Of a stretch of 64,000 bases of DNA, positions 1 through 64,000 are shown one piece after another. The DNA lies in IMG/VR virus record IMGVR_UViG_3300048892_000198, positions 32,001 to 96,000 of that record; one strand, given 5' to 3'. Every line of letters starts with the position of its first letter. The stretch's first letter is position 1. The notes under the pieces are model-generated. The model was not told the origin of the DNA and did no database searches. It saw nothing but the letters and a program-made list of their open reading frames with translations. A program made the position numbers and the translations under genes. The DNA is from a virus.

Positions 1-1545
1 CAGCAGCATGCCGTAGTTCAGCAGGTCGGAGAGATTTTTTCCTGTCTTCTGCGCAACGACGTAACCTGCGGCGCGATCGAGCGCGGCGTTCGTGAGCTGC
101 TGAGCGTTCGCTTTCAGGATGTCGTTGATCTTCTTTTCGGCGCCAACGGTCGCCGCAGTCTTCACGAGATCACCGACGACGGTCACGCTCAAGATCTGAA
201 GTGCCTTCACGGCGGCTTGCTCTTGCGCAAGAGCGCTCGCCATGGAGTTCAGCCAGTTCTGCCTGGTGGTCGAGTCGAGCAGATCGACGCCGGAGGGCAC
301 CGGGTAACTGCATTGATAATGCCGCTCGGCTTCGGGAAGCCAGATCGCGCCCCTCGCCAGAAACGCTTGCGCGTCGCGCTCGAGGCCCGTCGGCATCGTC
401 AGGCCCGACACGATCGGGTAGGGGCAGCCGAAGTCCACGGGGCAGCCGTATGAGTAGACGTTGCTCCTCGCCGTCACGTCTTTGCCCTGCGCGGCGTCGT
501 AGTACGTGGAGGCCTGCACCTGGTGCCCTACCACCTGCGCGCGGTTCGCTTGGGTCTCAGCGCCCGTGAAACGCCGCGTGGGCGCGTCCCACGCGTGCGA
601 GAACGGCTGCCCAATCGGCGCGTATGTCTCGACCCCAAACCACCGAAGGTTAAACTTCCACCCGATGTTGATCTCGGCGAGCTCCCACTGAAGCTCTGTC
701 GAGAGCAGTAGCTGATCGAAGGTCTGCCAGTAGCTCGCGCGCGCGGTCGAGCAGAGGGCATTGGCTTCTGCGACGGTCGACTTAGCCCACGAGCTCTGCG
801 CGTTGATGCGCGATTGGATTTCTTCTGCGCCCGATGGGCCTGCGCCGAAGATCTGCCCGATGGTGCCCCCGATGTCTTTGCCGATGAGCCCACCAATGAA
901 GGCTCCAATGGGCGCCGGGATCCCGAATGCCTGACACACGACAGCGCCCGCGATAGCGCCCGCGACGCCGCCAATGGCTTCGCACTCGGACGGACTCAGC
1001 TTCCCGTCCATGAGCGACTCGGCCGTCACCGTCAGGATCGACGAATCAAGCCCCGTCTCCATCACGAACGCCGTCGTCGCGAGGTTGACCGCGGCGGCCT
1101 TCAGATCTTTGACGTTCGTGGGCCAGTCGGTCGGGATCTGCACACCGAGATCGCTCGCGGCAACCTTCATGGCGTACTGCTCGAGTTCTTTCTGGTTGGT
1201 CGGCACGCCATTGTCGCGCGCGTAGGCGATGAGCGCCTTCTGCATCAGCGCTTCGACCTTCTTCGGATCCTTCAAGTCGCTCACCTTGAAGCCCGGGATC
1301 CCCTTGAAGTAGGCGGCGTATTTATTGTACTCGGCGATGACTGCGGCAGCGGGTGGGTAGTTCTCGAGCTGCTGCTTGGCGTAGGCGATGGCTTGCGCCT
1401 TGGCCTGATCGACGGCGGAGCTGACCGCGGCGTCGGCCTGCTTCTTGTAGTCCTGGGCGCTCGGCACTGTATCCGAGTTGCCCGGCAGATCGCTGTAGCC
1501 AAAGAGGCCGTGACGGCGACGGCGAGGCACTGCGGCGTAGGCCAT
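1..1545 (-). CDS. Large putative virion protein with glycine-zipper hydrophobic segment (runs off the left edge, >515 aa; not in ORF track)
   Basis: ATG at 1545 overlaps the TGA of the upstream gene. Frame is open to base 1: MAYAAVPRRRRHGLFGYSDLPG...GGVAGAIAGAVVCQAFGIPAPIGAFIGGLIG...LSDLLNYGMLL. Confidence 0.85.
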   Translation of the reverse strand, partial: MAYAAVPRRRRHGLFGYSDLPGNSDTVPSAQDYKKQADAAVSSAVDQAKAQAIAYAKQQLENYPPAAAVIAEYNKYAAYFKGIPGFKVSDLKDPKKVEALMQKALIAYARDNGVPTNQKELEQYAMKVAASDLGVQIPTDWPTNVKDLKAAAVNLATTAFVMETGLDSSILTVTAESLMDGKLSPSECEAIGGVAGAIAGAVVCQAFGIPAPIGAFIGGLIGKDIGGTIGQIFGAGPSGAEEIQSRINAQSSWAKSTVAEANALCSTARASYWQTFDQLLLSTELQWELAEINIGWKFNLRWFGVETYAPIGQPFSHAWDAPTRRFTGAETQANRAQVVGHQVQASTYYDAAQGKDVTARSNVYSYGCPVDFGCPYPIVSGLTMPTGLERDAQAFLARGAIWLPEAERHYQCSYPVPSGVDLLDSTTRQNWLNSMASALAQEQAAVKALQILSVTVVGDLVKTAATVGAEKKINDILKANAQQLTNAALDRAAGYVVAQKTGKNLSDLLNYGMLL

Positions 1546-2108
1546 CAGCCGACGATCCCGTCTTTTTCCACTCCCAGGATGTCGCCCGTGATGATCGCGC
1601 AGAGTTCGGTCTTCGTGTAGACGATGAGGAAGGTGTCTCCCGAGTCGGGATGCACGGCCGCTCCCACGTAAGCGCGCGCGATGTCGACCCCATAGTACTG
1701 ACCGCTCAGGACGAGCTCTTCATCGTCGTCGCACTCGGCGTACGGCTGGTACTGGAGCCCCAAGATCGGAGCCAAGACCGCGATCGCGGTCGGCATCCGC
1801 TTCGGAAGCTCGACCTCTTCGCACGGGAATGGCAAGTGCTTGCGCGTGCTGTAGTCGCGAAGGAAGCCGTCCTTGACGTAGAGCTTCTGCGGGCCTTCGG
1901 CGACGTGCTTATAGTCCTGGTAGTCGCCGCGCTTCTTCCACTTATCTGACGTGTATTGCACGGCTTCTGACTGCCCGACGCAGTAGAGCTTTTTCGGCCA
2001 CTTCCAATGGATCTTGGTCTCCTTCTCCACCTTGCGATCGACAAAGGCCTCCCGGATCCGCTTGGCGGATTCGTAGTCGGAAGCGTTGACGATCAGGCGG
2101 CGAGACAT
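1545..2108 (-). CDS. Hypothetical viral protein (soluble, 187 aa)
   Basis: Protein-like composition. N-terminus MSRRLIVNAS. Coupled to the downstream gene. Confidence 0.8.
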   Translation of the reverse strand: MSRRLIVNASDYESAKRIREAFVDRKVEKETKIHWKWPKKLYCVGQSEAVQYTSDKWKKRGDYQDYKHVAEGPQKLYVKDGFLRDYSTRKHLPFPCEEVELPKRMPTAIAVLAPILGLQYQPYAECDDDEELVLSGQYYGVDIARAYVGAAVHPDSGDTFLIVYTKTELCAIITGDILGVEKDGIVG

Positions 2109-2114
2109 GAGGAT

Positions 2115-2513
2115 TCAGCGGCGGCGGCGGACTCTTTTGGCGCGGTCTTCAGGGTAGTACGTCTCGATGAAATCCACGAAGTCGCTCTTGGCCCGGCCAA
2201 CCATCTCGATGATCTTTTCGAGCTTGCCGAAGGTCGCCAGCCCCTTCTTATCTTCGACCGCGAGCCAGCCACCCGATCGACCGGCACGACCCACGCGACC
2301 GATCCAAGAGTACCGACGGCGGAGCTCTTGAGCCAGCACATCGAGCGCTTGGTCGGACTCGGCCGTAAACTCTTCGTCCGTCATGCTCACGCTGACCGGA
2401 GGGATCTTGATATCGAACTCGTACTCCGCGCCCTCGTCACCGATCTTCCACTTCTCATCCCAGCGACAGGACGACTCGAGCGAATGCGCAGGACCTAGTT
2501 CTCCTGGCATCAC
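2115..2513 (-). CDS. Hypothetical protein with Arg-rich C-terminus
   Basis: Lies in operon with GTGA overlap; ends KRVRRRR. Confidence 0.7.
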   Translation of the reverse strand: MMPGELGPAHSLESSCRWDEKWKIGDEGAEYEFDIKIPPVSVSMTDEEFTAESDQALDVLAQELRRRYSWIGRVGRAGRSGGWLAVEDKKGLATFGKLEKIIEMVGRAKSDFVDFIETYYPEDRAKRVRRRR

Positions 2514-2839
2514 TTCCTGCCTTTCCCAAGCAGAAACCCTAAGCCCACCCCAGCGAGCACCGCGCCTACAAACTTCCAGCCTGAGGTCGTAAAATCGAGC
2601 CCGAGACCCTTGAGGCCGGATTTGTTCATGGGGGCGACCATGCCGCGCGCGAGGGGACCCGAGCCAACGAGGCGCGCGTCGCTCGGAACACTGCGCCCGA
2701 TATCGGTCGAGGCGACGCCGAGCGGACTCGTCTTCGGCAGATTCGGGACGGGCAGATCATCTCCGAGCCCGTAGCGCGTGCTCGGGCTATCGAAATAATC
2801 ATACCCGCCCGTATCCGGGCGCCATCGCGAAAAGATCAT
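2510..2839 (-). CDS. C-terminally anchored membrane protein with GLG motifs
   Basis: RYGLGDD and LKGLGLD motifs; C-terminal TM (FVGAVLAGVGLGFLLG) followed by KGRK. Confidence 0.8.
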   Translation of the reverse strand: MIFSRWRPDTGGYDYFDSPSTRYGLGDDLPVPNLPKTSPLGVASTDIGRSVPSDARLVGSGPLARGMVAPMNKSGLKGLGLDFTTSGWKFVGAVLAGVGLGFLLGKGRK

Positions 2840-2854
2840 GCTGACCTTTGCCGC

Positions 2855-3373
2855 TTACTCGCCTTCCGGCGTCTCGTAGTACGTCACGAACACCCCAGTC
2901 GCGTCCGAAGTCTCGGTGCTGCGCACGAGCACGCTCGTCTCCGTATTGACGACTGCCCAGAGGCCTCCGATAGCGCTCGTCGGCTCTTCGGTGTAATTGA
3001 CGTGAAACCACCCTCCGGGGTTTACGTCGAAGCCTGGGATGACGACCGACGCTGGACCGCCTTCGACGCCGGGGGCGAGCGTGCCGATGCCCATCTGCAC
3101 GAGCGCCACAAAGCGCCCCGCCGCGGCTGACGAGCCAATGCCGTTGACTACATTGTCCATCCCGCTCGTGTCTTCGACGATGGAGATCGCCTGATTTTTC
3201 TTCAGGCGGTACATTCGATTAGAGTTCCGGACGAAGACGAGCGTCGCGTCCGGAAACATGTTGACGTTGAGACCGCGGAGCGATTGGCCGTCCGAGCCAT
3301 TGCCCAGCGCCCCCACCTTGTCGACGATCGTGATCCGATCGCCGACTCCAATGTTTCTCGGTGCACTATTCAT
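2855..3373 (-). CDS. Putative spike/fibre adaptor-domain protein (paralog of 3408..3878)
   Basis: Shares RITIV...SL.G.NVN.FP....FV.....Y.L.KN...NVV.G.GSSA.AGRFVAL with its neighbour. Confidence 0.8.
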   Translation of the reverse strand: MNSAPRNIGVGDRITIVDKVGALGNGSDGQSLRGLNVNMFPDATLVFVRNSNRMYRLKKNQAISIVEDTSGMDNVVNGIGSSAAAGRFVALVQMGIGTLAPGVEGGPASVVIPGFDVNPGGWFHVNYTEEPTSAIGGLWAVVNTETSVLVRSTETSDATGVFVTYYETPEGE

Positions 3374-3407
3374 GATCGAATCTCCTCAGATCTAGCGGAC
3401 ACCTGAA

Positions 3408-3878
3408 TTAGCCGACGTAGACGACCGAGTAGGTGCCCGTGTCGGCGCCGTTGGAGCTCGTGAGGCTCACGGTGTTGGGCGCCGTGATCGTGGCGTGCAC
3501 GAAGCCCGGCGTTCCGCCCGGAGTCACGAGCGTGATGATGAAGAAGCCGTTCACGCGGCTCACGTCGAAACCGGTGATACCGGTGGCGCTGCCCGCCGTG
3601 AGCACCGCCGAGCGGAGCTGCATGAGCGCGACGAAGCGGCCGGCTTCGGCAGACGATCCGACGCCGTCGACCACGTTGTTGGCCGGCGTCGCCACGACAG
3701 CGGCGTTCACGTTTTTGCGCAGGGCGTAGAAGCGACTCGAGCTCTCCACGAAGAAGAGCGCGCCCTCGGGGAAGTTGTTGACGTTTTGGCCGGCGAGCGA
3801 GTCGCCGTCCGCGGGGGTGCCGACGGAGCTGACGATCGTGATGCGCTTGGATACCGGGGTCAGAGCTAGGTCAGTCAT
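3408..3878 (-). CDS. Putative spike/fibre adaptor-domain protein (paralog of 2855..3373)
   Basis: Same N-terminal domain as 2855..3373; beta-rich C-terminus. Confidence 0.8.
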   Translation of the reverse strand: MTDLALTPVSKRITIVSSVGTPADGDSLAGQNVNNFPEGALFFVESSSRFYALRKNVNAAVVATPANNVVDGVGSSAEAGRFVALMQLRSAVLTAGSATGITGFDVSRVNGFFIITLVTPGGTPGFVHATITAPNTVSLTSSNGADTGTYSVVYVG

Positions 3879-3939
3879 GATGGTGTCTCTCTTGTCTTTG
3901 GTTGGTTGGTTAGTGGTGATCGAAGTGTAGACCGGAAGC

Positions 3940-4143
3940 CTAGCGACTGGCGCGAATTTCCTTGTGCAGCCTCACCGCGGGCAGGGCGCCGAGCAGCACA
4001 ACCGCACTCACCAATCCGCCTATCACGAACGCCGTCAGATAACCCGAGGCGCATGATTGACAAATCGTACATCCGCTTGCGTCGGTATCACCCATCGGAA
4101 TGGGCGAGGCGGCGGTGTGCATGAGGGGCATCGAGACGTACAT
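3940..4143 (-). CDS. Small membrane protein
   Basis: PMGDT motif, CxxCxxC, one TM segment, basic tail. Confidence 0.65.
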   Translation of the reverse strand: MYVSMPLMHTAASPIPMGDTDASGCTICQSCASGYLTAFVIGGLVSAVVLLGALPAVRLHKEIRASR

Positions 4144-4148
4144 GGCGG

Positions 4149-4346
4149 TTATTTCCAGGTAAAAATCAAAGTGACGACGCCAGCGCCGAGCGCGGCTCCC
4201 AGTAGCAACATCACCAGAGGGCTCGACGTATCGACGGGGGCGGAGTTCGTGCTCGGCGTCGATACCGTCACCGTGAACGGATCGCTGCCCATGCCATGAA
4301 GCGCGGGTTGCGGGTGACGCGGTGTGTAGCGATGCGGCATGTTCAT
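4149..4346 (-). CDS. Small C-terminally anchored membrane protein
   Basis: LHGMGSD motif; C-terminal TM. Confidence 0.7.
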   Translation of the reverse strand: MNMPHRYTPRHPQPALHGMGSDPFTVTVSTPSTNSAPVDTSSPLVMLLLGAALGAGVVTLIFTWK

Positions 4347-4807
4347 CTCGTGGGACGGAAGACTCCGAGGGTGTCAGCTGTTTTCAACACGAGCACTCCG
4401 GCAATAGCGACGGCGCTCCAGAACGCGATCTTGGTCACCGTGTCCGCCGCGCTCTGCAGGATCTGAGTGCTCGATTCGACCTGCGGCTTCTGCACGGTGT
4501 CGTTGCTCGATTTGACGCTCGAGTCGGCGACCGTCGGATACCCAAACGTCACAGCGTCCCAAGGAGCGGGTGACTTAACGCTGAAGATATAGAAGTCGCG
4601 AGCAGGGAAATCAGTCGTCGCCTCGAAACTCTCGGTGTCCTCTACTTGCAGTGAGGCGGCGTTCGTTTTCAGCCACGTCGACATCTTGTCGCGGTTGTCC
4701 CCAAACACGTCGAGCCAGTACCGCCCAGCGGGCAGGGGGTTCGTGCGCATGAGCACACCGAGGGCGGCAATGCTCATGGGGTTATGGACCGAGTGGTACG
4801 ACATCAC
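4343..4807 (-). CDS. Membrane-anchored protein (paralog of 4804..5253)
   Basis: NPLPAGRYWLDVFGDNR...SPAPWDAVTFGYP; C-terminal TM. Confidence 0.8.
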   Translation of the reverse strand: MMSYHSVHNPMSIAALGVLMRTNPLPAGRYWLDVFGDNRDKMSTWLKTNAASLQVEDTESFEATTDFPARDFYIFSVKSPAPWDAVTFGYPTVADSSVKSSNDTVQKPQVESSTQILQSAADTVTKIAFWSAVAIAGVLVLKTADTLGVFRPTR

Positions 4808-5253
4808 GCAGCTCGACGTTTATGCAGCACTGCAACCGTAATCGTGAGACCGATGACAGCGAGCGCACCGATGACCAACGCGGTCATGTTGCTCGAGATT
4901 GGGGCCTTTGGGGCTGAGGCGGAAGCAGGTAACGGCGCAGGCGATGCCGACGGGGATCCCGGAGCCGCGGCAGTGGGCGGCGGCTCGACGGTGATCTCTG
5001 GGTATCCAAACGTGACTGCGTCCCAAGGGACGGGGCTCGTCACCTTGAAGGTGTATTCATCGTAGGTATTCGGGTCCGAGTCATCGGTGCCAGTCGTCTG
5101 AGTGCTGAGCACCTGCACCGCGCCATGATTGGACTGAGCCCATGACGCCATCTTCGAGCGGTTGGCCCCAAACACGTCCACCCAGTACGTGCCGGGAGGA
5201 AGGGGGTTCGAGCGCTGCTCGGACCCTAAGGGTAGGGGGATCCGGTGATACAC
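4804..5253 (-). CDS. Membrane-anchored protein (paralog of 4343..4807)
   Basis: NPLPPGTYWVDVFGANR...SPVPWDAVTFGYP; Pro/Ala linker, TM, HKRR tail. Confidence 0.8.
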   Translation of the reverse strand: MYHRIPLPLGSEQRSNPLPPGTYWVDVFGANRSKMASWAQSNHGAVQVLSTQTTGTDDSDPNTYDEYTFKVTSPVPWDAVTFGYPEITVEPPPTAAAPGSPSASPAPLPASASAPKAPISSNMTALVIGALAVIGLTITVAVLHKRRAA

Positions 5254-5721
5254 TTACGCTCCCGCGCCGCGCGTCTTCTTCCAACGCTTGTAGCTGTAAT
5301 AGCTCGTCGCCAGCGCCGCGACCGCGACGGCGCCGTACACGTACGGATGCACCTGATTGAAGGGGAGCGTCACGTCCGAGCGGAGTGAGCTCACCGGATC
5401 GCCCGCCAGGAGGAAGCGCTTGACGGCGCCCGATGCGTTTTGGGAAACGCTCGCGAGCTCGGAGCTACTGACCGCGCCGAGGCCCTTGACCTGCACGTAG
5501 GAGTTTTGCGTGGGCGAATTCATGCGGTCCGTGCCTTGAAGGGAATTGTCCTGGAAGTACCCAAACTCATCGTAGGGCGCTCGAAAGTGCGCGATGCCGA
5601 CGTAGGATCGCCCAACGGGCCAGCCGTTCCGGTCTTTGGCGACCGCACCGAGCCCTTGGAGCACGGCGTTATCAAATGGCGCATAGGCGTGCGAGCGATC
5701 CACGTACAGGCGGCGAGTCAT
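5254..5721 (-). CDS. C-terminally anchored membrane protein with two GLG motifs
   Basis: Start moved to MTRRLYV (5721, coupled). LQGLGAV and VKGLGAV motifs; TM followed by KRWKK. Confidence 0.8.
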   Translation of the reverse strand: MTRRLYVDRSHAYAPFDNAVLQGLGAVAKDRNGWPVGRSYVGIAHFRAPYDEFGYFQDNSLQGTDRMNSPTQNSYVQVKGLGAVSSSELASVSQNASGAVKRFLLAGDPVSSLRSDVTLPFNQVHPYVYGAVAVAALATSYYSYKRWKKTRGAGA

Positions 5722-6776
5722 TAGACCATGCCCTTCTTCTTGGCGTAGTAGTACGCGCCGCCGGCAGCGATGACAGCCAGGCCACCCATCATGAGCGCGG
5801 CGGTCGACACCGGGTGCTTGCCGGGCGGAGTCGGCGCGGGCGGCGCGCCCGGGGGCGGCTTGGATCCGGGAGCGGCGACGGCCTTCTTCGTCGGCAGGAT
5901 GTATGCCTGGCAGTTCTGGCCACCGTTCATGGTGAGGAGATCGTTGCCGGTGTTGTCGCCGATCCATTTCATCGCGCCACAGGTCTTCGCGTCGAGCACG
6001 CCCGTGACCGGGATGGGGTTCATGCTGTTGCTCGAGAGGATCGCGTTGATCTGATTCTGGAGCGCGGGCATGTCCGAGTCGGCGACGCCCCATTGATGCA
6101 CGATGGCGGGAGCGAGCTGCTGGCCCTGCACGACGTTGGCTTGAGGCGCCACGTAGGTCTTGAGCGGAGCGGACGCGCCGACGAGAGTGGGGTTCGTGCC
6201 CTGGCCGGTGCCGCAGTAGGCGTAGAGGTTGTAGTCCGTCCACACCGTCGATTGGCGGGGGTTCGTGCTGTAGAGGTAGAAGGCGGCGCCGCAGGTGGCG
6301 GGGCCGAGTTTGCCGTCAGCCGCGATCGTCTTGTAGCCGTTCCGGGAGAGATCGGCGTTGAGCGCGGCTTGCGCCTGCTTGACCGTTGCCGAGGCGAGCG
6401 TACCGGTTTGCTGCGCGATGGCGGCGTACTGCGCGCAGTTTTTCGGCACGCAGACCGCGGCGTCGTTGGCTGCCGAGTAGGCGTTGGTGCAGTCGTCGAC
6501 CGACATGCCGTACTGAGCGGCGTTGGTTTGGCAGTCCTGAGCAGCAGCGGCAAACTGCTGCGCATGGCAGTCCTGAAACGCCTGAATGCCCCAGCACTGC
6601 CAGGGGATCTCTCCGGGGGCCGCGGACGATCCGAGGCCCGCGACGGCGCCGTTCGTGAAGTACTCGCCGGCGGAGTTACTTTGCCGAGATCCGCGCGTGA
6701 TGGGCGTGTAGCGCGGCAGCACGCTGCCGGAGAGGGGTCGCGCTTGCGCGCTACGTGGGTTGAAGATGCCGCTCAT
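5721..6776 (-). CDS. Membrane-anchored protein with two peptidoglycan-binding (PG_binding_1-like) domains
   Basis: VKQAQAALN...GY..IAADGKLGPATC and LQNQIN...VTGVLDAKTC; VAGLGSS motif; TM followed by KKK. Start moved to MSGIFNP. Confidence 0.8.
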   Translation of the reverse strand: MSGIFNPRSAQARPLSGSVLPRYTPITRGSRQSNSAGEYFTNGAVAGLGSSAAPGEIPWQCWGIQAFQDCHAQQFAAAAQDCQTNAAQYGMSVDDCTNAYSAANDAAVCVPKNCAQYAAIAQQTGTLASATVKQAQAALNADLSRNGYKTIAADGKLGPATCGAAFYLYSTNPRQSTVWTDYNLYAYCGTGQGTNPTLVGASAPLKTYVAPQANVVQGQQLAPAIVHQWGVADSDMPALQNQINAILSSNSMNPIPVTGVLDAKTCGAMKWIGDNTGNDLLTMNGGQNCQAYILPTKKAVAAPGSKPPPGAPPAPTPPGKHPVSTAALMMGGLAVIAAGGAYYYAKKKGMV

Positions 6777-6778
6777 GA

Positions 6779-7510
6779 TTAGCCTCGACGTTTCTTGATG
6801 AAGTAGACGATGCCCACCGCGAGGAGCCCGCCGCCCACGAAGCCCATCACCTTTTTGGTGTTCGAGCTCATGAGCGGGAGGGAAGAGTTGACCGATGCTT
6901 GCGCCGGCTTGATGGAGGTGACGGTGCTGCCGCCGCCCCCACCGCAGCCCGCGCTCGCGAGCGTCGGCGTTGCATAGTCCTGGCACGTGCTCGGGTTACT
7001 GTAGATGGCCCCCGAGGTGTCATCGATCGTGAGCCGATTGCGCGCGCCGCAGGTCGCCGGTCCGAGCTTTCCATCGACTGCCACCGGGCAATAGCCGGCA
7101 GCCTTGAGCGCGACGTTGGTGGCGGTTTGCAATGCCGCGGTCTTCGCGCTGTACGCGCGCCACGGGTAGTCAGCGGCGTCGCTCGTCGCGTCTCCGAGCG
7201 TGCGCGCCTTGCCGAGCGAGGGCGCGCCGGCGAGATTGCCGTCGAAGACGCCGCCGCCGTAGCCGCCGGGGCGAAAGATCCCTTCGCCCACGTTGAATTC
7301 TTGGGATCCGAGTCCTGAGTATCCGCCTGGGGGCTTGTCGGGGATCATGTCGATGTCTCTCGGTGGAAGAAAAACGGTCGTGGGCTGCTGGATCTGCGGA
7401 AACTTAAACGCCGGCCGCGACCAGATCCCGCCGTGGAAGCGCGTGGGGTAGGGCGGCACGTGCATCGTGTACGGCGTCGGCACGCCTGCGGGATAGCCGG
7501 GGCCTTTCAC
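6779..7510 (-). CDS. Membrane-anchored protein with one PG-binding-like domain
   Basis: ALQTATNVALKAAGYCPVAVDGKLGPATC; YSGLGSQ motif; TM followed by KKRR. GTG start coupled to the upstream stop. Confidence 0.8.
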   Translation of the reverse strand: MKGPGYPAGVPTPYTMHVPPYPTRFHGGIWSRPAFKFPQIQQPTTVFLPPRDIDMIPDKPPGGYSGLGSQEFNVGEGIFRPGGYGGGVFDGNLAGAPSLGKARTLGDATSDAADYPWRAYSAKTAALQTATNVALKAAGYCPVAVDGKLGPATCGARNRLTIDDTSGAIYSNPSTCQDYATPTLASAGCGGGGGSTVTSIKPAQASVNSSLPLMSSNTKKVMGFVGGGLLAVGIVYFIKKRRG

Positions 7511-8055
7511 TTGTGCTCCAGCGCGATGATGGCCTCGATGCCGAGACCGATGGGTCCCCCGAGGAGCGCCGCGGCGACGCCCCACCAGGCGTATTTCGAC
7601 TCGCGATCGCGGCTCGGCGCGACGGCCTTGCCGACGTAGTAGCCGCCGACGCCCGAGAGTACGATGCCGACTGCCGCAGCGGCGATGACGACCGCGCTCG
7701 CTGCAGCGACGGGTGCCGCCGCGCCGGGCACGGTTGGAGTGGTCGCATCACCGAGACCACTCACGGCCCGCACGGCGCGCACGAGGGGCGAGCCATTGAG
7801 CACGCGACCGAGCACACCAGAGCTGGTGGCTGACGGCGTCGGCATCTCGTACAGGCGCGAGTACGAGCCGATGCCGTCGGGGCTGCCGCGCATCCCGAGC
7901 GGCGCCATCGGATAGGCCGCGGGGTTGTACTGGGCATTGCCGTAGCCAGCGTTGGCTTGCACGACATCGTTGTGCCGCACCGGGAGCTGTTGCCCTGAGC
8001 TCACGACGCCGGGGGTCGTCAGCACTTCGTCTTCGTCGTCTTGATAGTCAAACAT
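7507..8055 (-). CDS. Membrane protein with two C-terminal TM segments and GLG motif
   Basis: Start MFDYQDD; VSGLGDA motif; two hydrophobic helices. Confidence 0.8.
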   Translation of the reverse strand: MFDYQDDEDEVLTTPGVVSSGQQLPVRHNDVVQANAGYGNAQYNPAAYPMAPLGMRGSPDGIGSYSRLYEMPTPSATSSGVLGRVLNGSPLVRAVRAVSGLGDATTPTVPGAAAPVAAASAVVIAAAAVGIVLSGVGGYYVGKAVAPSRDRESKYAWWGVAAALLGGPIGLGIEAIIALEHK

Positions 8056-8756
8056 CACTTCTTCTTTCGAAAGAGCGCGTAGAGAGCGCCCGCGGCGGCG
8101 CCCACGAGCAGCACCTTGACGACGGTGGATGACGAATCGGCAGCAGGAGCCGGCGCGGGGAGCGAGGCGTCGCCGTAGCCCTGCACGCCGTAGCCTGAGT
8201 CCCGGATGCTCTGCGGATCTTGCATCCAATTGGCGATGTTGACGCCGGGCATGGGAGCAGCCTCTTGCCAGCGCACGACGTTTCTTGGCGTGCTGTAGCG
8301 GCCCTGCTCGATGAATGCGATCTGCGCCGCCGAATCGAGGCTGACGGCGCCCGAGGGCACCGCCACCACGCGGCGTCCGGTTGTCGCATCGACCACCTCG
8401 GTCTTACTGAAGGGCACCTCGCGCGCGTGGTAACCGGGGAGCGAATAGCGCGCAGCAAACACGCCCGCGTCCGGGTGCACGTTGGGGTGCGTGCCCGGGG
8501 GATCGAAGACACCGTTCGATTGGATGTCGTCCATCTCGGCCAGGAGCTCGAGTTCGTTAGAGGCCCAGCCGGGGTTGGCCGATTCGTCGGAGACTTCGGT
8601 GTCGGTGCCGGCGAGCCTTCGGCCGTAGCGCCGGTCGAAGGGCGCGGCGTAGCCCGGGGCGAGATTGCTCGTATAGCGGAGATCGGAGGGACCGACCGCA
8701 ACCATCGACGGCAGATCGCCCGTGTAGGGCTGGGACGGGTACATGGGGTAGCGCAT
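8055..8756 (-). CDS. C-terminally anchored membrane protein
   Basis: VQGYGDA motif; TM followed by RKKK. Confidence 0.8.
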   Translation of the reverse strand: MRYPMYPSQPYTGDLPSMVAVGPSDLRYTSNLAPGYAAPFDRRYGRRLAGTDTEVSDESANPGWASNELELLAEMDDIQSNGVFDPPGTHPNVHPDAGVFAARYSLPGYHAREVPFSKTEVVDATTGRRVVAVPSGAVSLDSAAQIAFIEQGRYSTPRNVVRWQEAAPMPGVNIANWMQDPQSIRDSGYGVQGYGDASLPAPAPAADSSSTVVKVLLVGAAAGALYALFRKKK

Positions 8757-8777
8757 GGTGATCTTGTTTCTTTCCGC

Positions 8778-9158
8778 TCAACCGGTGGCGACCTTGAAGA
8801 CGACGATGGCGGCGATGGTGACGCCCAGGTAAAGGCCCCAGCGAGTCTTCACCGATTGGGAGACGGCCGCTGGGGCGAAGGGGGAAGCGCAGTGGGTCTG
8901 GGTGATGACGCCCCAGGCGCCTTTCTGCGCGCCCTGCGTGGCGCGCTTGGGGATGGTCTCGACGACGCGCGTCTGACCATCGGGGCACGGGAAGGGCGCG
9001 GCGCACGGGAGCACCTGCGCTTCTGCGCACTCGGGCGAATCGATATCGACCTGGTTACACGCCAGCTGCGCGGCTTTCCAGGAAGCGAAATCGGTGCACG
9101 TCGAGGCGACGGGATTGTCTCCCATGCCGCGCTGCTGGATGGTGGCAGAATAACTCAT
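8778..9158 (-). CDS. Cys-rich C-terminally anchored membrane protein
   Basis: Start moved to MSYSATIQQRGMGDN; CTDFASWKAAQLACN; C-terminal TM. Confidence 0.75.
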   Translation of the reverse strand: MSYSATIQQRGMGDNPVASTCTDFASWKAAQLACNQVDIDSPECAEAQVLPCAAPFPCPDGQTRVVETIPKRATQGAQKGAWGVITQTHCASPFAPAAVSQSVKTRWGLYLGVTIAAIVVFKVATG

Positions 9159-9163
9159 CTGGG

Positions 9164-9784
9164 TTAGGACTTCTTCCTCATCACCAAGTAGAGCGCGCCG
9201 CCGCCGACTGCGAGCGCCGCGAGCAGGCCCCAGTGACTGAATCCTCCGGCAGCTCCCTTCTGCGACACGATGGTGCCGCCGGGGATCGGAGCGGCGGGAG
9301 CCGCAGCCGGCGAAGAGCAACTGCAGATCGTGGCCGACAGTCCCCATTTCCCATTGAGCGCTTGCTTCGGTAGCCGCTCGCAGGTGTGCACCTGCCCAGG
9401 GGGGCACGAGTCGGGGCCTCCGCAGGGCAGCTGGGAGGCGACCGAGCAGGGATCGTTCGGGTCGATGGGGCTTGAGAGGATGGCGGGGGTACCACCGGAG
9501 CGCGAATTGCTCGCAGCGGCCTGCGCCGCGGCTTGCGCCGCCATCGACGCGATCGCCGATTGCGACATGGGCGCCGTCGGGGAAGGGGACGGACTCGAGG
9601 TCGGCGTGGCGTAACCGATGATCGAGCTCGGGTCGATTGAGCCGGTGATCGTGAAGCCGAGACCGCGGAGCCCCGCGACGCCCGTTGCCGCGTACCCGAA
9701 GCCCTTGACGGACGCGGCCTGCTGCAGTCGCGCGTTGCACGCGAGTTGCGCTTGCTTCCAGACTTGATTGTCGAGACAAGCCAT
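9164..9784 (-). CDS. Cys-rich C-terminally anchored membrane protein
   Basis: CLDNQVWKQAQLACN; LRGLGF motif; TM followed by RKKS. Confidence 0.8.
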   Translation of the reverse strand: MACLDNQVWKQAQLACNARLQQAASVKGFGYAATGVAGLRGLGFTITGSIDPSSIIGYATPTSSPSPSPTAPMSQSAIASMAAQAAAQAAASNSRSGGTPAILSSPIDPNDPCSVASQLPCGGPDSCPPGQVHTCERLPKQALNGKWGLSATICSCSSPAAAPAAPIPGGTIVSQKGAAGGFSHWGLLAALAVGGGALYLVMRKKS

Positions 9785-10506
9785 CAGGCAGCCGCTTTCG
9801 GTTTTTTGAAGGTCCTGTAAAGCGCGTAGCCGCCGACTGCGACCACGACCAGGATGAGCCCGTTGGAGAGCATGCCGGCGGATTTCTTCGTGGGCGTCGT
9901 CGTGATGGGCCCGGGAGATCCAGGCGTGATAGCAGGCACGGGAGCAGATGCGGGCGGCATCGGCTCGGGGCGTAGGTCGCCTGGCGGAGGACCCAGGACG
10001 GGCTGCGCAGGCGGGGTCGGCTGCGGACGCAAGGGCGCGATGGCGGGGAGAGCCGGCGGGCAGACTGGCAGCAGTGCCAGCGCGCAGGCGGAGCCAGTGG
10101 GATCGGCGCCGAGGCCGCGCACCGTTTGCGACATGGCGCTGCAGGTCTGCTGCCAGTTGTCGTGCTGGGCTTGCGAGACGCAGCCCGGGTAACCTGCAGG
10201 AGTGACCGCGCCCGCGGCCCGCGCCGCGGCGTTGGCCTGATCGAGCGCTCTCTGATTTTTGAGCTGCTGCTGCGTGCGCGCCACGAATGCCGCCGCGCGC
10301 GCTGCCTGCTCGGCCTTCCAGGCCGCGAGATCGCGCTGATAGCTCGCGAGCTGCGAAGCGTAGCCGGCGGCCGCGCCCGCGCTTTGAGCCGCGTAAGCTG
10401 CGACGGCGTTGTCGTGGCCCGCCTTCTCTTGCAGCCAGGCCGCGTGATCGGAGGCATAGTCGCCGAGCCCAGCGATCTTTCCGTGATAGGCGCGCGCGTA
10501 ACTCAT
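9784..10506 (-). CDS. Ala-rich, Pro-rich C-terminally anchored membrane protein
   Basis: IAGLGDY and VRGLGAD motifs; TM followed by FKKPK. Confidence 0.8.
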   Translation of the reverse strand: MSYARAYHGKIAGLGDYASDHAAWLQEKAGHDNAVAAYAAQSAGAAAGYASQLASYQRDLAAWKAEQAARAAAFVARTQQQLKNQRALDQANAAARAAGAVTPAGYPGCVSQAQHDNWQQTCSAMSQTVRGLGADPTGSACALALLPVCPPALPAIAPLRPQPTPPAQPVLGPPPGDLRPEPMPPASAPVPAITPGSPGPITTTPTKKSAGMLSNGLILVVVAVGGYALYRTFKKPKAAA

Positions 10507-11039
10507 CCTTCGATCCTCCAAATTTTGTGAGTCGTCACGCGACTGAGCATCGTTGCCTCGTCGGTGCCCGCGACCGGATCGCAGATGATCCAGCGCTGGC
10601 TCTTGGGCTCTTGCACCCGGCAGAAGACGTGAGCGAAGGAATTGGGGCGCCCGAATCCGACGGTGACGTACTCGATCTCGCGGCCAAGCTGGCGGCAGAG
10701 CGTGCCGACGAGGAGCGCGATCTCATCGCAGTCGGCGACGGCTTTTCCGTGCTGCACGATCTCTTCGCACATGCGCTCGGGATCTTGCACCTGCTCGACC
10801 GCAACGGCGTCGTTCGAGTACTTGACCTTTTCGGCGACGAAGTTTCTGACGGCCAAGATCTCCGACACGTAGTCCTTGGGCGCGATGTCCCGGACGATGT
10901 GATCCTTCAGCGACCGCACGAGCGTCGACTGCTCGCCGCGTGGGCCGACCGTCATCGAGATCATGAGCAGGATGGTGTCCTGCGGCCCATGGAAGGGTCG
11001 GATCGCGGTCGGTTGGGTAGCAGCGATGGCGGAGGGCAT
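10503..11039 (-). CDS. Transglutaminase-like cysteine protease/transglutaminase
   Basis: Catalytic triad motifs ADCDE (C), FAHVF (H), ICDP (D); preceding VKY..D...EQVQDP pattern is typical of the family. Confidence 0.85.
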   Translation of the reverse strand: MPSAIAATQPTAIRPFHGPQDTILLMISMTVGPRGEQSTLVRSLKDHIVRDIAPKDYVSEILAVRNFVAEKVKYSNDAVAVEQVQDPERMCEEIVQHGKAVADCDEIALLVGTLCRQLGREIEYVTVGFGRPNSFAHVFCRVQEPKSQRWIICDPVAGTDEATMLSRVTTHKIWRIEG

Positions 11040-11100
11040 GGGTCGGCCTACACGAGACCAACCTGAATCGCTCACACGCCGCGAACGGTCTGTATTTGGA

Positions 11101-11135
11101 AGCCTACCCGGGCCGGGGGATCCTCCGCAACTTTT
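11101..11135 (-). promoter_or_regulatory. Class-1 promoter AAAAG-TTGCGG-N18-TAGGCT driving the virion membrane-protein operon
   Basis: Intergenic; same motif and spacing recur upstream of other structural genes. Confidence 0.7.
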
Positions 11136-11153
11136 CGGGCCGAACTCCCGAAA

Positions 11154-11414
11154 CTACATGCTGAAGCGGGCATTCAGAGGCCATTTGGCCAGGTGGAAAT
11201 CGCAAAAGCGCGAGCGGCGCGGCTTATCGCAGCCCGATCCTGCGACCGGGCACTCACGCGCCTGCACGCGCGTGATCCAGAGCTCGAAGCCCTCTTCGGT
11301 GAGTTCTTGAGCGACGGCCTTGGAGTAGGCCTCGAAGAGCGGGACTTCCTCCTGCCAGAGGAGCGGCAGGCCCCGCCAGAGACGGCGAGCGATGGCTTCG
11401 TAGTCGATTGTCAA
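11154..11414 (-). CDS. Hypothetical protein with C-terminal Cys/His (Zn) motif
   Basis: TTG start coupled to upstream TGA; CPVAGSGC...FCDFH. Confidence 0.55.
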   Translation of the reverse strand: MTIDYEAIARRLWRGLPLLWQEEVPLFEAYSKAVAQELTEEGFELWITRVQARECPVAGSGCDKPRRSRFCDFHLAKWPLNARFSM

Positions 11415-11738
11415 GCGGGATCTTGTCCGCTCACGACGAGCTCGGTCTTGTACCAAACCCCATCCTTCACGAGACCGTCCGCGTCCACCCAGATCCCGCA
11501 GGCGTCTGGCTGGCCTTGGCACTTAGTATAAATCCCGAATTCTCCATCGGTGAGCCGGAGGAGAAGCGGATCTCTGGATTCGCCTGGGCGATAACGAAAC
11601 CCGGACGGTGTGGGCTTGGCTTGCCCCTGCACCCAACTGAGCAGGTCGCAAGGTCCACCCTTACCAGTCCCTGAGCGGAAGCCCACATCGGGGGCACATC
11701 AGCGCCGGGACCGGCTCGTAGCAGTCAAACATGCCCAT
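11411..11738 (-). pseudogene. Apparently frameshifted Zn-ribbon protein gene
   Basis: MGMFDCYEPVPALMCPRCGLPLRDW* continues in another frame as GKGGPCDLLSWVQG... Confidence 0.5.
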
Positions 11739-12058
11739 CTATCGGCGAAGCCCCTTCACTTCTTGCCGATGGGCGACAATCCTGCGCGTCAATCGATCTT
11801 GCGCTGTGGGAGGCGCAAGCGCCGCTAGCGGGCGCTCCTGCACGCGATAGCGGCCGAGTCCCCGGCGACGCTCACCTCGGTCTTTGTGATTCGTGTATTT
11901 TCCAAGCTCAACTTTCATGCCCATCAAAAAACTCCCCGAACCGAATCCTTTGTTTCATGCAGGATTTTACTCAAGGCCACGAGCCAGCCCTGAGCCGAAT
12001 ACACCATCTACCTGGGCTCTCCCCAAGTCAGCATCCGGACTCGGTCCGAGGAGATCTT

Positions 12059-14581
12059 TCATTTGAGCCGTTTTTTCAGCTCTTCGAAGAGCGCGCGGAG
12101 GTATTTCTTACCGTCACGGCGCAGGAATGGCGAATCTGGGTTTCCTGAGCGCTGAATAGCCAGGATCACGCGCTCGGCATCGGTGGAGCTCAAGAGGCCG
12201 GCGACGGTCTCTGCGCCAAAATTCTGAAACATCCCCGTCGCCAGATCGGGAACAGAGATGTTCGATTCGTAGGGCTCGAGCAATAGCTGCTCGGCCTGCA
12301 GGATCTGTTGGTCTTCTTCGAGCGCCCCTGGATCGATACCCTGCTGCGGGGGAGCCGTGGGCGCCGGCCCCATGGGCGGGGGCGGCGTGCTCGGTTGCGC
12401 CACCCTTGGCGGCGGCGCGCTCGGGGCAGGCGCAACGCGCGCCAGTTGTTGCATCTGGGGCGCGGGCTCGGGGGGAGGTGGCGGCACCGAGTAGCCCTGC
12501 GGGAAGTGCTGCACGGGCACTGGCATCGGCTGATGCTGCTGCGGGGGAGGCGGGGCTGGCACCACGTACTCGGGCTCCGGTTGCACCACGAAGGGATCCA
12601 TACCGGGGCTGATAGGCGCCGGGCCCACTTCCGACATGTGCCGCGGGACGAAGCCCGACTCGAGCGCGCGGCGACGATGCGCGGGTGGGAGGCCTGGAGC
12701 GACCAAGCCGTGAGAGGCCTGCTCGATCATTTCGTTGCGCCCCTGCTGGCGCGCGGCTTGGAGATCTTGAGCGCTCCGCTGCTTGAGCATTCCGCTGATG
12801 TTTTCGATGATGCTCGGCAGATTGCTGATGACGCCGCCTCCGGCTTTCATCAGCATCTGACTGATCGTTTCGGGCTCGGAGGAGCTCTCGGAAGCGTCGA
12901 TCATCCCGAACTCAGCTGCTTGCTCCTTGATCTTGGCGATCTTACCGACCACGTCTTTATTTTCTTCGGCGTCACGCTTGTAGCGCTCGACATCAGAGGC
13001 TGTGCGCTTGACCTCGCCGCGGGCGGTCTCGAGCCGCATCTCGTAGGAGGCCTTGAGCGACTCCATCGCCATCGCGTGCTGAGCCTTGAGCGAGTCCATG
13101 TCGCGCTGGTGGTTGCGCACCTCGGAGCTGAGTGCGATCTCGTGGTTGCGCGCTTCGGCGGCGGTGGCGGTCGTGTGCTGATGCTGCAGATCGCTCACGC
13201 GGCGATCGGCTTCGTCCTTGGCGCGCTGGATCTCGCGATCGGCACGCTCACGCAAGTCTCGCTCGAGTTGAGCCGAGCGATCGGAAAATTCTTTGATGCG
13301 AGCGTCGGCTCGAGCTTCCGCATCTCGGATGATTCGGTCGCCGCGGTCGCGCTCGTCCTTGATGCGCTGCTCGGCGCGATCGTGATCTTCTTTGCTCTGG
13401 CGATTGAGCCGGTCGAGCTCGCGGGCGTGATCGGCGCGCAGGGACTCGAGTGCTGCTGATGAGGCCCCCGGATCGCCTTGGAGATTTTTGCTGATGGCGA
13501 GGGCCGTATCGAGCTCGCTACGCTCAGGTTTTTTGGATGCAAATTTCTCTTCGAGATCTTTCTGCATCTGGCGCATCTCTTCTTGATGCTGGCGCTGCAT
13601 CTCGAGCGATTCGCGCCGAAACTCCGCCTGCGCGTCAGCGAGGGAGCGCGCCAGATCGGTGTTCTGCTTGGCGAGGGTGTTTTGCTCGCGCTCGCGATCC
13701 TTTTGCCGCTGCTCGTCACGCTCACGCTCGGCGTTTTTTCGCTTCTCTTCGCGTTCCTCGCGCGTGAGGGCCGCGTCGACTTCGATCTTGGCGACCTGGG
13801 CATCGGCGCTCGATACGGGGCGGCGGCTGTGGTGGAGTCCGGGCATGGTCTGGGTCATTTCGGCCTCGTCATCGTACACTTCACCTTCGAAACTGGGAAT
13901 ACCCGGAAACGTGACCGTCATGGGCTCGGTCAACGCCTTGGGAGGCACGCGGCCATCGGCGTTGAGCACGCCGCCGCGCTTAGGGGGACCGTAGACGATG
14001 AGCTTGTAGGTGCCGCCCCCATAGGTCGCCTGCCAATCGGCGAGCGTCATGGGTCCGGTGATGGGGCGCAAGATCCCAGCAACCTTGCGTCCACCGAAGA
14101 GCTTCGGATCTTTCCGCTCCACGTAGATGTACTGGTTGATGCCGTCGAGCGCGGGAAACATGCTGAAGAGATCGATCAGCGTCTCGGGCGCGGATAGGCT
14201 CGCCACGAAATCCGGCGGCGCGTCCTCGGTCGCGATGACCGGGCTGACGGTGATCCCCTCGCGCTTGTGGATGTCGGGCTCGGGGTGCGGCACTGCCTCG
14301 TCGCCGTCCGTGAAGAGCTCAATGCGAGAAGCGAGATCGGGCGCGGCGATCGGCTCTTCCTGCTCGGAGGAGGCGAGGGCTTGCAAGAATTCTGGGTGCG
14401 CTTCGGCTACCTCTGCGACCTCGCGAGATAGATGGCGCTGCGCTACCTCGTCGATCGACTTGGCGCGCTCCGCTACAGCCACCCGCACGGCGCGCACGAG
14501 CCGTTCGCCGCCGACTTCGATGGTGTCGGAGGTGTCGGGCACGAGGCGCCGCTTGGGCGGCGTAGCGGAAGGCTCGGGCAT
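12059..14581 (-). CDS. Large coiled-coil protein with Pro/Gln-rich linker (840 aa)
   Basis: Long E/R/Q/A heptad-rich central region; Pro-rich segment; globular ends. Confidence 0.85.
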   Translation of the reverse strand: MPEPSATPPKRRLVPDTSDTIEVGGERLVRAVRVAVAERAKSIDEVAQRHLSREVAEVAEAHPEFLQALASSEQEEPIAAPDLASRIELFTDGDEAVPHPEPDIHKREGITVSPVIATEDAPPDFVASLSAPETLIDLFSMFPALDGINQYIYVERKDPKLFGGRKVAGILRPITGPMTLADWQATYGGGTYKLIVYGPPKRGGVLNADGRVPPKALTEPMTVTFPGIPSFEGEVYDDEAEMTQTMPGLHHSRRPVSSADAQVAKIEVDAALTREEREEKRKNAERERDEQRQKDREREQNTLAKQNTDLARSLADAQAEFRRESLEMQRQHQEEMRQMQKDLEEKFASKKPERSELDTALAISKNLQGDPGASSAALESLRADHARELDRLNRQSKEDHDRAEQRIKDERDRGDRIIRDAEARADARIKEFSDRSAQLERDLRERADREIQRAKDEADRRVSDLQHQHTTATAAEARNHEIALSSEVRNHQRDMDSLKAQHAMAMESLKASYEMRLETARGEVKRTASDVERYKRDAEENKDVVGKIAKIKEQAAEFGMIDASESSSEPETISQMLMKAGGGVISNLPSIIENISGMLKQRSAQDLQAARQQGRNEMIEQASHGLVAPGLPPAHRRRALESGFVPRHMSEVGPAPISPGMDPFVVQPEPEYVVPAPPPPQQHQPMPVPVQHFPQGYSVPPPPPEPAPQMQQLARVAPAPSAPPPRVAQPSTPPPPMGPAPTAPPQQGIDPGALEEDQQILQAEQLLLEPYESNISVPDLATGMFQNFGAETVAGLLSSTDAERVILAIQRSGNPDSPFLRRDGKKYLRALFEELKKRLK

Positions 14582-15051
14582 CAGGTCTCGTCCGGATCGT
14601 CCTCTGGATCGAGCTCGGCCGTCACCTCGTCAATGAAGGCGATCGCCTCGTGCGCGCGCGCTTGGAGCGCAGCGAACTCTCCGCTCGATGCGGGGATCGC
14701 CGCAACCAGCGCCTCGATCGTCTCCTTCAGCCGAGCGGCGTCTTCTGGCATGAGCGTCGACTCGCCGCCGAGCGCTTCCTCGATCTCATCGAGCTTGGCG
14801 TCGACCTCGCCACCCCACTCGAAGTGTTCCTTGTGCGCGTCGAAGGCGTACTTCGACTGGTCGGCGAGGATCGAAAACATCTCCCCCACCTCAGTCGCGA
14901 GCGCCGCTGGATCATTGAGCGCGCCCGAGGTGAGCTTCTTCTTGAATGCTTCGTACGCATCGGAGGCGTCGCTCGCGAGTCCCCTGAGCAAGCTCAAGAC
15001 TTCGTCGGGTTCAGTAGGAGGGGCGGTGACTGCTGCTAATTTCGGGGCCAT
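14581..15051 (-). CDS. Acidic helical hypothetical protein
   Basis: Coupled by TGATG to the coiled-coil gene; good RBS. Confidence 0.8.
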   Translation of the reverse strand: MAPKLAAVTAPPTEPDEVLSLLRGLASDASDAYEAFKKKLTSGALNDPAALATEVGEMFSILADQSKYAFDAHKEHFEWGGEVDAKLDEIEEALGGESTLMPEDAARLKETIEALVAAIPASSGEFAALQARAHEAIAFIDEVTAELDPEDDPDET

Positions 15052-15075
15052 GTGTTCTCCGTTGTGGTGTTCGCA

Positions 15076-15819
15076 TTAACCGAGGATGCCGAGCGACTCG
15101 TGCTCGCGCTCGAGTGCGTCGTCGACATTGAAGCTGCCGGCGGCAACGCGCTCGTTCGCTTGCTGCACTTTGAGCGCATCGAAGTCATCCAAGATCTTCT
15201 CGGACTCGAGGTGGCGCGGACTCCGAAGGCTGCAGGCGAAGATCGCCGCGTCGCCGACCGAGTAGTACTCGCCCGTCTCGGACCTCATCGCCAAGCATGA
15301 GCGCGTGAGGAAGCGGCGAGTGCGGTCCGCGCTGATATCGGTCATCATGCGCAGGTAGTGCCCGCAAGCGGGGCGGATGGGCTCGACCTGCACGACGGTC
15401 GATAGCTGACCGTCGACCATTGCCTTCATGCTGCAGTGGCTGCCATACAGGAAGGTCGTGAAGTTTTCTCGGCTCTGGCCGCCTCCTACTTCTCGATCTG
15501 GGTAAGTCGCATTCACGGTCTGCATCAGCCGCGCCGTCGAGACGAAATACCGCCCGTCCGGCGCGCGCTGCACCTCCGCGGGCTCGAAGCTCACATAGAC
15601 CGACCCGTCGGAATTGCGGATCACGAAGCTCCGCTTGTCCTCCATGCACACAAGCGTGTCGACGGCGAGCGGCGGGGGTCGGTCCTCGTTGTCAGGCGCG
15701 ACCGGCACCGGGAGGCGATCGTTCGGGTCGATCCCGAAGGTGACCGGCACCTCCGACCCCTGATGGAGCTCATCATTGGGTTTGGGCGCCGTAAACTTCG
15801 AAAAGTCTTCTTCTGACAT
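15076..15819 (-). CDS. Hypothetical protein
   Basis: Protein-like ORF in operon; several Cys. Confidence 0.8.
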   Translation of the reverse strand: MSEEDFSKFTAPKPNDELHQGSEVPVTFGIDPNDRLPVPVAPDNEDRPPPLAVDTLVCMEDKRSFVIRNSDGSVYVSFEPAEVQRAPDGRYFVSTARLMQTVNATYPDREVGGGQSRENFTTFLYGSHCSMKAMVDGQLSTVVQVEPIRPACGHYLRMMTDISADRTRRFLTRSCLAMRSETGEYYSVGDAAIFACSLRSPRHLESEKILDDFDALKVQQANERVAAGSFNVDDALEREHESLGILG

Positions 15820-15822
15820 TTG

Positions 15823-16383
15823 TCAAGCTCTTTCAGTTGATCCTGTCGGACCAGGAACGTCTAGCTGTACCGGCAATGTGCCGTTGCGCGCTAACACCGG
15901 GGTTACGTGCCCCTCCACGTACTGTTCGTGGGTTTCCCGGATGATACTTGGCATCTCGATGTTTACCCCGCGCTTGGCGAGCTCCTGGTGCAGGTAAGCG
16001 ATCCCGCTCATCATGAGCACCTGGGCGTTACCGTGACCGATAGCCTGTTCGTCGTAGAGCTTCCAGGCTGTATCGCGCTCTTGCAGTATCCCTGCAATCG
16101 ATCGGCGATGCTCTTCGGCCCGACGCGCAAAATCTTCGCGCTCCCAGGTCGTGCGCTCGAGTTGTCGGGTGAGATCTTGAACCAGCACGGCCGCATCTTC
16201 GTGCTCGGCGAGCAACGCACGGAGCTCGGAATTGATCTCGTCGGCCGCCTCAAGTGCGCGGGTGTGGCGATCATTGGAGGCCTGAAGCTCCTTGACCTCA
16301 CCCCAGAACCGCCAAAACATGAGCGCCGCGCCGACTGCCATCGACGCGACAATAATCATGCCATAATGAACTGCTAGCCACAT
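15823..16383 (-). CDS. N-terminal TM plus coiled-coil protein
   Basis: Hydrophobic N-terminus followed by heptad-rich region. Confidence 0.75.
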   Translation of the reverse strand: MWLAVHYGMIIVASMAVGAALMFWRFWGEVKELQASNDRHTRALEAADEINSELRALLAEHEDAAVLVQDLTRQLERTTWEREDFARRAEEHRRSIAGILQERDTAWKLYDEQAIGHGNAQVLMMSGIAYLHQELAKRGVNIEMPSIIRETHEQYVEGHVTPVLARNGTLPVQLDVPGPTGSTERA

Positions 16384-16400
16384 TTGTCGATACTTCCTAG

Positions 16401-16416
16401 CGTTTCACGTGAAAAA
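16401..16416. promoter_or_regulatory. parS-like palindrome CGTTTCACGTGAAAAA
   Basis: 14/16 match to canonical TGTTTCACGTGAAACA; intergenic. Confidence 0.35.
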
Positions 16417-16674
16417 TCAGTCGAGCGCCTGGCCGGTCAGGGCCTTTTGCTCTTCGCGAAGGATGGCCTGACAGCGATCTTCGGCATCGGGCTCGTGCTC
16501 CCAGGCCTCTGGAATGAACAGCGCCACGACCTCGGTATCCACCTTCACCACCTCGAACGCCTCCGGCAGGTCCGAGCGCTTGATCTTGCCCACAAAGGCC
16601 ATCGCAATGTCTCCGCCCATGGCGAGCGCTTTGCGCGCTGCCACCCGGAACCGCGCCTCTTCCTCGCTCGTCAC
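16417..16674 (-). CDS. Hypothetical protein
   Basis: Coupled ORF in operon. Confidence 0.65.
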   Translation of the reverse strand: MTSEEEARFRVAARKALAMGGDIAMAFVGKIKRSDLPEAFEVVKVDTEVVALFIPEAWEHEPDAEDRCQAILREEQKALTGQALD

Positions 16675-17216
16675 TGGGCCTCCCCCGAAGCCCGGTAAAC
16701 GAGGCCTCCGGTCAGGGCAATGGCCACGGCCAGCACGCTTTTCTTGTCCTCGGTGTCGAGGGGCTCCGCAATGAACCGGTCACAGACCCGAAGCCAGCTT
16801 TCGCGATGGGCGGGCACGAGAACTTGTTGCATGCGGTGGTCAGTGACGGGCATCGTCGGGATCTGGAAGCGGCGAGCGAGGTGAGTAACCATCACACTCA
16901 CCGCGCGCACGTGTTCGGGGGGTTCTTTTGGATTGCATGGCGGCCCAATGGCGAGCGCTGCCCAAGGCTTTTTGGCCCTCCCGAACGGCACCAGGACCCG
17001 CTCGAAGACGACCTCCAAGATCAGGTGATGGACATACGCCTTTTTTGTGAGCTCGACCAGACCCTTGAGGAAACCTGCCTCATCGTCCCGCCCAGGGAGC
17101 TTGGGGCCAAGCAGCACGTCCTTGTCCAGGACAATGGCGGGCGCGGGCACGCGGGGAAACTCCAGCACCGCGTAGGTGAGCGCCTTGAGCCCAGGGGCGA
17201 CGCCGATGACGATCAT
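16671..17216 (-). CDS. RuvC-fold protein, catalytic acidic residues apparently lost
   Basis: MIVIGVAPGLKALTYAVL resembles RuvC MIILGIDPG...GYGVI; C-terminal helix SVLAVAIALT resembles DALAIA. Confidence 0.65.
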   Translation of the reverse strand: MIVIGVAPGLKALTYAVLEFPRVPAPAIVLDKDVLLGPKLPGRDDEAGFLKGLVELTKKAYVHHLILEVVFERVLVPFGRAKKPWAALAIGPPCNPKEPPEHVRAVSVMVTHLARRFQIPTMPVTDHRMQQVLVPAHRESWLRVCDRFIAEPLDTEDKKSVLAVAIALTGGLVYRASGEAQ

Positions 17217-17252
17217 TCAGCGCGCGGGGTCCCGGGTCATTGCTGGACCGTA

Positions 17253-17282
17253 AGCCTAGCGCCTGGAAACGCGAGTGGTCAA
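17253..17282 (-). promoter_or_regulatory. Class-1 promoter TTGACC-N18-TAGGCT; palindrome GTGGTCAACCAC overlaps the -35 element
   Basis: Intergenic, upstream of the RuvC-like gene. Confidence 0.6.
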
Positions 17283-17329
17283 CCACGAGTGGCAAAATTG
17301 TCCGATGGTAGGCCCCCACTCCCTAGCGT

Positions 17330-17506
17330 TCAAGCCGCCGCGCTCTTCATGCACCGCGCGCCGACACTGAGCAGGAAGGCCACGATGCGTTCCCCCTGGA
17401 GACAGGCCTCGCAGTATTGGTGCTCGCAGCCGCAGGGGGCCTGCACCGAGCGAAGGGCGCGAGCCGGGTGCGGCACCAGGCAGCAGTAGCAACGGGCGGT
17501 TTCCAT
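17330..17506 (-). CDS. Small Cys-rich (Zn finger) protein
   Basis: CYCC...CGCEHQYCEAC. Confidence 0.5.
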   Translation of the reverse strand: METARCYCCLVPHPARALRSVQAPCGCEHQYCEACLQGERIVAFLLSVGARCMKSAAA

Positions 17507-17510
17507 CCGT

Positions 17511-18728
17511 TCATTGTGGGCCAGGAAGAGGACTCTCCGCAAGGGCAAGCAATGACCGCGCGACGACCGAGCGGAGCTCGTTCACGCCGGACACCTGGAA
17601 GCGAGTGAAAATGTCATGGGTCTGCCTGCCGATGGTGCGCGGCGCCGTCGCTCGTAGAAACGAGAGCTCGGTCGTGTCGGCGCCATCGAGCAGATGACGA
17701 GCGATCTCGCCCTCCGCTCGAGTCAACCCCTCGAGCAGCCGCGGCTGCCGCGTGAATTCTATCAAGCAGGGGGAGGCAAGGTGTTCGATCGACGCTTGCA
17801 CGCGCGGAGCTTGCGACAAGAGCGGGATGATGAGCGGCACGCGCTTGGTCATGCACGCGACCCCGATCTGCGCCAAGGCGTCGGTGAGCAGGCGCGACAG
17901 GCTCGCTCGAGAGACCTGAAACTCCGCTCCAATTGCCTTGGCATGTCCGGTCGTCAGCCAGCGCTCCAGCACCAGGCGATCGCGGCCGGCGAGCGGTGTG
18001 CCCTGGTTACGACGGATCTCGATCCCGAAGACGTATTCGGTCGCGTACAGGCGACCGATGCGCCAGCTGCCCTGGCAGAGGCATTCCCAGACCGCGCCGA
18101 GCACGCGGAAATCATCCTTCACGCAATGGGGGTTGGGAGGCGGCAGAGTGGACGGGCGTGGGCGACGGATTCTCTCCGGTGATGCTTGCAGTAAGAGCGC
18201 GACGGCGCGGGCCTGCAGCTGGCTCACGCGGGGCTCGGAGATCCCGAGCTCGACTCCTATCTCGCGCTGCTTTGCGCCAGAGGCAACGCGCTGAATGATG
18301 ATCTTCAAACGATCGGGCAAGCGCTCGAATGCCGCCGCACGCTCCCGGATCTGGGCGATCGCGTCCAGGCGCTCATCGGGCGGCGTATCCCATGAGACCA
18401 AGAGCGCCTGATCCCCGAACGACAACTCATCGAGCCTCACGACCGATGGAGCCACAGTATCTTTTGATTGAGCCCGCGAGCGCGCGCGACGCGGCAGCCA
18501 GTCCTGAGTGCGGAGCTCGTCGATCACAGCCCCCCGCACGCGCACACGCAGGTACCACTCGAAGCCTTCACGGTTTCGGTCCGCGTTGACCGCCTGCCAC
18601 AGGCCGAGGAAGGCCGCTGCTTCCAGATCTTCGTAGAGCACGTTCCGGGGGAGCTTGCGCATAAACCCCTGAGCGATTCGCTTGGCTACCGGTCGATACT
18701 GCGCGAATAACTCCTCCGCATCGGACAT
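17511..18728 (-). CDS. FliA/WhiG (sigma-28)-like sigma factor fused to C-terminal HTH/LuxR domains
   Basis: LPRNVLYEDL...GLWQA...RVRGAVIDELRTQDWLPR (region 2); EIGVELGISEPRVSQL (region 4); LTRAEGEIARHLLDG...RTIGRQTHDIFTRFQVSG (LuxR). Confidence 0.85.
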   Translation of the reverse strand: MSDAEELFAQYRPVAKRIAQGFMRKLPRNVLYEDLEAAAFLGLWQAVNADRNREGFEWYLRVRVRGAVIDELRTQDWLPRRARSRAQSKDTVAPSVVRLDELSFGDQALLVSWDTPPDERLDAIAQIRERAAAFERLPDRLKIIIQRVASGAKQREIGVELGISEPRVSQLQARAVALLLQASPERIRRPRPSTLPPPNPHCVKDDFRVLGAVWECLCQGSWRIGRLYATEYVFGIEIRRNQGTPLAGRDRLVLERWLTTGHAKAIGAEFQVSRASLSRLLTDALAQIGVACMTKRVPLIIPLLSQAPRVQASIEHLASPCLIEFTRQPRLLEGLTRAEGEIARHLLDGADTTELSFLRATAPRTIGRQTHDIFTRFQVSGVNELRSVVARSLLALAESPLPGPQ

Positions 18729-18734
18729 GGGGAT

Positions 18735-19028
18735 CTAAGGCGGAGGCGCCTCATCCGAGCAGGCGTCAGCGGCTTGACAAGAAGTCGCCTGCGCTTGGCA
18801 GCGTGGGTTTTCCGAAGCGTAGCCGGAGGACTCGGTGTTCTCGCAAACAGCTTCGCAGGTGGCGCCCTTCGGAGTGGGATCACCCGCGGGGCAGTGCAGG
18901 ATCTGAAGGTGCGCACACATCACGATGCAGTCGCTGACCGTGCCCGCCTGGAGCGGTCCGTTGTGATTGACCGGGGGCGTGAGCGCACTCGAGCAAGACG
19001 CGAGCAAGACGACGGCGATGAATCTCAT
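18735..19028 (-). CDS. Cys-rich lipoprotein
   Basis: Lipobox LLASC; eight further Cys. Confidence 0.75.
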   Translation of the reverse strand: MRFIAVVLLASCSSALTPPVNHNGPLQAGTVSDCIVMCAHLQILHCPAGDPTPKGATCEAVCENTESSGYASENPRCQAQATSCQAADACSDEAPPP

Positions 19029-19783
19029 AGGAATGGCCCCACATCCACGGCCACGAAGCCGAGGCTTGACTTGACGTACCCTTCAGTGAGCCGGCAGCGG
19101 CCGTTGTCGCGCCAGTTCACGTCGTAGTGATTGAGGACCCCGAAGGTGCCGTCTGCCCCGTAGTCTTCGAGCACCATGGCGTGGCTCCCCACGATGTCGG
19201 TCGTCGGCGTGTCGATAAGAGTCGGGCCGCTGTCTTTTTCGAAGTCTCGGTTGACCTGCCAGGCCCCGATGACCGGGATCCCCTTGGAGATCGCATGGCG
19301 CACGGTGACGGCGTCCGAGCGATCGATCGAGTAGTAGCCCCGAAGCCCGCGACGATCGTAACCGTCGTGGAGCGCTGTTCCGCTCACGCGCGAGTTGATG
19401 CGCATGAGGTTGAAGGGCCAGACCTCTTCGGAGCAGAGCCCGAAGCGCGTGACGGCCGTGCCCATGGCCTCGAAACTCATCCCCGCGTCGGTGTCCTCGA
19501 GCCCCATCGACGCCCGGCCAAGCTTGTAGGGAAAGAGCCCGCTCAGATCCGGGCACTCGATGCCCTTCTTCAGGCACGCGAGACGGAAGGCCTGAGCGAT
19601 CGAGAAGCCGACGCAGGCATCCGAGGCGCTCTGGTATTTCGCCTGCACGCGATCGTCGCGCACGCTGGCCGAGAGGGGGAAGGAAGGCTCGGCGCCGATG
19701 AGCGCCGAGAGCGGCCGCGTCGTCGGCGCAAACGGCGCCTCAATGAAGCCTCGACCCCTAGCCATCACCACGTCGTCGGTCAT
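19025..19783 (-). CDS. Papain-like (C1) cysteine peptidase
   Basis: QSASDACVGFS (oxyanion Q, catalytic C), GSHAMVLEDY (H), LNHYDVNWRDNG (N). Confidence 0.8.
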   Translation of the reverse strand: MTDDVVMARGRGFIEAPFAPTTRPLSALIGAEPSFPLSASVRDDRVQAKYQSASDACVGFSIAQAFRLACLKKGIECPDLSGLFPYKLGRASMGLEDTDAGMSFEAMGTAVTRFGLCSEEVWPFNLMRINSRVSGTALHDGYDRRGLRGYYSIDRSDAVTVRHAISKGIPVIGAWQVNRDFEKDSGPTLIDTPTTDIVGSHAMVLEDYGADGTFGVLNHYDVNWRDNGRCRLTEGYVKSSLGFVAVDVGPFL

Positions 19784-20217
19784 GACTGAATGCGGAGCCC
19801 GATCACACGGGGAACAGGGAAAGCGTCGGCCCCGGCAGTGCCGACGCCAACGAGTCCGGCGCCTATGGGGGAGATGCCGCGCGTCTTCAGGAAAGCGGTC
19901 AGGGTCTGGTAGGCGGCCGCGAAATCGGCGAAGGCAGCGTCGTACTGCCCCTGGTCAACCTGCTTCAGATCGCTCACGGTGCGCCCACCGAGCAGGAGCG
20001 CCTGGTTGGCCGCCGCCAAGAGCTGATCGTATTCGGCACGATCGGTGGGAGAGACCGGATGCGTCACCTGATATGCATCGAACACCGACTCAATCCCATT
20101 GAGCACGAGCGACGAGTCGGTAACGGCTGATTGAATGACCGGGATCGCGCTCGAGAGCGCACTGCAACCGGTCAGCGTGAGCACGAATAGGCAGAGCGCC
20201 CCGAGCAAGGTCTTCAT
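19780..20217 (-). CDS. Helical lipoprotein
   Basis: Signal peptide MKTLLGALCLFVLTLTGC with lipobox. Confidence 0.8.
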   Translation of the reverse strand: MKTLLGALCLFVLTLTGCSALSSAIPVIQSAVTDSSLVLNGIESVFDAYQVTHPVSPTDRAEYDQLLAAANQALLLGGRTVSDLKQVDQGQYDAAFADFAAAYQTLTAFLKTRGISPIGAGLVGVGTAGADAFPVPRVIGLRIQS

Positions 20218-20225
20218 GGCCGAAG

Positions 20226-20260
20226 ATCTTAGGCTACTCCGCCTTGCTCTCGCAAGTTTT
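20226..20260 (-). promoter_or_regulatory. Class-1 promoter AAAAC-TTGCGA-N18-TAAGAT
   Basis: 8 nt upstream of the lipoprotein ATG; conserved spacing. Confidence 0.7.
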
Positions 20261-20555
20261 AGTCGTCCGAGTAGCCGATGGCGGATCGCCGCGGGGGGTC
20301 AGCGCGCGCTTGAAGGCCTTGGAGCCGTAGGCGCAGGCGGAGCTCCTTGTCGATCTCATCGAGCAGCTGCGGGGGAAGTGGGAGAAGCTGCGAGTGCGGG
20401 TACCGCACGTATTTTCCCGCATCCCACACGCCGGCAGCGATTTGACCCGTCGAGTCGTGGAGCGACACCTGCACGCCTTTGACCTTGACGTGCACGTGGA
20501 TGCACTCGCCTTTGGGCAGGTGAGCGACGGCGCGGAAGTCGAAGTCTTCGCTCAT
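20259..20555 (-). CDS. Hypothetical protein
   Basis: Start MSEDFDF coupled to the upstream stop. Confidence 0.6.
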   Translation of the reverse strand: MSEDFDFRAVAHLPKGECIHVHVKVKGVQVSLHDSTGQIAAGVWDAGKYVRYPHSQLLPLPPQLLDEIDKELRLRLRLQGLQARADPPRRSAIGYSDD

Positions 20556-21184
20556 GGCGGCATGTACTCTGGGCAGAAGAGTGACTCGATCGACAGGGTG
20601 AGCTCTCCGCATGCGCAAGAACGTCCTGGCCCCGGGAGTTGGTTCTGGGTTTCCCATGGAACCACTTGCCCGCACGTTTGGCAGACCCATTCATGCTCGA
20701 TCCTCTTCTGGGAGCAGTTCTCGCAGCGGTTCTGAAAGACCTTACTCTGCTGGAAGAAGGCCCTCACTTTCGGTTCAGGGCCCTTCCAACCGTGAGCCCG
20801 GAGCACGCCTTCGATGTCGGGCGGCGTCCAGCCTTCGGGCTTCAAGATCTTTCCATCCGCTCGGCGCATCACCTTGAAGGTGCCGTCGGGTTGCAGCACG
20901 GCTTTCGCCATATTGGAGCGCTGCACCTCGTCCCAAAGCGCGTGGATTGGAAGCCCAAACTCGAGCGCTGTGCCGACCAGCACATAGATCGAGTCGATGA
21001 TGCCATCGGCGACCTCGACGAGATCGCGGGCAGCGAGCCCCTCCAGGAATTCCTTCGTCTCTTCGCTGACGAGCTTCTCTCGTAAATCGACACGCTCCAT
21101 TCCCGGAAACCCCGGCACCTTCAGGTCGGGCGCGTCCGTGACCTCGTGGAAGCGCGCCACGTCGTACTCCCAATCGATCGTCAT
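20552..21184 (-). CDS. MazG-like/PRA-PH family nucleotide pyrophosphohydrolase with C-terminal Zn ribbon
   Basis: VARFH...EETKEF...DLVEVADGIIDSIYV...DEVQRSNMAK...RADGKILKPEGW; CxxC pairs at the C-terminus. Confidence 0.85.
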   Translation of the reverse strand: MTIDWEYDVARFHEVTDAPDLKVPGFPGMERVDLREKLVSEETKEFLEGLAARDLVEVADGIIDSIYVLVGTALEFGLPIHALWDEVQRSNMAKAVLQPDGTFKVMRRADGKILKPEGWTPPDIEGVLRAHGWKGPEPKVRAFFQQSKVFQNRCENCSQKRIEHEWVCQTCGQVVPWETQNQLPGPGRSCACGELTLSIESLFCPEYMPP

Positions 21185-21543
21185 AGCGGGATCTCCACGA
21201 CGGTCCAGCCAGGCTGGCGCATCATCTCCCGCACGACCGCCTCGAAGTCCCAAAGCGCGCACCGGGCAAGGTCAGTCCTGTCTCCGTAGCTGACGCAGTG
21301 CACCCCATCTCGCACTCGGCGCGGATTTAACCTGGTCTCGATCACTTTCTCTACCTCAGGCCAGAGCGCGCCGTGCCCGAACACCTCAAGATCGGTGCCG
21401 TTCCAGCGAGCGTCCACGGTCGCGCTCGTGCGCGTCACCCTCGACATCCCACCGATCTTCGATTCTATCGTTTCGGAGGACTCCCTCGTCACGAGCACTC
21501 GAGCATGCTGCCCGAGCGTCATCGCTTTCCAATTGAGCATCAT
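21181..21543 (-). CDS. Hypothetical protein
   Basis: RBS AGGAG upstream of ATG; coupled. Confidence 0.6.
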   Translation of the reverse strand: MMLNWKAMTLGQHARVLVTRESSETIESKIGGMSRVTRTSATVDARWNGTDLEVFGHGALWPEVEKVIETRLNPRRVRDGVHCVSYGDRTDLARCALWDFEAVVREMMRQPGWTVVEIPL

Positions 21544-21556
21544 CGTCGTTGTTCTC

Positions 21557-23035
21557 CTATCGGTTGTACCACTGGTCTTCGTCATCAGGCGGCATCGGAT
21601 CGACATCGACGTTGTCACCGAAGTTCTGGACTTCTTCGTACCCCGTCTCAAGCGGCCGGAAGCTGATCGTCGGTCCATGGAATCCGAGCATCACCGTGCC
21701 GGTCGCGCCGCCGCGCTGTTTGGCGATGATGATCTCGGCTTCGTTTCCGGCGTCTTTGGCGTAGTACCCCTCGCGGTAGACAAACCACACCCAGTCGGCA
21801 TCGTTTTCGATAGCGCCTGACTCACGGAGATCGGCGAGCGTCGGGCGCTTGTCGCCGGTCTTCTTCTCGGGAGCTCGGTTGGTTTGAGACAAAGCGATCA
21901 CGCAGAGCGCCTCCGCCTTCGACAGGTTTTTCAGCCCCTTGGTGATGGACGATACCTCGAGCTCACGGCTCTGACTCTTGTCGCCCATCATGAGCTGCAA
22001 GTAGTCGATGGCCGCGGCGGCGAGTTTTCTGGCGAGGATCCTGCCCTGGTCGATCTCACGCTTGATCTTCCGGATGATGCTGCGGAGCTCCTGCACCGTA
22101 AGGCCAGGCTTGTCGCCGACGAGGAGCGGCTGCTTACTCAGCACATCGGCCGCATGAAAGAGCCGCTCCCAGTCTTTGCTGGTGAGGAGGTTGAGGCGCA
22201 TCTTCTGAAACTCCACATTGGCTTCGATGCACACCAAGCGAAGCGCCACTTCCTGAGCCGGCATCTCGAGCGAGTGCAGGTAGACTGCGTCCGGGAGCGA
22301 GCCGTCCTTCGGCACGCGCGTCGACCGAATCAAGCTCGAGGTGGCCAGGCTCGACTTACCCATGCCGGGCCTCGAAGCCACGATGCCGAGGTGTCCAGGT
22401 TGGTAGCCGCCGCTCTTCTTGTCGAGCTCACTGAATCCCGTCGTGAGCCCAAGCTGGCCGCCGTTTCGGAGGGATTCAGCGAGCTCCGTGAGGGCTTGTC
22501 CGGCGATGACGCCCGCAATCGCGTACGTAGTCTCGCGCTCGGTGTGAGCGAGCTCCCAGATCTTCTGCTCGTGCTCTTCGATGAGCACGCGCGTCGGCAC
22601 GCCTTGAGGCTGATAGAGACGCGCGATCGTCTCGACCGCCACCGATTGCACTTGGCGCGCTGTCCAGGCCGCGATGATGCTCCGGCAGTGCTGCTCCAGC
22701 ACCCCAGGACGCGACTCGACGGGGTACTCGTCAACGAGCTGAGCCAGGTAGGGCGTGCCGCCGACTTGATCGAGTCGATTGAGCGAGCGCAGATCGCCGG
22801 CGAGGCTCACGAGATCCACGTGCTTGCCCGCCTCCACGCTGATGCGGACGATGGAGCCCCAGATGATGGTGTTGGCGCCTGCATAGAAATGCTCGGGCTC
22901 TAGTCCCGTCGAGACCGCGCGATCGATGTCGCCTTCCGTCAAGATGGCCCAGCTGATGACGTAACCTTCGGCGTCCAGATCGTTGGGCGGCACGCGCCCG
23001 GGTGCGGGCGTGCCGTGCGAAGCTGGATCGGTCAC
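21557..23035 (-). CDS. dnaB: Replicative DNA helicase
   Basis: PPNDLDAE N-terminus; Walker A SRPGMGKS; SLEM; IDYLQLM; LSQTNR; DLRESGAIENDAD; IIAKQRGG. Confidence 0.95.
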   Translation of the reverse strand: MTDPASHGTPAPGRVPPNDLDAEGYVISWAILTEGDIDRAVSTGLEPEHFYAGANTIIWGSIVRISVEAGKHVDLVSLAGDLRSLNRLDQVGGTPYLAQLVDEYPVESRPGVLEQHCRSIIAAWTARQVQSVAVETIARLYQPQGVPTRVLIEEHEQKIWELAHTERETTYAIAGVIAGQALTELAESLRNGGQLGLTTGFSELDKKSGGYQPGHLGIVASRPGMGKSSLATSSLIRSTRVPKDGSLPDAVYLHSLEMPAQEVALRLVCIEANVEFQKMRLNLLTSKDWERLFHAADVLSKQPLLVGDKPGLTVQELRSIIRKIKREIDQGRILARKLAAAAIDYLQLMMGDKSQSRELEVSSITKGLKNLSKAEALCVIALSQTNRAPEKKTGDKRPTLADLRESGAIENDADWVWFVYREGYYAKDAGNEAEIIIAKQRGGATGTVMLGFHGPTISFRPLETGYEEVQNFGDNVDVDPMPPDDEDQWYNR

Positions 23036-23475
23036 TTGAAGCGGCGCTCTCGCTGAAAGAAGTCGCACAAGATCCGGTCGACCTCATCCTCCACGCTGGA
23101 GCCGTAGATCCCTTGCCGCACGCGATGCTCGATGAGCCCAATGAGCTCCGAACGCACTTGCACGGGTCTGCCAGATTTGCGCATGCCCTGGAGCTCGGCG
23201 ACGAGCCCATCGACGACTCGCCCGTATTCTTTGTCCTCAATGGACAGGCGCGTCATCTTTTTGCAGGCGCTCAAGATCGTCGTGTGGTCTTTTCGATGAA
23301 AGGCCTCAGCGATCTGAGCGTATGAAAAATGACCCACCAGTCGCGCGACATACATGGCCGTGTGACGCGCCACCACGTGCGAGGTCACGCGGCGCGGACT
23401 CGTGAGCGAGGCGGGGTCGGCGGAGTAATGCCGAGCTACCGCTTCGATGACCGCGGTGAGGAGTGGCTCTGTCAC
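23032..23475 (-). CDS. DnaA C-terminal (domain IV) HTH protein with C-terminal RHH-like extension
   Basis: VARHY...RR...VVARHTAMYVAR...SYAQIAEAFHRKDHTTILSACKK. Confidence 0.85.
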   Translation of the reverse strand: MTEPLLTAVIEAVARHYSADPASLTSPRRVTSHVVARHTAMYVARLVGHFSYAQIAEAFHRKDHTTILSACKKMTRLSIEDKEYGRVVDGLVAELQGMRKSGRPVQVRSELIGLIEHRVRQGIYGSSVEDEVDRILCDFFQRERRFK

Positions 23476-23478
23476 TCG

Positions 23479-23757
23479 TTACCGGAGGCGCAGTCCGTGA
23501 GGGGTGCTCTTGATCTTCTCGTAGAAGTTAGGCGAGCAGGTCATCTGCACCGGATCACCGATGGGCTCTTCGCGCTCGCCTTCCATGTCGGTCGACAGAC
23601 GGGAAGCAACATCACCCACCATCTGTAGCCGGTCCGCATCGGTCAGGTGGTAGGACGATCCCGCGTTGTACTTGCGACCGTCGGGCAACACGACGATCCA
23701 GAGCTGTTTTACGATGAGGGGCTGGGTCATGATCTTGGGGGCACCTTTTTGTTTCAT
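23479..23757 (-). CDS. Hypothetical protein
   Basis: Coupled ORF. Confidence 0.6.
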   Translation of the reverse strand: MKQKGAPKIMTQPLIVKQLWIVVLPDGRKYNAGSSYHLTDADRLQMVGDVASRLSTDMEGEREEPIGDPVQMTCSPNFYEKIKSTPHGLRLR

Positions 23758-24302
23758 TCGAAGGGGATCAGTGCGGCGTCGTCGCGTTGGTAGAGCGGGT
23801 GCACCGGCTGACCCGACTGCGTCTTCTTGAAGCAGTAGAATTCACAGCCAAAGATCTCATCGATCAGGCGCGCGACCTGGAGACCGCGGCCCAAGATCTC
23901 TCCCTCGTTGCCCCAGCCGTACACGATCTGATGCGAGTCACCCACGACGGTCAGGATGTGTTGGTCGTTGCCGGGACCGATGAGATCGCGCGTCGAGGCG
24001 AGCGAACGGAGTTTCTTCGAGTCCGTCTCGCGGTAGGCGAAGAGGTTGACGACCGCGAGGCGCGCATAGCCCCACGTGCGACCGTACTTCATCAGCTTTT
24101 CGATCGTCGGGTCGTTGGCGTTTTCGTCGGCGGTCGAAGGATTGAGCATGACGAAGCACACCGTGCGACGATCGGGAGCGGGGTCGTTCCAGGATTCGCC
24201 GTCGAGTGAGCGGTAGAGCGCGTAGCGATACACGCGATCCTCGCTCAAGACGGCGTGGGCCGTTTCCTTCAGCCAGGGCATGACGGTTTGCTTCATCGGC
24301 AT
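23754..24302 (-). CDS. DUF1643 family protein
   Basis: YRYALYR...FVMLNPSTADENANDPTI...VNLFAYR...GWGN...PVHPLY. Confidence 0.9.
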   Translation of the reverse strand: MPMKQTVMPWLKETAHAVLSEDRVYRYALYRSLDGESWNDPAPDRRTVCFVMLNPSTADENANDPTIEKLMKYGRTWGYARLAVVNLFAYRETDSKKLRSLASTRDLIGPGNDQHILTVVGDSHQIVYGWGNEGEILGRGLQVARLIDEIFGCEFYCFKKTQSGQPVHPLYQRDDAALIPFE

Positions 24303-24305
24303 GGC

Positions 24306-24569
24306 TCAGGTCTTGATGGCTTGAGAGAGCATGGCGGCGAGCAGGCGGCCGCCCGTAGGAGGAGCTTCGGGGGCGGCGGGAGGCGGCGGCGACGCCTTCT
24401 GCTGCTTGCGCTCGGCTTGAGCCGCAAGGCGTTGGGCTTTGCGCTCGGCGTCGGCCGACGCCCGTGCTTGGCGGAGCACCTGCTCCTGGCGGCGGTCCAC
24501 TTCGATCTCATGAAGGATCGAGCGGCGTTGACGACGTTGACGACGGAGTCTTCGGGTATGGGGGTTCAT
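24306..24569 (-). CDS. Small basic protein
   Basis: Arg-rich ORF MNPHTRRLRRQRR. Confidence 0.5.
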   Translation of the reverse strand: MNPHTRRLRRQRRQRRSILHEIEVDRRQEQVLRQARASADAERKAQRLAAQAERKQQKASPPPPAAPEAPPTGGRLLAAMLSQAIKT

Positions 24570-24734
24570 TGAAAGATCTTCCAGATGATGATGCCTATGC
24601 AAATCAGAAACTGAATCCCAGCCAGGGCGAAGCAGGCTCGGCTGGTGCGCCTTAGCTGAGCACGCATTTCGACCCATTCAGACGGGGGGTCGTTCATTTG
24701 GAGGCAATCTCTTTTTGTAAGCAACGGATCACCG

Positions 24735-24863
24735 TCACGGGGTCCAGTTCCAGATGATGAAGGCCGCGTTTCCGAGACTGAGCGCGATCAATACGGCGGC
24801 CGCAATGCGTGACCAGCGCTTGAGCGATCGGAACTGCTCTTGCAGATCTTTCGACATAGCCAT
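24735..24863 (-). CDS. 42-aa single-TM protein (below the ORF-track cutoff)
   Basis: MAMSKDLQEQFRSLKRWSRIAAAVLIALSLGNAAFIIWNWTP; TGATG coupling. Confidence 0.55.
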   Translation of the reverse strand: MAMSKDLQEQFRSLKRWSRIAAAVLIALSLGNAAFIIWNWTP

Positions 24864-25141
24864 CAGCAGAACGACCTCAAGTAACGCAACATCTCGACTT
24901 CGATCTCCTCGAGATCTTGCTTGGCAACGGGACCGGAGTACACGAGCCAGCGGCCCTCGACGCAGACGGAGAGCCCAGCAGCAAGCACCGCCGGACCCTT
25001 GAAGGAGCTAATCGGCGATGACCTGGCTGCCCCCTCGTAGTCTAACTTTACGCTCCTCAAAACGGGACCCGGCGTGTCCGCTGGCGGAAGCAAGGAACGC
25101 AGGACCTCGTTCGTGGCGGCAAATTCTTCGAGCGCAATCAT
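24863..25141 (-). CDS. Hypothetical protein
   Basis: Coupled ORF. Confidence 0.6.
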   Translation of the reverse strand: MIALEEFAATNEVLRSLLPPADTPGPVLRSVKLDYEGAARSSPISSFKGPAVLAAGLSVCVEGRWLVYSGPVAKQDLEEIEVEMLRYLRSFC

Positions 25142-25368
25142 CCTGCCTGAACTCCCGTAGCGAGCGCCGCGCGGAGTCGATCATGAACGATGCCAGCCAT
25201 CTTCACGAAGGCGTCGCGAGAGCATCCGCCCTCGATCCAGCGATCTGAAACCGCGAGCGCTGTGAGCATCAGCGAGAATGCCGCCTCTCGATCAGGCAGC
25301 CCCGAGGCCTTGGCGAGGTGACAGAATCCTTGCAGAGACCCATCGAAGTCCTCTCTGGTCATGGCCAT
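25138..25368 (-). CDS. Hypothetical protein
   Basis: Coupled ORF. Confidence 0.6.
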   Translation of the reverse strand: MAMTREDFDGSLQGFCHLAKASGLPDREAAFSLMLTALAVSDRWIEGGCSRDAFVKMAGIVHDRLRAALATGVQAG

Positions 25369-26304
25369 TCAGCCTCTCTCGAACGCCAAGGCGTCCTCTT
25401 CCCCGTGGATGAGTTTTCGGGCCTGCACCCAGCCGTTGAAGTTGCCGCAGAAGTACTCGTACTCCCCCTGCTTCCATGGCATGACGCTCGTGAAGACGCT
25501 CCCGCTTTCATCCGGGATGGGCGACGCAAACTTTCGACTGCGGCCGAAGACGCTCGCGCGCTCGTACTCACTCATGGGTCGAGCGACGTGCTCCCAGGGC
25601 GCCATGTGGCCATTGGTCAAGCAGGTATTGGCCAAGCGCTTGTCGGCCGTCGGATCGATTTGTCCCTCGTGGTTCAGGTAGCTCACGCGCGCAGAGCGCC
25701 CGACGGAGATCTTGATGCGCTCCTCGATCGAGTACGCCGTGCGATGTGAATCATCGTCCGGCTCGAAGGGCAGGTGCCAATCTCCCTCCTTCAGCAGCTT
25801 CGGGCGGCTTGTGCGGTAGAGATCGTTCATGAGGGCAGCGACCTTCTGGATCTCAGGCTGAGCCAGCTTGTTATCTCGGAGGTGGAAGAAGTTCGACCAC
25901 TCGGTCGCGGTCACGATGACCGTGTGCCACATGAAGGGCTCCAAGAGGCGATTGGTGGTCTGCTTGTGAATCCCCACGTCCATCAAAAACTCGGCGGACT
26001 TGATGGCGCTGTACATGGCCTCGTTCCAGGTGTCGCGGGCGCGCGCGATCTCGTCCAGAGTGAGCACTTCTTCGGAGGCCTGCATGCCCTTCTTCTCTTT
26101 TCCCCAGACGGGTTCGAAGAGGTCGTTGTACAGGCGCTCGATCTGCTTTTTCGGTGGGATAGCACGCGAGCTCGCGCTGCTCCGCGAAAATATCCGGTGC
26201 GTATTGAACTCCGCCAGGACGATCCTCGGGAACGTTCCCACGAAGGTAGTCAGGCGCTCGCCGTACTGCGTGATGGAGTCTCTCTCGATGCGGGCTTCGT
26301 ACAT
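25369..26304 (-). CDS. thyX: FAD-dependent thymidylate synthase (phage type)
   Basis: LAEFNTHRIFSRSSASSRAIP; HKQTTNRLLEPF; NFFHLR..LAQPEI; RSARVSY; HMAPWEH. Confidence 0.9.
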   Translation of the reverse strand: MYEARIERDSITQYGERLTTFVGTFPRIVLAEFNTHRIFSRSSASSRAIPPKKQIERLYNDLFEPVWGKEKKGMQASEEVLTLDEIARARDTWNEAMYSAIKSAEFLMDVGIHKQTTNRLLEPFMWHTVIVTATEWSNFFHLRDNKLAQPEIQKVAALMNDLYRTSRPKLLKEGDWHLPFEPDDDSHRTAYSIEERIKISVGRSARVSYLNHEGQIDPTADKRLANTCLTNGHMAPWEHVARPMSEYERASVFGRSRKFASPIPDESGSVFTSVMPWKQGEYEYFCGNFNGWVQARKLIHGEEDALAFERG

Positions 26305-26313
26305 GGGATACTT

Positions 26314-26610
26314 TCAGTTGGATTGGTTTTGTGGCTGCGAATTTGGGGCATGAAAGAGCCCCATCATCAGGGGGATCCCCACTATCCCCAACAAGACCAT
26401 CGGGGCTTTGCGCACGAGCGCACGCAGGCGCAGGGCCTCGACCATCTTCTCGAGATTGACCGACCCATAACGGATCTGTAGCCGCATCTCGACTCGCACG
26501 AAGGCGCGCAGCCAATCATCGCTCGGTCGGCTCGCGTCGAGCGAATGTCGCCAGCGGTCGACCTTCGGAAAGAGCGCGCTGAAGAGGAGGTTCTCGAGGA
26601 GCTCTTCCAT
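26314..26610 (-). CDS. Hypothetical protein with C-terminal hydrophobic segment
   Basis: Coupled ORF. Confidence 0.55.
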   Translation of the reverse strand: MEELLENLLFSALFPKVDRWRHSLDASRPSDDWLRAFVRVEMRLQIRYGSVNLEKMVEALRLRALVRKAPMVLLGIVGIPLMMGLFHAPNSQPQNQSN

Positions 26611-26972
26611 CAGCTCGCCGTGGGCAATGGCAGCGCAATGATCTGCACAGCGAGCCAGATCTCTTGGGCAGCAGTGACCGCTTCTTCGGCCGCGTCCGAA
26701 GGCACCTTGACCTCACTCAACGGAACGTCGATGACCGTGGACAAGTTAGCGACCGCGTCATCCCGGGAGACGGCGGCGTTCGGGGGGTCCACGGTGTGCT
26801 TGACCGAAGGCAAGTTCATCGCCCGATTGAATTCAAACGTTGCATCAGCAATCAGCTGCAACCGATCGGCGAGCCCAGGATCGGGGCTCGCGCCGAGGCA
26901 CCCGAGGTGCTCCCGGGTGCGGAACAAAAACCGCTTGATGCTTTCAGACTGAGTCGGACTGACGGTTGGCAT
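26610..26972 (-). CDS. Hypothetical protein
   Basis: RBS GAGG; class-2 promoter upstream. Confidence 0.65.
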   Translation of the reverse strand: MPTVSPTQSESIKRFLFRTREHLGCLGASPDPGLADRLQLIADATFEFNRAMNLPSVKHTVDPPNAAVSRDDAVANLSTVIDVPLSEVKVPSDAAEEAVTAAQEIWLAVQIIALPLPTAS

Positions 26973-26999
26973 GGATGGATTCCTCTTTCAGGGTTAACC

Positions 27000-27031
27000 A
27001 GTGCTACGGCGTCGGCGGGAACATTCTTCCC
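27000..27031 (-). promoter_or_regulatory. Class-2 promoter GGGAAG-N17-CGTAGCAC
   Basis: Same motif and spacing as 42995..43027 and 53940..53972. Confidence 0.6.
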
Positions 27032-27582
27032 TCGAGCACCGCCCCATCGATCACGTGAAATGCACGCTCGACGCGCAAATCGAGGATCGATCCCAGGGTG
27101 CGCGTCGGCGGGTGGCCCAGCTTCATGTTTTGCAGCACGAGCAGCGAATCGAGCACAAACTCGTACATCCGGTGGTAGCCCCGGGACTCGAGGTTGACCG
27201 CCAGGTCGAGCTTCTGGTGATTGCGCACGTGCAGCAGAAATACGAGATCGTAGCGCCGCATCGCGCTCGAAAACACGTCGAGCGCACTTTCTTCCACGTG
27301 CTCGGCCATGTGCAGCGTGCAATAGGTGAGGTTATCGAAGTAGGTGCGGTCGGTCACGAAGTCTTCGTGGGCGAGCTCCCAGTCGCGCTTGCTCTCGAAG
27401 AGCCGCTTCTGGAACTCCACGCGCCGACCGGCCTGATCCACATCGTAGGGATTGTCGAAGCCCATCTCGAGCGCGACCGATCGAGCGCCGACGGGATTGA
27501 CGGGGATCTGGTACTTCTCGGAGATGGCCCGGGCGAGCGTGGTCTTGCCGGTGCCGCTCGCCCCTGCGATCGCGATCCTCAT
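27004..27582 (-). CDS. P-loop NTPase, AAA_28/NadR-type, probable nucleotide kinase
   Basis: IAIAGASGTGKTTLA; FVTDRT..DN..Y; YDLVF. Confidence 0.8.
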   Translation of the reverse strand: MRIAIAGASGTGKTTLARAISEKYQIPVNPVGARSVALEMGFDNPYDVDQAGRRVEFQKRLFESKRDWELAHEDFVTDRTYFDNLTYCTLHMAEHVEESALDVFSSAMRRYDLVFLLHVRNHQKLDLAVNLESRGYHRMYEFVLDSLLVLQNMKLGHPPTRTLGSILDLRVERAFHVIDGAVLEGRMFPPTP

Positions 27583-27878
27583 TTGCGGGTGACCTTTCGC
27601 TTCTTCTTGGCGTTCTTACGACGGGTTTTCACGGCGCGCACGGCGCGCGAGATGCGCTTCTGCTGCTCATCAAACCAACGCCTCGCTTCGCGGGCGCGCT
27701 GGCGGCTCGCGCGCGGACGATTGCTCTTTTTCTTCGCACGGCGCTCGATGAGCGCTGCCAAGATCACCCCGAGCGCGCCGAGGACCTCAGGGTTCACGCG
27801 ACTGAGGATCCCGTCGAAGTCGAGCGCGCTATCATCGAACGCCGCCCCCTCGAATGTACCGTCAAACTTTCGCTTCAC
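27579..27878 (-). CDS. Basic protein with a hydrophobic segment
   Basis: Coupled ORF; very K/R-rich C-terminal half. Confidence 0.55.
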   Translation of the reverse strand: MKRKFDGTFEGAAFDDSALDFDGILSRVNPEVLGALGVILAALIERRAKKKSNRPRASRQRAREARRWFDEQQKRISRAVRAVKTRRKNAKKKRKVTRK

Positions 27879-28150
27879 GGATGCTTCTCCGCCACACACG
27901 AGATCGAGACCGTGAAGGCCGACGGGGGCGACTTCGATCCCACATCCGGGCGTCGGCTCGCTAGGTAGCAGACGTTGTAGTCGCCGTTGGTCGTATCCCT
28001 CACTTTGCGGAGGGTGACCCCGTCGACCTGCGTGTCCTCTTCAATCCAGAGCCCGGGGATGGGTCCCGCGTGCGCGACCGCCAAGGCAGTCAGGAGGGTA
28101 ACGGTGATGAGGAGCAGGCCGATGGCGATGTGGCTCACGATCTTTTTCAT
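27875..28150 (-). CDS. Secreted/membrane small protein
   Basis: Signal peptide MKKIVSHIAIGLLLITVTLLTALAVAHA; Cys pair. Confidence 0.7.
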   Translation of the reverse strand: MKKIVSHIAIGLLLITVTLLTALAVAHAGPIPGLWIEEDTQVDGVTLRKVRDTTNGDYNVCYLASRRPDVGSKSPPSAFTVSISCVAEKHP

Positions 28151-28548
28151 GGCGACTCTTTCATGTCTGGCGTGAAGGGTTTCTCGTCGTAGTCGGCGGC
28201 GCGCTGTTGATCATCTAAAAGACGCGCGGCGCACCTCAAGTCCGCGCCCGTGAGTCCGAGGTAAACAGTCAAGGTGATCCACAGATCGAAAACCACATCC
28301 AGGGTCAGGTAGTGCACCATCCCGTTGAGGAGCGGGATACCGAGCAGCCCATCGACCTCAAACACCTTCTGCTCTCGCGTAAACCCGCGCTGAAACCAGC
28401 TACACATTGGGATGCGCGGAGCGGATGGGTCTGACTCGATGCAGTCGGCCACCATCTGCATCTGCACGGCGCTCTCGAATCGGCCCTGCTGGCGATAGAG
28501 CACCTCGAGCGCTCGGAGGTTCGGGGTCCAGGACGATCGATCATTCAT
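28147..28548 (-). CDS. Hypothetical protein (paralog of N-terminal part of 45165..45806)
   Basis: QGRFESAV...ADCIES vs QGLFEAAV...ADYIES. Confidence 0.7.
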   Translation of the reverse strand: MNDRSSWTPNLRALEVLYRQQGRFESAVQMQMVADCIESDPSAPRIPMCSWFQRGFTREQKVFEVDGLLGIPLLNGMVHYLTLDVVFDLWITLTVYLGLTGADLRCAARLLDDQQRAADYDEKPFTPDMKESP

Positions 28549-28874
28549 GACCAGGCCTGCTTGGTTTGGTTCCGGAAGGAGAGCTCGTTCACGGCGGTGA
28601 GGGCAGCCGAGCGGATCTTGCCCCAGATCTTTTTACCGTGGCCTGTCCCATCAAATAAGGCGAGCCACACGAAGATCCCGGTGGCCAGGAGCGAGCACCA
28701 TCCGGCGTGCCGGTGCGTGCAATACACGACACGGAGCATCCAGATCATGGCGATCCAGAACCAACTGCAACGCGGCGTCCGTCGCAAAGCGGGCAACCGC
28801 CAGATGAGCAGGTGGGCGTTCATGAGGGCGCAGAAGAGTTCACCTGCAACAATATACCAAGGCTCCAAGTGCAT
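28545..28874 (-). CDS. Three-TM membrane protein
   Basis: Start moved to MHLEPWY; three hydrophobic segments. Confidence 0.6.
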   Translation of the reverse strand: MHLEPWYIVAGELFCALMNAHLLIWRLPALRRTPRCSWFWIAMIWMLRVVYCTHRHAGWCSLLATGIFVWLALFDGTGHGKKIWGKIRSAALTAVNELSFRNQTKQAWS

Positions 28875-29026
28875 CACGGCCACCACCCAACAAACCGGAG
28901 GATGTCCCGGCAAGTGCCTCCGATCACGATGCCGCCGAGCAGGATGACGAGCTCGCCGAGAGGCGTCGATAGCCATGGACGACGGGGGCGTTTCCGTCGT
29001 CCGTAACCCTGAGGGGGCAGTGTCAT
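28874..29026 (-). CDS. 50-aa single-TM protein (below the ORF-track cutoff)
   Basis: MTLPPQGYGRRKRPRRPWLSTPLGELVILLGGIVIGG...; coupled at both ends. Confidence 0.5.
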   Translation of the reverse strand: MTLPPQGYGRRKRPRRPWLSTPLGELVILLGGIVIGGTCRDILRFVGWWP

Positions 29027-29565
29027 GGCCTGCTCTTGATGGCCGCTTGCCACTGCTCGTAGTTGCGCTTGCTCTCGGCAATGACCCGAACGACATCGGT
29101 CTTGGCTTGCTCCAGCTCAACGCGCAGCCCCGACAGCTCATTAAACTGACGGAGGTACGTTTCTTCTAGTTTCTGGTATCGCCGGCTAACCTGAAGCAGC
29201 TGATCCCGAGCCGAGTTCAGCTGCTCTTCCAAGAAACCCCTGACCGTATCGCGACCGCTTCGCAAGATCTCCAGCTGCTTCTCCAATGAGCTCAGGCGAG
29301 CGGCACGCTCCTCGAGCAGCATGGTCGAGTCGGAACTCGCCGACGACTGCGCCGTCGTTTCGGCGGGCGCTTGGTCGGAGAGAAAGCGATCGACGACCGA
29401 TATGCAATGGGCCATCGCCGCCTGCCACGATTCGGTCCACCACCAAGCAGGACCGGGCTCGGTGCTGATGCGGATGCGCTCGTTGAGGAGAGCTGGGCCC
29501 GTGTGCTCGAAAGCAAGGCTGCGAGCGCTGTCGGCTGGGTATGCGTCACGGATGGGGTTCTTCAT
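29023..29565 (-). CDS. Coiled-coil hypothetical protein
   Basis: Heptad-rich C-terminal half. Confidence 0.65.
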   Translation of the reverse strand: MKNPIRDAYPADSARSLAFEHTGPALLNERIRISTEPGPAWWWTESWQAAMAHCISVVDRFLSDQAPAETTAQSSASSDSTMLLEERAARLSSLEKQLEILRSGRDTVRGFLEEQLNSARDQLLQVSRRYQKLEETYLRQFNELSGLRVELEQAKTDVVRVIAESKRNYEQWQAAIKSRP

Positions 29566-29777
29566 GGGGTCCTTGGTGTGTTGCAAGAGAGCTCGGCATC
29601 GAGATCAGCGAGGGCCCGAGCGGTTTTTTGCTCTTCGTCGTACATCGGTGGGCCACCGTCGATCCCGTCCTCGACCCAAAGCCGCGTGAACACGCTGCAC
29701 TGCTCGGCGTTGTACGGGACGCCAACGCACAGCTCGTACGCGCGCTCCCGGTGTTGCCTCGTCACCGGGTTGCTCAT
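29562..29777 (-). CDS. Hypothetical protein
   Basis: Coupled ORF. Confidence 0.55.
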   Translation of the reverse strand: MSNPVTRQHRERAYELCVGVPYNAEQCSVFTRLWVEDGIDGGPPMYDEEQKTARALADLDAELSCNTPRTP

Positions 29778-30469
29778 GGCTTGTTCCCGAGGCGGCGAGC
29801 AAGCTCGGTGATATCGTCCTGGATCCCAGCGATGGCCTCGGCGGGAATGCCAAATATCGCCGCGTTAACCGCGCGCCGAAGCTTTGCGATCAAATCGGGC
29901 GAGCTCGGCTGCAAGGGCTCTCGCTGATCCGATGCGCGGGCTGTCGGTTCCGGAGCCGCCGCGGGCTCCATCAGCAGCCCAAGCCGCACCTCGAGCGCAT
30001 GCAGCGCCAATTCAAACTCATCCTCCTCGGGACGATTCCAGGTAGCGCGGCGGTGTTTTCTGAGTTGACGCACGAGGTGCAGCTTCGTCGGATAAAGTGG
30101 TTCTCCGCTGACACCGAAGGTCAGCTCTGCGATCCGGATGGCACCTTCCAGCGTTTCACCGAGCGACGCCGACGACTTCAACGTCGAGAGCACTGCCCGC
30201 ACGAGCGCAGCCTCGCGATTGAATGCCTCTCGATACCCGAGTGGTCGCCTCCCGATCTGCAGCACCTGCACTAGCTGAGCTTGCTCGGCCGGCAAGAGCT
30301 CACCCCAAAACCTCGCCCCACTGTAGCGAGTGCGTTCATAGAGACGCTGGGCCTCTTGCAGATCGCTCAATGTCGTGTGGTCTGGATCGCCCATGGCAAG
30401 GCGCTCCACGGGCCAGGAATGATCCCAAGCGCTTTCAGTCTCTGGGCTGATCGGATCGGATTCGGTCAT
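29774..30469 (-). CDS. Hypothetical protein
   Basis: Coupled ORF downstream of the DnaC-like gene. Confidence 0.65.
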   Translation of the reverse strand: MTESDPISPETESAWDHSWPVERLAMGDPDHTTLSDLQEAQRLYERTRYSGARFWGELLPAEQAQLVQVLQIGRRPLGYREAFNREAALVRAVLSTLKSSASLGETLEGAIRIAELTFGVSGEPLYPTKLHLVRQLRKHRRATWNRPEEDEFELALHALEVRLGLLMEPAAAPEPTARASDQREPLQPSSPDLIAKLRRAVNAAIFGIPAEAIAGIQDDITELARRLGNKP

Positions 30470-30472
30470 GGC

Positions 30473-31184
30473 TTATCCCTTCAGTACGCGGGCACCCGAG
30501 AAAGCTTCCTTGGCAGCAGGCGATTCGGTCGTGAGGATCGTGGAGAGGCCCTGGTCGCGCCGGCGCTCGTAGATCCAGATGAGTTCGGGGCCGAAGAATT
30601 CGTTCTTGAGAGAGGCGCGGTCGATGCTGTCGAGTACGAGCAGATCGAGCGTCGGGAGATCGTCGAGCGGGGAAGGTTCTTTGGCGGCGTAGGCCGCGCG
30701 CCATTGCCGAAACAGGCTCGGCACGTGCACCGACCGATAGGTAGCGGTCGGGTAGTGCCGGATCGCATTCCTGAAGAGCACGACGGCGTATTGACGGGCA
30801 AGCTTGCCCTCGAGGAGGAGTTGCTGTTTACGCGGCGCGCGCTCCCCCGTGCCGCTCCGAAGAAACTCGCCGAGCGTCTCCTTGAACTGCTCGCCCTCTG
30901 CTCCCAGCATCGACAGGCGCACCGTCGAAAGCAGCGTGTCGACACCAGCTCGCTCGAGTCGGCGAGCCATCGCATACTCCTGGTAGCGCTCGCACGGCTT
31001 GAGCGAGACGCTTGCCTCGAGCGCTGTCACTCCAAGTTTGACGAGCACGCCCGGAGAAAAGCAGTGTTCGGAGGAGACACAGCTGGCCCCTTGTGGTGGG
31101 CAGGCCGCGCACTCGCGCGTCCGAGACTCGAGACCCATCCAAAATGCCTGGGTCTCGCTTTCCACGACGGCACACAATTCAGAC

Positions 31185-31192
<8 letters not shown>
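30473..31192 (-). CDS. DnaC/IstB-like helicase loader, Walker A degenerate (start may be TTG 31192 or ATG 31411)
   Basis: Follows Rep; Cys cluster; LDLLVLDSID (Walker B); IYERRRDQGLSTILTT. P-loop position reads LLLEGKLARQYA. Confidence 0.7.
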
Positions 31193-32126
<934 letters not shown>

Positions 32127-32127
32127 T

Positions 32128-32367
32128 TCAGCCCACCTTGCGCTTGGGAAATATGGCTTCCAAGCGGTCGACGAAGGGCGATTCCTTGCCGTGGATGTAT
32201 CGGTCTGCGATCCGGATCAGGTGCCGGAGCGCCTGGGGAGCCTTCAGGTGGGCGACGCCGCTGATGCGCAGGAGCGCGGCGTAATGCACCGGGTCTAGCC
32301 GGATGTTGATGGATTTTTCTGGATCGTCGGGGGTCTCTTCAGGCGGATCGCTCGGGGGCTGGGTCAT
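32128..32367 (-). CDS. Ribbon-helix-helix DNA-binding protein
   Basis: KSINIRLDPVHYAALLRIS......PQALRHLI. Confidence 0.7.
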   Translation of the reverse strand: MTQPPSDPPEETPDDPEKSINIRLDPVHYAALLRISGVAHLKAPQALRHLIRIADRYIHGKESPFVDRLEAIFPKRKVG

Positions 32368-32533
32368 GCGGGAGGCGATCACTACCTGAGCGTCTCATGT
32401 AGGCGCAAGAGTTTTGGTACAGAAATGTACCCGCCTATCTGAACAGTAGGTGGGACAACTTGTGACCACCCTGTGGACAGTGGTGCACTGGATAGCCACA
32501 AAAAAAGACAACGGAACGGAGCAACGAAACCGG

Positions 32534-32556
32534 CAACGGGGCTTGACGCCCCGTTG
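32534..32556 (-). terminator. Stem-loop, possible terminator
   Basis: CAACGGGGC-TTGAC-GCCCCGTTG 9-bp stem after the 32578 stop; T-rich tract follows on the minus strand but not adjacent. Confidence 0.45.
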
Positions 32557-32577
32557 GAACTCGGTCTTCGCGCGCGC

Positions 32578-32952
32578 TCAGCGCCCGCCGTTGTACATCG
32601 CGGTCGATCCCACGAATTTCGCCTTCCAGTCCCAGTCATCCATGACGTACTGCGTGAACTGCGCTTCCGAGATCGTGATCTCATCGGCCGTCGACATCTC
32701 GAGCATACGGATGACGCGGTCGTAGTCCTTCATGTGCTGCACGGGCACGGTGAGCGCGATGGTGAGCTTGATCTCGTGACCGTGGATGCAGTCGTTAAGG
32801 TTGGTTTCCATGGCTTTCCAAGCTGCCTGCCGGAAACCTATTTGGGCCTGGTCGAAGTCGGCTTTGTGCTGCGCGCGGTTCTCTTTGATGGTGGCGAGGA
32901 GCTCGGTTTTTTTGATCGTGACTTTTGATTCGCCGACGTCGTTGACGAGCAT
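32578..32952 (-). CDS. Phage-type hypothetical protein
   Basis: ELLATIKENRAQH...P...KDYDRVIRMLEMS...FTQYVMDDWDWK; RBS AAGGA. Confidence 0.8.
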   Translation of the reverse strand: MLVNDVGESKVTIKKTELLATIKENRAQHKADFDQAQIGFRQAAWKAMETNLNDCIHGHEIKLTIALTVPVQHMKDYDRVIRMLEMSTADEITISEAQFTQYVMDDWDWKAKFVGSTAMYNGGR

Positions 32953-33140
32953 GATGCGGTCCTTTGCTTGTGAAGTTGACGGATTCGGAGACGCTCGAAG
33001 TAGCGGACGCGCTTGGCGGCCCAGATCAAGATCGCATGGATGGTGCCGTCGACTTTGCGGCGCGCGGCCTCGTAAGATTTGGCGCAGCGCTCACACATGT
33101 CCCAGCGCAGAGTGGGCCGCTGACAGAACTCGCAGATCAT
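32838..33140 (-). CDS. Zn-finger hypothetical protein
   Basis: CEFC...CERC; ATGA coupling, but overlaps the next gene. Confidence 0.45.
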   Translation of the reverse strand: MICEFCQRPTLRWDMCERCAKSYEAARRKVDGTIHAILIWAAKRVRYFERLRIRQLHKQRTASCSSTTSANQKSRSKKPSSSPPSKRTARSTKPTSTRPK

Positions 33141-33415
33141 CGGCGCTTGCGTGCCCAGAAAAGCCGTAGCCTATCTGCTCGACCCTCATCACCGTGCTCG
33201 ACGAAGCGCGGCGCATTGGGCGACAGCTTCGAGCACGCGACGCACTGGTAGTGGCCATCGGACATGCAGGAGCCGGTGCCGTCGTAGCCGAGGTCATCGT
33301 ACTCCTCGCAGGGGTAGTCCGGATCGCGCACGCCGGGCATGCCGAAGATCGGTGGGCGGTTGTTCACGAAGGCGACGAGCGCTTGCCACTGCAATAGATT
33401 AGCTGGGGCAGGCAT
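33137..33415 (-). CDS. Cys-rich hypothetical protein
   Basis: RDPDYPC...CMSDGHYQCVAC. Confidence 0.65.
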   Translation of the reverse strand: MPAPANLLQWQALVAFVNNRPPIFGMPGVRDPDYPCEEYDDLGYDGTGSCMSDGHYQCVACSKLSPNAPRFVEHGDEGRADRLRLFWARKRR

Positions 33416-33713
33416 CCTGATCACCCTCTTGGATCTCGAGCTCCGCCTGGGGCGGCAGCTTGAAGTCAATTCTGAGCTTCGTGCATGCCAAGGCCGCGAC
33501 CGCATCGATCGGATCATCGGTGCGAAAGCTGATGCCGAGCGCCGGAACATCAAAGAGCAGTCGCTCCCCCTTCGACCCCGCGAACTGCACAAACTTTCCT
33601 GTTGCCCGATCGCTCACCACCACGAATGGCTTCACGCTCTTTTCCTTGGCCATCATGCGCTCGAGGGCTTCGGTGATGTGCGGCATGGCATCCGCTCTTC
33701 TGACTTTAGTCAT
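33399..33713 (-). CDS. Hypothetical protein
   Basis: RBS AGGAG; FVVVSDRATGKFVQFA. Confidence 0.65.
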   Translation of the reverse strand: MTKVRRADAMPHITEALERMMAKEKSVKPFVVVSDRATGKFVQFAGSKGERLLFDVPALGISFRTDDPIDAVAALACTKLRIDFKLPPQAELEIQEGDQDACPS

Positions 33714-34174
33714 GGCCAATTCTCCTGCTCGACGTAGGCGTACCAGTGCTTGAGCACGCCGATCCCGACGTGCACTTCGTCGCACGCGCCGCCTGGCCCA
33801 TCCATCGTCTCGTACTCCTCCAGGTTGTAGACCACGAGCTTCATCGCCTCTGTCATGCGCGCGTACCCGACGTTGTCGTCGAGATCTCCGCCGTCGCGTC
33901 CCGCGAGCAAGCACAGGGTTGCTTTCATTCGATAGAAGGCCCGCTCATGCGCCGCGCGCGTGCGGAGATCTTCGGCTTGCCGATCTTCGGGAGCTGTCAG
34001 CACTTGCCAGATGGCGGTAGCAGTCTCGATGCGGTGCTGGCACCACCAGGCGATAACGGTGCGCCTCGGCACGACGATCGGCTCGTCGTCAGCCCAGCTC
34101 CCGGAGTTGCGATGCCAGTACAGAGCTTCCCATTCTTCGATCAGACGAAGCGGGCTCCAGCGCGAGCGCGTCAT
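33710..34174 (-). CDS. Hypothetical protein
   Basis: Coupled ORF. Confidence 0.65.
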   Translation of the reverse strand: MTRSRWSPLRLIEEWEALYWHRNSGSWADDEPIVVPRRTVIAWWCQHRIETATAIWQVLTAPEDRQAEDLRTRAAHERAFYRMKATLCLLAGRDGGDLDDNVGYARMTEAMKLVVYNLEEYETMDGPGGACDEVHVGIGVLKHWYAYVEQENWP

Positions 34175-34398
34175 GGCCGCTCCCCGCGCTTAGCACGCTC
34201 GTGCTCCTCACGGAGCACTTGCTTCTTCTTGGAATCGAGCCACAAAAACCTCACGAACGCTCCCCACCAGTCGAGCGCGCGCAGCACTCGGTTGACGGTG
34301 AAGTCGATGACCCACAGCGCGGAGAGGACGGCGCCGGCGGCGCAGAAGATCCCGCCGAGCCAGGTGAATGCGCCGAGGATCAGGGAGAGTATCGTCAT
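34171..34398 (-). CDS. Small membrane protein
   Basis: Hydrophobic N-terminal half; coupled. Confidence 0.6.
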   Translation of the reverse strand: MTILSLILGAFTWLGGIFCAAGAVLSALWVIDFTVNRVLRALDWWGAFVRFLWLDSKKKQVLREEHERAKRGERP

Positions 34399-34622
34399 AG
34401 GGCCTCTGGGGTAACGAGTACGGGTGGGTGCTTGGATTGACAGTCCACGCACCAGTCGTTCTGGTGGGGTTTGTCTTCTTCACTCATGGCTCCCTGGCAC
34501 CAGCACACCTCGCGGTGACAGCTAGTGCATTCGAAGACCTGGTGCTGGCGATAGCCGCAGTCGGTGACGCCTGAGATGCAGATGCGGCCGGGCTTTGGGA
34601 GAGGGGCGGGGATGGTGCTCAT
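34395..34622 (-). CDS. Cys-rich small protein
   Basis: CTSC..VCWC...WCVDC. Confidence 0.6.
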   Translation of the reverse strand: MSTIPAPLPKPGRICISGVTDCGYRQHQVFECTSCHREVCWCQGAMSEEDKPHQNDWCVDCQSKHPPVLVTPEAL

Positions 34623-34798
34623 CGTGGGTAGGCCTTATCAGTGCACCGGGCAGCGCATCAGGTCCGGTTTTCCGTTGAGCCACGAGATACTAAACGCGCA
34701 ATGCTCGAGGCGCTTGATCCGGCGCTTGAGGCGCCAGCGCTCGACGGCGGCGTGAATGAACAAGAGCGCGGCAACGCCACCGAGCGCGGTCTCGGTCG

Positions 34799-35056
34799 TC
34801 ACGAGATGGCCTTCTTGACTTGAAGGATGGCGTGCTCGAGATCTTTTATCTCGCGCAGGATCCAGTCGCGATTCGTCTCGCGTTTGGAGACAGGCAACTC
34901 GGGATTGAAGCTATCCAGGGCAGAGTCGATTCCCGCGTAGGGTTGCTCCATGAAAACGCGGAGGGTCTTCTGGGCGGCCTCGATGACTTCGGCGCATTCC
35001 TCGCTCAAGCGAGTGAGTTTTCCGCCGGACGTCTTCGGTAGGTACTTCTTTTTCAC
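34799..35056 (-). CDS. Second MazG-like NTP pyrophosphatase (short type)
   Basis: LSEECAEVIEAAQKTLR...NRDWILREIKDL. Confidence 0.65.
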   Translation of the reverse strand: MKKKYLPKTSGGKLTRLSEECAEVIEAAQKTLRVFMEQPYAGIDSALDSFNPELPVSKRETNRDWILREIKDLEHAILQVKKAIS

Positions 35057-35063
35057 GGCCGCC

Positions 35064-35321
35064 TCATGGGATCCCGAGTCCTTTTCTGATGGTGGCTTGC
35101 GCCGCGGCGTAGCCCTTGGCGTAAGCTTTCTCAAGCATACAGAGGAAATGCTGCTCGTTGCGGCGCGGATCGAAGTGCTGGGCCGCCCAGTCATTGTAGG
35201 GCTGGAGCAGGAGCACGTGGGTGTGTTCGTGTTTGCGCAGATGGAGCGTTTCGCCATATGCGTTGGAGTCTCGATACAGTCGGAAGTGCTCGCTGATAAG
35301 CTCAGGGTGGAGATCGCTCAT
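35064..35321 (-). CDS. Hypothetical protein
   Basis: Coupled ORF. Confidence 0.6.
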   Translation of the reverse strand: MSDLHPELISEHFRLYRDSNAYGETLHLRKHEHTHVLLLQPYNDWAAQHFDPRRNEQHFLCMLEKAYAKGYAAAQATIRKGLGIP

Positions 35322-35503
35322 GGTCTTCGTCTTCTTTCAAACCACCCGCAGCGATGGCAGTAGCGGGCCCCGGTTTTGCTGTGGATGATCTTCGATCGCG
35401 GGTGCTTGCAGCCGGGGCAGCGCTCGCTCGGCTCGGCGCTCGGAAGCCCCGCGCCGCCGAGCGCGGCGGCCGCTAGGATCATGTTGAGCGCGCCGCGGGC
35501 CAT
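35318..35503 (-). CDS. Small Zn-ribbon protein
   Basis: CPGC...CHRC. Confidence 0.5.
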   Translation of the reverse strand: MARGALNMILAAAALGGAGLPSAEPSERCPGCKHPRSKIIHSKTGARYCHRCGWFERRRRP

Positions 35504-36004
35504 TCAGTAATCCGTCGTGCACAAGAATCCGCGCCCCTGACGATGAGCCCACTCGATCGCTGGCCTCGTCACGAGCACGATATGCGGGCCCTCCTCATCG
35601 GCCGGAGCAATCGTGCCAGATCCCGGATGTCCGAGCCCGTAGCACTTGATGCGCAGGGGCTGATTATCCGAGAAGCGCGCCCAATCGAGCGAATCAATGG
35701 TGACCTCCTCGCCGATGGAGTCGGCATATACGATTGCCGCGTCCTCGCAGGTGCGCGCGACGACGTAAGTCGCCTCCTCGTCCCAGAAGACGTGCAGTTT
35801 CTGATCCTCCGGGCGCCGGAGGTGCTCGATGGCCGACAGCATCTCGGGGATCGAGGCGTCCGGCATCTCGAGCGCCTTCCGGAATGCATCGATCCCTGCG
35901 TTGTGCAGGGCTGACCAGTTGGCGTCGAGCTTCTCGTAGCCGGCTTTTACCTCGGCGAGCTCAGCAAGGACCGCGTGGATGTCAAATGTATTGGGCTCGG
36001 TCAT
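35504..36004 (-). CDS. Hypothetical protein (C-terminal domain paralogous to 42343..42714)
   Basis: YVVARTCEDAA...GRGFLCTTDY. Confidence 0.7.
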   Translation of the reverse strand: MTEPNTFDIHAVLAELAEVKAGYEKLDANWSALHNAGIDAFRKALEMPDASIPEMLSAIEHLRRPEDQKLHVFWDEEATYVVARTCEDAAIVYADSIGEEVTIDSLDWARFSDNQPLRIKCYGLGHPGSGTIAPADEEGPHIVLVTRPAIEWAHRQGRGFLCTTDY

Positions 36005-36011
36005 TTGGCCT

Positions 36012-37145
36012 TTAGAGTTTTGGATAGGGGCCGCTCGCTGGCGCTGGCTCGAGTTCGTGCGCGTAGAACCATTGCCGACCCCGCACCAAGCCGTCGATCC
36101 GATACTGATCCCTCATCCCGTCGTTGATTTCGACGACCTTAGCGACAGCAGCCCCCTTGACGACAACGGATTCACCGATCGCCGGAACCCACGCCATCAA
36201 GTATTGAGACAGGATGCGTGCGCCGCCTTTGAGTTCGATGAGGGAGTTGCTGTTGACATGCTCGACGCAGACGGGGGGCAGGTGCGGATCCGCTAAACGG
36301 ACCCAGTCGCCTGCTTTCCATGGGTGAGTTGGCGCCGATGGCGCGTGCCGATCGGCGGGCTCGAGATCGGAGAGCGGTAGCAGGCGCTGGCAGCCTGCCA
36401 ATCGTATATGGAAACGCATCCTCGGGGCACCGAGCGGGAGCTCCGACCCGACCACCACGCCGTACTCAGGCACGATGGGGTTTCCGAGCGCACTCTTTAC
36501 CTTCACGAACTCTTCCCCCACGACCGGGGCCCAGGGCTCGAGGAGGATGGGGTCGATCATGGAGCGATCGCGTCGATGCTCCTTGTCGGGTACGACCCAG
36601 GGAAACTCGTCGCCCGCGTCGATGATCTTGCCCACGCGGAATGGTCGCGCGCGCCCGTCCTTCCACTGCACCCAGTCCCCCTCCTTGAACGCACACAATG
36701 GGTCGGGCGTCGCCACCTCGGAAGCGTTGGCCTGCGATCCGAGGCCTTCGCTCGTCAGCCCCTGCTTGCCCCAGCAGTGAGACCAATCAATCGGATGCGG
36801 GATAGGCGCCGGCGGATTGTCGTTCTTGAAGCCGGGGATGAATTGCACACCGACCGTGTGCTCCTTGGCCGGCCGCCAGTTGAGCCCGCAGTACTGGCAT
36901 CTGTGGGTGTGATGAGGCTTGGTCGCGAACTCCCCCACGTCGATGTGCAGGTTGCCGCACCGCTCGCAGGGCAGGCGCATCGCGATGGGGGGATGAGAGG
37001 CGAGGCTGTCGAGGGTCGCAAGCGCATCGGTCACCGACCAATTAGCAACGATCCCAACCGGCACCTCAGCGAGGGCCTTGATGTATATCCGGAGTGCGGC
37101 AAACTTGCTGGAGATCATGGATTCGGTCACGGCTGCCCGCTCCAT
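36012..37145 (-). CDS. Multidomain hypothetical protein (Zn ribbon plus repeated small beta-barrel-like modules)
   Basis: CERCGNLHID...PHHTHRCQYCG; recurring FKEGDWV/WKAGDWV and LEP motifs. Confidence 0.7.
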   Translation of the reverse strand: MERAAVTESMISSKFAALRIYIKALAEVPVGIVANWSVTDALATLDSLASHPPIAMRLPCERCGNLHIDVGEFATKPHHTHRCQYCGLNWRPAKEHTVGVQFIPGFKNDNPPAPIPHPIDWSHCWGKQGLTSEGLGSQANASEVATPDPLCAFKEGDWVQWKDGRARPFRVGKIIDAGDEFPWVVPDKEHRRDRSMIDPILLEPWAPVVGEEFVKVKSALGNPIVPEYGVVVGSELPLGAPRMRFHIRLAGCQRLLPLSDLEPADRHAPSAPTHPWKAGDWVRLADPHLPPVCVEHVNSNSLIELKGGARILSQYLMAWVPAIGESVVVKGAAVAKVVEINDGMRDQYRIDGLVRGRQWFYAHELEPAPASGPYPKL

Positions 37146-37657
37146 TCGTGGCAGTCGGCGACGTTGACGCGGTGGTCATATCCGGTCTCGCACTCGAAGT
37201 CGTGCACGAGCCAGATGTCGCCCATGCGGGATGCCCCGGTGACGCGGTAGCGTCCGGCGCGCTTCCCGCCGCCCACCGTGTCCTTGAACGTGCAGAACAG
37301 CCGGTGGTGTATCATGAACGGCCAAAAGTCCCTCTGGCACACGGCGCTCCGCCGGAAGTAATCGAGCACGAAGCGCGCGTACTGATCGCCCAGGTGGTGA
37401 TCGATGAAGTCATCGACGTGCACGAAGTCCCCTGGTCGCTCAGGGGGGCCATTCGGCTTGAGGTTTACGCGACAGCTCTCACATACGCCGATGAGAAGCA
37501 CGAGTTTGCCGCTCAGTTGGATGGAGGTGCTCCAATCGACTCCGCGGGACTTACGGCAGAACAGGCACTCGAGCTCGCGCTCAGTTAGGGCGACGGGCTG
37601 CTGCTTTGTCAGATAGAGCTCGACGCACATGGATTCTTCTTCGAGGGTCTCGGTCAT
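37127..37657 (-). CDS. Hypothetical protein
   Basis: CLFC/CESC; RYRVTGASRMGDIWL; RBS AAGGAG. Confidence 0.7.
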   Translation of the reverse strand: MTETLEEESMCVELYLTKQQPVALTERELECLFCRKSRGVDWSTSIQLSGKLVLLIGVCESCRVNLKPNGPPERPGDFVHVDDFIDHHLGDQYARFVLDYFRRSAVCQRDFWPFMIHHRLFCTFKDTVGGGKRAGRYRVTGASRMGDIWLVHDFECETGYDHRVNVADCHEWSGQP

Positions 37658-37968
37658 GGGATCTCCTTGGGGGCAGGGATTGGGAATACGGATTTCGCCA
37701 TCATGGCGTCGGCGATCTCGAAGGCGCGCGTCGCGATGGCATCGGGCGCAGTCGGCCGCATCTCGCGGCTGAGTTGCATATCTGCGGTCGCGATTGCTGC
37801 CGCCGCTAGCAGCTTTCGCTCAGTGTAGCGAGCCGACTCGAGTCGCTGGTTTAGTTCCCAGACGTAGCGCTCGCGCTCTTGCCTGTCGGTGCACCAACAG
37901 TCCAAGCACCGGGTGTTTTCGGCCGGCACCATCACCTGGTTGCAGCCGCCGCATTTGACCCAGCTCAC
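37654..37968 (-). CDS. Hypothetical protein
   Basis: CGGC/CLDC; AFEIADAMM C-terminal motif typical of small phage proteins. Confidence 0.6.
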   Translation of the reverse strand: MSWVKCGGCNQVMVPAENTRCLDCWCTDRQERERYVWELNQRLESARYTERKLLAAAAIATADMQLSREMRPTAPDAIATRAFEIADAMMAKSVFPIPAPKEIP

Positions 37969-39122
37969 TTGGATCCCTTCGGCGGGGGAGAGGCGATCTC
38001 CGAGATGAGGAGCACCATGGCGAGGAGGGTTTCGTTCTTGAGGAAGAGCGAGGGGCAGTCGTAGACGATGTCGTAGTAGAGATCGATCTCGGTCGGGGTA
38101 AACGATTTGACTGCCTGGCTCAGGTAGTCGGCGTTGACGTGGAGCTTGAAGCTCCCGGGCTCGGAGTCGACGACGGTGAGCTCGTCCTCGCCCTGGCTCC
38201 GCTCGCTCTTTCGAGTCGTGATCATGACGACGCCGTCGGTGCAGGTGAGATCGATCTGCACGAAAGCGTCCTTGCCCTCCACGAAGTCGCTACCGGCGCT
38301 GACTGCCCGCACGCTCTCGAGCAGTGTCTCGCTCGAGACGCGGAAACGACGCTTGACGGGCACGCCCTCGGATAGCTGCTTCCATACCTGCGGGAACGGG
38401 CGCGCGAGCGGGGTTGCGCGGATACGAATGCCGGGGGCGCTGGCGAAGATCTTGTGCTGATCGCGCGCGAGCGTGATGACGTGGTCTTTGGGCACCCCGC
38501 GCAAGGCCTCAAGCAGGTTGCGCGGCAGGAGGCACTCTTCGGCTGAGCCTCGCTCGGTAAACCAGCCCAAAGCCCGAGCCATCGCATGCCCGTTGACGGT
38601 CACCATTTTGAACCAAGCGTTGTCCCCTGGTGCGATGAGCGCGCCCGCGGGCATCTCGTCGCCCTTCGAGTCCATCGCGAACGCCACTTCGCTTGCGGCC
38701 TGGAGCAAGATCTTGGCCTCGACCGAATAGAGTGGCGTGGGCTTTCCGGTGCTCGTGACGGGTGGGAAGTCACTCGGATCGAGAGCCGTCATCAAGAACT
38801 TTCTCTTGCTCGCGCTCGACTTGATCGTGACCTTGAACTTCGCGTCCACCGTGATCTCCACGTATCCTTCGGGGAGCTCATTGACGCGCGCCGACAGCTG
38901 AGCGTGGTTGAGGGCGGCCTTGCCTGCAGTCTTCACCTCGGCCTTGGCGTCGATGACGATGTCGAGCTGTCCGTCGGTCGTGGTGAAGAAGGCGAAGCCC
39001 TGGGCTACGCCGGCTTCGATGAGCAGGCATTGGCGCACGCTCACCATGTCGGATTTGTTGATGGCCGCGCCCGAGCGCTTGAGGACAGAGAGGAGTTCTT
39101 GGCGACTGATGACGATTTGCAT
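37965..39122 (-). CDS. dnaN: DNA polymerase III beta sliding clamp homolog (divergent)
   Basis: MQIVISRQELLSVL...LLIEA...TTDGQL...ELPEG...DPSDFP...EVAFAM...MVTVNGHAMA...FP...NADYL; ~385 aa three-domain length. Confidence 0.85.
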   Translation of the reverse strand: MQIVISRQELLSVLKRSGAAINKSDMVSVRQCLLIEAGVAQGFAFFTTTDGQLDIVIDAKAEVKTAGKAALNHAQLSARVNELPEGYVEITVDAKFKVTIKSSASKRKFLMTALDPSDFPPVTSTGKPTPLYSVEAKILLQAASEVAFAMDSKGDEMPAGALIAPGDNAWFKMVTVNGHAMARALGWFTERGSAEECLLPRNLLEALRGVPKDHVITLARDQHKIFASAPGIRIRATPLARPFPQVWKQLSEGVPVKRRFRVSSETLLESVRAVSAGSDFVEGKDAFVQIDLTCTDGVVMITTRKSERSQGEDELTVVDSEPGSFKLHVNADYLSQAVKSFTPTEIDLYYDIVYDCPSLFLKNETLLAMVLLISEIASPPPKGSK

Positions 39123-39136
39123 GATGGATCCTTGAG

Positions 39137-39664
39137 TCAGAGAGCGCCGAGCTCGGCGCGGTCGATGTATTCGCAATAAGCAACAGTGGGTGGACTCGGG
39201 TTGAGGTAGACGAGCGCGTCGCCGCCGACATTCACGTACTGCACGTGCGGATCGAGACCGAAGTACTTCACCTCGGCGAAGCGCTGGAACTCCCCCTGCA
39301 GGCGTTCCCTCTCGTCCCGTAAGACGCGGTGCTTGTCGGCGCAGGCTACGGAGCAGAAGATGTCATCGCCGTCGTCGCGCACGAAGCCGTCGGTCTCGAG
39401 CCCGGTGTGCTGGTAACACTGTCCGCACTCGAAGGTCCACCCGTTCTCGAGCATCCAAGCGAGGAGATCTCCATGGAACCCGTCGAGCTGCGGGTAGCGC
39501 TCGCATTCCACCTCCTCGAACGACAGCTCCAGCGCCTCGGCGCCGAGGCGCTTGGCCTGCAAGCCATGATCGCACCAGACGATGTGGCTCCTCTCATCGT
39601 CGGAGATCTTCCAGGCTTTGATCGCGAGCGGGTGGGCGTACGTGCCCATGTCCATGAGGGTCAT
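39137..39664 (-). CDS. Phage-type hypothetical protein with Zn motifs
   Basis: KAW...IVW...AKRLGA...R.PQLD...GWTFECGQC...FCSVAC. Confidence 0.7.
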   Translation of the reverse strand: MTLMDMGTYAHPLAIKAWKISDDERSHIVWCDHGLQAKRLGAEALELSFEEVECERYPQLDGFHGDLLAWMLENGWTFECGQCYQHTGLETDGFVRDDGDDIFCSVACADKHRVLRDERERLQGEFQRFAEVKYFGLDPHVQYVNVGGDALVYLNPSPPTVAYCEYIDRAELGAL

Positions 39665-39879
39665 CGCGGCGGCGCCTCCTTCGCGTAACGCGCGCCCTCG
39701 AGCGCCAGGATCGTCATGTGAAAGATCTCATGATCGGCCAGTCCTTGGTTTGCCAGCGCGCCCACGGCATAGGCCAGGACAGCGATGAAGAGATCTTTGG
39801 AGGGCCCTTCTCGCTCCACAGTTGCGGTGAGATCCGTGTGGATACGGATGAACAATTCCCGCTGGTCAGGAGTCATCAT
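39661..39879 (-). CDS. Hypothetical protein
   Basis: Coupled ORF. Confidence 0.55.
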   Translation of the reverse strand: MMTPDQRELFIRIHTDLTATVEREGPSKDLFIAVLAYAVGALANQGLADHEIFHMTILALEGARYAKEAPPR

Positions 39880-40079
39880 CGCCGCTCTGCCTCGCGCAAT
39901 AGCTCTTTGACGGTGGACTCATGCGCGGCGAGATCTTCGGTCAAGCGCGCGATCTTGTCTCGGTGATGCATGAGCAGTCGGCTCCGGCAGTTGTTGCAGT
40001 AGAGATTGGCCTCGTGCTGCGTCTTCTTCCCGCAGTCAGTCATGTCGCCGTTGTCCCACACTCGCGCGATGCAACTCAT
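39876..40079 (-). CDS. Small Cys-containing protein
   Basis: Coupled ORF; RBS GAGGAG. Confidence 0.55.
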   Translation of the reverse strand: MSCIARVWDNGDMTDCGKKTQHEANLYCNNCRSRLLMHHRDKIARLTEDLAAHESTVKELLREAERR

Positions 40080-40429
40080 GCTCGTTTCTCCTCAACCGGG
40101 GTGCTGTCTTCCCACGCACTCAAGAAAGCGTGTTGGTAGTTTCTGATGGTCTTGTGAAAGGTCCGCACTTCCTCGCGGAGCTTGCCGGCAGAGTAGGGCA
40201 GATCCTGATCGAGGGCGAGTTCGCAGATGCGATGGCAGCTCCGGATGCGCTCGCACTTTTGGCATAGGACGTACCGGGACCAGCGACCACGATCGAAGGT
40301 GCTGAGGTAGATGTAGATCTCGCCCGGCTGAATCGGGATCGGGCACTCGGCGCAGGTGTGCGCGCGTCGTGCCTTCTGGCGATGCACGGTGCCGGGGCGT
40401 TGGGACGCGGGGAGATCGTCGTCAGCCAT
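40076..40429 (-). CDS. Zn-finger protein (paralog of 41956..42339)
   Basis: KARRAHTCAEC..IQPGEIY...CQKC. Confidence 0.7.
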   Translation of the reverse strand: MADDDLPASQRPGTVHRQKARRAHTCAECPIPIQPGEIYIYLSTFDRGRWSRYVLCQKCERIRSCHRICELALDQDLPYSAGKLREEVRTFHKTIRNYQHAFLSAWEDSTPVEEKRA

Positions 40430-40655
40430 TCTCGTCGCCCGTTGGCCCCCCGAACGCCAGCCACAGCGCCTCCTCTTCCTCAGTGGCCTTTCGCGACGAG
40501 CACCCGAACCCCGACTCCCACTCGCCGCCTTGTCGGTATGCGGCAGAGCCGCCGTCCATCACGAAGGTGTATCCGCAGTAAACGAATACGGTCAGGCCTC
40601 GAGCTTCGGCGAAGGCCCTCACTGCCTCAAGCCCTTGCGAGGTGAAGTGAATCAT
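40422..40655 (-). CDS. Hypothetical protein
   Basis: RBS AAGGAG; coupled. Confidence 0.55.
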   Translation of the reverse strand: MIHFTSQGLEAVRAFAEARGLTVFVYCGYTFVMDGGSAAYRQGGEWESGFGCSSRKATEEEEALWLAFGGPTGDENG

Positions 40656-40673
40656 CGGTCCCGCTCCTTGTCG

Positions 40674-41192
40674 TCAGTCATGGGACACCAGCCCATCGCC
40701 CGGCTCGAGCCCTGCCCAGGCTAATTCGGCCAGCACGAGCATGCGAGCGACGTAGATCTCCGCGTGCTCCATGGCGTCTTCCGCCCGCGCGAACTCCCGC
40801 GTCGTCTCGGAAAGAGGACGAGATCCGCACACGCTCTCGACGATCCAGAACGTCCTCTGTCCACGATTTACGATCCCGCATCGCTTCACGGTTGCGCGGA
40901 GCGGACCGATCTTGGCGCTGTAACGTCGGTGACTATCTCGGTGCCAATGCAGGCGGAGTGGCGCCATTGGCTGGAGCCCATCCTTGAGCCGCTCGCGGCC
41001 CTCAGCGGTGATCGTGTACCCGACTCGTTGCATGTCGCTCTCGGTGTGCCGCGCGTATCCGAGCACGGCCAAGGACTCGAGCGTGCGTCCGTTACGGTGC
41101 GGAAAGTACCAGGCCCCGTCTGAGTTCTGGTTGGGCTCGGAGAGCTCGCCGAGGATGCGCCATTGAGCATCGGAAAGGCGCGGGCGCTTCAT
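40674..41192 (-). CDS. Winged-helix-like hypothetical protein
   Basis: RLSDAQWRIL...RTLESL..LGY...YTITAEGRERL. Confidence 0.6.
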   Translation of the reverse strand: MKRPRLSDAQWRILGELSEPNQNSDGAWYFPHRNGRTLESLAVLGYARHTESDMQRVGYTITAEGRERLKDGLQPMAPLRLHWHRDSHRRYSAKIGPLRATVKRCGIVNRGQRTFWIVESVCGSRPLSETTREFARAEDAMEHAEIYVARMLVLAELAWAGLEPGDGLVSHD

Positions 41193-41959
41193 GGCGTCCT
41201 CAGGAACTGCTCGTCCCGCTTGGCAACGGCGCTCCGCGGCCCGGCCGCGCGCAGCACCGCAGGCAATAGGTCATGGGCGTCGATGTCTCCATAGATGCCC
41301 GAGGCGTACGTCTGGTTGGCTTCGACGACGGCCCAGCCGCGCCCTTCGATGATGCCCACGTCGAGCACGACCGATGACGGCAGGCGGTCGACCTCGCTGG
41401 CGAGTACTTCCTCAGCGAAGGCGATGGCTGAGGTGCGAGTGGCGTCTTCGTCGCGCTCGCCGACGAAGCGATAGAACTCGGCCGACAAGATCTTGCCGTC
41501 GAGTACGTGGCACCGATATTCCACCTCGAACGACACGACCTCGGACACCAAGATCGGGCAATCGTTGTCGATGTGGCGGAGGTGCAGATCTGCGCCGCGC
41601 TCGAAGATCCCCTTCTCGAAGACCTTGTCGTTGGCGGGCTTGAAGAACAACCGCCGATCGAACCGGTGCACGCGCCACTTGTCGGTCAGGACGACCTCAC
41701 GCTTCAGGAAGTGCTCTGGCAGGTAAGGCAGCCAATCATTCGGGGGCTCGAGGAGCCCGAGCCCCGCCCGCTCGGCCATGATGTCGCAAAACGTCATCTC
41801 CCCGAACGCACACAAGACTTCGGGCCTCGGATCGGGCAGCCTAAAGCGAAGGCACCGATGCACGCCCCAGCCGGCCTTCAGCGCGGCCTGCCAGATCGCT
41901 TGCGAGTCCTGGCTGAAGCGCTGCGAGAGCAAGATCGTGGGGTTCCTCGCGGTCGTCAT
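41189..41959 (-). CDS. ATP-grasp protein, R2K clade (DUF4343-like)
   Basis: FFKPANDKVF; VSEVVSFEVEYRCHVLDG; VVLDVG...WAVVEAN...SGIYG. Confidence 0.85.
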   Translation of the reverse strand: MTTARNPTILLSQRFSQDSQAIWQAALKAGWGVHRCLRFRLPDPRPEVLCAFGEMTFCDIMAERAGLGLLEPPNDWLPYLPEHFLKREVVLTDKWRVHRFDRRLFFKPANDKVFEKGIFERGADLHLRHIDNDCPILVSEVVSFEVEYRCHVLDGKILSAEFYRFVGERDEDATRTSAIAFAEEVLASEVDRLPSSVVLDVGIIEGRGWAVVEANQTYASGIYGDIDAHDLLPAVLRAAGPRSAVAKRDEQFLRTP

Positions 41960-42339
41960 CCCATCACCGTGCTGTATTCGCGCCGGTCCGGCGTCGGGGG
42001 CTTCTTCGGGACGGGCAGGCCCTTCCATGCCGCCCGAAATGCGACGACGTAGTGTGGCTCTTCCTGGATGCACTCCCTGACCTGCTCGAGGAGGGAGCCT
42101 ACGTAGTAGCTCGAACTCCCGCCCATGGCGTGCTCGGCTTTCGCGTGCGTCACTTCCACGCGATGGCATTTCTCGCATGCCGCCCAAGCGCTCCAGCTGC
42201 CGTCGCTGAGTGACGCACAACGCCAATAGAGCGTGCCCTTCGGGATGAGGTGCCCGCACTCTGAGCATCGGTGCGCCTTCCGCGCCCGCCGCTGCTCAGA
42301 GTGGGTCGCGACAGGGGGATTGTCGATGCCTTCGCACAT
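41956..42339 (-). CDS. Zn-finger protein (paralog of 40076..40429)
   Basis: RARKAHRCSEC..IPKGTLY...CEKC. Confidence 0.7.
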   Translation of the reverse strand: MCEGIDNPPVATHSEQRRARKAHRCSECGHLIPKGTLYWRCASLSDGSWSAWAACEKCHRVEVTHAKAEHAMGGSSSYYVGSLLEQVRECIQEEPHYVVAFRAAWKGLPVPKKPPTPDRREYSTVMG

Positions 42340-42342
42340 GGG

Positions 42343-42714
42343 TCAGTCCTCCGTGGTTGAGGCGAGGTAGCCGGGGCCGAAGCGGTCCACGAGCTCGCGC
42401 GCTGAGCAGCTGTCGGGCAGCACTTCCGTGGGGCCACCAGCCGCGTCGATTTCTCCGAGCGTCATGATCCCAAGGATGGAGGCGCAATCGCTCGTGGTGT
42501 CCTTGTCGAGGTAGAGCTCGACCTCGGCATCATCCCGGAGCTGCACGAAGTCGTTGCCCGAGCAGGACTCGTCGAAGTGTTCATGCCAGCGGCGAGCGGC
42601 GTCGGGGGCGCTCCAGGCCACGACGTAGTCGCCGTGGCCGAAAAAAAGAAAGAGAAGAGGTCGAGGAGAGGCGGTTGGTAGTTTGAACGCTGGCGGGCGA
42701 TTGGAGTCGGTCAT
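42343..42714 (-). CDS. Hypothetical protein (paralog of 35504..36004 C-terminal domain)
   Basis: YVVAWSAPDAA...GPGYLASTTED. Confidence 0.7.
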   Translation of the reverse strand: MTDSNRPPAFKLPTASPRPLLFLFFGHGDYVVAWSAPDAARRWHEHFDESCSGNDFVQLRDDAEVELYLDKDTTSDCASILGIMTLGEIDAAGGPTEVLPDSCSARELVDRFGPGYLASTTED

Positions 42715-42989
42715 GGTTTGGTTTTGCCTTTTGGGAGGGGTTGCATCGTATCCGGATCGATGTTGGCCTCGCGGCACTCGCGTCGGTAGTCCCGCACCTG
42801 CACGGCATCGTCGACCCGCTGACACGCTTTGCAGGTCGCCGAGTCGACGAGGTCATTGGGGCCGATGATGGCAAGCTCGCGCACACGCCAGTACTTCACG
42901 CCGCGCACAGTGATCTGCTTCCGCGATTTGCCGCAGTAGGTCAGGCCGCGGGCGGCATTGTAGAGATGGGTGGTGACGGGCTTGGCCAT
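42711..42989 (-). CDS. First gene of the leftward accessory operon, Zn-binding small protein
   Basis: H...CG...TCKAC; class-2 promoter 5 nt upstream. Confidence 0.65.
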   Translation of the reverse strand: MAKPVTTHLYNAARGLTYCGKSRKQITVRGVKYWRVRELAIIGPNDLVDSATCKACQRVDDAVQVRDYRRECREANIDPDTMQPLPKGKTKP

Positions 42990-42994
42990 CGGTG

Positions 42995-43027
42995 AGGTGC
43001 TACGTGACGGGCCCAGGAGATCTTCCC
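42995..43027 (-). promoter_or_regulatory. Class-2 promoter GGGAAGATC-N14-CGTAGCACCT
   Basis: Both boxes identical to those at 53940..53972; lies at the strand-switch point. Confidence 0.7.
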
Positions 43028-43053
43028 TGCGGAAAGAGTGGAGAGATAGTTCG

Positions 43054-43083
43054 TTGACAGTTTTGAGATAGCAGTGCTAGCTT
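43054..43083 (+). promoter_or_regulatory. Sigma70-like promoter TTGACA-N18-TAGCTT for the rightward operon
   Basis: Consensus -35 at the divergence point. Confidence 0.7.
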
Positions 43084-43100
43084 CCGCCGTCGAGACAGAA

Positions 43101-43682
43101 ATGGCCATCCCCGATCCGCTTCCAGAGACACTGCCTGAAGGAACTACGGCGCTCGGTGGCGCAATGGCCCTGGTGGGCGGCAGGGGCTCTTTGCGCCGCG
43201 CAGGTCCCGTCGCCTGGTACTCCGGCCCTTGGGTTTCGACAGTGGGCATCGACTTGCGGGATGCTCCGCTGCTCATGGGCCCGCGCGAAGTAGACTGGTC
43301 GGAGGAAGATCTAGCGGCCTCGCGGGGTACCAGTGAGGGACAGACCATGAGCAACGAATCCGCTGAGCAAGCATCGGTCGCGCGAGAAGAGCGAGTGCTC
43401 GAGATCTTGGGTGGCCTCAAGGGTTGGCCGCTCGACAAGCGCGAGACGTTGGTGGCGTTCAACATGATGGGGCTGACGAGCCGGCTCCAGCCGCTCCAGG
43501 TGGAGAGCGCTGAGCATCAGAAACTCGTTGTCACGCTGGCAATCAAACTAGCGGAGTTGACGATCATGGAGGGAGAGCGGTCGCAGAGCGCGCTTGCCCA
43601 AGCATGGGAAGAGGGAAAGTATCAAGGTGAGGGCGAGGCAGTCGGAGGGCTCAGCCGGTCCCCGAATCCGTACAAGCTATGA
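43101..43682 (+). CDS. Hypothetical protein (start 43101 or 43347)
   Basis: First ORF after the promoter; AWEEG...NPY C-terminus typical of small phage proteins. Confidence 0.6.
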   Translation: MAIPDPLPETLPEGTTALGGAMALVGGRGSLRRAGPVAWYSGPWVSTVGIDLRDAPLLMGPREVDWSEEDLAASRGTSEGQTMSNESAEQASVAREERVLEILGGLKGWPLDKRETLVAFNMMGLTSRLQPLQVESAEHQKLVVTLAIKLAELTIMEGERSQSALAQAWEEGKYQGEGEAVGGLSRSPNPYKL

Positions 43683-44035
43683 ATCGCCTCGGCACTCCCG
43701 CGCAGATCATCGTGTCGATCGCGGTGATCGCGTTCATGATTTGGATGGTGATTGGTAGTCGGAAGAAGCGGGTGGTTCGAGTCGCGCCACTACCGCCTGA
43801 CTCGGATCCTCCATGGGTGATCTCTTGCGGGCGGTACCGTCTTCGCGGGATCGGTCCCTGGCCGAGCACGTCAGGAGTTAGGGTTTACGTGATCGATATG
43901 CAGGGGAGTTGGGTGCGATGGTGTTACTACAGCCGAGAGCCCACTCCGGATTTTGAGCGATACTATGGCGATGAACGATCGCGCCTCGAGTACTTCGAGC
44001 GGCTCTTCGAGCCCATCGATAAGGACGAGATCTAA
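43679..44035 (+). CDS. N-terminal TM protein
   Basis: Hydrophobic segment followed by RKKR. Confidence 0.6.
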   Translation: MNRLGTPAQIIVSIAVIAFMIWMVIGSRKKRVVRVAPLPPDSDPPWVISCGRYRLRGIGPWPSTSGVRVYVIDMQGSWVRWCYYSREPTPDFERYYGDERSRLEYFERLFEPIDKDEI

Positions 44036-44036
44036 G

Positions 44037-44375
44037 ATGACCGACCCCGTCGATCACGCCCTGCTCGGCCTGAAGAAGGTCAAGCCGAAACCCCTCCGTC
44101 GCCTGACGCTGGTGCACGCGCAGTCTCAAGCGAAAAAGGTCGTCGAGTACCTCGGCATGTCGGGGGAACCCCTGCGCGCCATCATCCACTGGCCCATCGC
44201 TGGCCAGTACCTGATCGCGCCCCGGTCGGGCACGATCTTGGGTTCTGCCGAGGCGCTCCGTCACTGGAAGGTTACCGCGCAGGATCACGTCTTCCTGAAG
44301 CAGGAGTATCGCCTGGCCCGCGCGCGCGTGCCGCTGCGACCTGAGCGCGTGGAGGGGCTGGCCAAATGCCGATAG
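44037..44375 (+). CDS. Hypothetical protein
   Basis: Start MTDPVDH just after the previous stop. Confidence 0.6.
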   Translation: MTDPVDHALLGLKKVKPKPLRRLTLVHAQSQAKKVVEYLGMSGEPLRAIIHWPIAGQYLIAPRSGTILGSAEALRHWKVTAQDHVFLKQEYRLARARVPLRPERVEGLAKCR

Positions 44376-44920
44376 ATCGGGATCGCTACTGCGAGGAGCA
44401 CGGCGGCGGCGCTCTCCGGCAAGACTGCGTTGCGTGCTCAGCAAACGAGAGTGTCGGGCACCCGGCATGGCCAGATCCGCCCCCCGTCGACACTCGCCCC
44501 TGGTGCGTGTTCGTGTCGGGGTCGAGGGATCTCCAGTGGAGCCATCAGGAGATCATTCGAGAGGAGCTGAAGCCGTTCGTGGGTCAGTATTCGACCGTGA
44601 TCCACGGCATGGGGGAAGGTCGGAAATCCTACATACCCGGTTGTGATCGGGTCGCCGATTTCGCCGCTCGCGAGATGGGTTTCCACATCATCGCGATCCC
44701 CGCGCTTTGGGATGAGCAGCACTTGGCCGCAGGCCCCATCCGCAATCGCCTCTGTGCCCAGATGCTCCTGCTCTTTGGCAAGCACGGCTATCGCCTGGCA
44801 ATGCTCGGCTTCTCGACGGGCGGCAAGGGCACCGAAGGCGCACTCGAGCTCATGGAGCGTCTCTACGATCGCGAGCAGGCCGACGTGCTGATCAAGAAAG
44901 TTCCCATGGTGGTCTCATGA
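44366..44920 (+). CDS. SLOG-superfamily (DUF2493/YspA-like) protein
   Basis: VSGSRD...VIHG...GCD...ALWD...AAGPIRN...GKGT. Confidence 0.8.
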   Translation: MPIDRDRYCEEHGGGALRQDCVACSANESVGHPAWPDPPPVDTRPWCVFVSGSRDLQWSHQEIIREELKPFVGQYSTVIHGMGEGRKSYIPGCDRVADFAAREMGFHIIAIPALWDEQHLAAGPIRNRLCAQMLLLFGKHGYRLAMLGFSTGGKGTEGALELMERLYDREQADVLIKKVPMVVS

Positions 44921-45168
44921 CGCCATGGCTGGCAGCGCTGTTGACGTTCATTTCAGGGTTTACGATCGAAACGGCGTGCGTCTATTGGGTGCACTTTTCT
45001 GAGCGCAACCGAGCGCTCCCCACAGCGCTCTGCTCGATGGCGATCGGCACCGCTCAGGTGCTAGGGATCGGCGAGTCGATTCACGACTGGCGCATGGGTG
45101 TGCCGTTCGTTTTGGGTTATGGAGCAGGGACGTTCTTCGCGGTCCGGCGTAAGGCGAGCAGGATTTGA
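44917..45168 (+). CDS. Small three-TM membrane protein
   Basis: Hydrophobic segments; GYGAGTFFAV. Confidence 0.7.
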   Translation: MTPWLAALLTFISGFTIETACVYWVHFSERNRALPTALCSMAIGTAQVLGIGESIHDWRMGVPFVLGYGAGTFFAVRRKASRI

Positions 45169-45806
45169 TCATGAACCTCCCCCTCTTGAATCGCCTCCGC
45201 ACTAGCGAGATGGCCTTCCGAGCGCAGGGCCTCTTCGAGGCGGCGGTCTGCTCTCAACGCCAAGCCGACTACATCGAGTCCGGAGGCGCCGCACTCATGT
45301 GTCCGTACTCGTACCTCGACCGTGGGATCGGTGACGGTAAGCTGGAGTTCGATGCGCGCGACGGATGGCTTCGGATTTTCTCAGTGGATGGCGGCGCTTG
45401 CCTCTCGTTTACGATCGATCGAGCATCGGCGCTGTGGATGCTCTTGCTCGCCTACCTCGAGATCACGCCCGACGAACTCCGTGACCTGGCCGACAGCGTC
45501 GAGCGCGTGCCGCTGTCGCTCGACGAGATCCCAGTAGTGGGAGATGACTCGGATGTACGGATCTTCGTGTTCGAAGACGGGCGGGTGTACAAACGCTGGC
45601 GGGATGATCACGAGCGCTGGGGGGTGTTCATGCAAGCCGATAGCATCGAGGCGGCGCTGAAGGGCTGCGCGCGCGAGTGCTGGCTAGGAGAAGCATTAGG
45701 CCCCGGCGTCGTGCGGTGGCACCGCACTCACGTCGGCGGCAGGCTCCCGGATCATCGCCCGTTCTTCAGGTGGCTCAAGAAGTTCAGGGCCGAGGCCGAG
45801 CCATGA
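45165..45806 (+). CDS. Hypothetical protein (N-terminal part paralogous to 28147..28548)
   Basis: See paralog motifs at 28147..28548. Confidence 0.7.
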   Translation: MIMNLPLLNRLRTSEMAFRAQGLFEAAVCSQRQADYIESGGAALMCPYSYLDRGIGDGKLEFDARDGWLRIFSVDGGACLSFTIDRASALWMLLLAYLEITPDELRDLADSVERVPLSLDEIPVVGDDSDVRIFVFEDGRVYKRWRDDHERWGVFMQADSIEAALKGCARECWLGEALGPGVVRWHRTHVGGRLPDHRPFFRWLKKFRAEAEP

Positions 45807-46063
45807 AGATCAAGATCTGGAATCCCGACAACGAAAACGAGGAGGACGCCGACGAGCTCGATTTCGACTATGAGCTCGACGATCCCGATCTCGGGTGGCG
45901 GCTTGCGAATGAGGTCGAGGACGTGGCAGAGAAGGAGCGAGATTGCGAATGGACTGAAGGCGCGCGGACGTACCACGTGCGTCTCGGCAAGGAGCTAAAG
46001 GTATTCGCGGTCGAGATAGAATGGAGTCCGATGTTTAGCGCGTCGGAGGTGAAGCGACCATGA
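45803..46063 (+). CDS. Small acidic protein (tandem paralog of 46060..46314)
   Basis: MKIKIWNPDNENEEDA. Confidence 0.7.
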   Translation: MKIKIWNPDNENEEDADELDFDYELDDPDLGWRLANEVEDVAEKERDCEWTEGARTYHVRLGKELKVFAVEIEWSPMFSASEVKRP

Positions 46064-46314
46064 AGATCAAGATCTGGGACGCCCTGAACCAATCAGAGGA
46101 AGAGGCAACCGAGCGCGAATGCTCCGGATACGTCAATGGAGCTGTCGAGACATTCATGGAACAGCGGTGGTCCAATTGCGACTACGTAGAGACCATGGAG
46201 ATCAATGTACGCTTCGAGGATGGCAAACTCTTGGAGTTCATCTGCCACGCCGAGCAGACCGTGATCTTTCGAGCGAAGATGAAGCACTACGTCGTGGGAG
46301 GATCAGTCCCGTGA
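46060..46314 (+). CDS. Small acidic protein (tandem paralog of 45803..46063)
   Basis: MKIKIWDALNQSEEEA. Confidence 0.7.
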   Translation: MKIKIWDALNQSEEEATERECSGYVNGAVETFMEQRWSNCDYVETMEINVRFEDGKLLEFICHAEQTVIFRAKMKHYVVGGSVP

Positions 46315-47393
46315 TCCTCTTCAGCGTCGTGCTCATCGTGCCCTTGCTGTTCGTGCTGCTGGCGTTCTTCTTGTCGAAGAAGATCGTCTGGCAAGAGCTC
46401 CTCCTGATCATCGGGGCCCAAGCCATCGTCGCCGCCGCAGCCGCCGGCATCTGCTACTCCTCCAACATCTCGGACACCGAAACCTGGAACGGTTCGGTCA
46501 CCCGCAAGCGGCAGGTGGAGGTGTCCTGCTCGCATTCGTATTCGTGCAACTGCCGTGAGAGCTGCTCCGGATCCGGCAAGAATCAATCATGCTCCACCGT
46601 GTGCGACACCTGTTACGAGCACACCAATGACTGGGACTGGCGCGTGTGGTTCTCGACGGGGAGCGAGGTCAATGTCGAGCGCGTTGACCGACGCGGATCG
46701 GACATGCCCGACCGCTACAATCGAGTCGTGATCGGTGAGCCCATCGCCGAGACGCGCTCGTACGATAACTACGTCAAGGCCTCACCCGATTCTCTCTTCC
46801 GGCACCAGGGATTGGCCCAGAAGTACGCCGCCTCGCTCCCTGCTTATCCGGGGCACGTGTACGACTACTACCGCCTCGACCGCATCGTGCAAGTCGGCAC
46901 GCAGGTCCCCGATCTGCCCCAATGGAACCTCGATCTCGCGCGCCTCAACGCCGAGCTCGGCGCGCCGCGCCAGGTCAACGTCATCGTGGTGCTCGTGCAG
47001 CATCAGCCGGACGACTGGTACGACGCGCTCGAAGAGAAGTGGATCGGTGGCAAGAAAAACGACGTGGTACTGGTCGTCTCGCTCGATCGCGAGCGGAAAC
47101 CCGAGTGGGCGCGGGTGATGGCCTGGACCGTCAATCCGATCTTCAAGGTGAAGCTTCGGGACCAGATCATGGCGGCGCCCATCCTCGAGCGCTGGACCGT
47201 GATGGAAGCCCTCCGCTCGACCATCGTCGCCTACCACCACCGGAAACCCATGGCAGACTTCCAGTACCTGGCAGCCTCCATCACGCCGACCGGCACCGAG
47301 TGGACGGTGACGCTCCTCCTCGGATTCCTGGTCGCCGCCGGGCTCACCTGGCTCTTCCAAGTGAACGACTTCTTCGAAAACCCCTACCGCTAG
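46311..47393 (+). CDS. Membrane protein with Cys-rich loop and TPM-like periplasmic domain
   Basis: Two N-terminal TMs; CSHSYSCNC...CDTCYEH; WIGGKKNDVVLV; C-terminal TM. Confidence 0.8.
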   Translation: MILFSVVLIVPLLFVLLAFFLSKKIVWQELLLIIGAQAIVAAAAAGICYSSNISDTETWNGSVTRKRQVEVSCSHSYSCNCRESCSGSGKNQSCSTVCDTCYEHTNDWDWRVWFSTGSEVNVERVDRRGSDMPDRYNRVVIGEPIAETRSYDNYVKASPDSLFRHQGLAQKYAASLPAYPGHVYDYYRLDRIVQVGTQVPDLPQWNLDLARLNAELGAPRQVNVIVVLVQHQPDDWYDALEEKWIGGKKNDVVLVVSLDRERKPEWARVMAWTVNPIFKVKLRDQIMAAPILERWTVMEALRSTIVAYHHRKPMADFQYLAASITPTGTEWTVTLLLGFLVAAGLTWLFQVNDFFENPYR

Positions 47394-47399
47394 GAACCC

Positions 47400-47978
47400 A
47401 TGTCAAACGCCATCAAAGCCCTCCTGATCGCCTTTGTGCTCTTCGTCGTGTGCGGCCTGACCGTCACGAGCTGCGTCGTCGGCACCAACAACGACTGCGT
47501 GCGCCAAGAGGCAGGCCTCAAGGCCCAGTACTCCCAAAACCAGAACAACTACTCGAGCTACTTCAACAAGCTGAAGGAGACGGCTCAAGTGCCTGCCATG
47601 TACGCCGGCGACCTCGAGAAGATCTTCGCCGACACCATGAAGGGGCGATACGGCGCCGACGGATCGAAGGCGGCGTTCTCGTTTATTCAGGAGCACAACC
47701 CTTCCATCGATCCGAAGATGTACGTGCAGATCCAGCAGGTCATCGAGTCGGGCCGCGACAGCTTCGAGGCCGACCAGAAAACGCTGCTCGACAAAAAGCG
47801 GATCTACGAAGTGACGCTGGCGGAGTTCCCGGGGGGAAGCCTCGCACACATGCTCGGCTTCCCCAAAACGAATCTCGCCATCTATGACATCGTCACGAAC
47901 GACGAGACGACCAAAGCCTTCGCGACGAAGAAAGCGGGGCCCATTTCGCTCGCCGCTCCCGTGCCGACGGCGCAATGA
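47400..47978 (+). CDS. LemA-like membrane-anchored coiled-coil protein
   Basis: N-terminal TM; NN..VRQE..LKAQY; FPG..LA..LGFP. Confidence 0.7.
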
Positions 47979-48217
47979 CACGGAAACCCACCCGGCGCGA
48001 TCTGCTGGTGGTGATCGGACGCCTGCAGAACCTGATCGGCGTCGCCCGCATGAACTACGAAGACGACCGCAACCAGAACGGCATCGAGCACGGGCGCGCG
48101 GCGGCTGCCGAAGCGCACTCGCTGTGCATCGGCGCGTTGAGTCAAGACCCACCGGTCGATGTCACTCGCGGCCCATGGGCCGCGAGGGAGCTCTTGCAGC
48201 GGCGGCTGAGGAAGTGA
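47975..48217 (+). CDS. Hypothetical protein
   Basis: Coupled ORF. Confidence 0.6.
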
Positions 48218-48411
48218 CCCGAAAGAACCACATGCTGCGCGACGCCGAAAAGGACTTGGTGTTCGCGGTCGGCAAGCTCCAGTCAGGTAACCGCGTCGCT
48301 GCCTACCTGAACGCCCTAATGGCCATCGTGCACATCGGCCAGGCGATGACGGAAGCAGAGCATCAGCAGGCACTGCTCGCGACGACGCGAGCAGTGGAGT
48401 CAACACAATGA
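48214..48411 (+). CDS. Hypothetical protein
   Basis: GTGA coupling. Confidence 0.5.
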   Translation: MTRKNHMLRDAEKDLVFAVGKLQSGNRVAAYLNALMAIVHIGQAMTEAEHQQALLATTRAVESTQ

Positions 48412-48641
48412 ACAAAACAGAAACGAGCGGCGGCTTCACGGTCACTCTGCTGGCCGGGAACCAAGAGCTGGTGCTGAGTGGGCCCATTAGTGGGCCGTTC
48501 TTAAATGTTTCGATCCGTGAAGCGTTTCCGGAGATGAGTGACCACTCGCTCAGGATGATCGCGCGAGCACTGGCCGAGTGCTACCTCGCGGGCAGGCGCG
48601 ACAAGATGAGTCAGATCAAGACAGCGCTGGAGACCCCATGA
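48408..48641 (+). CDS. Hypothetical protein
   Basis: RBS GGAG; coupled. Confidence 0.6.
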   Translation: MNKTETSGGFTVTLLAGNQELVLSGPISGPFLNVSIREAFPEMSDHSLRMIARALAECYLAGRRDKMSQIKTALETP

Positions 48642-48856
48642 CGCGCGACGAGCTCCGAGTCTACGCCCAAGCAATCATCGGTGAGCTGTACGATATAGAC
48701 GGCGATCTGCGTCGCGTCGATACGGATTCGCGTCTCGATGAGGATTACAAGATCGAGCGCCAGCCGAAGTTCAAGCGGGAGTTCTTTGAAGAGCTTGAGC
48801 GTCGCGCCAAGGCCCTGCACGAGCACATGTACGGTCCCGACAGTCCCTATGGCTAA
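48638..48856 (+). CDS. Hypothetical protein
   Basis: ATGA coupling. Confidence 0.55.
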   Translation: MTRDELRVYAQAIIGELYDIDGDLRRVDTDSRLDEDYKIERQPKFKREFFEELERRAKALHEHMYGPDSPYG

Positions 48857-49085
48857 GAAAGAAAAGTCCCTCACCCTGATGGAGGTGCTCGGCATGCTGC
48901 AAGAATCGGAGCAGCGCGAGGCATGGCTCCGCGACGAAAACGCCCTCCTCCGCCAGCGCTTGCTCCTGCACGAAAACGATCGCGTCGTCCGAAGCCTCGT
49001 GCACGTGCCCGGCCCGGATGGGTCGCAGGGCGAGCTCATCGTGCTCGACGAACTCACCCTGCAGTATCGCTTGCCCCCAACTTGA
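48849..49085 (+). CDS. Hypothetical protein
   Basis: Start MAKKEKS overlapping the previous stop. Confidence 0.55.
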   Translation: MAKKEKSLTLMEVLGMLQESEQREAWLRDENALLRQRLLLHENDRVVRSLVHVPGPDGSQGELIVLDELTLQYRLPPT

Positions 49086-49111
49086 CCCTCCCCTTCCCCC
49101 TTAGGTACAAC
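49082..49111 (+). promoter_or_regulatory. Class-1-like promoter TTGACC-N18-TACAAC
   Basis: 7 nt before ATG 49119. Confidence 0.5.
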
Positions 49112-49118
49112 GCGCCCC

Positions 49119-49721
49119 ATGGATCTCCTGACTGCCATCTTCGACTCGCTCATGCGCATGACGCCCCACAATACGGACACCGAGTCCAAAGTAGAGCGCA
49201 TCGCCCGCATGCACATCATCGCCCCCGCCATCCACGACGCGACGCTGCGCGCCTCGTGCTCAGGTAGCTTTGCAGTACCGGACTGCAAGCCCATCTTTTC
49301 CGATCGCCGCACGCTCGCGGGGCTCCTCCTCGGCAAAGGCCACTTCGAATCGGACTTCGCCGAATACGTGCACGAAGGTCACTGCCTCGATGGCCCGGTC
49401 GGCGCGCGCTGCGACGCCGACAAGAACGGCGTCCCCCGCGCCCACGGCCCCTGGCAGCAATGGAAGATCTCCGTCTTCCCCCAAGAAGACTGGGACAAGC
49501 TCGAGGGCTCGACGCCCGAGGCGACCGAGCTTGCGGCCTGGCACGCAGCCGTGCTCCTCGCCGGCTCGCGCTCGTCGTGCCGGAACGCTTACAACGGCGA
49601 CGAGATCCAGGCGGCCATCGCGGGGTTTTCTGGGTCGTGCACGATGCGGATGCGGCCTGAGAAGATCGCCTACCAGGCCTCGGTCGTCAGAAAGATCTTG
49701 GCGACGCTGCCGGCGGAGTGA
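49119..49721 (+). CDS. Lysozyme-fold/lytic transglycosylase-like protein (candidate endolysin)
   Basis: Helix ending HFESDF (catalytic Glu position); D..G...HGPWQ equivalent to the GLMQ motif. Confidence 0.55.
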   Translation: MDLLTAIFDSLMRMTPHNTDTESKVERIARMHIIAPAIHDATLRASCSGSFAVPDCKPIFSDRRTLAGLLLGKGHFESDFAEYVHEGHCLDGPVGARCDADKNGVPRAHGPWQQWKISVFPQEDWDKLEGSTPEATELAAWHAAVLLAGSRSSCRNAYNGDEIQAAIAGFSGSCTMRMRPEKIAYQASVVRKILATLPAE

Positions 49722-49724
49722 AGC

Positions 49725-50114
49725 ATGATGGGCCTTTGGCACAACGGCTGGTGCTCGTTCCTCACGGCGCATCACCCCGACTCCTGGGGCTATGGCTACT
49801 CGGGCACCGAGGCTGAGGCCCTCGCAGGGCAGGCGCAATTCGTGAAGGAAGGCATGCCCGCTTCCGAGTACGCGGTCGCCCCTTTCGACCATCTTCGCGA
49901 TCCGATCGTGAGACCGGGTAAGCCATCGACGGTGCAGCTAGCCGCAATGCAGGCCATTGGGATTAACCGCGGCCCCTACCTGAAGGCGACGTACTCAGCG
50001 CTGCTCAATCACGGCTGGATCTGCAACAGTGTCACCGCGGAAGGTCAACAGGCGCAGCCGCATCTACGGCTCACGGCAGCGGGCAGAAAGTTCCTGGAGC
50101 TCAGCACTCCGTAA
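49725..50114 (+). CDS. Hypothetical protein with C-terminal winged-helix-like motif
   Basis: TYSALLNHGWI...LTAAGR. Confidence 0.5.
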   Translation: MMGLWHNGWCSFLTAHHPDSWGYGYSGTEAEALAGQAQFVKEGMPASEYAVAPFDHLRDPIVRPGKPSTVQLAAMQAIGINRGPYLKATYSALLNHGWICNSVTAEGQQAQPHLRLTAAGRKFLELSTP

Positions 50115-50713
50115 CCCGACACGGCGTGCGAGCCAATCAGATCCATAAACACCTGCTGCCCCATCGCGTAAGCCGGCGCCTCGAACGGATTGGTCTCCGG
50201 ATGCCCCGCTTGCGCTGCCGCTTTTCCCTCGCGGTACTGCTCGTGCGTCATGCCCGTCGCGTACTCGGCGACGTGGAAAAGTTCATGGGCGAGCGTGCTC
50301 ATGGAGGTCGGGCTCGTGAAGAGCACGTTCGGGTCCTTGAAGTAGATGTCCCGGTCGAGTGTCGCGGCGACGGCGCCCTCGGGCGCGGGCGCGCCGCCGC
50401 GCCATTGCCCCCACTGCCCGAGGTGGAGCACGGCCACACCGAGGAGCTCCGGGCGGTAGTAGGCGCTGAGCACCGACTTTTCCCAGTTGGTCAGGGTGCG
50501 CGTCACGGCCCCCGCCGTCAAAAACGCGCTCGGCGGCGGCGAGTCCCAAGCAGACAGCGTCGGCCCGGTCGGCGTGTCCGGCGGCCGCACCCCGGGAGGC
50601 GCCGCTGCCTCGGCCACCACCCGCGCCTCTCGCCGTTTTCCCCACAGGTAGAGCCCCGCGCCCGCGGCGAGCACCACCCCGACGGCGAGCTTGTATTCGA
50701 ACGGCACCGGCAT
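50045..50713 (-). CDS. N-terminally anchored zincin metallopeptidase (DUF4157-like)
   Basis: Start moved to MPVPFEY; TM; ATLDRDIYF; LAHELFHVAEY (HExxH); NPFEAPAY. Confidence 0.75.
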   Translation of the reverse strand: MPVPFEYKLAVGVVLAAGAGLYLWGKRREARVVAEAAAPPGVRPPDTPTGPTLSAWDSPPPSAFLTAGAVTRTLTNWEKSVLSAYYRPELLGVAVLHLGQWGQWRGGAPAPEGAVAATLDRDIYFKDPNVLFTSPTSMSTLAHELFHVAEYATGMTHEQYREGKAAAQAGHPETNPFEAPAYAMGQQVFMDLIGSHAVSGYGVLSSRNFLPAAVSRRCGCAC

Positions 50714-50722
50714 TCCACAAAG

Positions 50723-50760
50723 AGCTTGCCAGTGCTCGGGAGGCCGGAGCAAGCTTTTGG
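50723..50760 (-). promoter_or_regulatory. Class-1-like promoter AAAAGC-TTGCTC-N18-CAAGCT
   Basis: Upstream of the zincin; conserved spacing. Confidence 0.5.
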
Positions 50761-50873
50761 TCCCGTAACCGGGCCTGCGTGTGAAGGGGCAGGTAAAACT
50801 CAGTGGGCGCGCTCGAGTCCAAAGGGCTGTGACACGGCCAGCCACGGGCGCGCCCCGCCTGAACATCGCTCGG

Positions 50874-50908
50874 AAAACTTTCGTTCCGGCCCCGCCCCGC
50901 GCTATCCT
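50874..50908 (+). promoter_or_regulatory. Class-1-like promoter AAAAC-TTTCGT-N18-TATCCT
   Basis: 7 nt before GTG 50916. Confidence 0.55.
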
Positions 50909-50915
50909 CGGGTCC

Positions 50916-51326
50916 GTGTCGTTCGATTCCTTCGACTCCAGCGCCTATCCGGGCTTCGGTGACGACGCCAGCGTCCCAGCTCCAGCTCCGGTGCCCGCGG
51001 CGCCTCCCCCTCAGGCCATGGCGCCGCTCCCGGCTCCCGCCCCTGCCACGACGCCTGCCGCCGCGCGCCGCCGCGCCGGCGCCGCCATCGTGCTCACGGG
51101 CGTCGGCGTCGGCACGGGCGCCCTCCTCGGTGGTCTCTGGGGCGCCGGCAGCGGTCTCTTTCTCTCAGGCGCCCTCTCGAACGCCCTCCGCGCCGCAGTG
51201 CTCTGGCGATCGGACTACGCCGACGACCGCAAGGAAGCGACCAAGGCCACGGTGATGACCATCCTTGGCGTCGGCATCGGCGGCTACCTCGGCTACCGCG
51301 CGAAGCAAGCGCGGGATGACGACTGA
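50916..51326 (+). CDS. Membrane protein with GFGD motif
   Basis: YPGFGDD, Pro/Ala linker, Gly-rich TM segments. Confidence 0.75.
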   Translation: MSFDSFDSSAYPGFGDDASVPAPAPVPAAPPPQAMAPLPAPAPATTPAAARRRAGAAIVLTGVGVGTGALLGGLWGAGSGLFLSGALSNALRAAVLWRSDYADDRKEATKATVMTILGVGIGGYLGYRAKQARDDD

Positions 51327-51338
51327 AAGGATCTGACC

Positions 51339-51665
51339 ATGAGCTACGTCGCGCTCCCGCCTACTCCCCGCCTCGTGCGCCCGCTTGCGCCGTCCCGCTT
51401 CGGACGCGGCCTCAAGGGCCTTGGCACGATGCTCGATGACAATATGTTTACGAGCGCGTGGTACTTGCCGCTGGTCGAGAAGATCAACAAGGTGACCGGC
51501 GCTCGCTCGTACGCCTGGGCGCCTTACAAGTACCTATCCAATTGGGATGCGCTCAGTTACAACATGAGCTTCACGCAGTATACCCCGACCACTCAGCAAG
51601 AGTCGACGCTCTACCAGTGGGACGGATCGAGCTGGCGCAAAACCAGCGTGCAGTCAGACGCCTGA
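51339..51665 (+). CDS. Small protein with basic leader and GLG motif
   Basis: RFGRGLKGLGTMLDD; RBS AAGGA. Confidence 0.75.
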   Translation: MSYVALPPTPRLVRPLAPSRFGRGLKGLGTMLDDNMFTSAWYLPLVEKINKVTGARSYAWAPYKYLSNWDALSYNMSFTQYTPTTQQESTLYQWDGSSWRKTSVQSDA

Positions 51666-51680
51666 AGGATCCCAAGCCAA

Positions 51681-52520
51681 ATGAGTGAAGTCGTATTGAT
51701 GGACGGGCAGTGGACGATGTGTCGGTTTCTCCGGCCCTTCGAAAACTTCGAGCGCGTCTACCAGGGCAAAGACGGCACGACTCCGATCGCCTTCCCGGGC
51801 GACTTGGATCTCTTCGCGCAGAAGGGCGTGACGGGTTACGACCCGAACCTCATGGCGGGCGTGACCGTGCCCTACGGATCGCGCGTCACGATTTGGATCC
51901 CGCAGACCATTGCGGGCACCGTGGTCGACGCCCTCTACCAGTACCAGATCCTCTGGCGTCTCCGGAACGTCCGCGACTACCGAGCGGGACAAGCCGAGGG
52001 GCAAGCAACGCCCAATCAAAACTACTCGGGCTACCACCTATCGACGAGCGGCTTCGGTCAGCCCGAAGTCGCCGGGGCCCAGCCCAATTCCCCGAACTCC
52101 CGCTTCTTCATTCCGGGCGCGGTGCGTACGGCGGCTTTCCCGCAAGCCGAGCCCGCAAGCGGGCTCTCGGGCGTCGTGCACCTGACGGGTGAAATGCTGA
52201 CGCCGACCCTCGATCCCATCTGGGTGCAGCCCCTCACGCCGAAGGGCACTCCCGGGATCTGGCAGCAGGGCGCCTATGTCGGCAGCTCCCACACGAACAA
52301 CGGCGGACCCTCGTGGCTGACGTTTGAGTGTCAGGCGCTCGGCGACGAGATGAGCATCTTGGCTTTCAAGATCCCGCCCGGCGAAGGCTCGCCTCCCGCC
52401 TGGGATTTCTCCGCCGCCGCCCCCGGCGACCTTTCCTTCTCGAACACCTTCGGCAACGGCAATGGGCAGAATCAGCGCACGCCCTACACGTCGATCCTGG
52501 TGACGACGGGCACGTCGTAA
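51681..52520 (+). CDS. Probable structural beta-rich protein (279 aa)
   Basis: RBS AAGGA; G/P/aromatic-rich; in the operon with GLG proteins. Confidence 0.75.
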   Translation: MSEVVLMDGQWTMCRFLRPFENFERVYQGKDGTTPIAFPGDLDLFAQKGVTGYDPNLMAGVTVPYGSRVTIWIPQTIAGTVVDALYQYQILWRLRNVRDYRAGQAEGQATPNQNYSGYHLSTSGFGQPEVAGAQPNSPNSRFFIPGAVRTAAFPQAEPASGLSGVVHLTGEMLTPTLDPIWVQPLTPKGTPGIWQQGAYVGSSHTNNGGPSWLTFECQALGDEMSILAFKIPPGEGSPPAWDFSAAAPGDLSFSNTFGNGNGQNQRTPYTSILVTTGTS

Positions 52521-52619
52521 GCAGAGGCAGCTCGGGCGCCTACGGAAGGACCATGCTGCGCACCACTCACTACGGCGAGCCCATAGACAGCAGGCAACTG
52601 TCTCACTAAGCTCGCGCAC

Positions 52620-53936
52620 ATGATCAGCGTCTTCACGCCACTGTCCGCGAGTGGCAACCAATACATCTACGCCGCCTACGAAACACTCAAGGCCCAGACG
52701 ATCCAGGACTGGGAGTGGATCGTGCTCGAAAACCACGGCGGAGCCTTGCCGAAGAACATCCGCAAGGATCCGCGCGTCAAGCTCGCCGGCGACACACGGC
52801 TCCAGGGCATCGGCGCACTGAAGCGCCGCTGCTGTGAGCTCTCGAGCGGCGAGTATTTGTTCGAGTTCGATCACGATGACTTGCTTCATGAGACGGCGCT
52901 CGAGAAAGCGATGGCGGCCTTCGATGACGGCGCGGACTTCGTGTTCTCGGACACGGCGGAGTTCAAGGACAAGACGTGGGAGCCCAACTGCTACGGGGCG
53001 GAGTACGGGTGGACGCATTACCCGGTGGAGTTTCAGGGGCATCAGCTTTTGGCTCAGCCCAATCCCCCGGTGACGCCCCACAATCTCCGCCTCATCGACT
53101 GGTCCCCGAATCACTTCCGCGCCTTCCGCAAGGAAGCGTACCTCGCGGTCGGCGGCCACAGCCCCGAGCTCCACGTCGGCGACGATCACGATCTGATGCT
53201 GCGCTTCTTCCTGATGGGGAAGATCTTCAAGCACGTGCCCGAGTGCCTCTACTTCTATCGAGTGCACGCAAAACAGACGACCAACGCCAACGTTGGCAAC
53301 GCGAAGATCCGGCAGGTGACCGAAGCACTCTACGACAAGCACATCTTCGATCTGGCGGAGAAGTGGTGCTTGGATCACCAGCTGGACTTGGTGGGAAACT
53401 CATACAAGAAGATCGATCTCTGTGGGGCGATCGACACGTACAAGGATTACTTTCCGCTCGACAAATCCCTCGGCCACGACCTCGACGAACGCTGGCCGCT
53501 CAATGACGACTCCGTCGGCGTCATCCGCGCCTTCGATGCCATCGAGCACCTGAAAGATCCCATCCACACCATGAACGAAGCCTACCGTGTGCTGGCGCCC
53601 GGAGGCTTCTTCTTGATTCAAGTCCCGTCGACAACCGGTCCTATCATCCGTACGCCAGCGATGGATGGCGGCGAATTCCATTGGGTCGCGAGCGCGGGCC
53701 GCGGCGCCTTCCAAGATCCGACCCACGTCTCCTTCTGGAACGAAAATTCCTTCTGGTACTACACGAAGCGGGATCTCGCGCGCTACATCCCGCACATGAC
53801 CGCGCGCTTTCAGGTCTCGCGGCTCCGCACCTTCTTCCCCTCGAGCTTCCACGCCGAGCACGCCATCCCCTACGTGGAGGCGCACCTCATCGCGCTCAAA
53901 GACGGCTACAGCCCCATGGGCCGGGTGGAGATCTGA
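52620..53936 (+). CDS. Glycosyltransferase family 2 fused to class I SAM methyltransferase-like domain
   Basis: ISVFTP...QTIQDWEWIV...FDHDD...GDDHDL...LYFYR; then IDL...WPLNDDSV...DAIEHL...EAYRVLAPGG...AFQDPTH. Confidence 0.9.
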   Translation: MISVFTPLSASGNQYIYAAYETLKAQTIQDWEWIVLENHGGALPKNIRKDPRVKLAGDTRLQGIGALKRRCCELSSGEYLFEFDHDDLLHETALEKAMAAFDDGADFVFSDTAEFKDKTWEPNCYGAEYGWTHYPVEFQGHQLLAQPNPPVTPHNLRLIDWSPNHFRAFRKEAYLAVGGHSPELHVGDDHDLMLRFFLMGKIFKHVPECLYFYRVHAKQTTNANVGNAKIRQVTEALYDKHIFDLAEKWCLDHQLDLVGNSYKKIDLCGAIDTYKDYFPLDKSLGHDLDERWPLNDDSVGVIRAFDAIEHLKDPIHTMNEAYRVLAPGGFFLIQVPSTTGPIIRTPAMDGGEFHWVASAGRGAFQDPTHVSFWNENSFWYYTKRDLARYIPHMTARFQVSRLRTFFPSSFHAEHAIPYVEAHLIALKDGYSPMGRVEI

Positions 53937-53939
53937 AGA

Positions 53940-53972
53940 GGGAAGATCCTCGCTCCGCCCAGCGTAGCACCT
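53940..53972 (+). promoter_or_regulatory. Class-2 promoter GGGAAGATC-N14-CGTAGCACCT
   Basis: 3 nt before ATG 53976; boxes identical to 42995..43027. Confidence 0.7.
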
Positions 53973-53975
53973 ACC

Positions 53976-54641
53976 ATGACCCAGCCGGCCGTTTCCATCG
54001 TGACCGAAAACCACACGCTTCGCGCGCGAGTCCAGGCGGCGCGAGCCGAGCTGGCAAACGCCCAGCAGGCGGTCGATGCAATCGTCGAGCCCTCTGACGA
54101 CTGCGCCGAGGGCCACCGGGTGAGTGCCGCTGAGGACCGCCTGCGCGCGGCCCAGCTGGCGCTCATTGGCTCCGACTGCCCGCGCGAGTGGACGCTCCGT
54201 GAAGGAGGCTACGAGTACGACACCATCACCGCCGACTCACCCGAAGAGGCGCTCGAGGAAGCCCGGAGCAACGTCGACCGCTCGAACTATTCCTCTTGCG
54301 AAGGCACGCTCTGGATCGATGTGCGCGTCGATTGCGAGGAGACCGGCGAAAGCGACTCGGACAGCGTCACCCTCGAGCCCGACGCGCCCTCCTGCTCGGA
54401 CGATCACGAGCATGAGTGGTGCTCGCCTCACGCGCTCGTCGGCGGCCTCGAAGAAAACCCCGGTGTCCATGGCCACGGCGGCGGCGTCATCATCACCGAG
54501 GTGTGCCGCCACTGCGGCTGCAAGCGCGTGACCGATACCTGGGCCCAGCGCCCCGACACCGGCGAGCAGGGCCTCCGCTCAGTCTCCTATGAAGAAGACG
54601 CCTACACGGCGGAAGAGCTCGCCGAGGTCGAGTGGGAATGA
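53976..54641 (+). CDS. Acidic hypothetical protein with C-terminal Zn motif
   Basis: HEHEW...ENPGVHGHGGG...CRHCG. Confidence 0.75.
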   Translation: MTQPAVSIVTENHTLRARVQAARAELANAQQAVDAIVEPSDDCAEGHRVSAAEDRLRAAQLALIGSDCPREWTLREGGYEYDTITADSPEEALEEARSNVDRSNYSSCEGTLWIDVRVDCEETGESDSDSVTLEPDAPSCSDDHEHEWCSPHALVGGLEENPGVHGHGGGVIITEVCRHCGCKRVTDTWAQRPDTGEQGLRSVSYEEDAYTAEELAEVEWE

Positions 54642-54758
54642 GCGCCTTGGTCGAGCATGTGTTCGCGGTGATCGGTTGCATCACTGTGGCGGTATGCACT
54701 GTCCTGGGACTGTGCGTGGCGCTCGGGATCATCAAACTGAGAGGCACTCTGACGCACC

Positions 54759-54953
54759 ATGACGACGACGAATAAGATCATTCGGCACGCGGCGACTTGC
54801 CGTTGCGCGCTCTGCCGAAAGGTGGACGAGATCATCGGTCGGGAAGGAAAACGCCGAGCATTGCCCGGAGAGCCGAGGGTTGACTACTTCGTTACGAGCC
54901 CTGCCTCTGAGACCGCTGTCTGGGTGCCGGTATTCGTCTCCGCATCCTCATGA
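54759..54953 (+). CDS. Small hypothetical protein
   Basis: H...CRCALC motif. Confidence 0.45.
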   Translation: MTTTNKIIRHAATCRCALCRKVDEIIGREGKRRALPGEPRVDYFVTSPASETAVWVPVFVSASS

Positions 54954-55982
54954 TCAGGGAAGCGCCGCGAGATCGTCCCAGCGTATTGCTTTCCGAGCGG
55001 CCTCCACGTCGCTCATGCCGGAGGCGTTCGGGAAGAGGCGACCCTGACCGCTCGCCATCGCTGGGTCGAGCCCTCGCTCGTAGCGTAGGTACATCTCGTC
55101 GCACTGGGCGTTGCTGAGCCGGGCTTCGCCGAAGCAGATCGACAAGAGGTGCACGGCGCGCGGGTCGAGCCCGCGCACGTCGAGTGCCAATAGGCCATGG
55201 GCATCGGCTTCGGTGACCAGATCGGAGTCGTCCTGCACGGCATGCCACAAGAATTCGAGGCATTCGTGCACGTTGGGCACTGTGACTCCTCTGGGGATCT
55301 CGACATTCATGGCGACGAGCGCGAGGTGGCGCCGGTCGGCCGCTTCCTCATAGGTGTATAACTCGACCGTTTTCTCGATCGTCTTCTCGATGTCGACGTT
55401 GACGCGGTTGACGTAGACGACTTCTCCCTCGTCCACGAAGCGATCGAGATCGCTCGGGGAGACATCGAGGTCCACGCCTTCATCTTTCTCGGTCTCCTCC
55501 TCGATCTTTTGATCGGCCAGCCCGATCTTCACCGCCGCCGCCCACCAGCGATCGGCCTCCGCGCTCCGGTTGTCGGTCCAGGAGCAGATCCCGTCGCCGG
55601 ATTTCCACATCTCGATCTCGACCAGGTCCTCGTCGCACTGGTGTGCGCCGAGCGCGAGCGCGGTATAGAGCGCCGTCCCCCAACCGTTGCCCTTGATGAG
55701 CACGCCATCGGGCGTGTGTGAGCGCGGCAGCCCAGTGATCTGGGAAGGTTCGTTCGAGTGCTCTTCGTAGTAGCCGCGGCCGAGGCGTAAAAGCGGATCA
55801 GAAGCCTTGAGCCCACGGAGGCTCACAAACGTGCCGTCGGTCACGACGAGCGCCGGCTCATGCGTCTTCGGGTTGGCGACCAGTCCAATCACGGTGAGCC
55901 CGGCGAGCGACCAGTTCTCGGGCGCTTTCTTGGGCTCGGGAGCGCGGAGCGCAAACGACGTATTCTTCCGCAAGCGCCGCAT
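54954..55982 (-). CDS. GNAT-like acetyltransferase domain protein
   Basis: KGNGWGTALY (acetyl-CoA motif A-like); RSAEADRWW. Confidence 0.6.
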   Translation of the reverse strand: MRRLRKNTSFALRAPEPKKAPENWSLAGLTVIGLVANPKTHEPALVVTDGTFVSLRGLKASDPLLRLGRGYYEEHSNEPSQITGLPRSHTPDGVLIKGNGWGTALYTALALGAHQCDEDLVEIEMWKSGDGICSWTDNRSAEADRWWAAAVKIGLADQKIEEETEKDEGVDLDVSPSDLDRFVDEGEVVYVNRVNVDIEKTIEKTVELYTYEEAADRRHLALVAMNVEIPRGVTVPNVHECLEFLWHAVQDDSDLVTEADAHGLLALDVRGLDPRAVHLLSICFGEARLSNAQCDEMYLRYERGLDPAMASGQGRLFPNASGMSDVEAARKAIRWDDLAALP

Positions 55983-55991
55983 GAGTCGGCG

Positions 55992-56025
55992 ATGGTAGAG
56001 TCACGCCCTGGTCCTTGCAAATTTT
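55992..56025 (-). promoter_or_regulatory. Class-1 promoter AAAAT-TTGCAA-N17-TACCAT
   Basis: Divergent partner of 56041..56075. Confidence 0.6.
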
Positions 56026-56040
56026 CCGCCGCTCGCCCCG

Positions 56041-56075
56041 AAAAGTTGCAGGCTGAAGGCCCCTCAGTATAGGCT
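56041..56075 (+). promoter_or_regulatory. Class-1 promoter AAAAG-TTGCAG-N18-TAGGCT
   Basis: Upstream of the collagen fibre operon. Confidence 0.7.
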
Positions 56076-56171
56076 TTCCCCACTCGATCGGTATTCGGCA
56101 GCACCCCGGCCGGATCAGGACGATGGAGCTCGGGCCGCGATCCGTCGCGCGGCCCAGGAGCACCTCTGTCC

Positions 56172-58313
56172 ATGGCCGATCGAAGCAGCGTTGCGAGTCG
56201 AAATATCGGGGCCGTGGGCACCCTCCTCGGTGCCGGAAATTCGCTCGAAAACGTCAACACGTCGCTGCTCGACGACGGTTGCTTCGCCTACGTCGAATCC
56301 GAGCACGAGCACTACGAGCTCCACCGCGACGATACGACGCCGCCCTCCCCCCCGAACATCATCGAGCCCATCGCAGGCCCCGGCCGCTGGGTGCCGGCGA
56401 CGGGCGGGACGATCGGTGCGCAGGGCTTCCAGGGCGCCCAAGGGGCGCAGGGCTTCGGCGCGCAGGGGGCGCAAGGATCTCAGGGCGCTGGCACGCAGGG
56501 CGCGCAGGGTGCCCAAGGCAACACGGGCGGCGCGCAAGGCGCCCAAGGCGCGCAGGGTCGTCAAGGCGCGCAGGGCGCTGGCACGCAGGGCGCGCAGGGA
56601 TTCCAGGGAGCCACGGGCGGGTCGGGCAATCAGGGTAGCCAGGGGGCTCAAGGCGCGCAGGGCGCCCAAGGCTTTCAGGGTGCCACGGGCTCGACTGGCA
56701 ACCAAGGAGCGCAGGGCGCCCAAGGCGCCCAAGGCAATCAAGGTTTTCAGGGCGCGACGGGCACGGGAGCCCAAGGTGCGCAAGGCGCGCAGGGCATCGG
56801 TGCGCAAGGATCTCAGGGTTTCCAGGGCGCAACCGGCGCGGGCGCGCAGGGCGCGACGGGCACGCAAGGCTTTCAGGGTGCTCAGGGCTTCCAAGGCGGG
56901 GGCTTCCAGGGCGCGCAAGGATCGACCGGTGCGCAGGGATCCGGGGGCGGCGCTCAAGGCGCCCAGGGTGCGACGGGCACGCAGGGTTTCCAGGGCGCCC
57001 AAGGGCAAACGGGCGCAGGATCGCAGGGTGCCCAGGGCGCCACGGGCGCACAGGGCTTTCAGGGAGCGGCCGGCACCGGCGGTGCGCAAGGAAGCCAAGG
57101 CGCGACCGGCGCTGGCGGCGCACAGGGCGCGCAAGGCGCGACCGGCACGGGATCGCAGGGCGCGCAAGGCGCAACCGGCACCGGAGGCGCTCAAGGATCG
57201 CAGGGCGCCACGGGCGCAGGATCCCAAGGCGCTCAAGGCTTCCAAGGCGCGACCGGGGCTGGGTCGCAAGGCGCGCAGGGCGCGACGGGCACGCAGGGCT
57301 TCCAGGGTGCGCAGGGTTTCCAAGGCGGGGGCTTTCAGGGCGCGCAGGGTTTTCAGGGCGCAGTCGGTCCGGGCGGCGGCGCGCAGGGTGCCCAAGGGGC
57401 AACGGGCACGCAAGGCTTCCAGGGCGCCCAAGGCTTTCAAGGGGGAGGATTCCAGGGCGCGCAGGGAGCAACCGGCACGCAGGGCTTCCAAGGCGCCACG
57501 GGCGCAGGATCTCAAGGCGCTCAAGGCGCCACGGGCTCGCAGGGCTTTCAGGGTGCGACCGGCACGACCGGTGCTCAAGGCGCGCAGGGCGCGACTGGGA
57601 CCACGGGTGCTCAAGGCGCTCAGGGCGCGACCGGCACGACGGGCAATCAAGGAGCGCAAGGCGCTACTGGCACAACCGGAGCTCAGGGCGCCCAAGGCGC
57701 GACGGGCACGACGGGAGCTCAAGGCGCTCAGGGCGCGACGGGCACCACGGGAGCTCAAGGCGCGCAGGGCGCGACGGGCACGACGGGCAATCAAGGAGCG
57801 CAAGGCGCTACTGGCACAACCGGAGCTCAGGGCGCGCAGGGTGCGACGGGCACGACTGGTGCTCAAGGCGCTCAGGGCGCGACGGGCACCACGGGCGCGC
57901 AGGGCTTCCAAGGTGCTACTGGCTCGGGATCGCAGGGCGCGCAGGGCGCAACGGGAGCTCAAGGCGCTCAAGGCGCGCAGGGCTTTCAGGGATCCGCCAA
58001 CATCGTCAACGAGGTCAATGCTGGTAACTCCGGCACAGCCCTCACCATCAACTTCACGACGGGCCCCAATCAGCTGACCACGCTGACCGGCAACGTGACC
58101 TTCACGTTGACGGCGCCGAGCAACTCCCGCCACGTGCAGGTCCGCATGGTGCAGGACGGTACCGGCGGTCGCACGGTGACTTGGCCCGCTGCCGTCAAGT
58201 GGGCAGGCGGCACGCAACCCACCTGGGTGACGACGGCGGCTGCCATCAACATCGCGAGCTTCTACTACGACGGCACCAACTACTGGGGTGTCGGGTCGAC
58301 GGGCTTCGCATGA
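56172..58313 (+). CDS. Collagen-like fibre protein (adaptor domain, ~525-aa Gly-X-Y stalk, C-terminal beta-sandwich)
   Basis: GAQ/GFQ/GAT triplets; C-terminal [23 protein letters not shown]...YDGTNYWG domain typical of phage fibres. Confidence 0.9.
56415..57989 (+). repeat. Collagen-coding tandem repeats (9-nt triplet units; 36-nt [12 protein letters not shown] units; 144-nt duplication at 57633/57777)
   Basis: Direct reading of the sequence. Confidence 0.9.
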
Positions 58314-58328
58314 TTTTGAGAGGTCAGC

Positions 58329-59057
58329 ATGCCTAATGCCACGGTAGTGCAGTTCGGGTTTAAAGATGATGCGCAGGTCGCGGGCAGCACCCTGACCTTC
58401 AATATCACTGGAGTCACCGTCGGCAATCGCATCCACGCGGTTGGGTTTTGCGATCCGACTGCCGCCAACATCGTCGGCATCGCCGGCACCGTGGGAGACG
58501 TTGGGTCCTACATCCAGATGGGCTCGAACGTCGTTGATGTCGGCAATGACGGGGAGATGGGACAGTTCTATCGAGATGTGACGGCGACCTCCGGCGGCGC
58601 GATCACGATCGTCTTGACGGTCAGCGCGAGCTCGACCTTCAAGGGGATCTACTTTGCAGAGATCAACAACGTATTCGGTGTGCCGCAGACTGCGTCGATC
58701 ATCTCCGATCCACAAGCCCCCGGCGGAACCACTGACGCCATCACGACCGGAAATCGCACCCCTAGCGCTCAGCCGGCGCTCATTAGCTCGGTGTGTCTCG
58801 ATGTAACGAATAATCGCGCGCCTACTTTCGGCACTGGGTATACGCTGCTCGGCGCAGGATGGCAGTTTGGTCTGGGCGGGAACGGAGCCACCGCAGAATC
58901 GAGGAGGATTACTGCCCTTACGGCATTGCCGGTGACCTATACAGCAGCTGGAGGTTTTGGCGGCGACGCTTACATGTTAGCGGCCGCCTTCTTCACTGAG
59001 GGCACAGCACCACCGCCAGGCAATGGGATCTTCTTCGGCGCTGGCACGACTAGCTAA
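58329..59057 (+). CDS. Beta-rich putative fibre-tip/receptor-binding protein with C-terminal FFGAGTTS tag
   Basis: Follows the fibre; T/G/A-rich; ends PPPGNGIFFGAGTTS. Confidence 0.8.
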   Translation: MPNATVVQFGFKDDAQVAGSTLTFNITGVTVGNRIHAVGFCDPTAANIVGIAGTVGDVGSYIQMGSNVVDVGNDGEMGQFYRDVTATSGGAITIVLTVSASSTFKGIYFAEINNVFGVPQTASIISDPQAPGGTTDAITTGNRTPSAQPALISSVCLDVTNNRAPTFGTGYTLLGAGWQFGLGGNGATAESRRITALTALPVTYTAAGGFGGDAYMLAAAFFTEGTAPPPGNGIFFGAGTTS

Positions 59058-59068
59058 CCCTACCCCGC

Positions 59069-60094
59069 ATGGCGCTCCCGAACCTGGTATTTTTTGGGCG
59101 AGCGACGGTACCCTACAGCCAGGTGCCTCCGCTCGGCGGCGACGGCTCGTGCAACGAAGCCTTTAAGAACGCCGTCTGGGCGCAGACGGCGCTCGACACC
59201 AATCCCTCCGAGAGTGGATCGTTCCTGGCGACCAGTTGCTACGATTCGGCGCATCGCCGGGTCTACCTCTTCGGCAGCACGGACTCGATCGCTTACTCCG
59301 CCGCCTACGACTGCAACGCGGACACGTACACTCAGATCGGAGATCTTCCGACCGCGAGCGGGCAGCAGACTTATGCAGCGGCCGCCGCCGGCAAGGCCTG
59401 GCTTTTTGGCGGCGGAGCAGGCGTGCCCTTTACGACCAACTCCCCGACCGCTGGGATCCAGAGCTACGATCTTTCCCAGGTGCCCGGATCGGGTACGACT
59501 TATTCGACCATCGCTCCGGTGGTGTCGTACTCGGCCTACGGGCTGTTTGGTGACTATGATCCGGTCACCAAGCTGATCTACTTCGGCGGAGGCTGCGACA
59601 ATATCGCAGGTCCTCCCGGCCCCGCCAACTGCTTCAATCAATGGCAGAGCTTCGATCCGTTCTCGCCGGCAACGCCGACCGCGCTCCATGTGATGCCGGT
59701 GAAGGTCGCCGAGAGCGCCTGCGCCCTCCTGAACGGCGTCATCTACGTCATCGGCGGATCGCTTGACGCGACCCCAGAGACCGTCGGCACGCGCGGCGTC
59801 TACGCCTACAACATTGCGACCAACACGTGGACGACGAAAAACAATTTTCCCATCGACATCGCCTGCGGTCGTGCCTGCAATTGGAACGGCACGCTCTATT
59901 GCGGTGGCGGCTGGAACGCCTCCGGATTCAGCTTCTCCGTCACGAACGCCACTCAAAATATCTACGCCTACAATCCCCTCGCCGATAGCTGGTCGCTGCA
60001 CTCGCAGGCGACCTTCCAGGCGGCGGGCTCCATCCTGGTCGGCCTCAACTCCCCGCCGAGCGGGCTCTTCTTCGGCGCGGGCACGACGAGCTAA
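59069..60094 (+). CDS. Kelch-repeat beta-propeller protein with C-terminal FFGAGTTS tag
   Basis: VYLFG, AWLFGG, IYFGGG, IYVIGG, LYCGGG repeats; YNIATNTW and YNPLADSW; ends PPSGLFFGAGTTS. Confidence 0.85.
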   Translation: MALPNLVFFGRATVPYSQVPPLGGDGSCNEAFKNAVWAQTALDTNPSESGSFLATSCYDSAHRRVYLFGSTDSIAYSAAYDCNADTYTQIGDLPTASGQQTYAAAAAGKAWLFGGGAGVPFTTNSPTAGIQSYDLSQVPGSGTTYSTIAPVVSYSAYGLFGDYDPVTKLIYFGGGCDNIAGPPGPANCFNQWQSFDPFSPATPTALHVMPVKVAESACALLNGVIYVIGGSLDATPETVGTRGVYAYNIATNTWTTKNNFPIDIACGRACNWNGTLYCGGGWNASGFSFSVTNATQNIYAYNPLADSWSLHSQATFQAAGSILVGLNSPPSGLFFGAGTTS

Positions 60095-60789
60095 CGCTCG
60101 CTGCCGGACCAGACTCGCATGAGAAATTCGTTGTCGTAGATGCTGCCCGGAATGATGCCGGGCGTGATCTCGTTGAGCCAGAGCACGTACGGTAAGGAGA
60201 GTTGATCCTGCACCGACCAGTGCACGCACTCATCGAACCAATTCTTCTCGAAGTTAGCGATGCGCTCGTTGTGCCACCGAACGATGCAGCCTCCGGCGTA
60301 GAGGCAATACTCGGGATCATTGTGTGGGAACCCGGCGGCTCGGTAGTGAGCGACTTGCTCGATGCAGGGCTCGCCGGCGTATTTGCCCATCGTCATCGAG
60401 AAGGCGGCTTCCTCCTCGGGCGAGCGATGGGGATCTTCGGGATGCTCGAAGAGCGCGAGCGCTGATTCTGATTCGGGCATCGCCTGGTGGCACCGCTGCA
60501 GCATCAAGAGCGGGTCTTTCACGCGCACGCTCGAGTCGATGTAAATCGACCACTCACGGTCAGGGAACAAGTGGCAGGCGCTCATCTTGAACCACTTCGC
60601 ATCCATCCGCGGCGTGCGAAACACGCTACGTCGTCGAAAGACGTGCCAGTGAGGAAGCTTTTCCGCAAGCCCGGGCTTGTCGGTGAAGCAAACCAAGTCA
60701 GCGACGTGCCCGAGATCCGGGATGTCGACCGGCTCGTCGTGATCGCCGAAGCACGCGGTGTAGATGACGGGGCGGGGGTTACTGATCAT
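60091..60789 (-). CDS. DUF616 (TOD1/MUCI70-like) glycosyltransferase
   Basis: VIYTACFGDHD...VCFTD...AKWFK...SIYIDS...HP...QDQLSLPYVLW. Confidence 0.85.
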   Translation of the reverse strand: MISNPRPVIYTACFGDHDEPVDIPDLGHVADLVCFTDKPGLAEKLPHWHVFRRRSVFRTPRMDAKWFKMSACHLFPDREWSIYIDSSVRVKDPLLMLQRCHQAMPESESALALFEHPEDPHRSPEEEAAFSMTMGKYAGEPCIEQVAHYRAAGFPHNDPEYCLYAGGCIVRWHNERIANFEKNWFDECVHWSVQDQLSLPYVLWLNEITPGIIPGSIYDNEFLMRVWSGSER

Positions 60790-61001
60790 GGTGAGATGAA
60801 GAGGTGGCGGACGAAAAGGCAGGGGCTGTGCGGAGCGCAGCTTTCAGGATGGAAAAAAGCGCCCCAGATGAGGCAACCCAACAGCAGGATCGCTGTCCCT
60901 CCGAATACAAAGAACAGTTGGAATTTGGATGACCGCAAGCGGGCGGCGTACTGCTTTTCGGAAAGCGTGCCGCCGCATTCGTGGCAGCGGTACTCGGTCA
61001 T
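60786..61001 (-). CDS. Small membrane protein with CxxC
   Basis: CHECG; one TM; coupled at both ends. Confidence 0.6.
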   Translation of the reverse strand: MTEYRCHECGGTLSEKQYAARLRSSKFQLFFVFGGTAILLLGCLIWGAFFHPESCAPHSPCLFVRHLFISP

Positions 61002-61651
61002 CGCGCGACGTTGAAGAAGAAGAGTTGCACGAGCCTGGGGTCCTTTTCGGTAAAGCCCTCATAGCTCGTCGCCGAGTGAATGAGCTGCGCGTCCCAGAGC
61101 ACGAGCCGGTTGTAGACGTTGCCGACGCGATCGACGAGCTCCCAGTTGTCCGGATGCGTCAGGTTGAAGTCGCTGTACGTCTTGGCGTACTCGAGCGCAT
61201 CATTCGGCGGGCGCCTCGCCCCGTTGTCTTTTAAGCGCCAGAAGCTCGTGCCCGAGCGCACCGGATCGCAGGCCTCCCCGTTGCGCAGCTCGCCGAGAGG
61301 CGCCGTCAAGTAAATCGCCGCGGCATAGCTCTGCGTGTCCGAGTGCCACACGAGCGGATCTCCCTCCACCGTCTTCTGGAACGACCCGTTAGCCGGCTGA
61401 TCGAGCCAGTCGACGATCGTCACCCCCAAAAGTCGCATAAACTCCTCCCGCACCCACGGAAACAAAAACTTCTCCTTCGAGCGCACCCCCTTGAAGTACC
61501 GCAAATCCGCCTCGTACTCGGCGTCGAGCGCGAGCGTGCGCACGGAGTCCGGGTCGCGGTAGAAGTCATCGACCACCAGGATCGCGGGGGTCCTCTGGTG
61601 GAAATCAACGGGCGGAAGGGTTGCGGGGGCAATCGTGCGGGGGTCGGGCAT
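60998..61651 (-). CDS. 2OG-Fe(II) oxygenase (DUF6445-like)
   Basis: VVDDFYRDPDSVR; WHSD (HxD); IYLT; GTSFW; YNRLVLWD...HSA; RLVQLFFF. Start moved to MPDPRT. Confidence 0.85.
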   Translation of the reverse strand: MPDPRTIAPATLPPVDFHQRTPAILVVDDFYRDPDSVRTLALDAEYEADLRYFKGVRSKEKFLFPWVREEFMRLLGVTIVDWLDQPANGSFQKTVEGDPLVWHSDTQSYAAAIYLTAPLGELRNGEACDPVRSGTSFWRLKDNGARRPPNDALEYAKTYSDFNLTHPDNWELVDRVGNVYNRLVLWDAQLIHSATSYEGFTEKDPRLVQLFFFNVAR

Positions 61652-61660
61652 GGGGGCTGG

Positions 61661-61695
61661 TACGCAGAGTAGCGGGCTCTCCTTCCCTCGCTCAA
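61661..61695 (-). promoter_or_regulatory. Overlapping class-2 (GGGAAG-N17-CGTA) and class-1 (TTGAGC-N18-TACTCT) promoter candidates
   Basis: Upstream of the oxygenase/DUF616 operon. Confidence 0.5.
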
Positions 61696-61696
61696 C

Positions 61697-61735
61697 CCCA
61701 AAAACTTGAGCCGCGCCCGAAAGGCAGGGTAGGAT
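61697..61735 (+). promoter_or_regulatory. Class-1 promoter AAAAAC-TTGAGC-N18-TAGGAT
   Basis: 36/37-nt identical to 63263..63299. Confidence 0.7.
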
Positions 61736-61756
61736 TTGTCGAAGCGATCCTAGTCC

Positions 61757-63208
61757 ATGGGCCAAAGCAGCGTTGCGAGTCGAAATATTGGGGCGGTCGC
61801 TACCCTGCTTGGCACCGAGGATTCCCTCGAGAACCTCTGCACGCAGACGTTCGATGATGGCTGCCTCGCGTACGTGCAGGCCGAGCACAAGCACTACGAG
61901 CTCCACAAAGATTCGACCGCAGCGAGTGATCCGCCCTTCGTGATCGTGCCGATCTGCGGCATGGGCCGCTGGGTCCCCGCGACGACGGTGATCGGGGCAG
62001 AAGGTCCGCAGGGATTCCAGGGCGCCCAAGGTGCACAGGGAGCTACTGGTGCTCCCGGATCGAGCGCCCCTTTTCGGGCAACGTACTACGTCGATCCGAC
62101 CTTTGGAGGAGTCGAACTCGGCAGTCAGTCGAGTCCCTTCACGACCGTCGCCGCCGCGTTTGCGGCGGGCACGGCGCTCGGCATCGTGGATGGGATTGTG
62201 TTCGTGCCGCCGGGCCCGATGAGCGAAGACATCGTGTTCCCGCCGTCGGGGAGCTGGGAGCTGTCTTCCACGGTCCAAGGTCAAACGCAAAGGACTCAGC
62301 TGACTGGCACCGTGACCCTGGACAGCACGGCGCAAGCCTTTCACAGCATCAGCAACATCGTGCTCCTCGGCAACGTGACCGGCGACAAGGCAAACGCCAA
62401 CACCAACCGACTCTTCTTCCGGAACGTCGAAATCAACACGAACCTGACGCTGACTTCCTCAGGCACCGGAAATTGGCTCGTGTACTTCGATGGCACGATC
62501 CCAGTACCGAGCAATGCGACGGGCCTCTTGGCAGGGATCTTCGGCACCTGCTCGATTGCGGGATCGCTGTTTGCGTCCGGATGCAACCTAGAGAACGTCA
62601 TCACCGTCTCGTCGGACAGCGCCTTCCGCAACGTCTTCTTCAACAATAACCAGCACGGCACCTTGGTTGCGACGACCGGCGCGGGACTCGTCAATCTCAC
62701 CTTCACCGGATGCGCGCAAAAGAATCCTGCCACCATCACGGCGACGACGGGCAGCGTGGTGGCGGTATTCGATAGCTTCAGTTGGGCGGCGGCTTGCTCT
62801 ACAGGTTTAGGTTTGATCGCAGGCACGGCGTGCACGTTTAAGACGCTCGCCTCGAACCAATCATCCTCCACCACCGACACAAACAACCGTGCCTCGACTG
62901 CCTTGGGAGGACGCTCACCCGACGGGCTCTATGAGATCGTCTATGACGCGACGCTGCTCGGCAATGGCGGCGGCGCAAGCGGCCTCTTGCAACTCAACGC
63001 GATCTACACGGACATGACCGGCACGCTCGTCACGGTGCCGGTGGGCACGCCTCTCAATGTCGCTGCTGCGGTCGGTAGCAAATCCAGTGGCTCGCTGCCG
63101 TTTCATCACTCGGGCGCCGCGGCGCCGATCGCGTTTTCGACGACGGGAGTGACCGCGCCCGGAGCGATGTCGGTGGCGCTCACCGTGACGCTTCGCCGGG
63201 TCAACTAA
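61757..63208 (+). CDS. Fibre/spike paralog: adaptor domain, short collagen, beta-helix-like body
   Basis: Shared N-terminal domain; GPQGFQGAQ; YYVDP...GSQSSPFTTVAAA motif that typically precedes pectin-lyase-like beta-helices. Confidence 0.85.
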   Translation: MGQSSVASRNIGAVATLLGTEDSLENLCTQTFDDGCLAYVQAEHKHYELHKDSTAASDPPFVIVPICGMGRWVPATTVIGAEGPQGFQGAQGAQGATGAPGSSAPFRATYYVDPTFGGVELGSQSSPFTTVAAAFAAGTALGIVDGIVFVPPGPMSEDIVFPPSGSWELSSTVQGQTQRTQLTGTVTLDSTAQAFHSISNIVLLGNVTGDKANANTNRLFFRNVEINTNLTLTSSGTGNWLVYFDGTIPVPSNATGLLAGIFGTCSIAGSLFASGCNLENVITVSSDSAFRNVFFNNNQHGTLVATTGAGLVNLTFTGCAQKNPATITATTGSVVAVFDSFSWAAACSTGLGLIAGTACTFKTLASNQSSSTTDTNNRASTALGGRSPDGLYEIVYDATLLGNGGGASGLLQLNAIYTDMTGTLVTVPVGTPLNVAAAVGSKSSGSLPFHHSGAAAPIAFSTTGVTAPGAMSVALTVTLRRVN

Positions 63209-63262
63209 CCCGCCCCAGGGTGCTTCGGGAGTGAGTCCGGGGGGATTCTTGCTCGGGCTCAG

Positions 63263-63301
63263 CCCAAAAACTTGAGCCGCGCCCGAAAGGCGGGGTAGGC
63301 T
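63263..63301 (+). promoter_or_regulatory. Class-1 promoter AAAAAC-TTGAGC-N18-TAGGCT
   Basis: Duplicate of 61697..61735. Confidence 0.7.
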
Positions 63302-63406
63302 CGACCCACTAGGTCGGTTTGGGTCCGCGTTCGAGCGCGGGGACAGACGGGACGACAGAGCGTTGGCGCAGATGCGCGCCCTTTCCTCTGGAGCTCCCCC
63401 TTGGCC

Positions 63407-64000
63407 ATGGACACAAGCAGCGTTGCCAGCCGAAATATCGGAGCGGTGGCCACCCTCCTCGGTGGAGTCAACTCCCTCGAAAATGTCGGCACGCAGACGC
63501 TCGACGACGGCTGCTTCGCCTACGTGCAGTCCGAGCTCATCCACTACGAGCTCCACAAGGAGTCGACCGCACCGAGTAACCCACCCTTCGTGATCGTGCC
63601 GATTTGCGGCGTCGGTCGCTGGGTGCCGGCGACGGGCGGCGGCGGATCGCAGGGCTTCCAGGGTGCGCAGGGTCGCCAGGGCGCCCAAGGATCGCAAGGC
63701 GCGGGCGCGCAAGGCGCAACGGGTACGCAGGGCAGTCAAGGACCCCAAGGTAACCAGGGCGCGCAGGGTTTCCAGGGCGGCGGCTTTCAGGGCGCGCAGG
63801 GTGGCACCGGCGCTCAAGGTCCGAGCGGCGGCGCGCAGGGCGCCCAGGGCGCGACGGGCCAGCAGGGCTTTCAGGGATCGAGCGGCGGCGCGCAGGGTGC
63901 CCAAGGCACGACGGGCCAGCAGGGCGCCCAAGGAGCGCAGGGCAATCAGGGCAGCGGCGCTCAAGGCGCCCAAGGCGCGCAGGGCTCCGGCACGCAGGGC
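63407..64000 (+). CDS. Third collagen-like fibre paralog (runs off the right edge; not in ORF track)
   Basis: [43 protein letters not shown]...GRWVPAT followed by GSQGFQGAQ repeats. Confidence 0.9.

Follow-up and report, generated by a model that had tools for sequence, protein, structure and literature searches.

A glycine-centred tag on late membrane proteins of a large uncultured bacterial virus, linked to a transglutaminase-fold enzyme

Results

Layout of the late block

We analysed a 64,000-nucleotide stretch (the window) of IMG/VR record IMGVR_UViG_3300048892_000198, positions 32,001 to 96,000, from a large uncultured tailless bacterial virus with a genome of at least 110 kb. About 15 of its late proteins, mostly unrelated and membrane-anchored, carry a tag of the form hydrophobic-x-Gly-Leu/Met/Phe-Gly. 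In the minus-strand operon running from position 11039 to 1, ten proteins contain G-[LMFY]-G outside their membrane helices. The features, in order of transcription and followed by the distant carriers, are:

10503..11039, minus strand: transglutaminase-fold Cys-His-Asp enzyme, 178 aa, first gene of the block (Pfam PF01841)
9784..10506, minus strand: tail-anchored protein, 240 aa, starting MSY; IAGLGDY (10462-10470), VRGLGAD (10108-10116)
9164..9784, minus strand: Cys-rich tail-anchored protein, 206 aa; VKGFGYA (9695-9703), LRGLGFT (9656-9664)
8778..9158, minus strand: Cys-rich tail-anchored protein, 126 aa, starting MSY; QRGMGDN (9120-9128)
8055..8756, minus strand: conserved tail-anchored protein, 233 aa; juxtamembrane VQGYGDA (8172-8180)
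7507..8055, minus strand: membrane protein, 182 aa; VSGLGDA (7750-7758), plus NAGYGNA
6779..7465, minus strand: tail-anchored protein, 228 aa, with a PG-binding-like segment; YSGLGSQ (7307-7315)
5721..6776, minus strand: Cys-rich tail-anchored protein, 351 aa, weak PG_binding_1 match; VAGLGSS (6630-6638)
5254..5721, minus strand: tail-anchored protein, 155 aa; LQGLGAV (5647-5655), VKGLGAV (5476-5484)
4149..4346, minus strand: tail-anchored protein, 65 aa; LHGMGSD (4287-4295)
3940..4143: carrier of the loose variant PMGDT
2510..2839, minus strand: conserved 109-aa protein (MIFSRWRPDTGGY...); RYGLGDD (2762-2770), LKGLGLD (2600-2608), the latter adjoining the helix and a KGRK tail
1545..2108, minus strand: conserved soluble 187-aa protein ending KDGIVG, without the motif
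1..1545, minus strand: large late protein, 531 aa, with a Gly-zipper helix, running beyond the window start; N-terminus MAYAAVPRRRRHGLFGYSD; loose variant HGLFGYS
50916..51326, plus strand: distant carrier, membrane protein; YPGFGDD
51339..51665, plus strand: distant carrier, 108 aa, starting MSY; LKGLGT at residue 27

All the motif peptides listed in the initial annotation, including the looser HGLFGYS and PMGDT, are present in the genes to which it assigned them, and so is the recurrence about 40 kb away (PGFGDD in 50916-51326, LKGLGT in 51339-51665). The same annotation described the block as co-transcribed and placed the distant carriers under the same promoter class. The operon genes are tightly packed on one strand with overlapping stops and starts (the start of 9784..10506 overlaps the stop of the enzyme gene), and it is this packing alone that speaks for co-transcription; no promoter or terminator was recognised, and the shared promoter class was not confirmed. 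Read directly from the sequences, the carriers have a C-terminal helix with a K/R tail and no N-terminal signal peptide, as had been proposed. In their leaders, first described as Y/P/R-rich, R, Y, H and F are over-represented and P is only slightly so; the tag often lies 10-50 residues downstream of an M-S/A-Y start. The carriers are indeed mostly unrelated, but the pairs 5721/6779 and 8778/9164 each have a common domain, located away from the motif. The 717-aa protamine-like protein of this virus also contains copies of the motif.

As to the remaining genes, the KDGIVG protein occurs in all relatives with sufficient flank, and its AF2 model (pLDDT 66.5) is all-beta and found no neighbour in the PDB (best Z 3.1). 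Weak PHROG tape-measure/lysin matches of 1..1545 are confined to its Gly-rich helix. Within 2855-3373 and 3408-3878, two beta-rich paralogues, lies a segment NG[IV]GSSA[AE]AGRF that resembles AGLGSSAAPGE of 5721-6776.

The motif is enriched and conserved

We compared motif counts with composition-preserving shuffles and with the other 115 ORFs as background. The operon proteins contain 20 copies of G[LMYF]G where 5.3 +/- 2.3 are expected (1000 shuffles) and 10 of G[LM]G[DSA] where 0.8 are expected, a count reached by 0 of 1000 shuffles; the density of the latter pattern is 2.78 per 1000 aa versus 0.39 in the background set, a roughly sevenfold difference. The control patterns G[IV]G and GAG showed no enrichment. 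When every tripeptide was scanned without bias across 31 late proteins, the top places went to GLG (14 carriers vs 3.8 expected, z 5.8) and the protein start MSY (5 vs 0.29, z 8.6). Since the Gly codons of the motif differ at the third base and its Leu codon, CTC, is merely the genome's ordinary one, the signal lies at the protein level.

In a logo of 82 non-helix instances, about 49% have L/V/I/M at position -2, and the second Gly is followed by D/A/S/E, giving the extended consensus phi-x-G-[LMF]-G-[DAES]. The position of the motif varies among carriers (N-terminal, internal or juxtamembrane), and several proteins have multiple copies. In some proteins just 2-9 residues separate the motif from the N-terminus (MTNGLGEY in relative L008, MFSGLGAT in L005 and MGLGKT in this genome), and some copies form tandem triplets spaced by 10-13 aa (three copies of [NS]GLGEYF; three of [NE]GLGAYFKPEYEK).

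Nine related IMG/VR contigs share the gene order, with the transglutaminase-fold enzyme gene followed by genes for tail-anchored proteins. In seven of eight related loci, G[LM]G[DSAE] reaches 1.2-3.3 per 1000 aa downstream of the enzyme gene (2-7 copies observed vs 0.2-0.9 shuffled), compared with 0-0.45 in the 10 kb upstream; the eighth, L010, has one downstream ORF and zero copies. The motif is likewise retained in the 56% GC relative L014 and in non-homologous proteins of the relatives.

Individual families display the same retention. The orthologues of 9784..10506 in L006 and L007 carry LAGMGDA at residue 11; that of 9164..9784 in L006 keeps VKGFGYV and LRGLGDL; those of 7507..8055 have VSGLGED (L006) and VAGLGMG (L005); and L005 has YKGLGAE for 6779..7465 and FAGLGDA at the aligned position for 5254..5721. 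VAGLGSS of 5721..6776 lies about 10 aa ahead of the Cys-rich domain, and in the L005 orthologue (MAYTSLRGGLGAG) the motif is at residue 9, which gives leaders of 8 aa in L005 and 46 aa in this virus, with the motif staying at the domain boundary. In the 2510..2839 family, L004 retains both motifs and the distant L005 orthologue is relaxed to DLGND and QLG. The deepest sampling comes from the 8055..8756 family (244 homologue clusters), where G193 and G195 are invariant in seven distant orthologues (31-81% identity) and 84 of 118 homologues have G-phi-G in an otherwise unalignable linker, against 11.4 when shuffled. The first Gly is missing in about 29% of homologues (IAIGADA), so that only phi-G-[ADE] is strictly retained. 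The motif is genuine and strongly enriched; it is held by purifying selection and restricted to the late membrane-protein block.

The enzyme and its link to a membrane-containing phage

The motif is linked in every case to a conserved enzyme with a transglutaminase fold, whose gene stands at the head of the block in every relative. The enzyme matches Pfam PF01841 (E 1.4e-5, 25.7 bits, cut-off 23) and no LapG family by sequence. Its Cys-His-Asp triad, already reported as intact, is invariant in nine homologous sequences (C104, H137, D154). Foldseek neighbours of its AF2 model (pLDDT 84.8) include the putative Cys protease 3isr, PNGase 2f4m, TglA, LapG (4u65_E, TMq 0.55; 4fgq, TMq 0.48) and PeiW/PeiP, with phage psiM2 PeiP among the matches in the viral library; we are confident that the predicted fold is transglutaminase/LapG/PNGase-like. 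Non-proteases are among these neighbours, namely PNGase, the PeiW/PeiP pseudomurein isopeptidases of archaeal phages and true transglutaminases (TG2). Neither a signal peptide nor a wall-binding domain is present in the enzyme, and no adenain-like gene (Peptidase_C5 or C48) was found in this genome.

Among phage records, the enzyme's only relative is gp34 of SSIP-1 (tblastn E 3e-3 against 2.3 Gb; blastp 3e-8), and its best BFVD fold match is 304 aa long, the same length as gp34 (E 5.6e-9, TMq 0.71). SSIP-1 is a cultured, tailless icosahedral phage with an internal membrane (PMC6356626), and gp34 is annotated in GenBank as a structural protein, the annotation on which its virion association rests. 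Because the enzyme's only phage homologue is this structural protein, the link to a genuine membrane-containing phage is concrete. A single gp34 chain comprises the enzyme domain, a copy of the motif (ARGMGEP) and a C-terminal membrane helix, elements that are here divided between 10503-11039 and the overlapping next gene, starting MSYARAYHGKIAGLGDY. In SSIP-1, gp34 comes first in the structural block, ahead of small, mostly tail-anchored proteins with an N-proximal G[LM]G; the motif lies at residues 17-34 of ORF36, gp37, ORF52 and gp53, all of which except gp37 have a C-terminal membrane helix. Enrichment in this late block is weak (4 observed vs 1.39 expected, P 0.044). The two viruses differ in that SSIP-1 has a 43.8 kb genome and places enzyme, tag and anchor on one chain, whereas this virus has at least 110 kb, separate genes and a protamine-like core protein; beyond enzyme and gp34, its other proteins gave no convincing match to SSIP-1.

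Discussion

We infer, with a probability of roughly 0.4, that the tag is a cleavage site and the co-encoded enzyme its protease. In favour of this reading are the enrichment, the unbiased scan and the out-of-sample enrichment in seven of eight related loci, as well as the enzyme gene heading the block in every relative, with an invariant triad and a confident fold. Cleavage would also fit the conservation of the motif as an island within the unalignable linkers of the 8055..8756 family and its persistence at domain boundaries despite varying leader length (5721 family, 8 vs 46 aa). The joining of enzyme, tag copy and anchor in gp34 and the motif near the N-terminus of small late SSIP-1 proteins point in the same direction. 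By analogy, the logo resembles the adenovirus protease site (M/I/L)XGX-G in form, the tagged protamine-like protein parallels adenovirus core proteins VII and mu, which are cut by the viral protease (PMC3386624), and transglutaminase-fold proteases cutting between small residues exist (LapG, PMC10990149).

The adenovirus protease (AVP, adenain) recognises (M/I/L)XGX-G and (M/I/L)XGG-X in pIIIa, pVI, pVII, pVIII, mu and pTP (PMC3386624). The likeness lies in a short site centred on Gly, with a hydrophobic residue at the fourth position ahead of the bond that is cut, common to many unrelated minor capsid and basic core proteins and found N-proximally, C-proximally or in multiple copies; via SSIP-1, this virus is also assigned to the membrane/jelly-roll world. 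In contrast, AVP has the clan CE His-Glu-Cys fold and the enzyme here the transglutaminase/papain-type Cys-His-Asp order, and the putative substrates here, whose cleavage we infer, are tail-anchored membrane proteins. LapG, a BTLCP, is a transglutaminase-fold Cys-His-Asp site-specific endoprotease whose site, cut at 108AA109 (PMC10990149), lies in a flexible N-terminal segment, and a membrane-anchored LapG-type variant, DvhG, is described (PMC10990149, PMC3032545). LapG thus shares fold and triad with our enzyme but is periplasmic, calcium-dependent and devoted to one substrate in biofilm control. PeiW and PeiP are also virus-encoded transglutaminase-fold Cys enzymes, from archaeal (pro)phages (fold neighbours 8z4f, 8jx4 and Q77WJ4), but their targets are isopeptide bonds of the cell wall, they bear wall-binding repeats, and their fold match is weak (E 1e-3 to 6e-3, TMq 0.40-0.45). 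In the head proteins served by the T4 prohead protease gp21 and phiKZ-type head proteases, short N-terminal leaders end in a common tripeptide site and serve both targeting into the particle and removal. Such leaders resemble those proposed here; the T4/phiKZ systems differ in that the phages are tailed, the protease is a serine enzyme of the herpesvirus assemblin type, P1 is Glu and the substrates are soluble internal proteins instead of membrane proteins.

Several observations argue against cleavage: cutting at copies 2-9 residues from the N-terminus would remove almost nothing, the tandem triplets resemble multivalent binding sites, the first Gly is lost in about 29% of 8055-family homologues and the distant 2510-family orthologue has DLGND, and the enzyme has non-proteases as fold neighbours and stands outside the LapG sequence family. 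A serious rival, and only a little less probable, is an uncut docking motif that binds many membrane proteins and the DNA-condensing core protein to one hub, for example a capsid, scaffold or matrix protein, recruiting carriers to a virus-specific membrane patch or tying the membrane to the shell while the enzyme has a separate job. The copies near the N-terminus, the regularly spaced triplets and the juxtamembrane copies suit docking at least as well as a cut site, and it is further favoured by the free position of the tag, its multiplicity in several proteins, the dispensability of the first Gly in part of the 8055 family and the similar peptide of the two beta-rich proteins. However, no binding partner was found, and the conserved KDGIVG protein gave no interpretable fold; very short motifs that centre on Gly and have a hydrophobic P4 residue are more usual as protease sites than as binding motifs; and docking does not explain why the tag is so strictly linked to a Cys enzyme with an intact catalytic triad.

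We consider it improbable that the tag is real but read by another factor, whether an S8 subtilase or, from the host, a protease or an insertion machine. The enzyme could then be a virion-borne cell-wall hydrolase for entry or lysis without relation to the tag, like the PRD1 lytic enzymes or PeiW/PeiP, the latter lying near its fold; the SSIP-1 homologue is in the virion, as entry lysins are, and the block has PG-binding-like modules and, in L005, SLT-like ones. A Peptidase_S8 gene does exist (genome 7662-8843), but 25 kb away, the enzyme has neither export signal nor wall-binding domain, and the enzyme-tag-anchor fusion in gp34 ties it to the tagged class. Less credible still is another covalent change made by the enzyme or by the many glycosyltransferases of the virus, such as cross-linking (transamidation), deamidation, or glycan or lipid attachment in the D/S/A-rich sequence flanking the tag. 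The enzyme's fold neighbours do include cross-linkers and amidases (TG2, TglA, PNGase), the genome has several GT1/GT2/GT4 and methyltransferase fusions, and Ser and Asp are common after the tag, but the conserved Gly and hydrophobic residue offer no side chain for modification, and no Gln, Lys, Ser, Thr or Cys is conserved at a fixed offset. Finally, the reading that the pattern has no specific function and is a side effect of disordered linkers rich in Gly and Ala in a GC-rich genome (the region has 62-67% GC, and its proteins abound in both residues), or of common ancestry as in the two paralogous carrier pairs, is close to refuted, being contradicted by the shuffles and their unenriched controls, the tripeptide scan, the related loci (L014 at 56% GC and non-homologous carriers included), the 8055-family conservation, the varying synonymous codons and a paralogous similarity that leaves out the motif.

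The propeptide/targeting system first proposed is thus supported in part, by the motif, its linkage to an intact-triad enzyme, the membrane-phage link and the adenovirus-like form of the site, with data that fit leaders cleaved at the tag as well as proteins recruited through it. In the reading that we favour, the tag would mark late proteins destined for the lipid membrane of a tailless virion. The tail-anchored carriers would be inserted from the cytoplasmic side, and their N-terminal parts would therefore face the capsid and their basic tails the DNA. Cys-rich and peptidoglycan-binding modules are found in these N-terminal parts, as are lytic-transglycosylase modules in relatives. While the particle is being assembled, or afterwards, the Cys-His-Asp enzyme would cut the flexible segment at the tag, probably at phi-x-G-phi|G, removing short leaders or freeing domains from their anchors, as adenovirus protease and T4 gp21 do at the sites common to their substrates.

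The late block of the virus shares a short glycine motif

The late block consists of 19 tightly packed minus-strand genes running from window position 11039 down to 1, with stop/start overlaps at 10503/10506, 9784, 8055, 5721, 4804/4807, 4343/4346, and 2510, and it extends another 10 kb ahead of the window (genome 21,700-32,000; plain coordinates are those of the window, "genome" those of the whole record). The initial annotation had described at least ten motif proteins in this block. All peptides that it quoted were found at their genes, and ten block proteins have G-[LMFY]-G outside a membrane helix, nearly all of them ending in a hydrophobic helix with a K/R tail and being without an N-terminal signal sequence. 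Two further carriers recur 40 kb away, at window 50916 and 51339. The description of the carriers as otherwise unrelated holds for most of them and fails for the pairs 5721/6779 and 8778/9164, which have a domain in common, away from the motif. An example of a tag-region peptide is ...HGKIAGLGDYAS..., and the block contains the following additional carriers.

Further carriers in the late block (L002 is a part of the record)
genome 22624-23040 (L002:4624-5040): 138-aa tail-anchored protein that starts MSY and has three tandem [NE]GLGAYFKPEYEK
next to the 138-aa protein, ahead of the window: neighboring gene product starting MSYVAVRGLGEA
downstream in the block: carrier of VGLGDAE
downstream in the block: carrier of SGLGADD
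genome 29204-31357 (L002:11204-13357), just before the window start: 717-aa protamine-like protein

The first ~430 residues of the 717-aa protein are almost pure Arg/Lys, followed by hydrophobic helices and a C-terminal tag array made up of three [NS]GLGEYF and several EAAAG[YMF]GA copies; the protein is conserved in the related locus L004.

Set against the GC-driven background, the motif lies far above composition-preserving shuffles and above the genome's other ORFs: G[LMYF]G was observed 20 times vs 5.3 ± 2.3 in the shuffles and G[LM]G[DSA] 10 times vs 0.8, a count reached in 0 of 1000 shuffles, and the latter pattern has a rate of 2.78 per 1000 residues in the block vs 0.39 in the genome's other 115 ORFs. 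The controls GAG and G[IV]G showed no enrichment. So as not to depend on a motif chosen post hoc, we counted carrier proteins for every tripeptide in 31 late proteins. Two tripeptides stood out, GLG with by far the largest absolute count (14 carriers vs 3.8 expected, z 5.8) and MSY with 5 carriers vs 0.29 expected (z 8.6). Since the Gly codons of the tag end in any of the four bases, the Leu position also takes M, F, and Y, and the near-constant CTC simply reflects the codon that this genome prefers for Leu ahead of Gly, the signal is one at the protein level, and a nucleotide-level origin, whether through a DNA element or an unusual choice of codons, is ruled out. The tag itself is confirmed, and its origin by chance or composition is essentially excluded.

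Form and position of the tag

In a logo of 82 instances outside helices, in which G at 0 and +2 and L/M/F/Y at +1 are set by definition, the center residue is L in 45, F in 15, M in 14, and Y in 8 cases; L/V/I/M occupies position -2 relative to the first Gly in ~49%, and D/A/S/E follows the second Gly. The extended form of the tag is phi-x-G-[LMF]-G-[DAES], with G-phi-G as its core. Leaders that precede N-proximal copies show an excess of R, Y, H, and F, and many carriers begin M-S/A-Y. Such starts are strongly over-represented in the late block and co-occur there with the tag, and the single case outside the block is a tag carrier too (window 9784-10506, 8778-9158, 4343-4804, and 51339-51665; genome 22370-23040 and 31950-33545). 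Two familiar readings of GLGD, presenilin-type GxGD and RTX GGxGxD, were dropped: the copies are found outside of helices, occur singly instead of in nonapeptide arrays, and show no conservation of the Asp.

Two paralogous beta-rich proteins of the block, 39% identical to each other (window 2855-3373 and 3408-3878, both minus strand), contain an internal NG[IV]GSSA[AE]AGRF that resembles AGLGSSAAPGE of the protein at 5721-6776. An Atlas model of the first has weak likeness to phage fiber/beta-sandwich domains, and at TM ≤0.42 a capsid role for the pair is not established. Both proteins are missing at the corresponding position in the relatives L009 and L011.

The tag is conserved in related viruses

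A search with the enzyme gene that heads the block returned nine more IMG/VR contigs, 20-144 kb long (48-83% identity) and with a common gene order in which the enzyme is followed by a row of small tail-anchored proteins, then one with the N-terminus MIYSRWKPDTGGY, next a soluble one with KDGIVG at its C-terminus, and lastly a large Gly-zipper protein. Since the motif had been defined on the window, these loci provide a fair test. In seven of eight of them, G[LM]G[DSAE] is enriched downstream of the enzyme, at 1.2-3.3 per 1000 residues vs 0-0.45 in the 10 kb upstream (2-7 observed vs 0.2-0.9 expected); the eighth, L010, has a single ORF downstream of the enzyme. Conservation of the motif in homologues is borne out, and non-homologous proteins of the relatives carry the tag too. 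In orthologues, the tag is held at aligned places and its flanks drift, as in these examples.

Tags at aligned places in orthologues
LQGLGAV / LQGLGCG / FAGLGDA
YSGLGSQ / YSGLGNV / YKGLGAE
VSGLGDA / VSGLGED / VAGLGMG

The best-conserved carrier family is that of the protein at 8055-8756, in which both glycines are invariant in 7 orthologues (31-81% identity) and lie in an otherwise unalignable juxtamembrane linker. This family comprises at least 244 clusters in a collection of 5.8 billion proteins, on contigs of up to 185 kb, and no cluster is named or has a Pfam domain. G-phi-G occurs within 45 residues before the C-terminal helix in 84 of 118 members vs 11.4 after shuffling of the linker (maximum 22), and most members without it have the one-Gly form I-A-I-G-A-D. 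In the family of the protein at 5721-6776, the leader before the tag is 8 vs 46 residues long, with the tag at a domain boundary.

Two side observations concern the relatives. The 125-kb relative L005 encodes two tail-anchored SLT-type lytic transglycosylase-like proteins (12673-13353 and 13359-14027) with identical C-terminal tails, the first having MGLGSD between its catalytic domain and its helix. The KDGIVG protein of the virus (window 1545-2108, minus strand; soluble, 187 aa) is present in every relative examined and ends invariably in KDGIVG or KDGIAG. Pfam, PHROG, Atlas, and the phage records contain no relative of it, and neither Foldseek nor VIA-align gave a PDB neighbor for its low-confidence predicted fold (pLDDT 66.5; best Z 3.1).

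A transglutaminase-fold cysteine enzyme heads the late block

window 10503-11039 (minus strand): transglutaminase-fold Cys-His-Asp protein, 178 aa, first gene of the late block

By profile, triad order, and fold, this enzyme is a member of the transglutaminase-like superfamily. It matches PF01841 (Transglut_core) with an E-value of 1.4e-5 and 25.7 bits against a cut-off of 23, over profile positions 5-108 of 108. The initial annotation had called its triad intact, in agreement with C104, H137, and D154 being invariant in 9 homologues (44-83% identity) and aligning with the triad of the PNGase 2f4m. Its AF2 model (pLDDT 84.8, pTM 0.83) has a papain-like transglutaminase core fold, with Foldseek neighbors that include the putative Cys protease 3isr (E 3.7e-5), PNGase 2f4m, 3kd4, 9crn, and LapG 4u65_E, and further TglA, PeiW/PeiP, and tissue transglutaminase TG2. 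Likeness to LapG is moderate in structure, and membership in LapG/BTLCP was not seen at the sequence level: a Pfam scan at E ≤ 0.01 gives PF01841 alone, and LapG is absent from a PDB profile search at E ≤ 10. Since the superfamily includes endoproteases, amidases, isopeptidases, and cross-linkers, the fold does not settle the chemistry of the enzyme. Co-folding of the enzyme alignment with residues 1-45 of the 9784-10506 protein gave a score of 0.01, which speaks neither for nor against an interaction. The record also holds a Peptidase_S8 (subtilase) gene far from the late block (L001:7662-8843, genome coordinates), an alternative candidate protease.

The enzyme links the virus to SSIP-1

When the enzyme was compared with 50,697 phage records, the sole match was gp34 of SSIP-1, the Salisaeta icosahedral phage 1 (blastp 3e-8), and the best fold match in a viral structure library is a 304-aa protein, equal in length to gp34. 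SSIP-1 is tailless and icosahedral; it has an internal membrane, and its capsid proteins are of two types (PMC6356626). Its gp34 (L017, JN880423, 21296-22210), annotated only as "structural protein," heads the SSIP-1 late block and is itself a transglutaminase-fold Cys enzyme, a single chain that combines the enzyme domain with a copy of the tag, ARGMGEP, and with a membrane helix at its C-terminus. Our literature searches found neither a link between SSIP-1 and a transglutaminase nor a mention of the enzyme nature of gp34. N-proximal tag copies are present in four further SSIP-1 proteins, all small and late, three of which (ORF36, ORF52, and gp53) end in a membrane helix.

N-proximal tag copies in SSIP-1
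ORF36: AQGMGDI (residue 17)
gp37: NRGLGAG (residue 34)
ORF52: RAGLGLL (residue 18)
gp53: DPGMGSV (residue 31)

Enrichment in the SSIP-1 late genes is weak (4 vs 1.39, P 0.044), with 0 in the early genes. In the virus studied here, the elements of gp34 are distributed over two overlapping genes, that of the enzyme and the one after it, whose product starts MSYARAYHGKIAGLGDY and ends with a helix and KKPKAAA. This pattern of fusion in one virus and fission in the other ties the enzyme to the tagged class of proteins, and the virus resembles SSIP-1-type tailless internal-membrane phages in that a gp34 homologue heads a block of small membrane proteins.

The source record in IMG/VR (110,728 bp, 63.5% GC, classed as linear, estimated 82% complete), whose bases 32001-96000 make up the window, encodes bacterial-type replication and transcription proteins (DnaB, beta clamp, two sigma-70 factors), an R2K ATP-grasp protein, several glycosyltransferases, and collagen-like fibers. 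Among the last, a 72% GC stretch at window 56172-58313 (plus strand) is a collagen-like gene with period-9 Gly-X-Y repeats, and a second collagen-repeat protein of 1695 aa begins at window 63401 and extends past the window. Pfam and PHROG gave no terminase, portal, capsid (including HK97-type), or tail gene among the ~50 larger ORFs (~40% of those called), BLAST gave no gp40-like ATPase, and a Walker-A motif was seen in one small protein only (27004-27582). A scan for sigma-70 promoters and terminators returned nothing above chance, and a near-identity search of the late block against phage records had no match. No relative of the enzyme occurs in 185,579 species genomes searched for host or prophage. 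DnaB does not point to a host either, as its relatives are distant (27-43% identity in the best segment, 31-37% along the full length) and scattered across many phyla.

Maturation code or docking motif

Shared cleavage or targeting codes are known from adenovirus, poxviruses, ASFV, and the tailed phages T4 and phiKZ. As in adenovirus, T4, and phiKZ, one short site is found here in many otherwise unrelated putative particle proteins and is conserved in relatives. In full-text literature searches, we came across no report of such a code in membrane-containing bacterial viruses and no description of the G-phi-G tag. In form, phi-x-G-phi-G, shared by several candidate virion proteins, follows the adenovirus protease site (M/I/L)XGX-G (PMC3386624). 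The virus differs from adenain-type (clan CE) systems in that no adenain-like gene was found: Peptidase_C5 and C48 (PF00770, PF02902; adenain/Ulp1-like) have no match at E ≤ 10 in the record, whose 82% completeness leaves their absence unproven. A precedent within the enzyme's own superfamily is LapG, an endoprotease that cuts LapA at 108AA109 (PMC10990149).

We propose, with a probability of roughly 0.4, that the tag is a maturation code at which the candidate Cys enzyme trims the carriers. This reading draws on the protease-like form of the site, on the position of the tag at domain boundaries despite the differing leader lengths in the 5721 family, on its strict linkage to a Cys enzyme whose triad is intact and whose SSIP-1 counterpart is part of the virion, and on the precedents of LapG, adenovirus, and T4. 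The tail-anchored late proteins would insert from the cytoplasmic side, which would place their N-terminal parts toward the capsid and their basic tails toward the DNA, and the enzyme, soluble or anchored, would then trim them at the tag. The interpretation in the initial annotation is partly supported: the shared tag and its linkage to an intact Cys enzyme stand, and cleavage keeps the rank of a proposal.

Alternatively, the tag could be an uncut docking motif that brings many proteins to one hub. This main rival, which we consider somewhat less likely than the maturation code, fits four observations that speak against the latter: some copies stand 2-9 residues away from the N-terminus, tandem triplets occur at regular spacing, part of one family does without the first Gly, and the enzyme's fold is common to non-protease relatives. 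That last point would also suit an enzyme acting as a wall hydrolase, with another factor recognizing the tag, an improbable arrangement. That the tag is the site of another covalent modification is about as improbable.

Returning to the maturation code, it is tempting to speculate, if tentatively, that a widespread clade of SSIP-1-related, uncultured tailless bacterial viruses of 110-185 kb matures an internal-membrane virion by means of a transglutaminase-fold Cys protease whose targets, 15-25 tail-anchored membrane proteins along with a protamine-like core protein, are cut at phi-x-G-phi|G, an adenovirus-like code with a different protease fold and membrane substrates. We place the tag among the shared maturation/targeting tags of virion proteins, here putative ones of the membrane in a new large tailless phage group, with the transglutaminase-fold enzyme as candidate protease.

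The assembly of membrane-containing bacterial viruses is poorly understood, and with the tag, the probable membrane proteome of the virion can be listed from sequence alone for a large, previously unrecognized virus group. The idea is directly testable since SSIP-1, which has the same arrangement, is cultured, with Salisaeta sp. SP9-1 as its host. Should the enzyme prove to be the protease, virion maturation would have its first protease of the transglutaminase fold, and the tag would mirror the adenovirus site rule by convergence.

Follow-up and report, generated by a model that had tools for sequence, protein, structure and literature searches.

A widespread lineage of 110-180 kb replicons whose gene content suggests large, tailless, membrane-containing bacterial viruses

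The tecti-, cortico- and autolykiviruses are tailless, have an internal membrane and possess many small membrane proteins. The PRD1-type coat protein is a double jelly roll, and the spike protein P5 of PRD1 has a collagen-like shaft. In the Thermus phage P23-77 and in SH1, HHIV-2 and HCIV-1 two jelly-roll coat proteins are encoded by adjoining genes in a neighbourhood rich in membrane proteins; their conserved gene block includes a packaging ATPase of the FtsK/HerA type, and their genomes measure about 17-31 kb. SSIP-1 infects bacteria and has an orphan genome whose structural module includes tail-anchored proteins. Sulfolobus polyhedral virus 1 (SPV1; Portogloboviridae) is a 20-kb virus of a hyperthermophilic archaeal host. 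Its capsid proteins VP4 and VP10 (PDB 6OJ0) are separate single-jelly-roll shell proteins, and the particle contains an inner lipid layer, many small membrane or sub-capsomer proteins and a core of protein-condensed DNA (PMC8459092). SPV1 also has CRISPR mini-arrays, and a packaging ATPase is absent from the assigned functions in its profile (PMC8459092).

The DNA analysed here, referred to as the window, is a 64-kb stretch taken from an IMG/VR virus record of 110.7 kb (G000), in which it occupies bases 32001-96000; positions are those of the window unless given as genome positions. The completeness of the contig was 82% according to CheckV, and the full genome is estimated at about 110-135 kb with the window in its middle. 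Four relatives rated complete by CheckV have 135-179 kb, and three of them end in exact terminal repeats, i.e. G001 (135 kb, repeats of 120 bp), G003 (179 kb, 33 bp) and G004 (144 kb, 123 bp). A 316-aa protein of the lineage had 543 homologues in a set of 5.8 billion proteins, encoded by contigs whose length reached about 185 kb, and was present at 21 IMG/VR loci. Among 185,579 species genomes it was found in a single one, on a free 122.7-kb contig of a Pseudomonadota MAG. Genomes of the lineage measured about 110-180 kb, and its more distant relatives were found on contigs of 55-104 kb. At about 110-180 kb, the element constitutes a replicon of its own and not a chromosomal island. The lineage is widespread and undescribed; a literature search did not find a paper describing it.

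Three adjoining genes directly upstream of the window occurred at every one of the 21 related IMG/VR loci and were adjacent in nearly all of them. The best conserved of the three, g28302 (genome 28302-29054), had a median identity of 59% and was 91% identical to its counterpart in G001. Its model was a confident single jelly roll with a pLDDT of 81.5 and a pTM of 0.81. The closest solved structure was SPV1 VP4 with a Z of 7.6, which falls under the level deemed a safe match in the aligner's own notes, and an rmsd of 3.3 Å over 135 of 178 residues. VP4 led the next entry by 1.8 Z units, and the capsid proteins of SH1, HCIV-1, HHIV-2 and P23-77 followed with Z of 4.9-5.8, no better than many other jelly rolls. 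Foldseek returned mostly jelly-roll capsid proteins, with SPV1 VP4 at rank 11, and the best match in BFVD was I1ZBH9, a viral protein of 211 aa without a name (E 3e-5). The model of g27171 (genome 27171-28121), a helix plus a beta sandwich, was of lower confidence (pLDDT 66); its top matches were jelly-roll capsid proteins with Z of 6.4-7.6. Structure models cover these two proteins, and g26337 (genome 26337-27158), the neighbour of g27171, is the third capsid candidate. Jelly rolls exist in cellular surface proteins too, and TNF-like and BclA folds occurred lower in the same structural match lists. Profile searches with the three families detected no known capsid protein as a sequence homologue, and profile comparison among the three revealed no homology to one another. 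On the basis of the models g28302 and g27171 seem to be jelly-roll capsid-like proteins. The sequence-only reading had suggested a large lineage with a possible jelly-roll capsid, for which the upstream flank supplies candidates; an FtsK/A32-type packaging ATPase, for which it had also advised a search, was not detected. Because of this the lineage does not fit the tecti-, cortico- and autolykivirus model with which that reading had compared it.

Adjoining the capsid candidates is the gene of a 717-aa protein consisting of an Arg/Lys-rich domain of 400 residues followed by two predicted membrane helices. Residues 1-400 contain 175 Lys and Arg (44%) versus 5 Asp and Glu, and a domain of this type is typical of genome-condensing virion proteins. 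The morphogenesis module extends from genome 21.7-32 kb, at the left end outside the window, through positions 1-11075 of the window. In a Kyte-Doolittle scan, at least 11 genes between 1 and 10521, all on the minus strand, encoded proteins with a membrane helix at the C-terminus, and the upstream flank contributed six further ones (genome 22370-26186). The block of membrane-anchored proteins suspected earlier was borne out. The reading frames were checked by conservation in G001.

Next in line, downstream of the genes for the capsid candidates and the basic protein, is the gene of a tail-anchored 531-aa protein with a Gly/Ala-rich hydrophobic centre (genome 31950-33545, minus strand; its 3' part is at 1-1545 of the window). 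It is 60% identical to G001 and closes with a hydrophobic helix and the residues KKRKS; its sole PHROG match was a weak one to a tape-measure family (E 7.5e-5). The remaining genes of the block are on the minus strand as well. A soluble 187-aa core protein (1545-2108), present in G001, G003 and G004 and in 15 of the 21 loci, had no match in Pfam or PHROG searches. The same was true of eight small genes at 2115-5253, four of which encode tail-anchored membrane proteins by hydropathy (3940-4143, 4149-4346, 4343-4807 and 4804-5253). A 421-aa tail-anchored protein (5721-6986; transmembrane helix at residues 393-411) was 68.5% identical to G001 in tblastn and matched PG_binding_1 at a sub-threshold E of 0.0026. 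It is followed by three proteins with C-terminal membrane helices (6779-7585, 7507-8229 and 8055-8756), whose frames are conserved in G001 with E of 9e-94, 6e-69 and 6e-118, respectively; the third belongs to the core genes of the lineage. Two membrane-anchored proteins, supported by the helix scan and conservation in G001 (9164-9784 and 9784-10521), and a 190-aa core protein (10503-11075), which has homologues in the distant clade L033/L034 also, end the block.

Genes for putative surface structures are located on the plus strand at the other end of the window. A 279-aa core protein conserved across four genomes (51681-52520) precedes a GT2 glycosyltransferase fused to a methyltransferase (52620-53936; Pfam), and additional glycosyltransferases are encoded in the flanks of the window. 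A 713-aa collagen-like repeat protein (56172-58313; Pfam Collagen 2.3e-46) lies in a region of 72% G+C, followed by a Kelch-repeat beta-propeller protein (59069-60094; Kelch_1 3.2e-13, phrog_16120), a 483-aa protein with a weak collagen match (61757-63208) and a collagen-like fibre of 1695 aa (window 63401 to genome 100488; Collagen E 2e-32).

The remainder of the window is dominated by genes of bacterial type. Between the morphogenesis and the replication blocks, on the minus strand like all genes up to 42268 listed here, are an 840-aa core protein (12059-14581) with no match in Pfam or PHROG and no meaningful one in the PDB, a 247-aa core protein conserved across four genomes (15076-15819), for which a Pfam search gave no match, and a sigma-70 family factor with regions 2 and 4 (17511-18728; Sigma70_r2 1.2e-9, Sigma70_r4 3.3e-8). 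The replication cluster at 20552-24302 comprises a MazG-like pyrophosphatase (20552-21262), DnaB helicase (21557-23068; E 6e-75), a 147-aa DnaA domain-IV helix-turn-helix protein (23032-23475; E 1e-19) and a DUF1643 protein (23754-24302). The neighbours of DnaB had been read as Rep-DnaC, an assignment replaced by the latter two families. There is no DnaC in G000, and the only classical Walker-A protein besides DnaB is a 192-aa AAA_28/nucleotide-kinase-like P-loop protein (27004-27582). Further genes encode a ThyX thymidylate synthase (25369-26304; Pfam), a DNA polymerase III beta sliding clamp (37965-39176; DNA_pol3_beta 4.6e-10, phrog_947) and an R2K-clade ATP-grasp enzyme (41189-42268; Pfam R2K_2 5.9e-29). 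The earlier calls of collagen fibres, glycosyltransferases, sigma factor, DnaB, clamp and ThyX were all confirmed. A plus-strand gene pair (46119-47978) encodes a 424-aa membrane protein (phrog_2087) and a 192-aa protein of phrog_1383, whose label 'virion structural protein' is weak because it matches 6 of 14 named control cellular genomes too. A response-regulator gene is present on the contig as well, as is a Cas12-like gene accompanied by a mini-array.

Four genomes have 14 core genes in common. Among these are the three capsid candidates, two GT4 glycosyltransferases and genes of membrane-anchored proteins; DnaB, the clamp, ThyX and the sigma factor are not. The replication genes are thus not conserved across the lineage, and the 'hybrid' architecture of the sequence-only reading is therefore a conserved morphogenesis core combined with exchangeable replication modules.

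Hallmarks of tailed phages and of packaging were searched for in the contig and its four relatives. Terminase_6N, TerL_ATPase, Terminase_3, Phage_capsid, Phage_portal and FtsK_SpoIIIE had no match in these five records, and Pox_A32 gave just one sub-threshold Walker-A match of 23 positions. Terminase, portal, capsid and tail families were absent from the best 25 of 48 and the best 25 of 50 families in whole-proteome PHROG and Pfam scans. ORFs of at least 400 aa were scanned one by one, all in G000 and most in G001. Because the direct Pfam searches covered some of the capsid, portal and terminase families and the scans the best families listed, a very divergent HK97-fold protein may hide among the ORFs that were not folded. 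Walker-A proteins were DnaB and the AAA_28 kinase-like protein in G000 and G001, DnaB and its neighbour, putatively DnaC-like by position, in G003, and four non-conserved proteins in G004. Thus in three of the four genomes checked all of them resemble replication or nucleotide enzymes, and none is conserved lineage-wide. The reported lack of terminase, portal and tail genes therefore extends from the window to the whole contig and the complete relatives, and an HK97 capsid was likewise not found in the flanks or in these relatives, so that the sequence-only reading withstood the refutation test it had set itself.

SPV1 shares several features with the lineage. In addition to the structural similarity of VP4, its inner lipid layer and condensed DNA core have possible counterparts in the membrane proteins and the basic protein, no packaging ATPase was detected in the lineage either, and both have a glycosyltransferase, a methyltransferase and CRISPR mini-arrays. 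Yet sequence homology was not detected, and the genomes described here are 5-9 times larger, have their own replication and takeover genes, collagen-like fibres and a Cas12-like effector beside the array, and encode the membrane-anchored 717-aa protein in place of a small VP1-type core protein. The P23-77 group resembles the lineage in gene layout, but no counterpart of its packaging ATPase was found. With SSIP-1 the lineage shares a probable bacterial host, an orphan genome and the tail-anchored proteins of the structural module; I1ZBH9, the best BFVD match of g28302, has the same length as SSIP-1 gp46 and may be that protein. However, SSIP-1 proteins scored close to zero bits with the profiles of the three families, an hhalign comparison between the g28302 family and gp46 gave a probability of <1%, the structural protein gp40 has a Walker-A motif, unlike the structural-module proteins here, and the genomes of the lineage are 2.5-4 times larger. 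In contrast to PRD1-type viruses both folded proteins are single jelly rolls (Z for PRD1 P3 just 4.7-4.8), no A32/FtsK ATPase, protein-primed polymerase or rolling-circle Rep was seen, and the genome is about ten times larger.

With moderate confidence we assign the window to an undescribed lineage of bacterial viruses that are large and tailless, contain a membrane and lack a packaging motor. The outer shell would be built from two or three adjacent single-jelly-roll proteins (g28302, g27171 and perhaps g26337) over a virion membrane populated by about 18 small tail-anchored proteins. The 717-aa protein might condense the DNA onto this membrane, replacing an ATP-driven motor, and collagen-like fibres, the Kelch propeller and several virus-encoded glycosyltransferases would decorate the surface. 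Sigma-70, DnaB, DnaA domain-IV protein, clamp, ThyX, MazG and ATP-grasp enzyme make up an exchangeable module for replication and takeover. A jelly-roll shell over a membrane with protamine-condensed DNA is so far known only in viruses several times smaller. The particle might instead be enveloped, pleomorphic or novel, with an outer membrane round a protamine-condensed core and the jelly rolls serving as spikes, glycoproteins or matrix-like proteins. This agrees with the lack of any detectable packaging ATPase, the very many membrane proteins and the membrane anchor of the hyperbasic protein, and jelly rolls can serve in receptor binding; the matches of g28302 included PRD1 P5 and phage fibre tips. 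We regard it as unlikely, since g28302 aligns over 76% of VP4, which forms the hexameric shell capsomers of SPV1, its next structural neighbours are the shell proteins of SH1, HCIV-1 and P23-77, and two or three adjoining jelly-roll genes are the layout of viruses with two single-jelly-roll coat proteins.

Similarly improbable is a non-viral origin, in which the IMG/VR label is wrong and the element is a large plasmid-like replicon with cell-envelope functions such as collagen-like fibres, glycosylation and membrane proteins, with regulators and with a Cas12-like CRISPR system for competition between mobile elements. No viral hallmark gene was detected by sequence, G001 has a tyrosine integrase in its accessory region, response regulator, sigma factor and Cas12-like gene with mini-array would suit such a replicon, and terminal repeats of an assembly prove merely that it closes on itself. 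However, the Walker-A proteins of the four genomes included no ParA-type, VirB4-type, coupling or relaxase-associated proteins beyond replication enzymes and non-conserved helicase-like proteins, and the conserved core consists of jelly-roll, membrane and protamine-like proteins, not replication genes. The long Arg/Lys domain points to a virion, and the single species genome contrasts with hundreds of metagenome contigs. A tailed phage (Caudoviricetes) with head, portal, terminase and tail genes that have diverged past sequence recognition or belong to the 18% lacking from the contig is very improbable. The contig is indeed incomplete, and the 1695-aa protein matches PHROG 'tail fiber' families, in addition to the tape-measure match of the 531-aa protein. 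Yet the fibre matches run through the Gly-X-Y repeats, and ORFs downstream of the fibre had no tail or baseplate matches. CheckV-complete relatives lack the genes in question as well, and the 27 kb of G001 absent from G000 hold only small ORFs, the integrase and a DUF7227 protein. TerL, moreover, is a P-loop ATPase, and the Walker-A proteins of G000, G001 and G003 are accounted for by family or position.

The viral lineage favoured here probably has bacterial hosts, as suggested by its sigma-70, DnaB, DnaN and DnaA-domain genes. The contig in the Pseudomonadota MAG, the sole link to a genome bin, is a weak pointer to the host.

The contig that holds the window (its bases 32001-96000) is a single piece of 110,728 bp with 63.5% G+C, entered in IMG/VR as a 'linear' virus record with a CheckV completeness of 82%. 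Because the contig is incomplete, relatives were sought. Genes were called as GC3-scored ORFs, and the frames in window 5000-11100 were corrected by conservation in a relative. No tRNA genes were found in the contig. When 24 kb of the window were compared by megablast with GenBank phages and with PLSDB plasmids, there was no match.

Left of the window lie three adjacent capsid-candidate genes, g28302, g27171 and g26337, which are named by their start in the whole record (genome coordinates). The product of g27171 (genome 27171-28121, 316 aa) had 543 homologues in a set of 5.8 billion proteins. The contigs bearing them cluster at 110-140 kb and reach 185 kb, and 21 IMG/VR loci carry the gene. 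Among 185,579 species genomes there was one match; it lies on a free contig of 122.7 kb in the bin of a Pseudomonadota MAG. Thus, we concluded that the element is an independent replicon and not a chromosomal island. In the CheckV-complete relatives from IMG/VR, designated G001 to G004, exact terminal repeats of 120 bp in G001 (135,429 bp), 33 bp in G003 (179,401 bp) and 123 bp in G004 (143,727 bp) were seen. G001 keeps synteny with the contig except that one segment is inverted and that G001 has an accessory region of 27 kb. A 15-kb segment with a Cas12-like gene has opposite orientations in the two genomes, and the accessory region (G001 1-27400, loci L025-L026) adjoins the Cas12-like gene and contains small ORFs, a tyrosine integrase and a DUF7227 protein. 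In a distant clade (loci L033, L034 and L035) a homologue of the g28302 protein of about 195 aa is encoded on IMG/VR contigs of 55-104 kb. It is followed by a protein of about 210 aa, which in one locus has a weak likeness to g27171 (E 3e-8), with tail-anchored proteins around. The lineage thus extends beyond the group of 110-180 kb. No paper on the lineage or on its IMG/VR record names was found in the literature. The Cas12m-bearing myxophage MV-1 (preprint 10.64898/2026.09.14.751636) was considered and rejected as a different virus, being tailed and having HK97, TerL and portal genes.

Each of the 21 loci has all three candidate genes in unchanged order, and nearly always side by side. Conservation in the lineage is highest for the protein of g28302 (genome 28302-29054, 250 aa), with a median identity of 59% and 91% identity to G001. 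An exhaustive HMMER search placed 92 representative clusters in its family, among them the forms of about 195 aa, which are 30-40% identical. The sequence-only reading had suggested a membrane virion with a possible jelly-roll capsid, and the flanks were checked for such a protein. An AlphaFold2 model of g28302 from a 51-sequence alignment (pLDDT 81.5, pTM 0.81) is a confident single jelly roll. In a Foldseek-independent search of 48,161 representative chains its top match was VP4 of SPV1 with a Z of 7.5, in the range the aligner terms 'middling', and an rmsd of 3.4 A over 135 of 178 residues. Prominent among the matches after it were the HHIV-2, HCIV-1 and P23-77 capsid proteins, the STIV turret, FLiP and PRD1 P3. 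When Foldseek candidates were re-aligned, VP4 reached a similarly middling Z of 7.6 (rmsd 3.3 A, 135 of 178 residues, identity 11%), 1.8 Z units ahead of the next. The Foldseek lists for g28302 were dominated by jelly-roll capsid proteins. Its best BFVD match was an unnamed 211-aa viral protein (E 3e-5), and Foldseek against the PDB at E <= 0.001 gave no match for the g28302 or the g27171 model. The model of g27171 is of lower confidence (pLDDT 66) and shows an N-terminal helix and a beta sandwich, whose best structural matches were again jelly-roll capsid proteins at Z values of 6.4-7.6, also middling. As modelled, both folded candidates are single jelly rolls, and double-jelly-roll proteins align to them by one barrel only. 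The jelly-roll fold of g28302 is well supported and its capsid role is probable.

The third candidate, g26337 (genome 26337-27158, 273 aa), and an 840-aa protein of the lineage gave uninformative results in the ESM Atlas. Sequence or profile searches of the PDB with the three candidates and the 840-aa protein returned nothing relevant. No relationship among the three candidate families was seen with hhalign, and by sequence they are not detectable paralogues. When g27171 and g28302 were compared with GenBank phages by tblastn, nothing meaningful was obtained; a match of E 0.04 under the portal gene of an Agrobacterium phage was dismissed as chance level.

Directly upstream of g28302, on the minus strand, a 717-aa protein is encoded at genome 29204-31357 (L002:13204-15357). 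Its residues 1-400 contain 175 Arg and Lys compared with 5 Asp and Glu, while two predicted membrane helices and Gly-rich repeats of the GEYF/GLG type lie past residue 400. It has homologues in 16 of the 21 loci and is, judged from its composition, a candidate membrane-anchored DNA condenser. The block of small membrane-anchored proteins noticed from the sequence was confirmed by a hydropathy scan: in window 1-10521 at least 11 proteins, without exception encoded on the minus strand, carry a membrane helix at the C terminus, and the flank at genome 22370-26186 adds another six.

Fourteen genes are common to the contig, G001, G003 and G004. They encode the three jelly-roll candidates, two GT4 glycosyltransferases, a three-helix membrane protein, a tail-anchored protein and proteins of 187, 190, 840, 247, 279, 233 and 192 aa without assigned function. 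This core does not include DnaB, the clamp, ThyX or the sigma factor. It is therefore the morphogenesis module that defines the lineage, whereas the replication module can be exchanged. The comparison of core genes refines in this way the 'hybrid' architecture proposed from the sequence.

Most of the enzymes and fibres named in the sequence-only reading were recovered with the Pfam and PHROG scans, namely a sigma-70 factor (window 17511-18728), DnaB (21557-23068, E 6e-75), ThyX (25369-26304) and the beta clamp (37965-39176) on the minus strand, and a GT2 glycosyltransferase fused to a methyltransferase (52620-53936) and a collagen-like protein (56172-58313) on the plus strand; a second collagen-like protein of 1695 aa starts at window 63401. 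The assignment of Rep and DnaC genes beside DnaB did not hold. The neighbour of DnaB is a 147-aa DnaA domain-IV DNA-binding protein, followed by a DUF1643 protein, and the census of Walker-A motifs described below showed no DnaC-type P-loop protein in the contig. No DNA polymerase family was among the Pfam and PHROG matches listed. On the minus strand of the window there are also an R2K-clade ATP-grasp enzyme (41189-42268) and an eCIS_core/DUF4157 domain protein (50045-50866). The window further encodes a MazG-like protein, a kinase-like protein of the AAA_28 family and a Kelch propeller. A 424-aa membrane protein and then a 192-aa protein are encoded on the plus strand at window 46119-47978. 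The former matched phrog_2087 (E 2e-105) without a Pfam match and the latter phrog_1383 (E 3e-58). The label 'virion structural protein' of phrog_1383 is doubtful because this family also matches 6 of 14 named control cellular genomes.

Genes of tailed phages were sought in the window and both flanks. Each ORF of at least 400 aa in the contig was scanned with Pfam and PHROGs, and then the 138 predicted proteins of the contig singly. There were no terminase, portal, capsid or tail families among the best 25 of 48 PHROG and the best 25 of 50 Pfam families. Six-frame searches of the contig and G001 to G004 gave no match at E <= 0.1 to Terminase_6N, TerL_ATPase or Terminase_3, to Phage_capsid or Phage_portal (one Pfam model each), or to FtsK_SpoIIIE. 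For Pox_A32 one sub-threshold Walker-A fragment was seen in these five records and nothing above the cut-off. The lack of recognisable terminase, portal and tail genes, first noticed in the window, extends in these scans to both flanks and, for the terminase and portal models searched, to the four relatives. HK97, terminase, portal or tail genes in the flanks, or a location on a chromosomal island, were looked for as evidence against a tailless virus and not found by these scans.

The most telling result on packaging genes is the census of classical Walker-A motifs. The contig and G001 each have DnaB and the AAA_28 kinase-like protein and no other such motif. G003 has DnaB and an adjoining protein that is DnaC-like by position only. 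By family or position the Walker-A proteins of these three genomes are replication or nucleotide enzymes. G004 has four others, none among the core genes. We concluded that the lineage is without a conserved P-loop ATPase that could fill the part of a terminase or of a packaging enzyme of the A32 type. As a separate observation, two classical Walker-A P-loop proteins each in the contig, G001 and G003 are unusually few for replicons of 110-179 kb.

The nearest known design is that of the Portogloboviridae, and the lineage is not a member of this family. In portogloboviruses, VP4 and VP10 are single jelly rolls, sub-capsomer proteins accompany an inner lipid layer, and the DNA core is condensed by protein. 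They also encode a glycosyltransferase and a methyltransferase and carry mini-CRISPR arrays (PMC8459092). Their genomes are circular and of about 20 kb, and their hosts are hyperthermophilic archaea. The lineage shares the VP4-like single-jelly-roll fold in the model of g28302, but sequence homology of the capsid proteins was not detected, and the g28302-family profile recovered no capsid protein from all PDB sequences. Its genomes are of 110-180 kb and encode bacterial-type sigma-70, DnaB, DnaN and DnaA domain IV. A comparable lipid layer and nucleoprotein core are suggested by about 18 tail-anchored proteins and the 717-aa protein. With P23-77 and SH1 the lineage has in common two adjacent candidates for single-jelly-roll coat proteins, a likeness at the fold level only, yet its conserved block lacks a packaging ATPase. 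In contrast to the PRD1-adenovirus type, none of the five records gave an FtsK/HerA (A32-like) packaging ATPase match above the cut-off. The bacterial phage SSIP-1 (43.8 kb) likewise has tail-anchored proteins in its structural module, whereas its structural protein gp40 bears a Walker-A motif. Profiles of the three candidate families scored about zero bits against SSIP-1 proteins in hmmsearch, and hhalign probabilities were below 1%.

The most far-reaching view, to which we give somewhat less than even confidence, is that the elements of 55-180 kb are bacterial viruses with motor-free assembly and make up a deep group at the level of a realm. A membrane-anchored, protamine-like protein would condense their genome onto a vesicle, and a lattice of separate single-jelly-roll proteins would then enclose it. 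They would be a bacterial counterpart of the portoglobovirus design, five- to nine-fold larger; their replication modules would be exchangeable and cell-like, and an RNA-guided Cas12-like system would be their own. As the most likely mode of working, the jelly-roll proteins would form the outer lattice and the tail-anchored proteins would populate the membrane beneath it. The hyperbasic, membrane-anchored 717-aa protein would condense the genome against the membrane, and a packaging motor would therefore be unnecessary. The collagen-like fibres and the Kelch protein may be appendages of the surface or the vertices, to which the encoded transferases possibly add sugars. The sigma factor would redirect the host RNA polymerase, while DnaB, the DnaA-domain protein and the clamp would recruit a host polymerase.

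Three other readings were weighed against a motor-free, membrane-containing virus. A plasmid-like element is improbable in our view. No ParA, VirB4, coupling protein or relaxase was among the P-loop proteins of the Walker-A census or the listed Pfam families. A virus of another morphology we rate as equally improbable. A very divergent tailed phage appears very improbable. The 'tail' matches were to collagen-repeat fibre families, with one weak tape-measure match and nothing else. The PHROG 'tail fiber' matches of the 1695-aa protein fall in its collagen repeats, and the ORFs beside it had no tail or baseplate match.

To our knowledge, the cultured tailless membrane-containing phages all have genomes of about 9-44 kb, large bacterial virus genomes are assumed to be those of tailed phages, and motor-free assembly around a nucleoprotein core has so far been seen in one archaeal family. 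If widespread viruses of 110-180 kb indeed combine a jelly-roll shell and a membrane with the lack of a packaging ATPase, genome size would be uncoupled from the HK97/terminase design and the motor-free route would reach bacteria. A sizeable share of the metagenomic virome would then escape marker-based virus classification. The lineage offers for study new families of candidate capsid proteins, a putative membrane-anchored DNA condenser and compact Cas12-like effectors.

Finally, CRISPR-like arrays were observed at both ends of the contig. Five identical 36-nt repeats at genome 59-390 adjoin a 514-aa gene (genome 452-1996, locus L001) with a weak match to a Cas12f-type TNB domain (E 0.008). 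This gene itself is matched, at genome 1850-1887, by the spacer at genome 166-203 with 2 mismatches in 38 positions. At genome 110351-110704 (L003:18351-18704) there are six degenerate repeats of 36-37 nt that correspond, in reverse complement, to the repeat at the opposite end. The break of the contig is therefore flanked by two inverted CRISPR-like arrays, a possible cause of the assembly stop.
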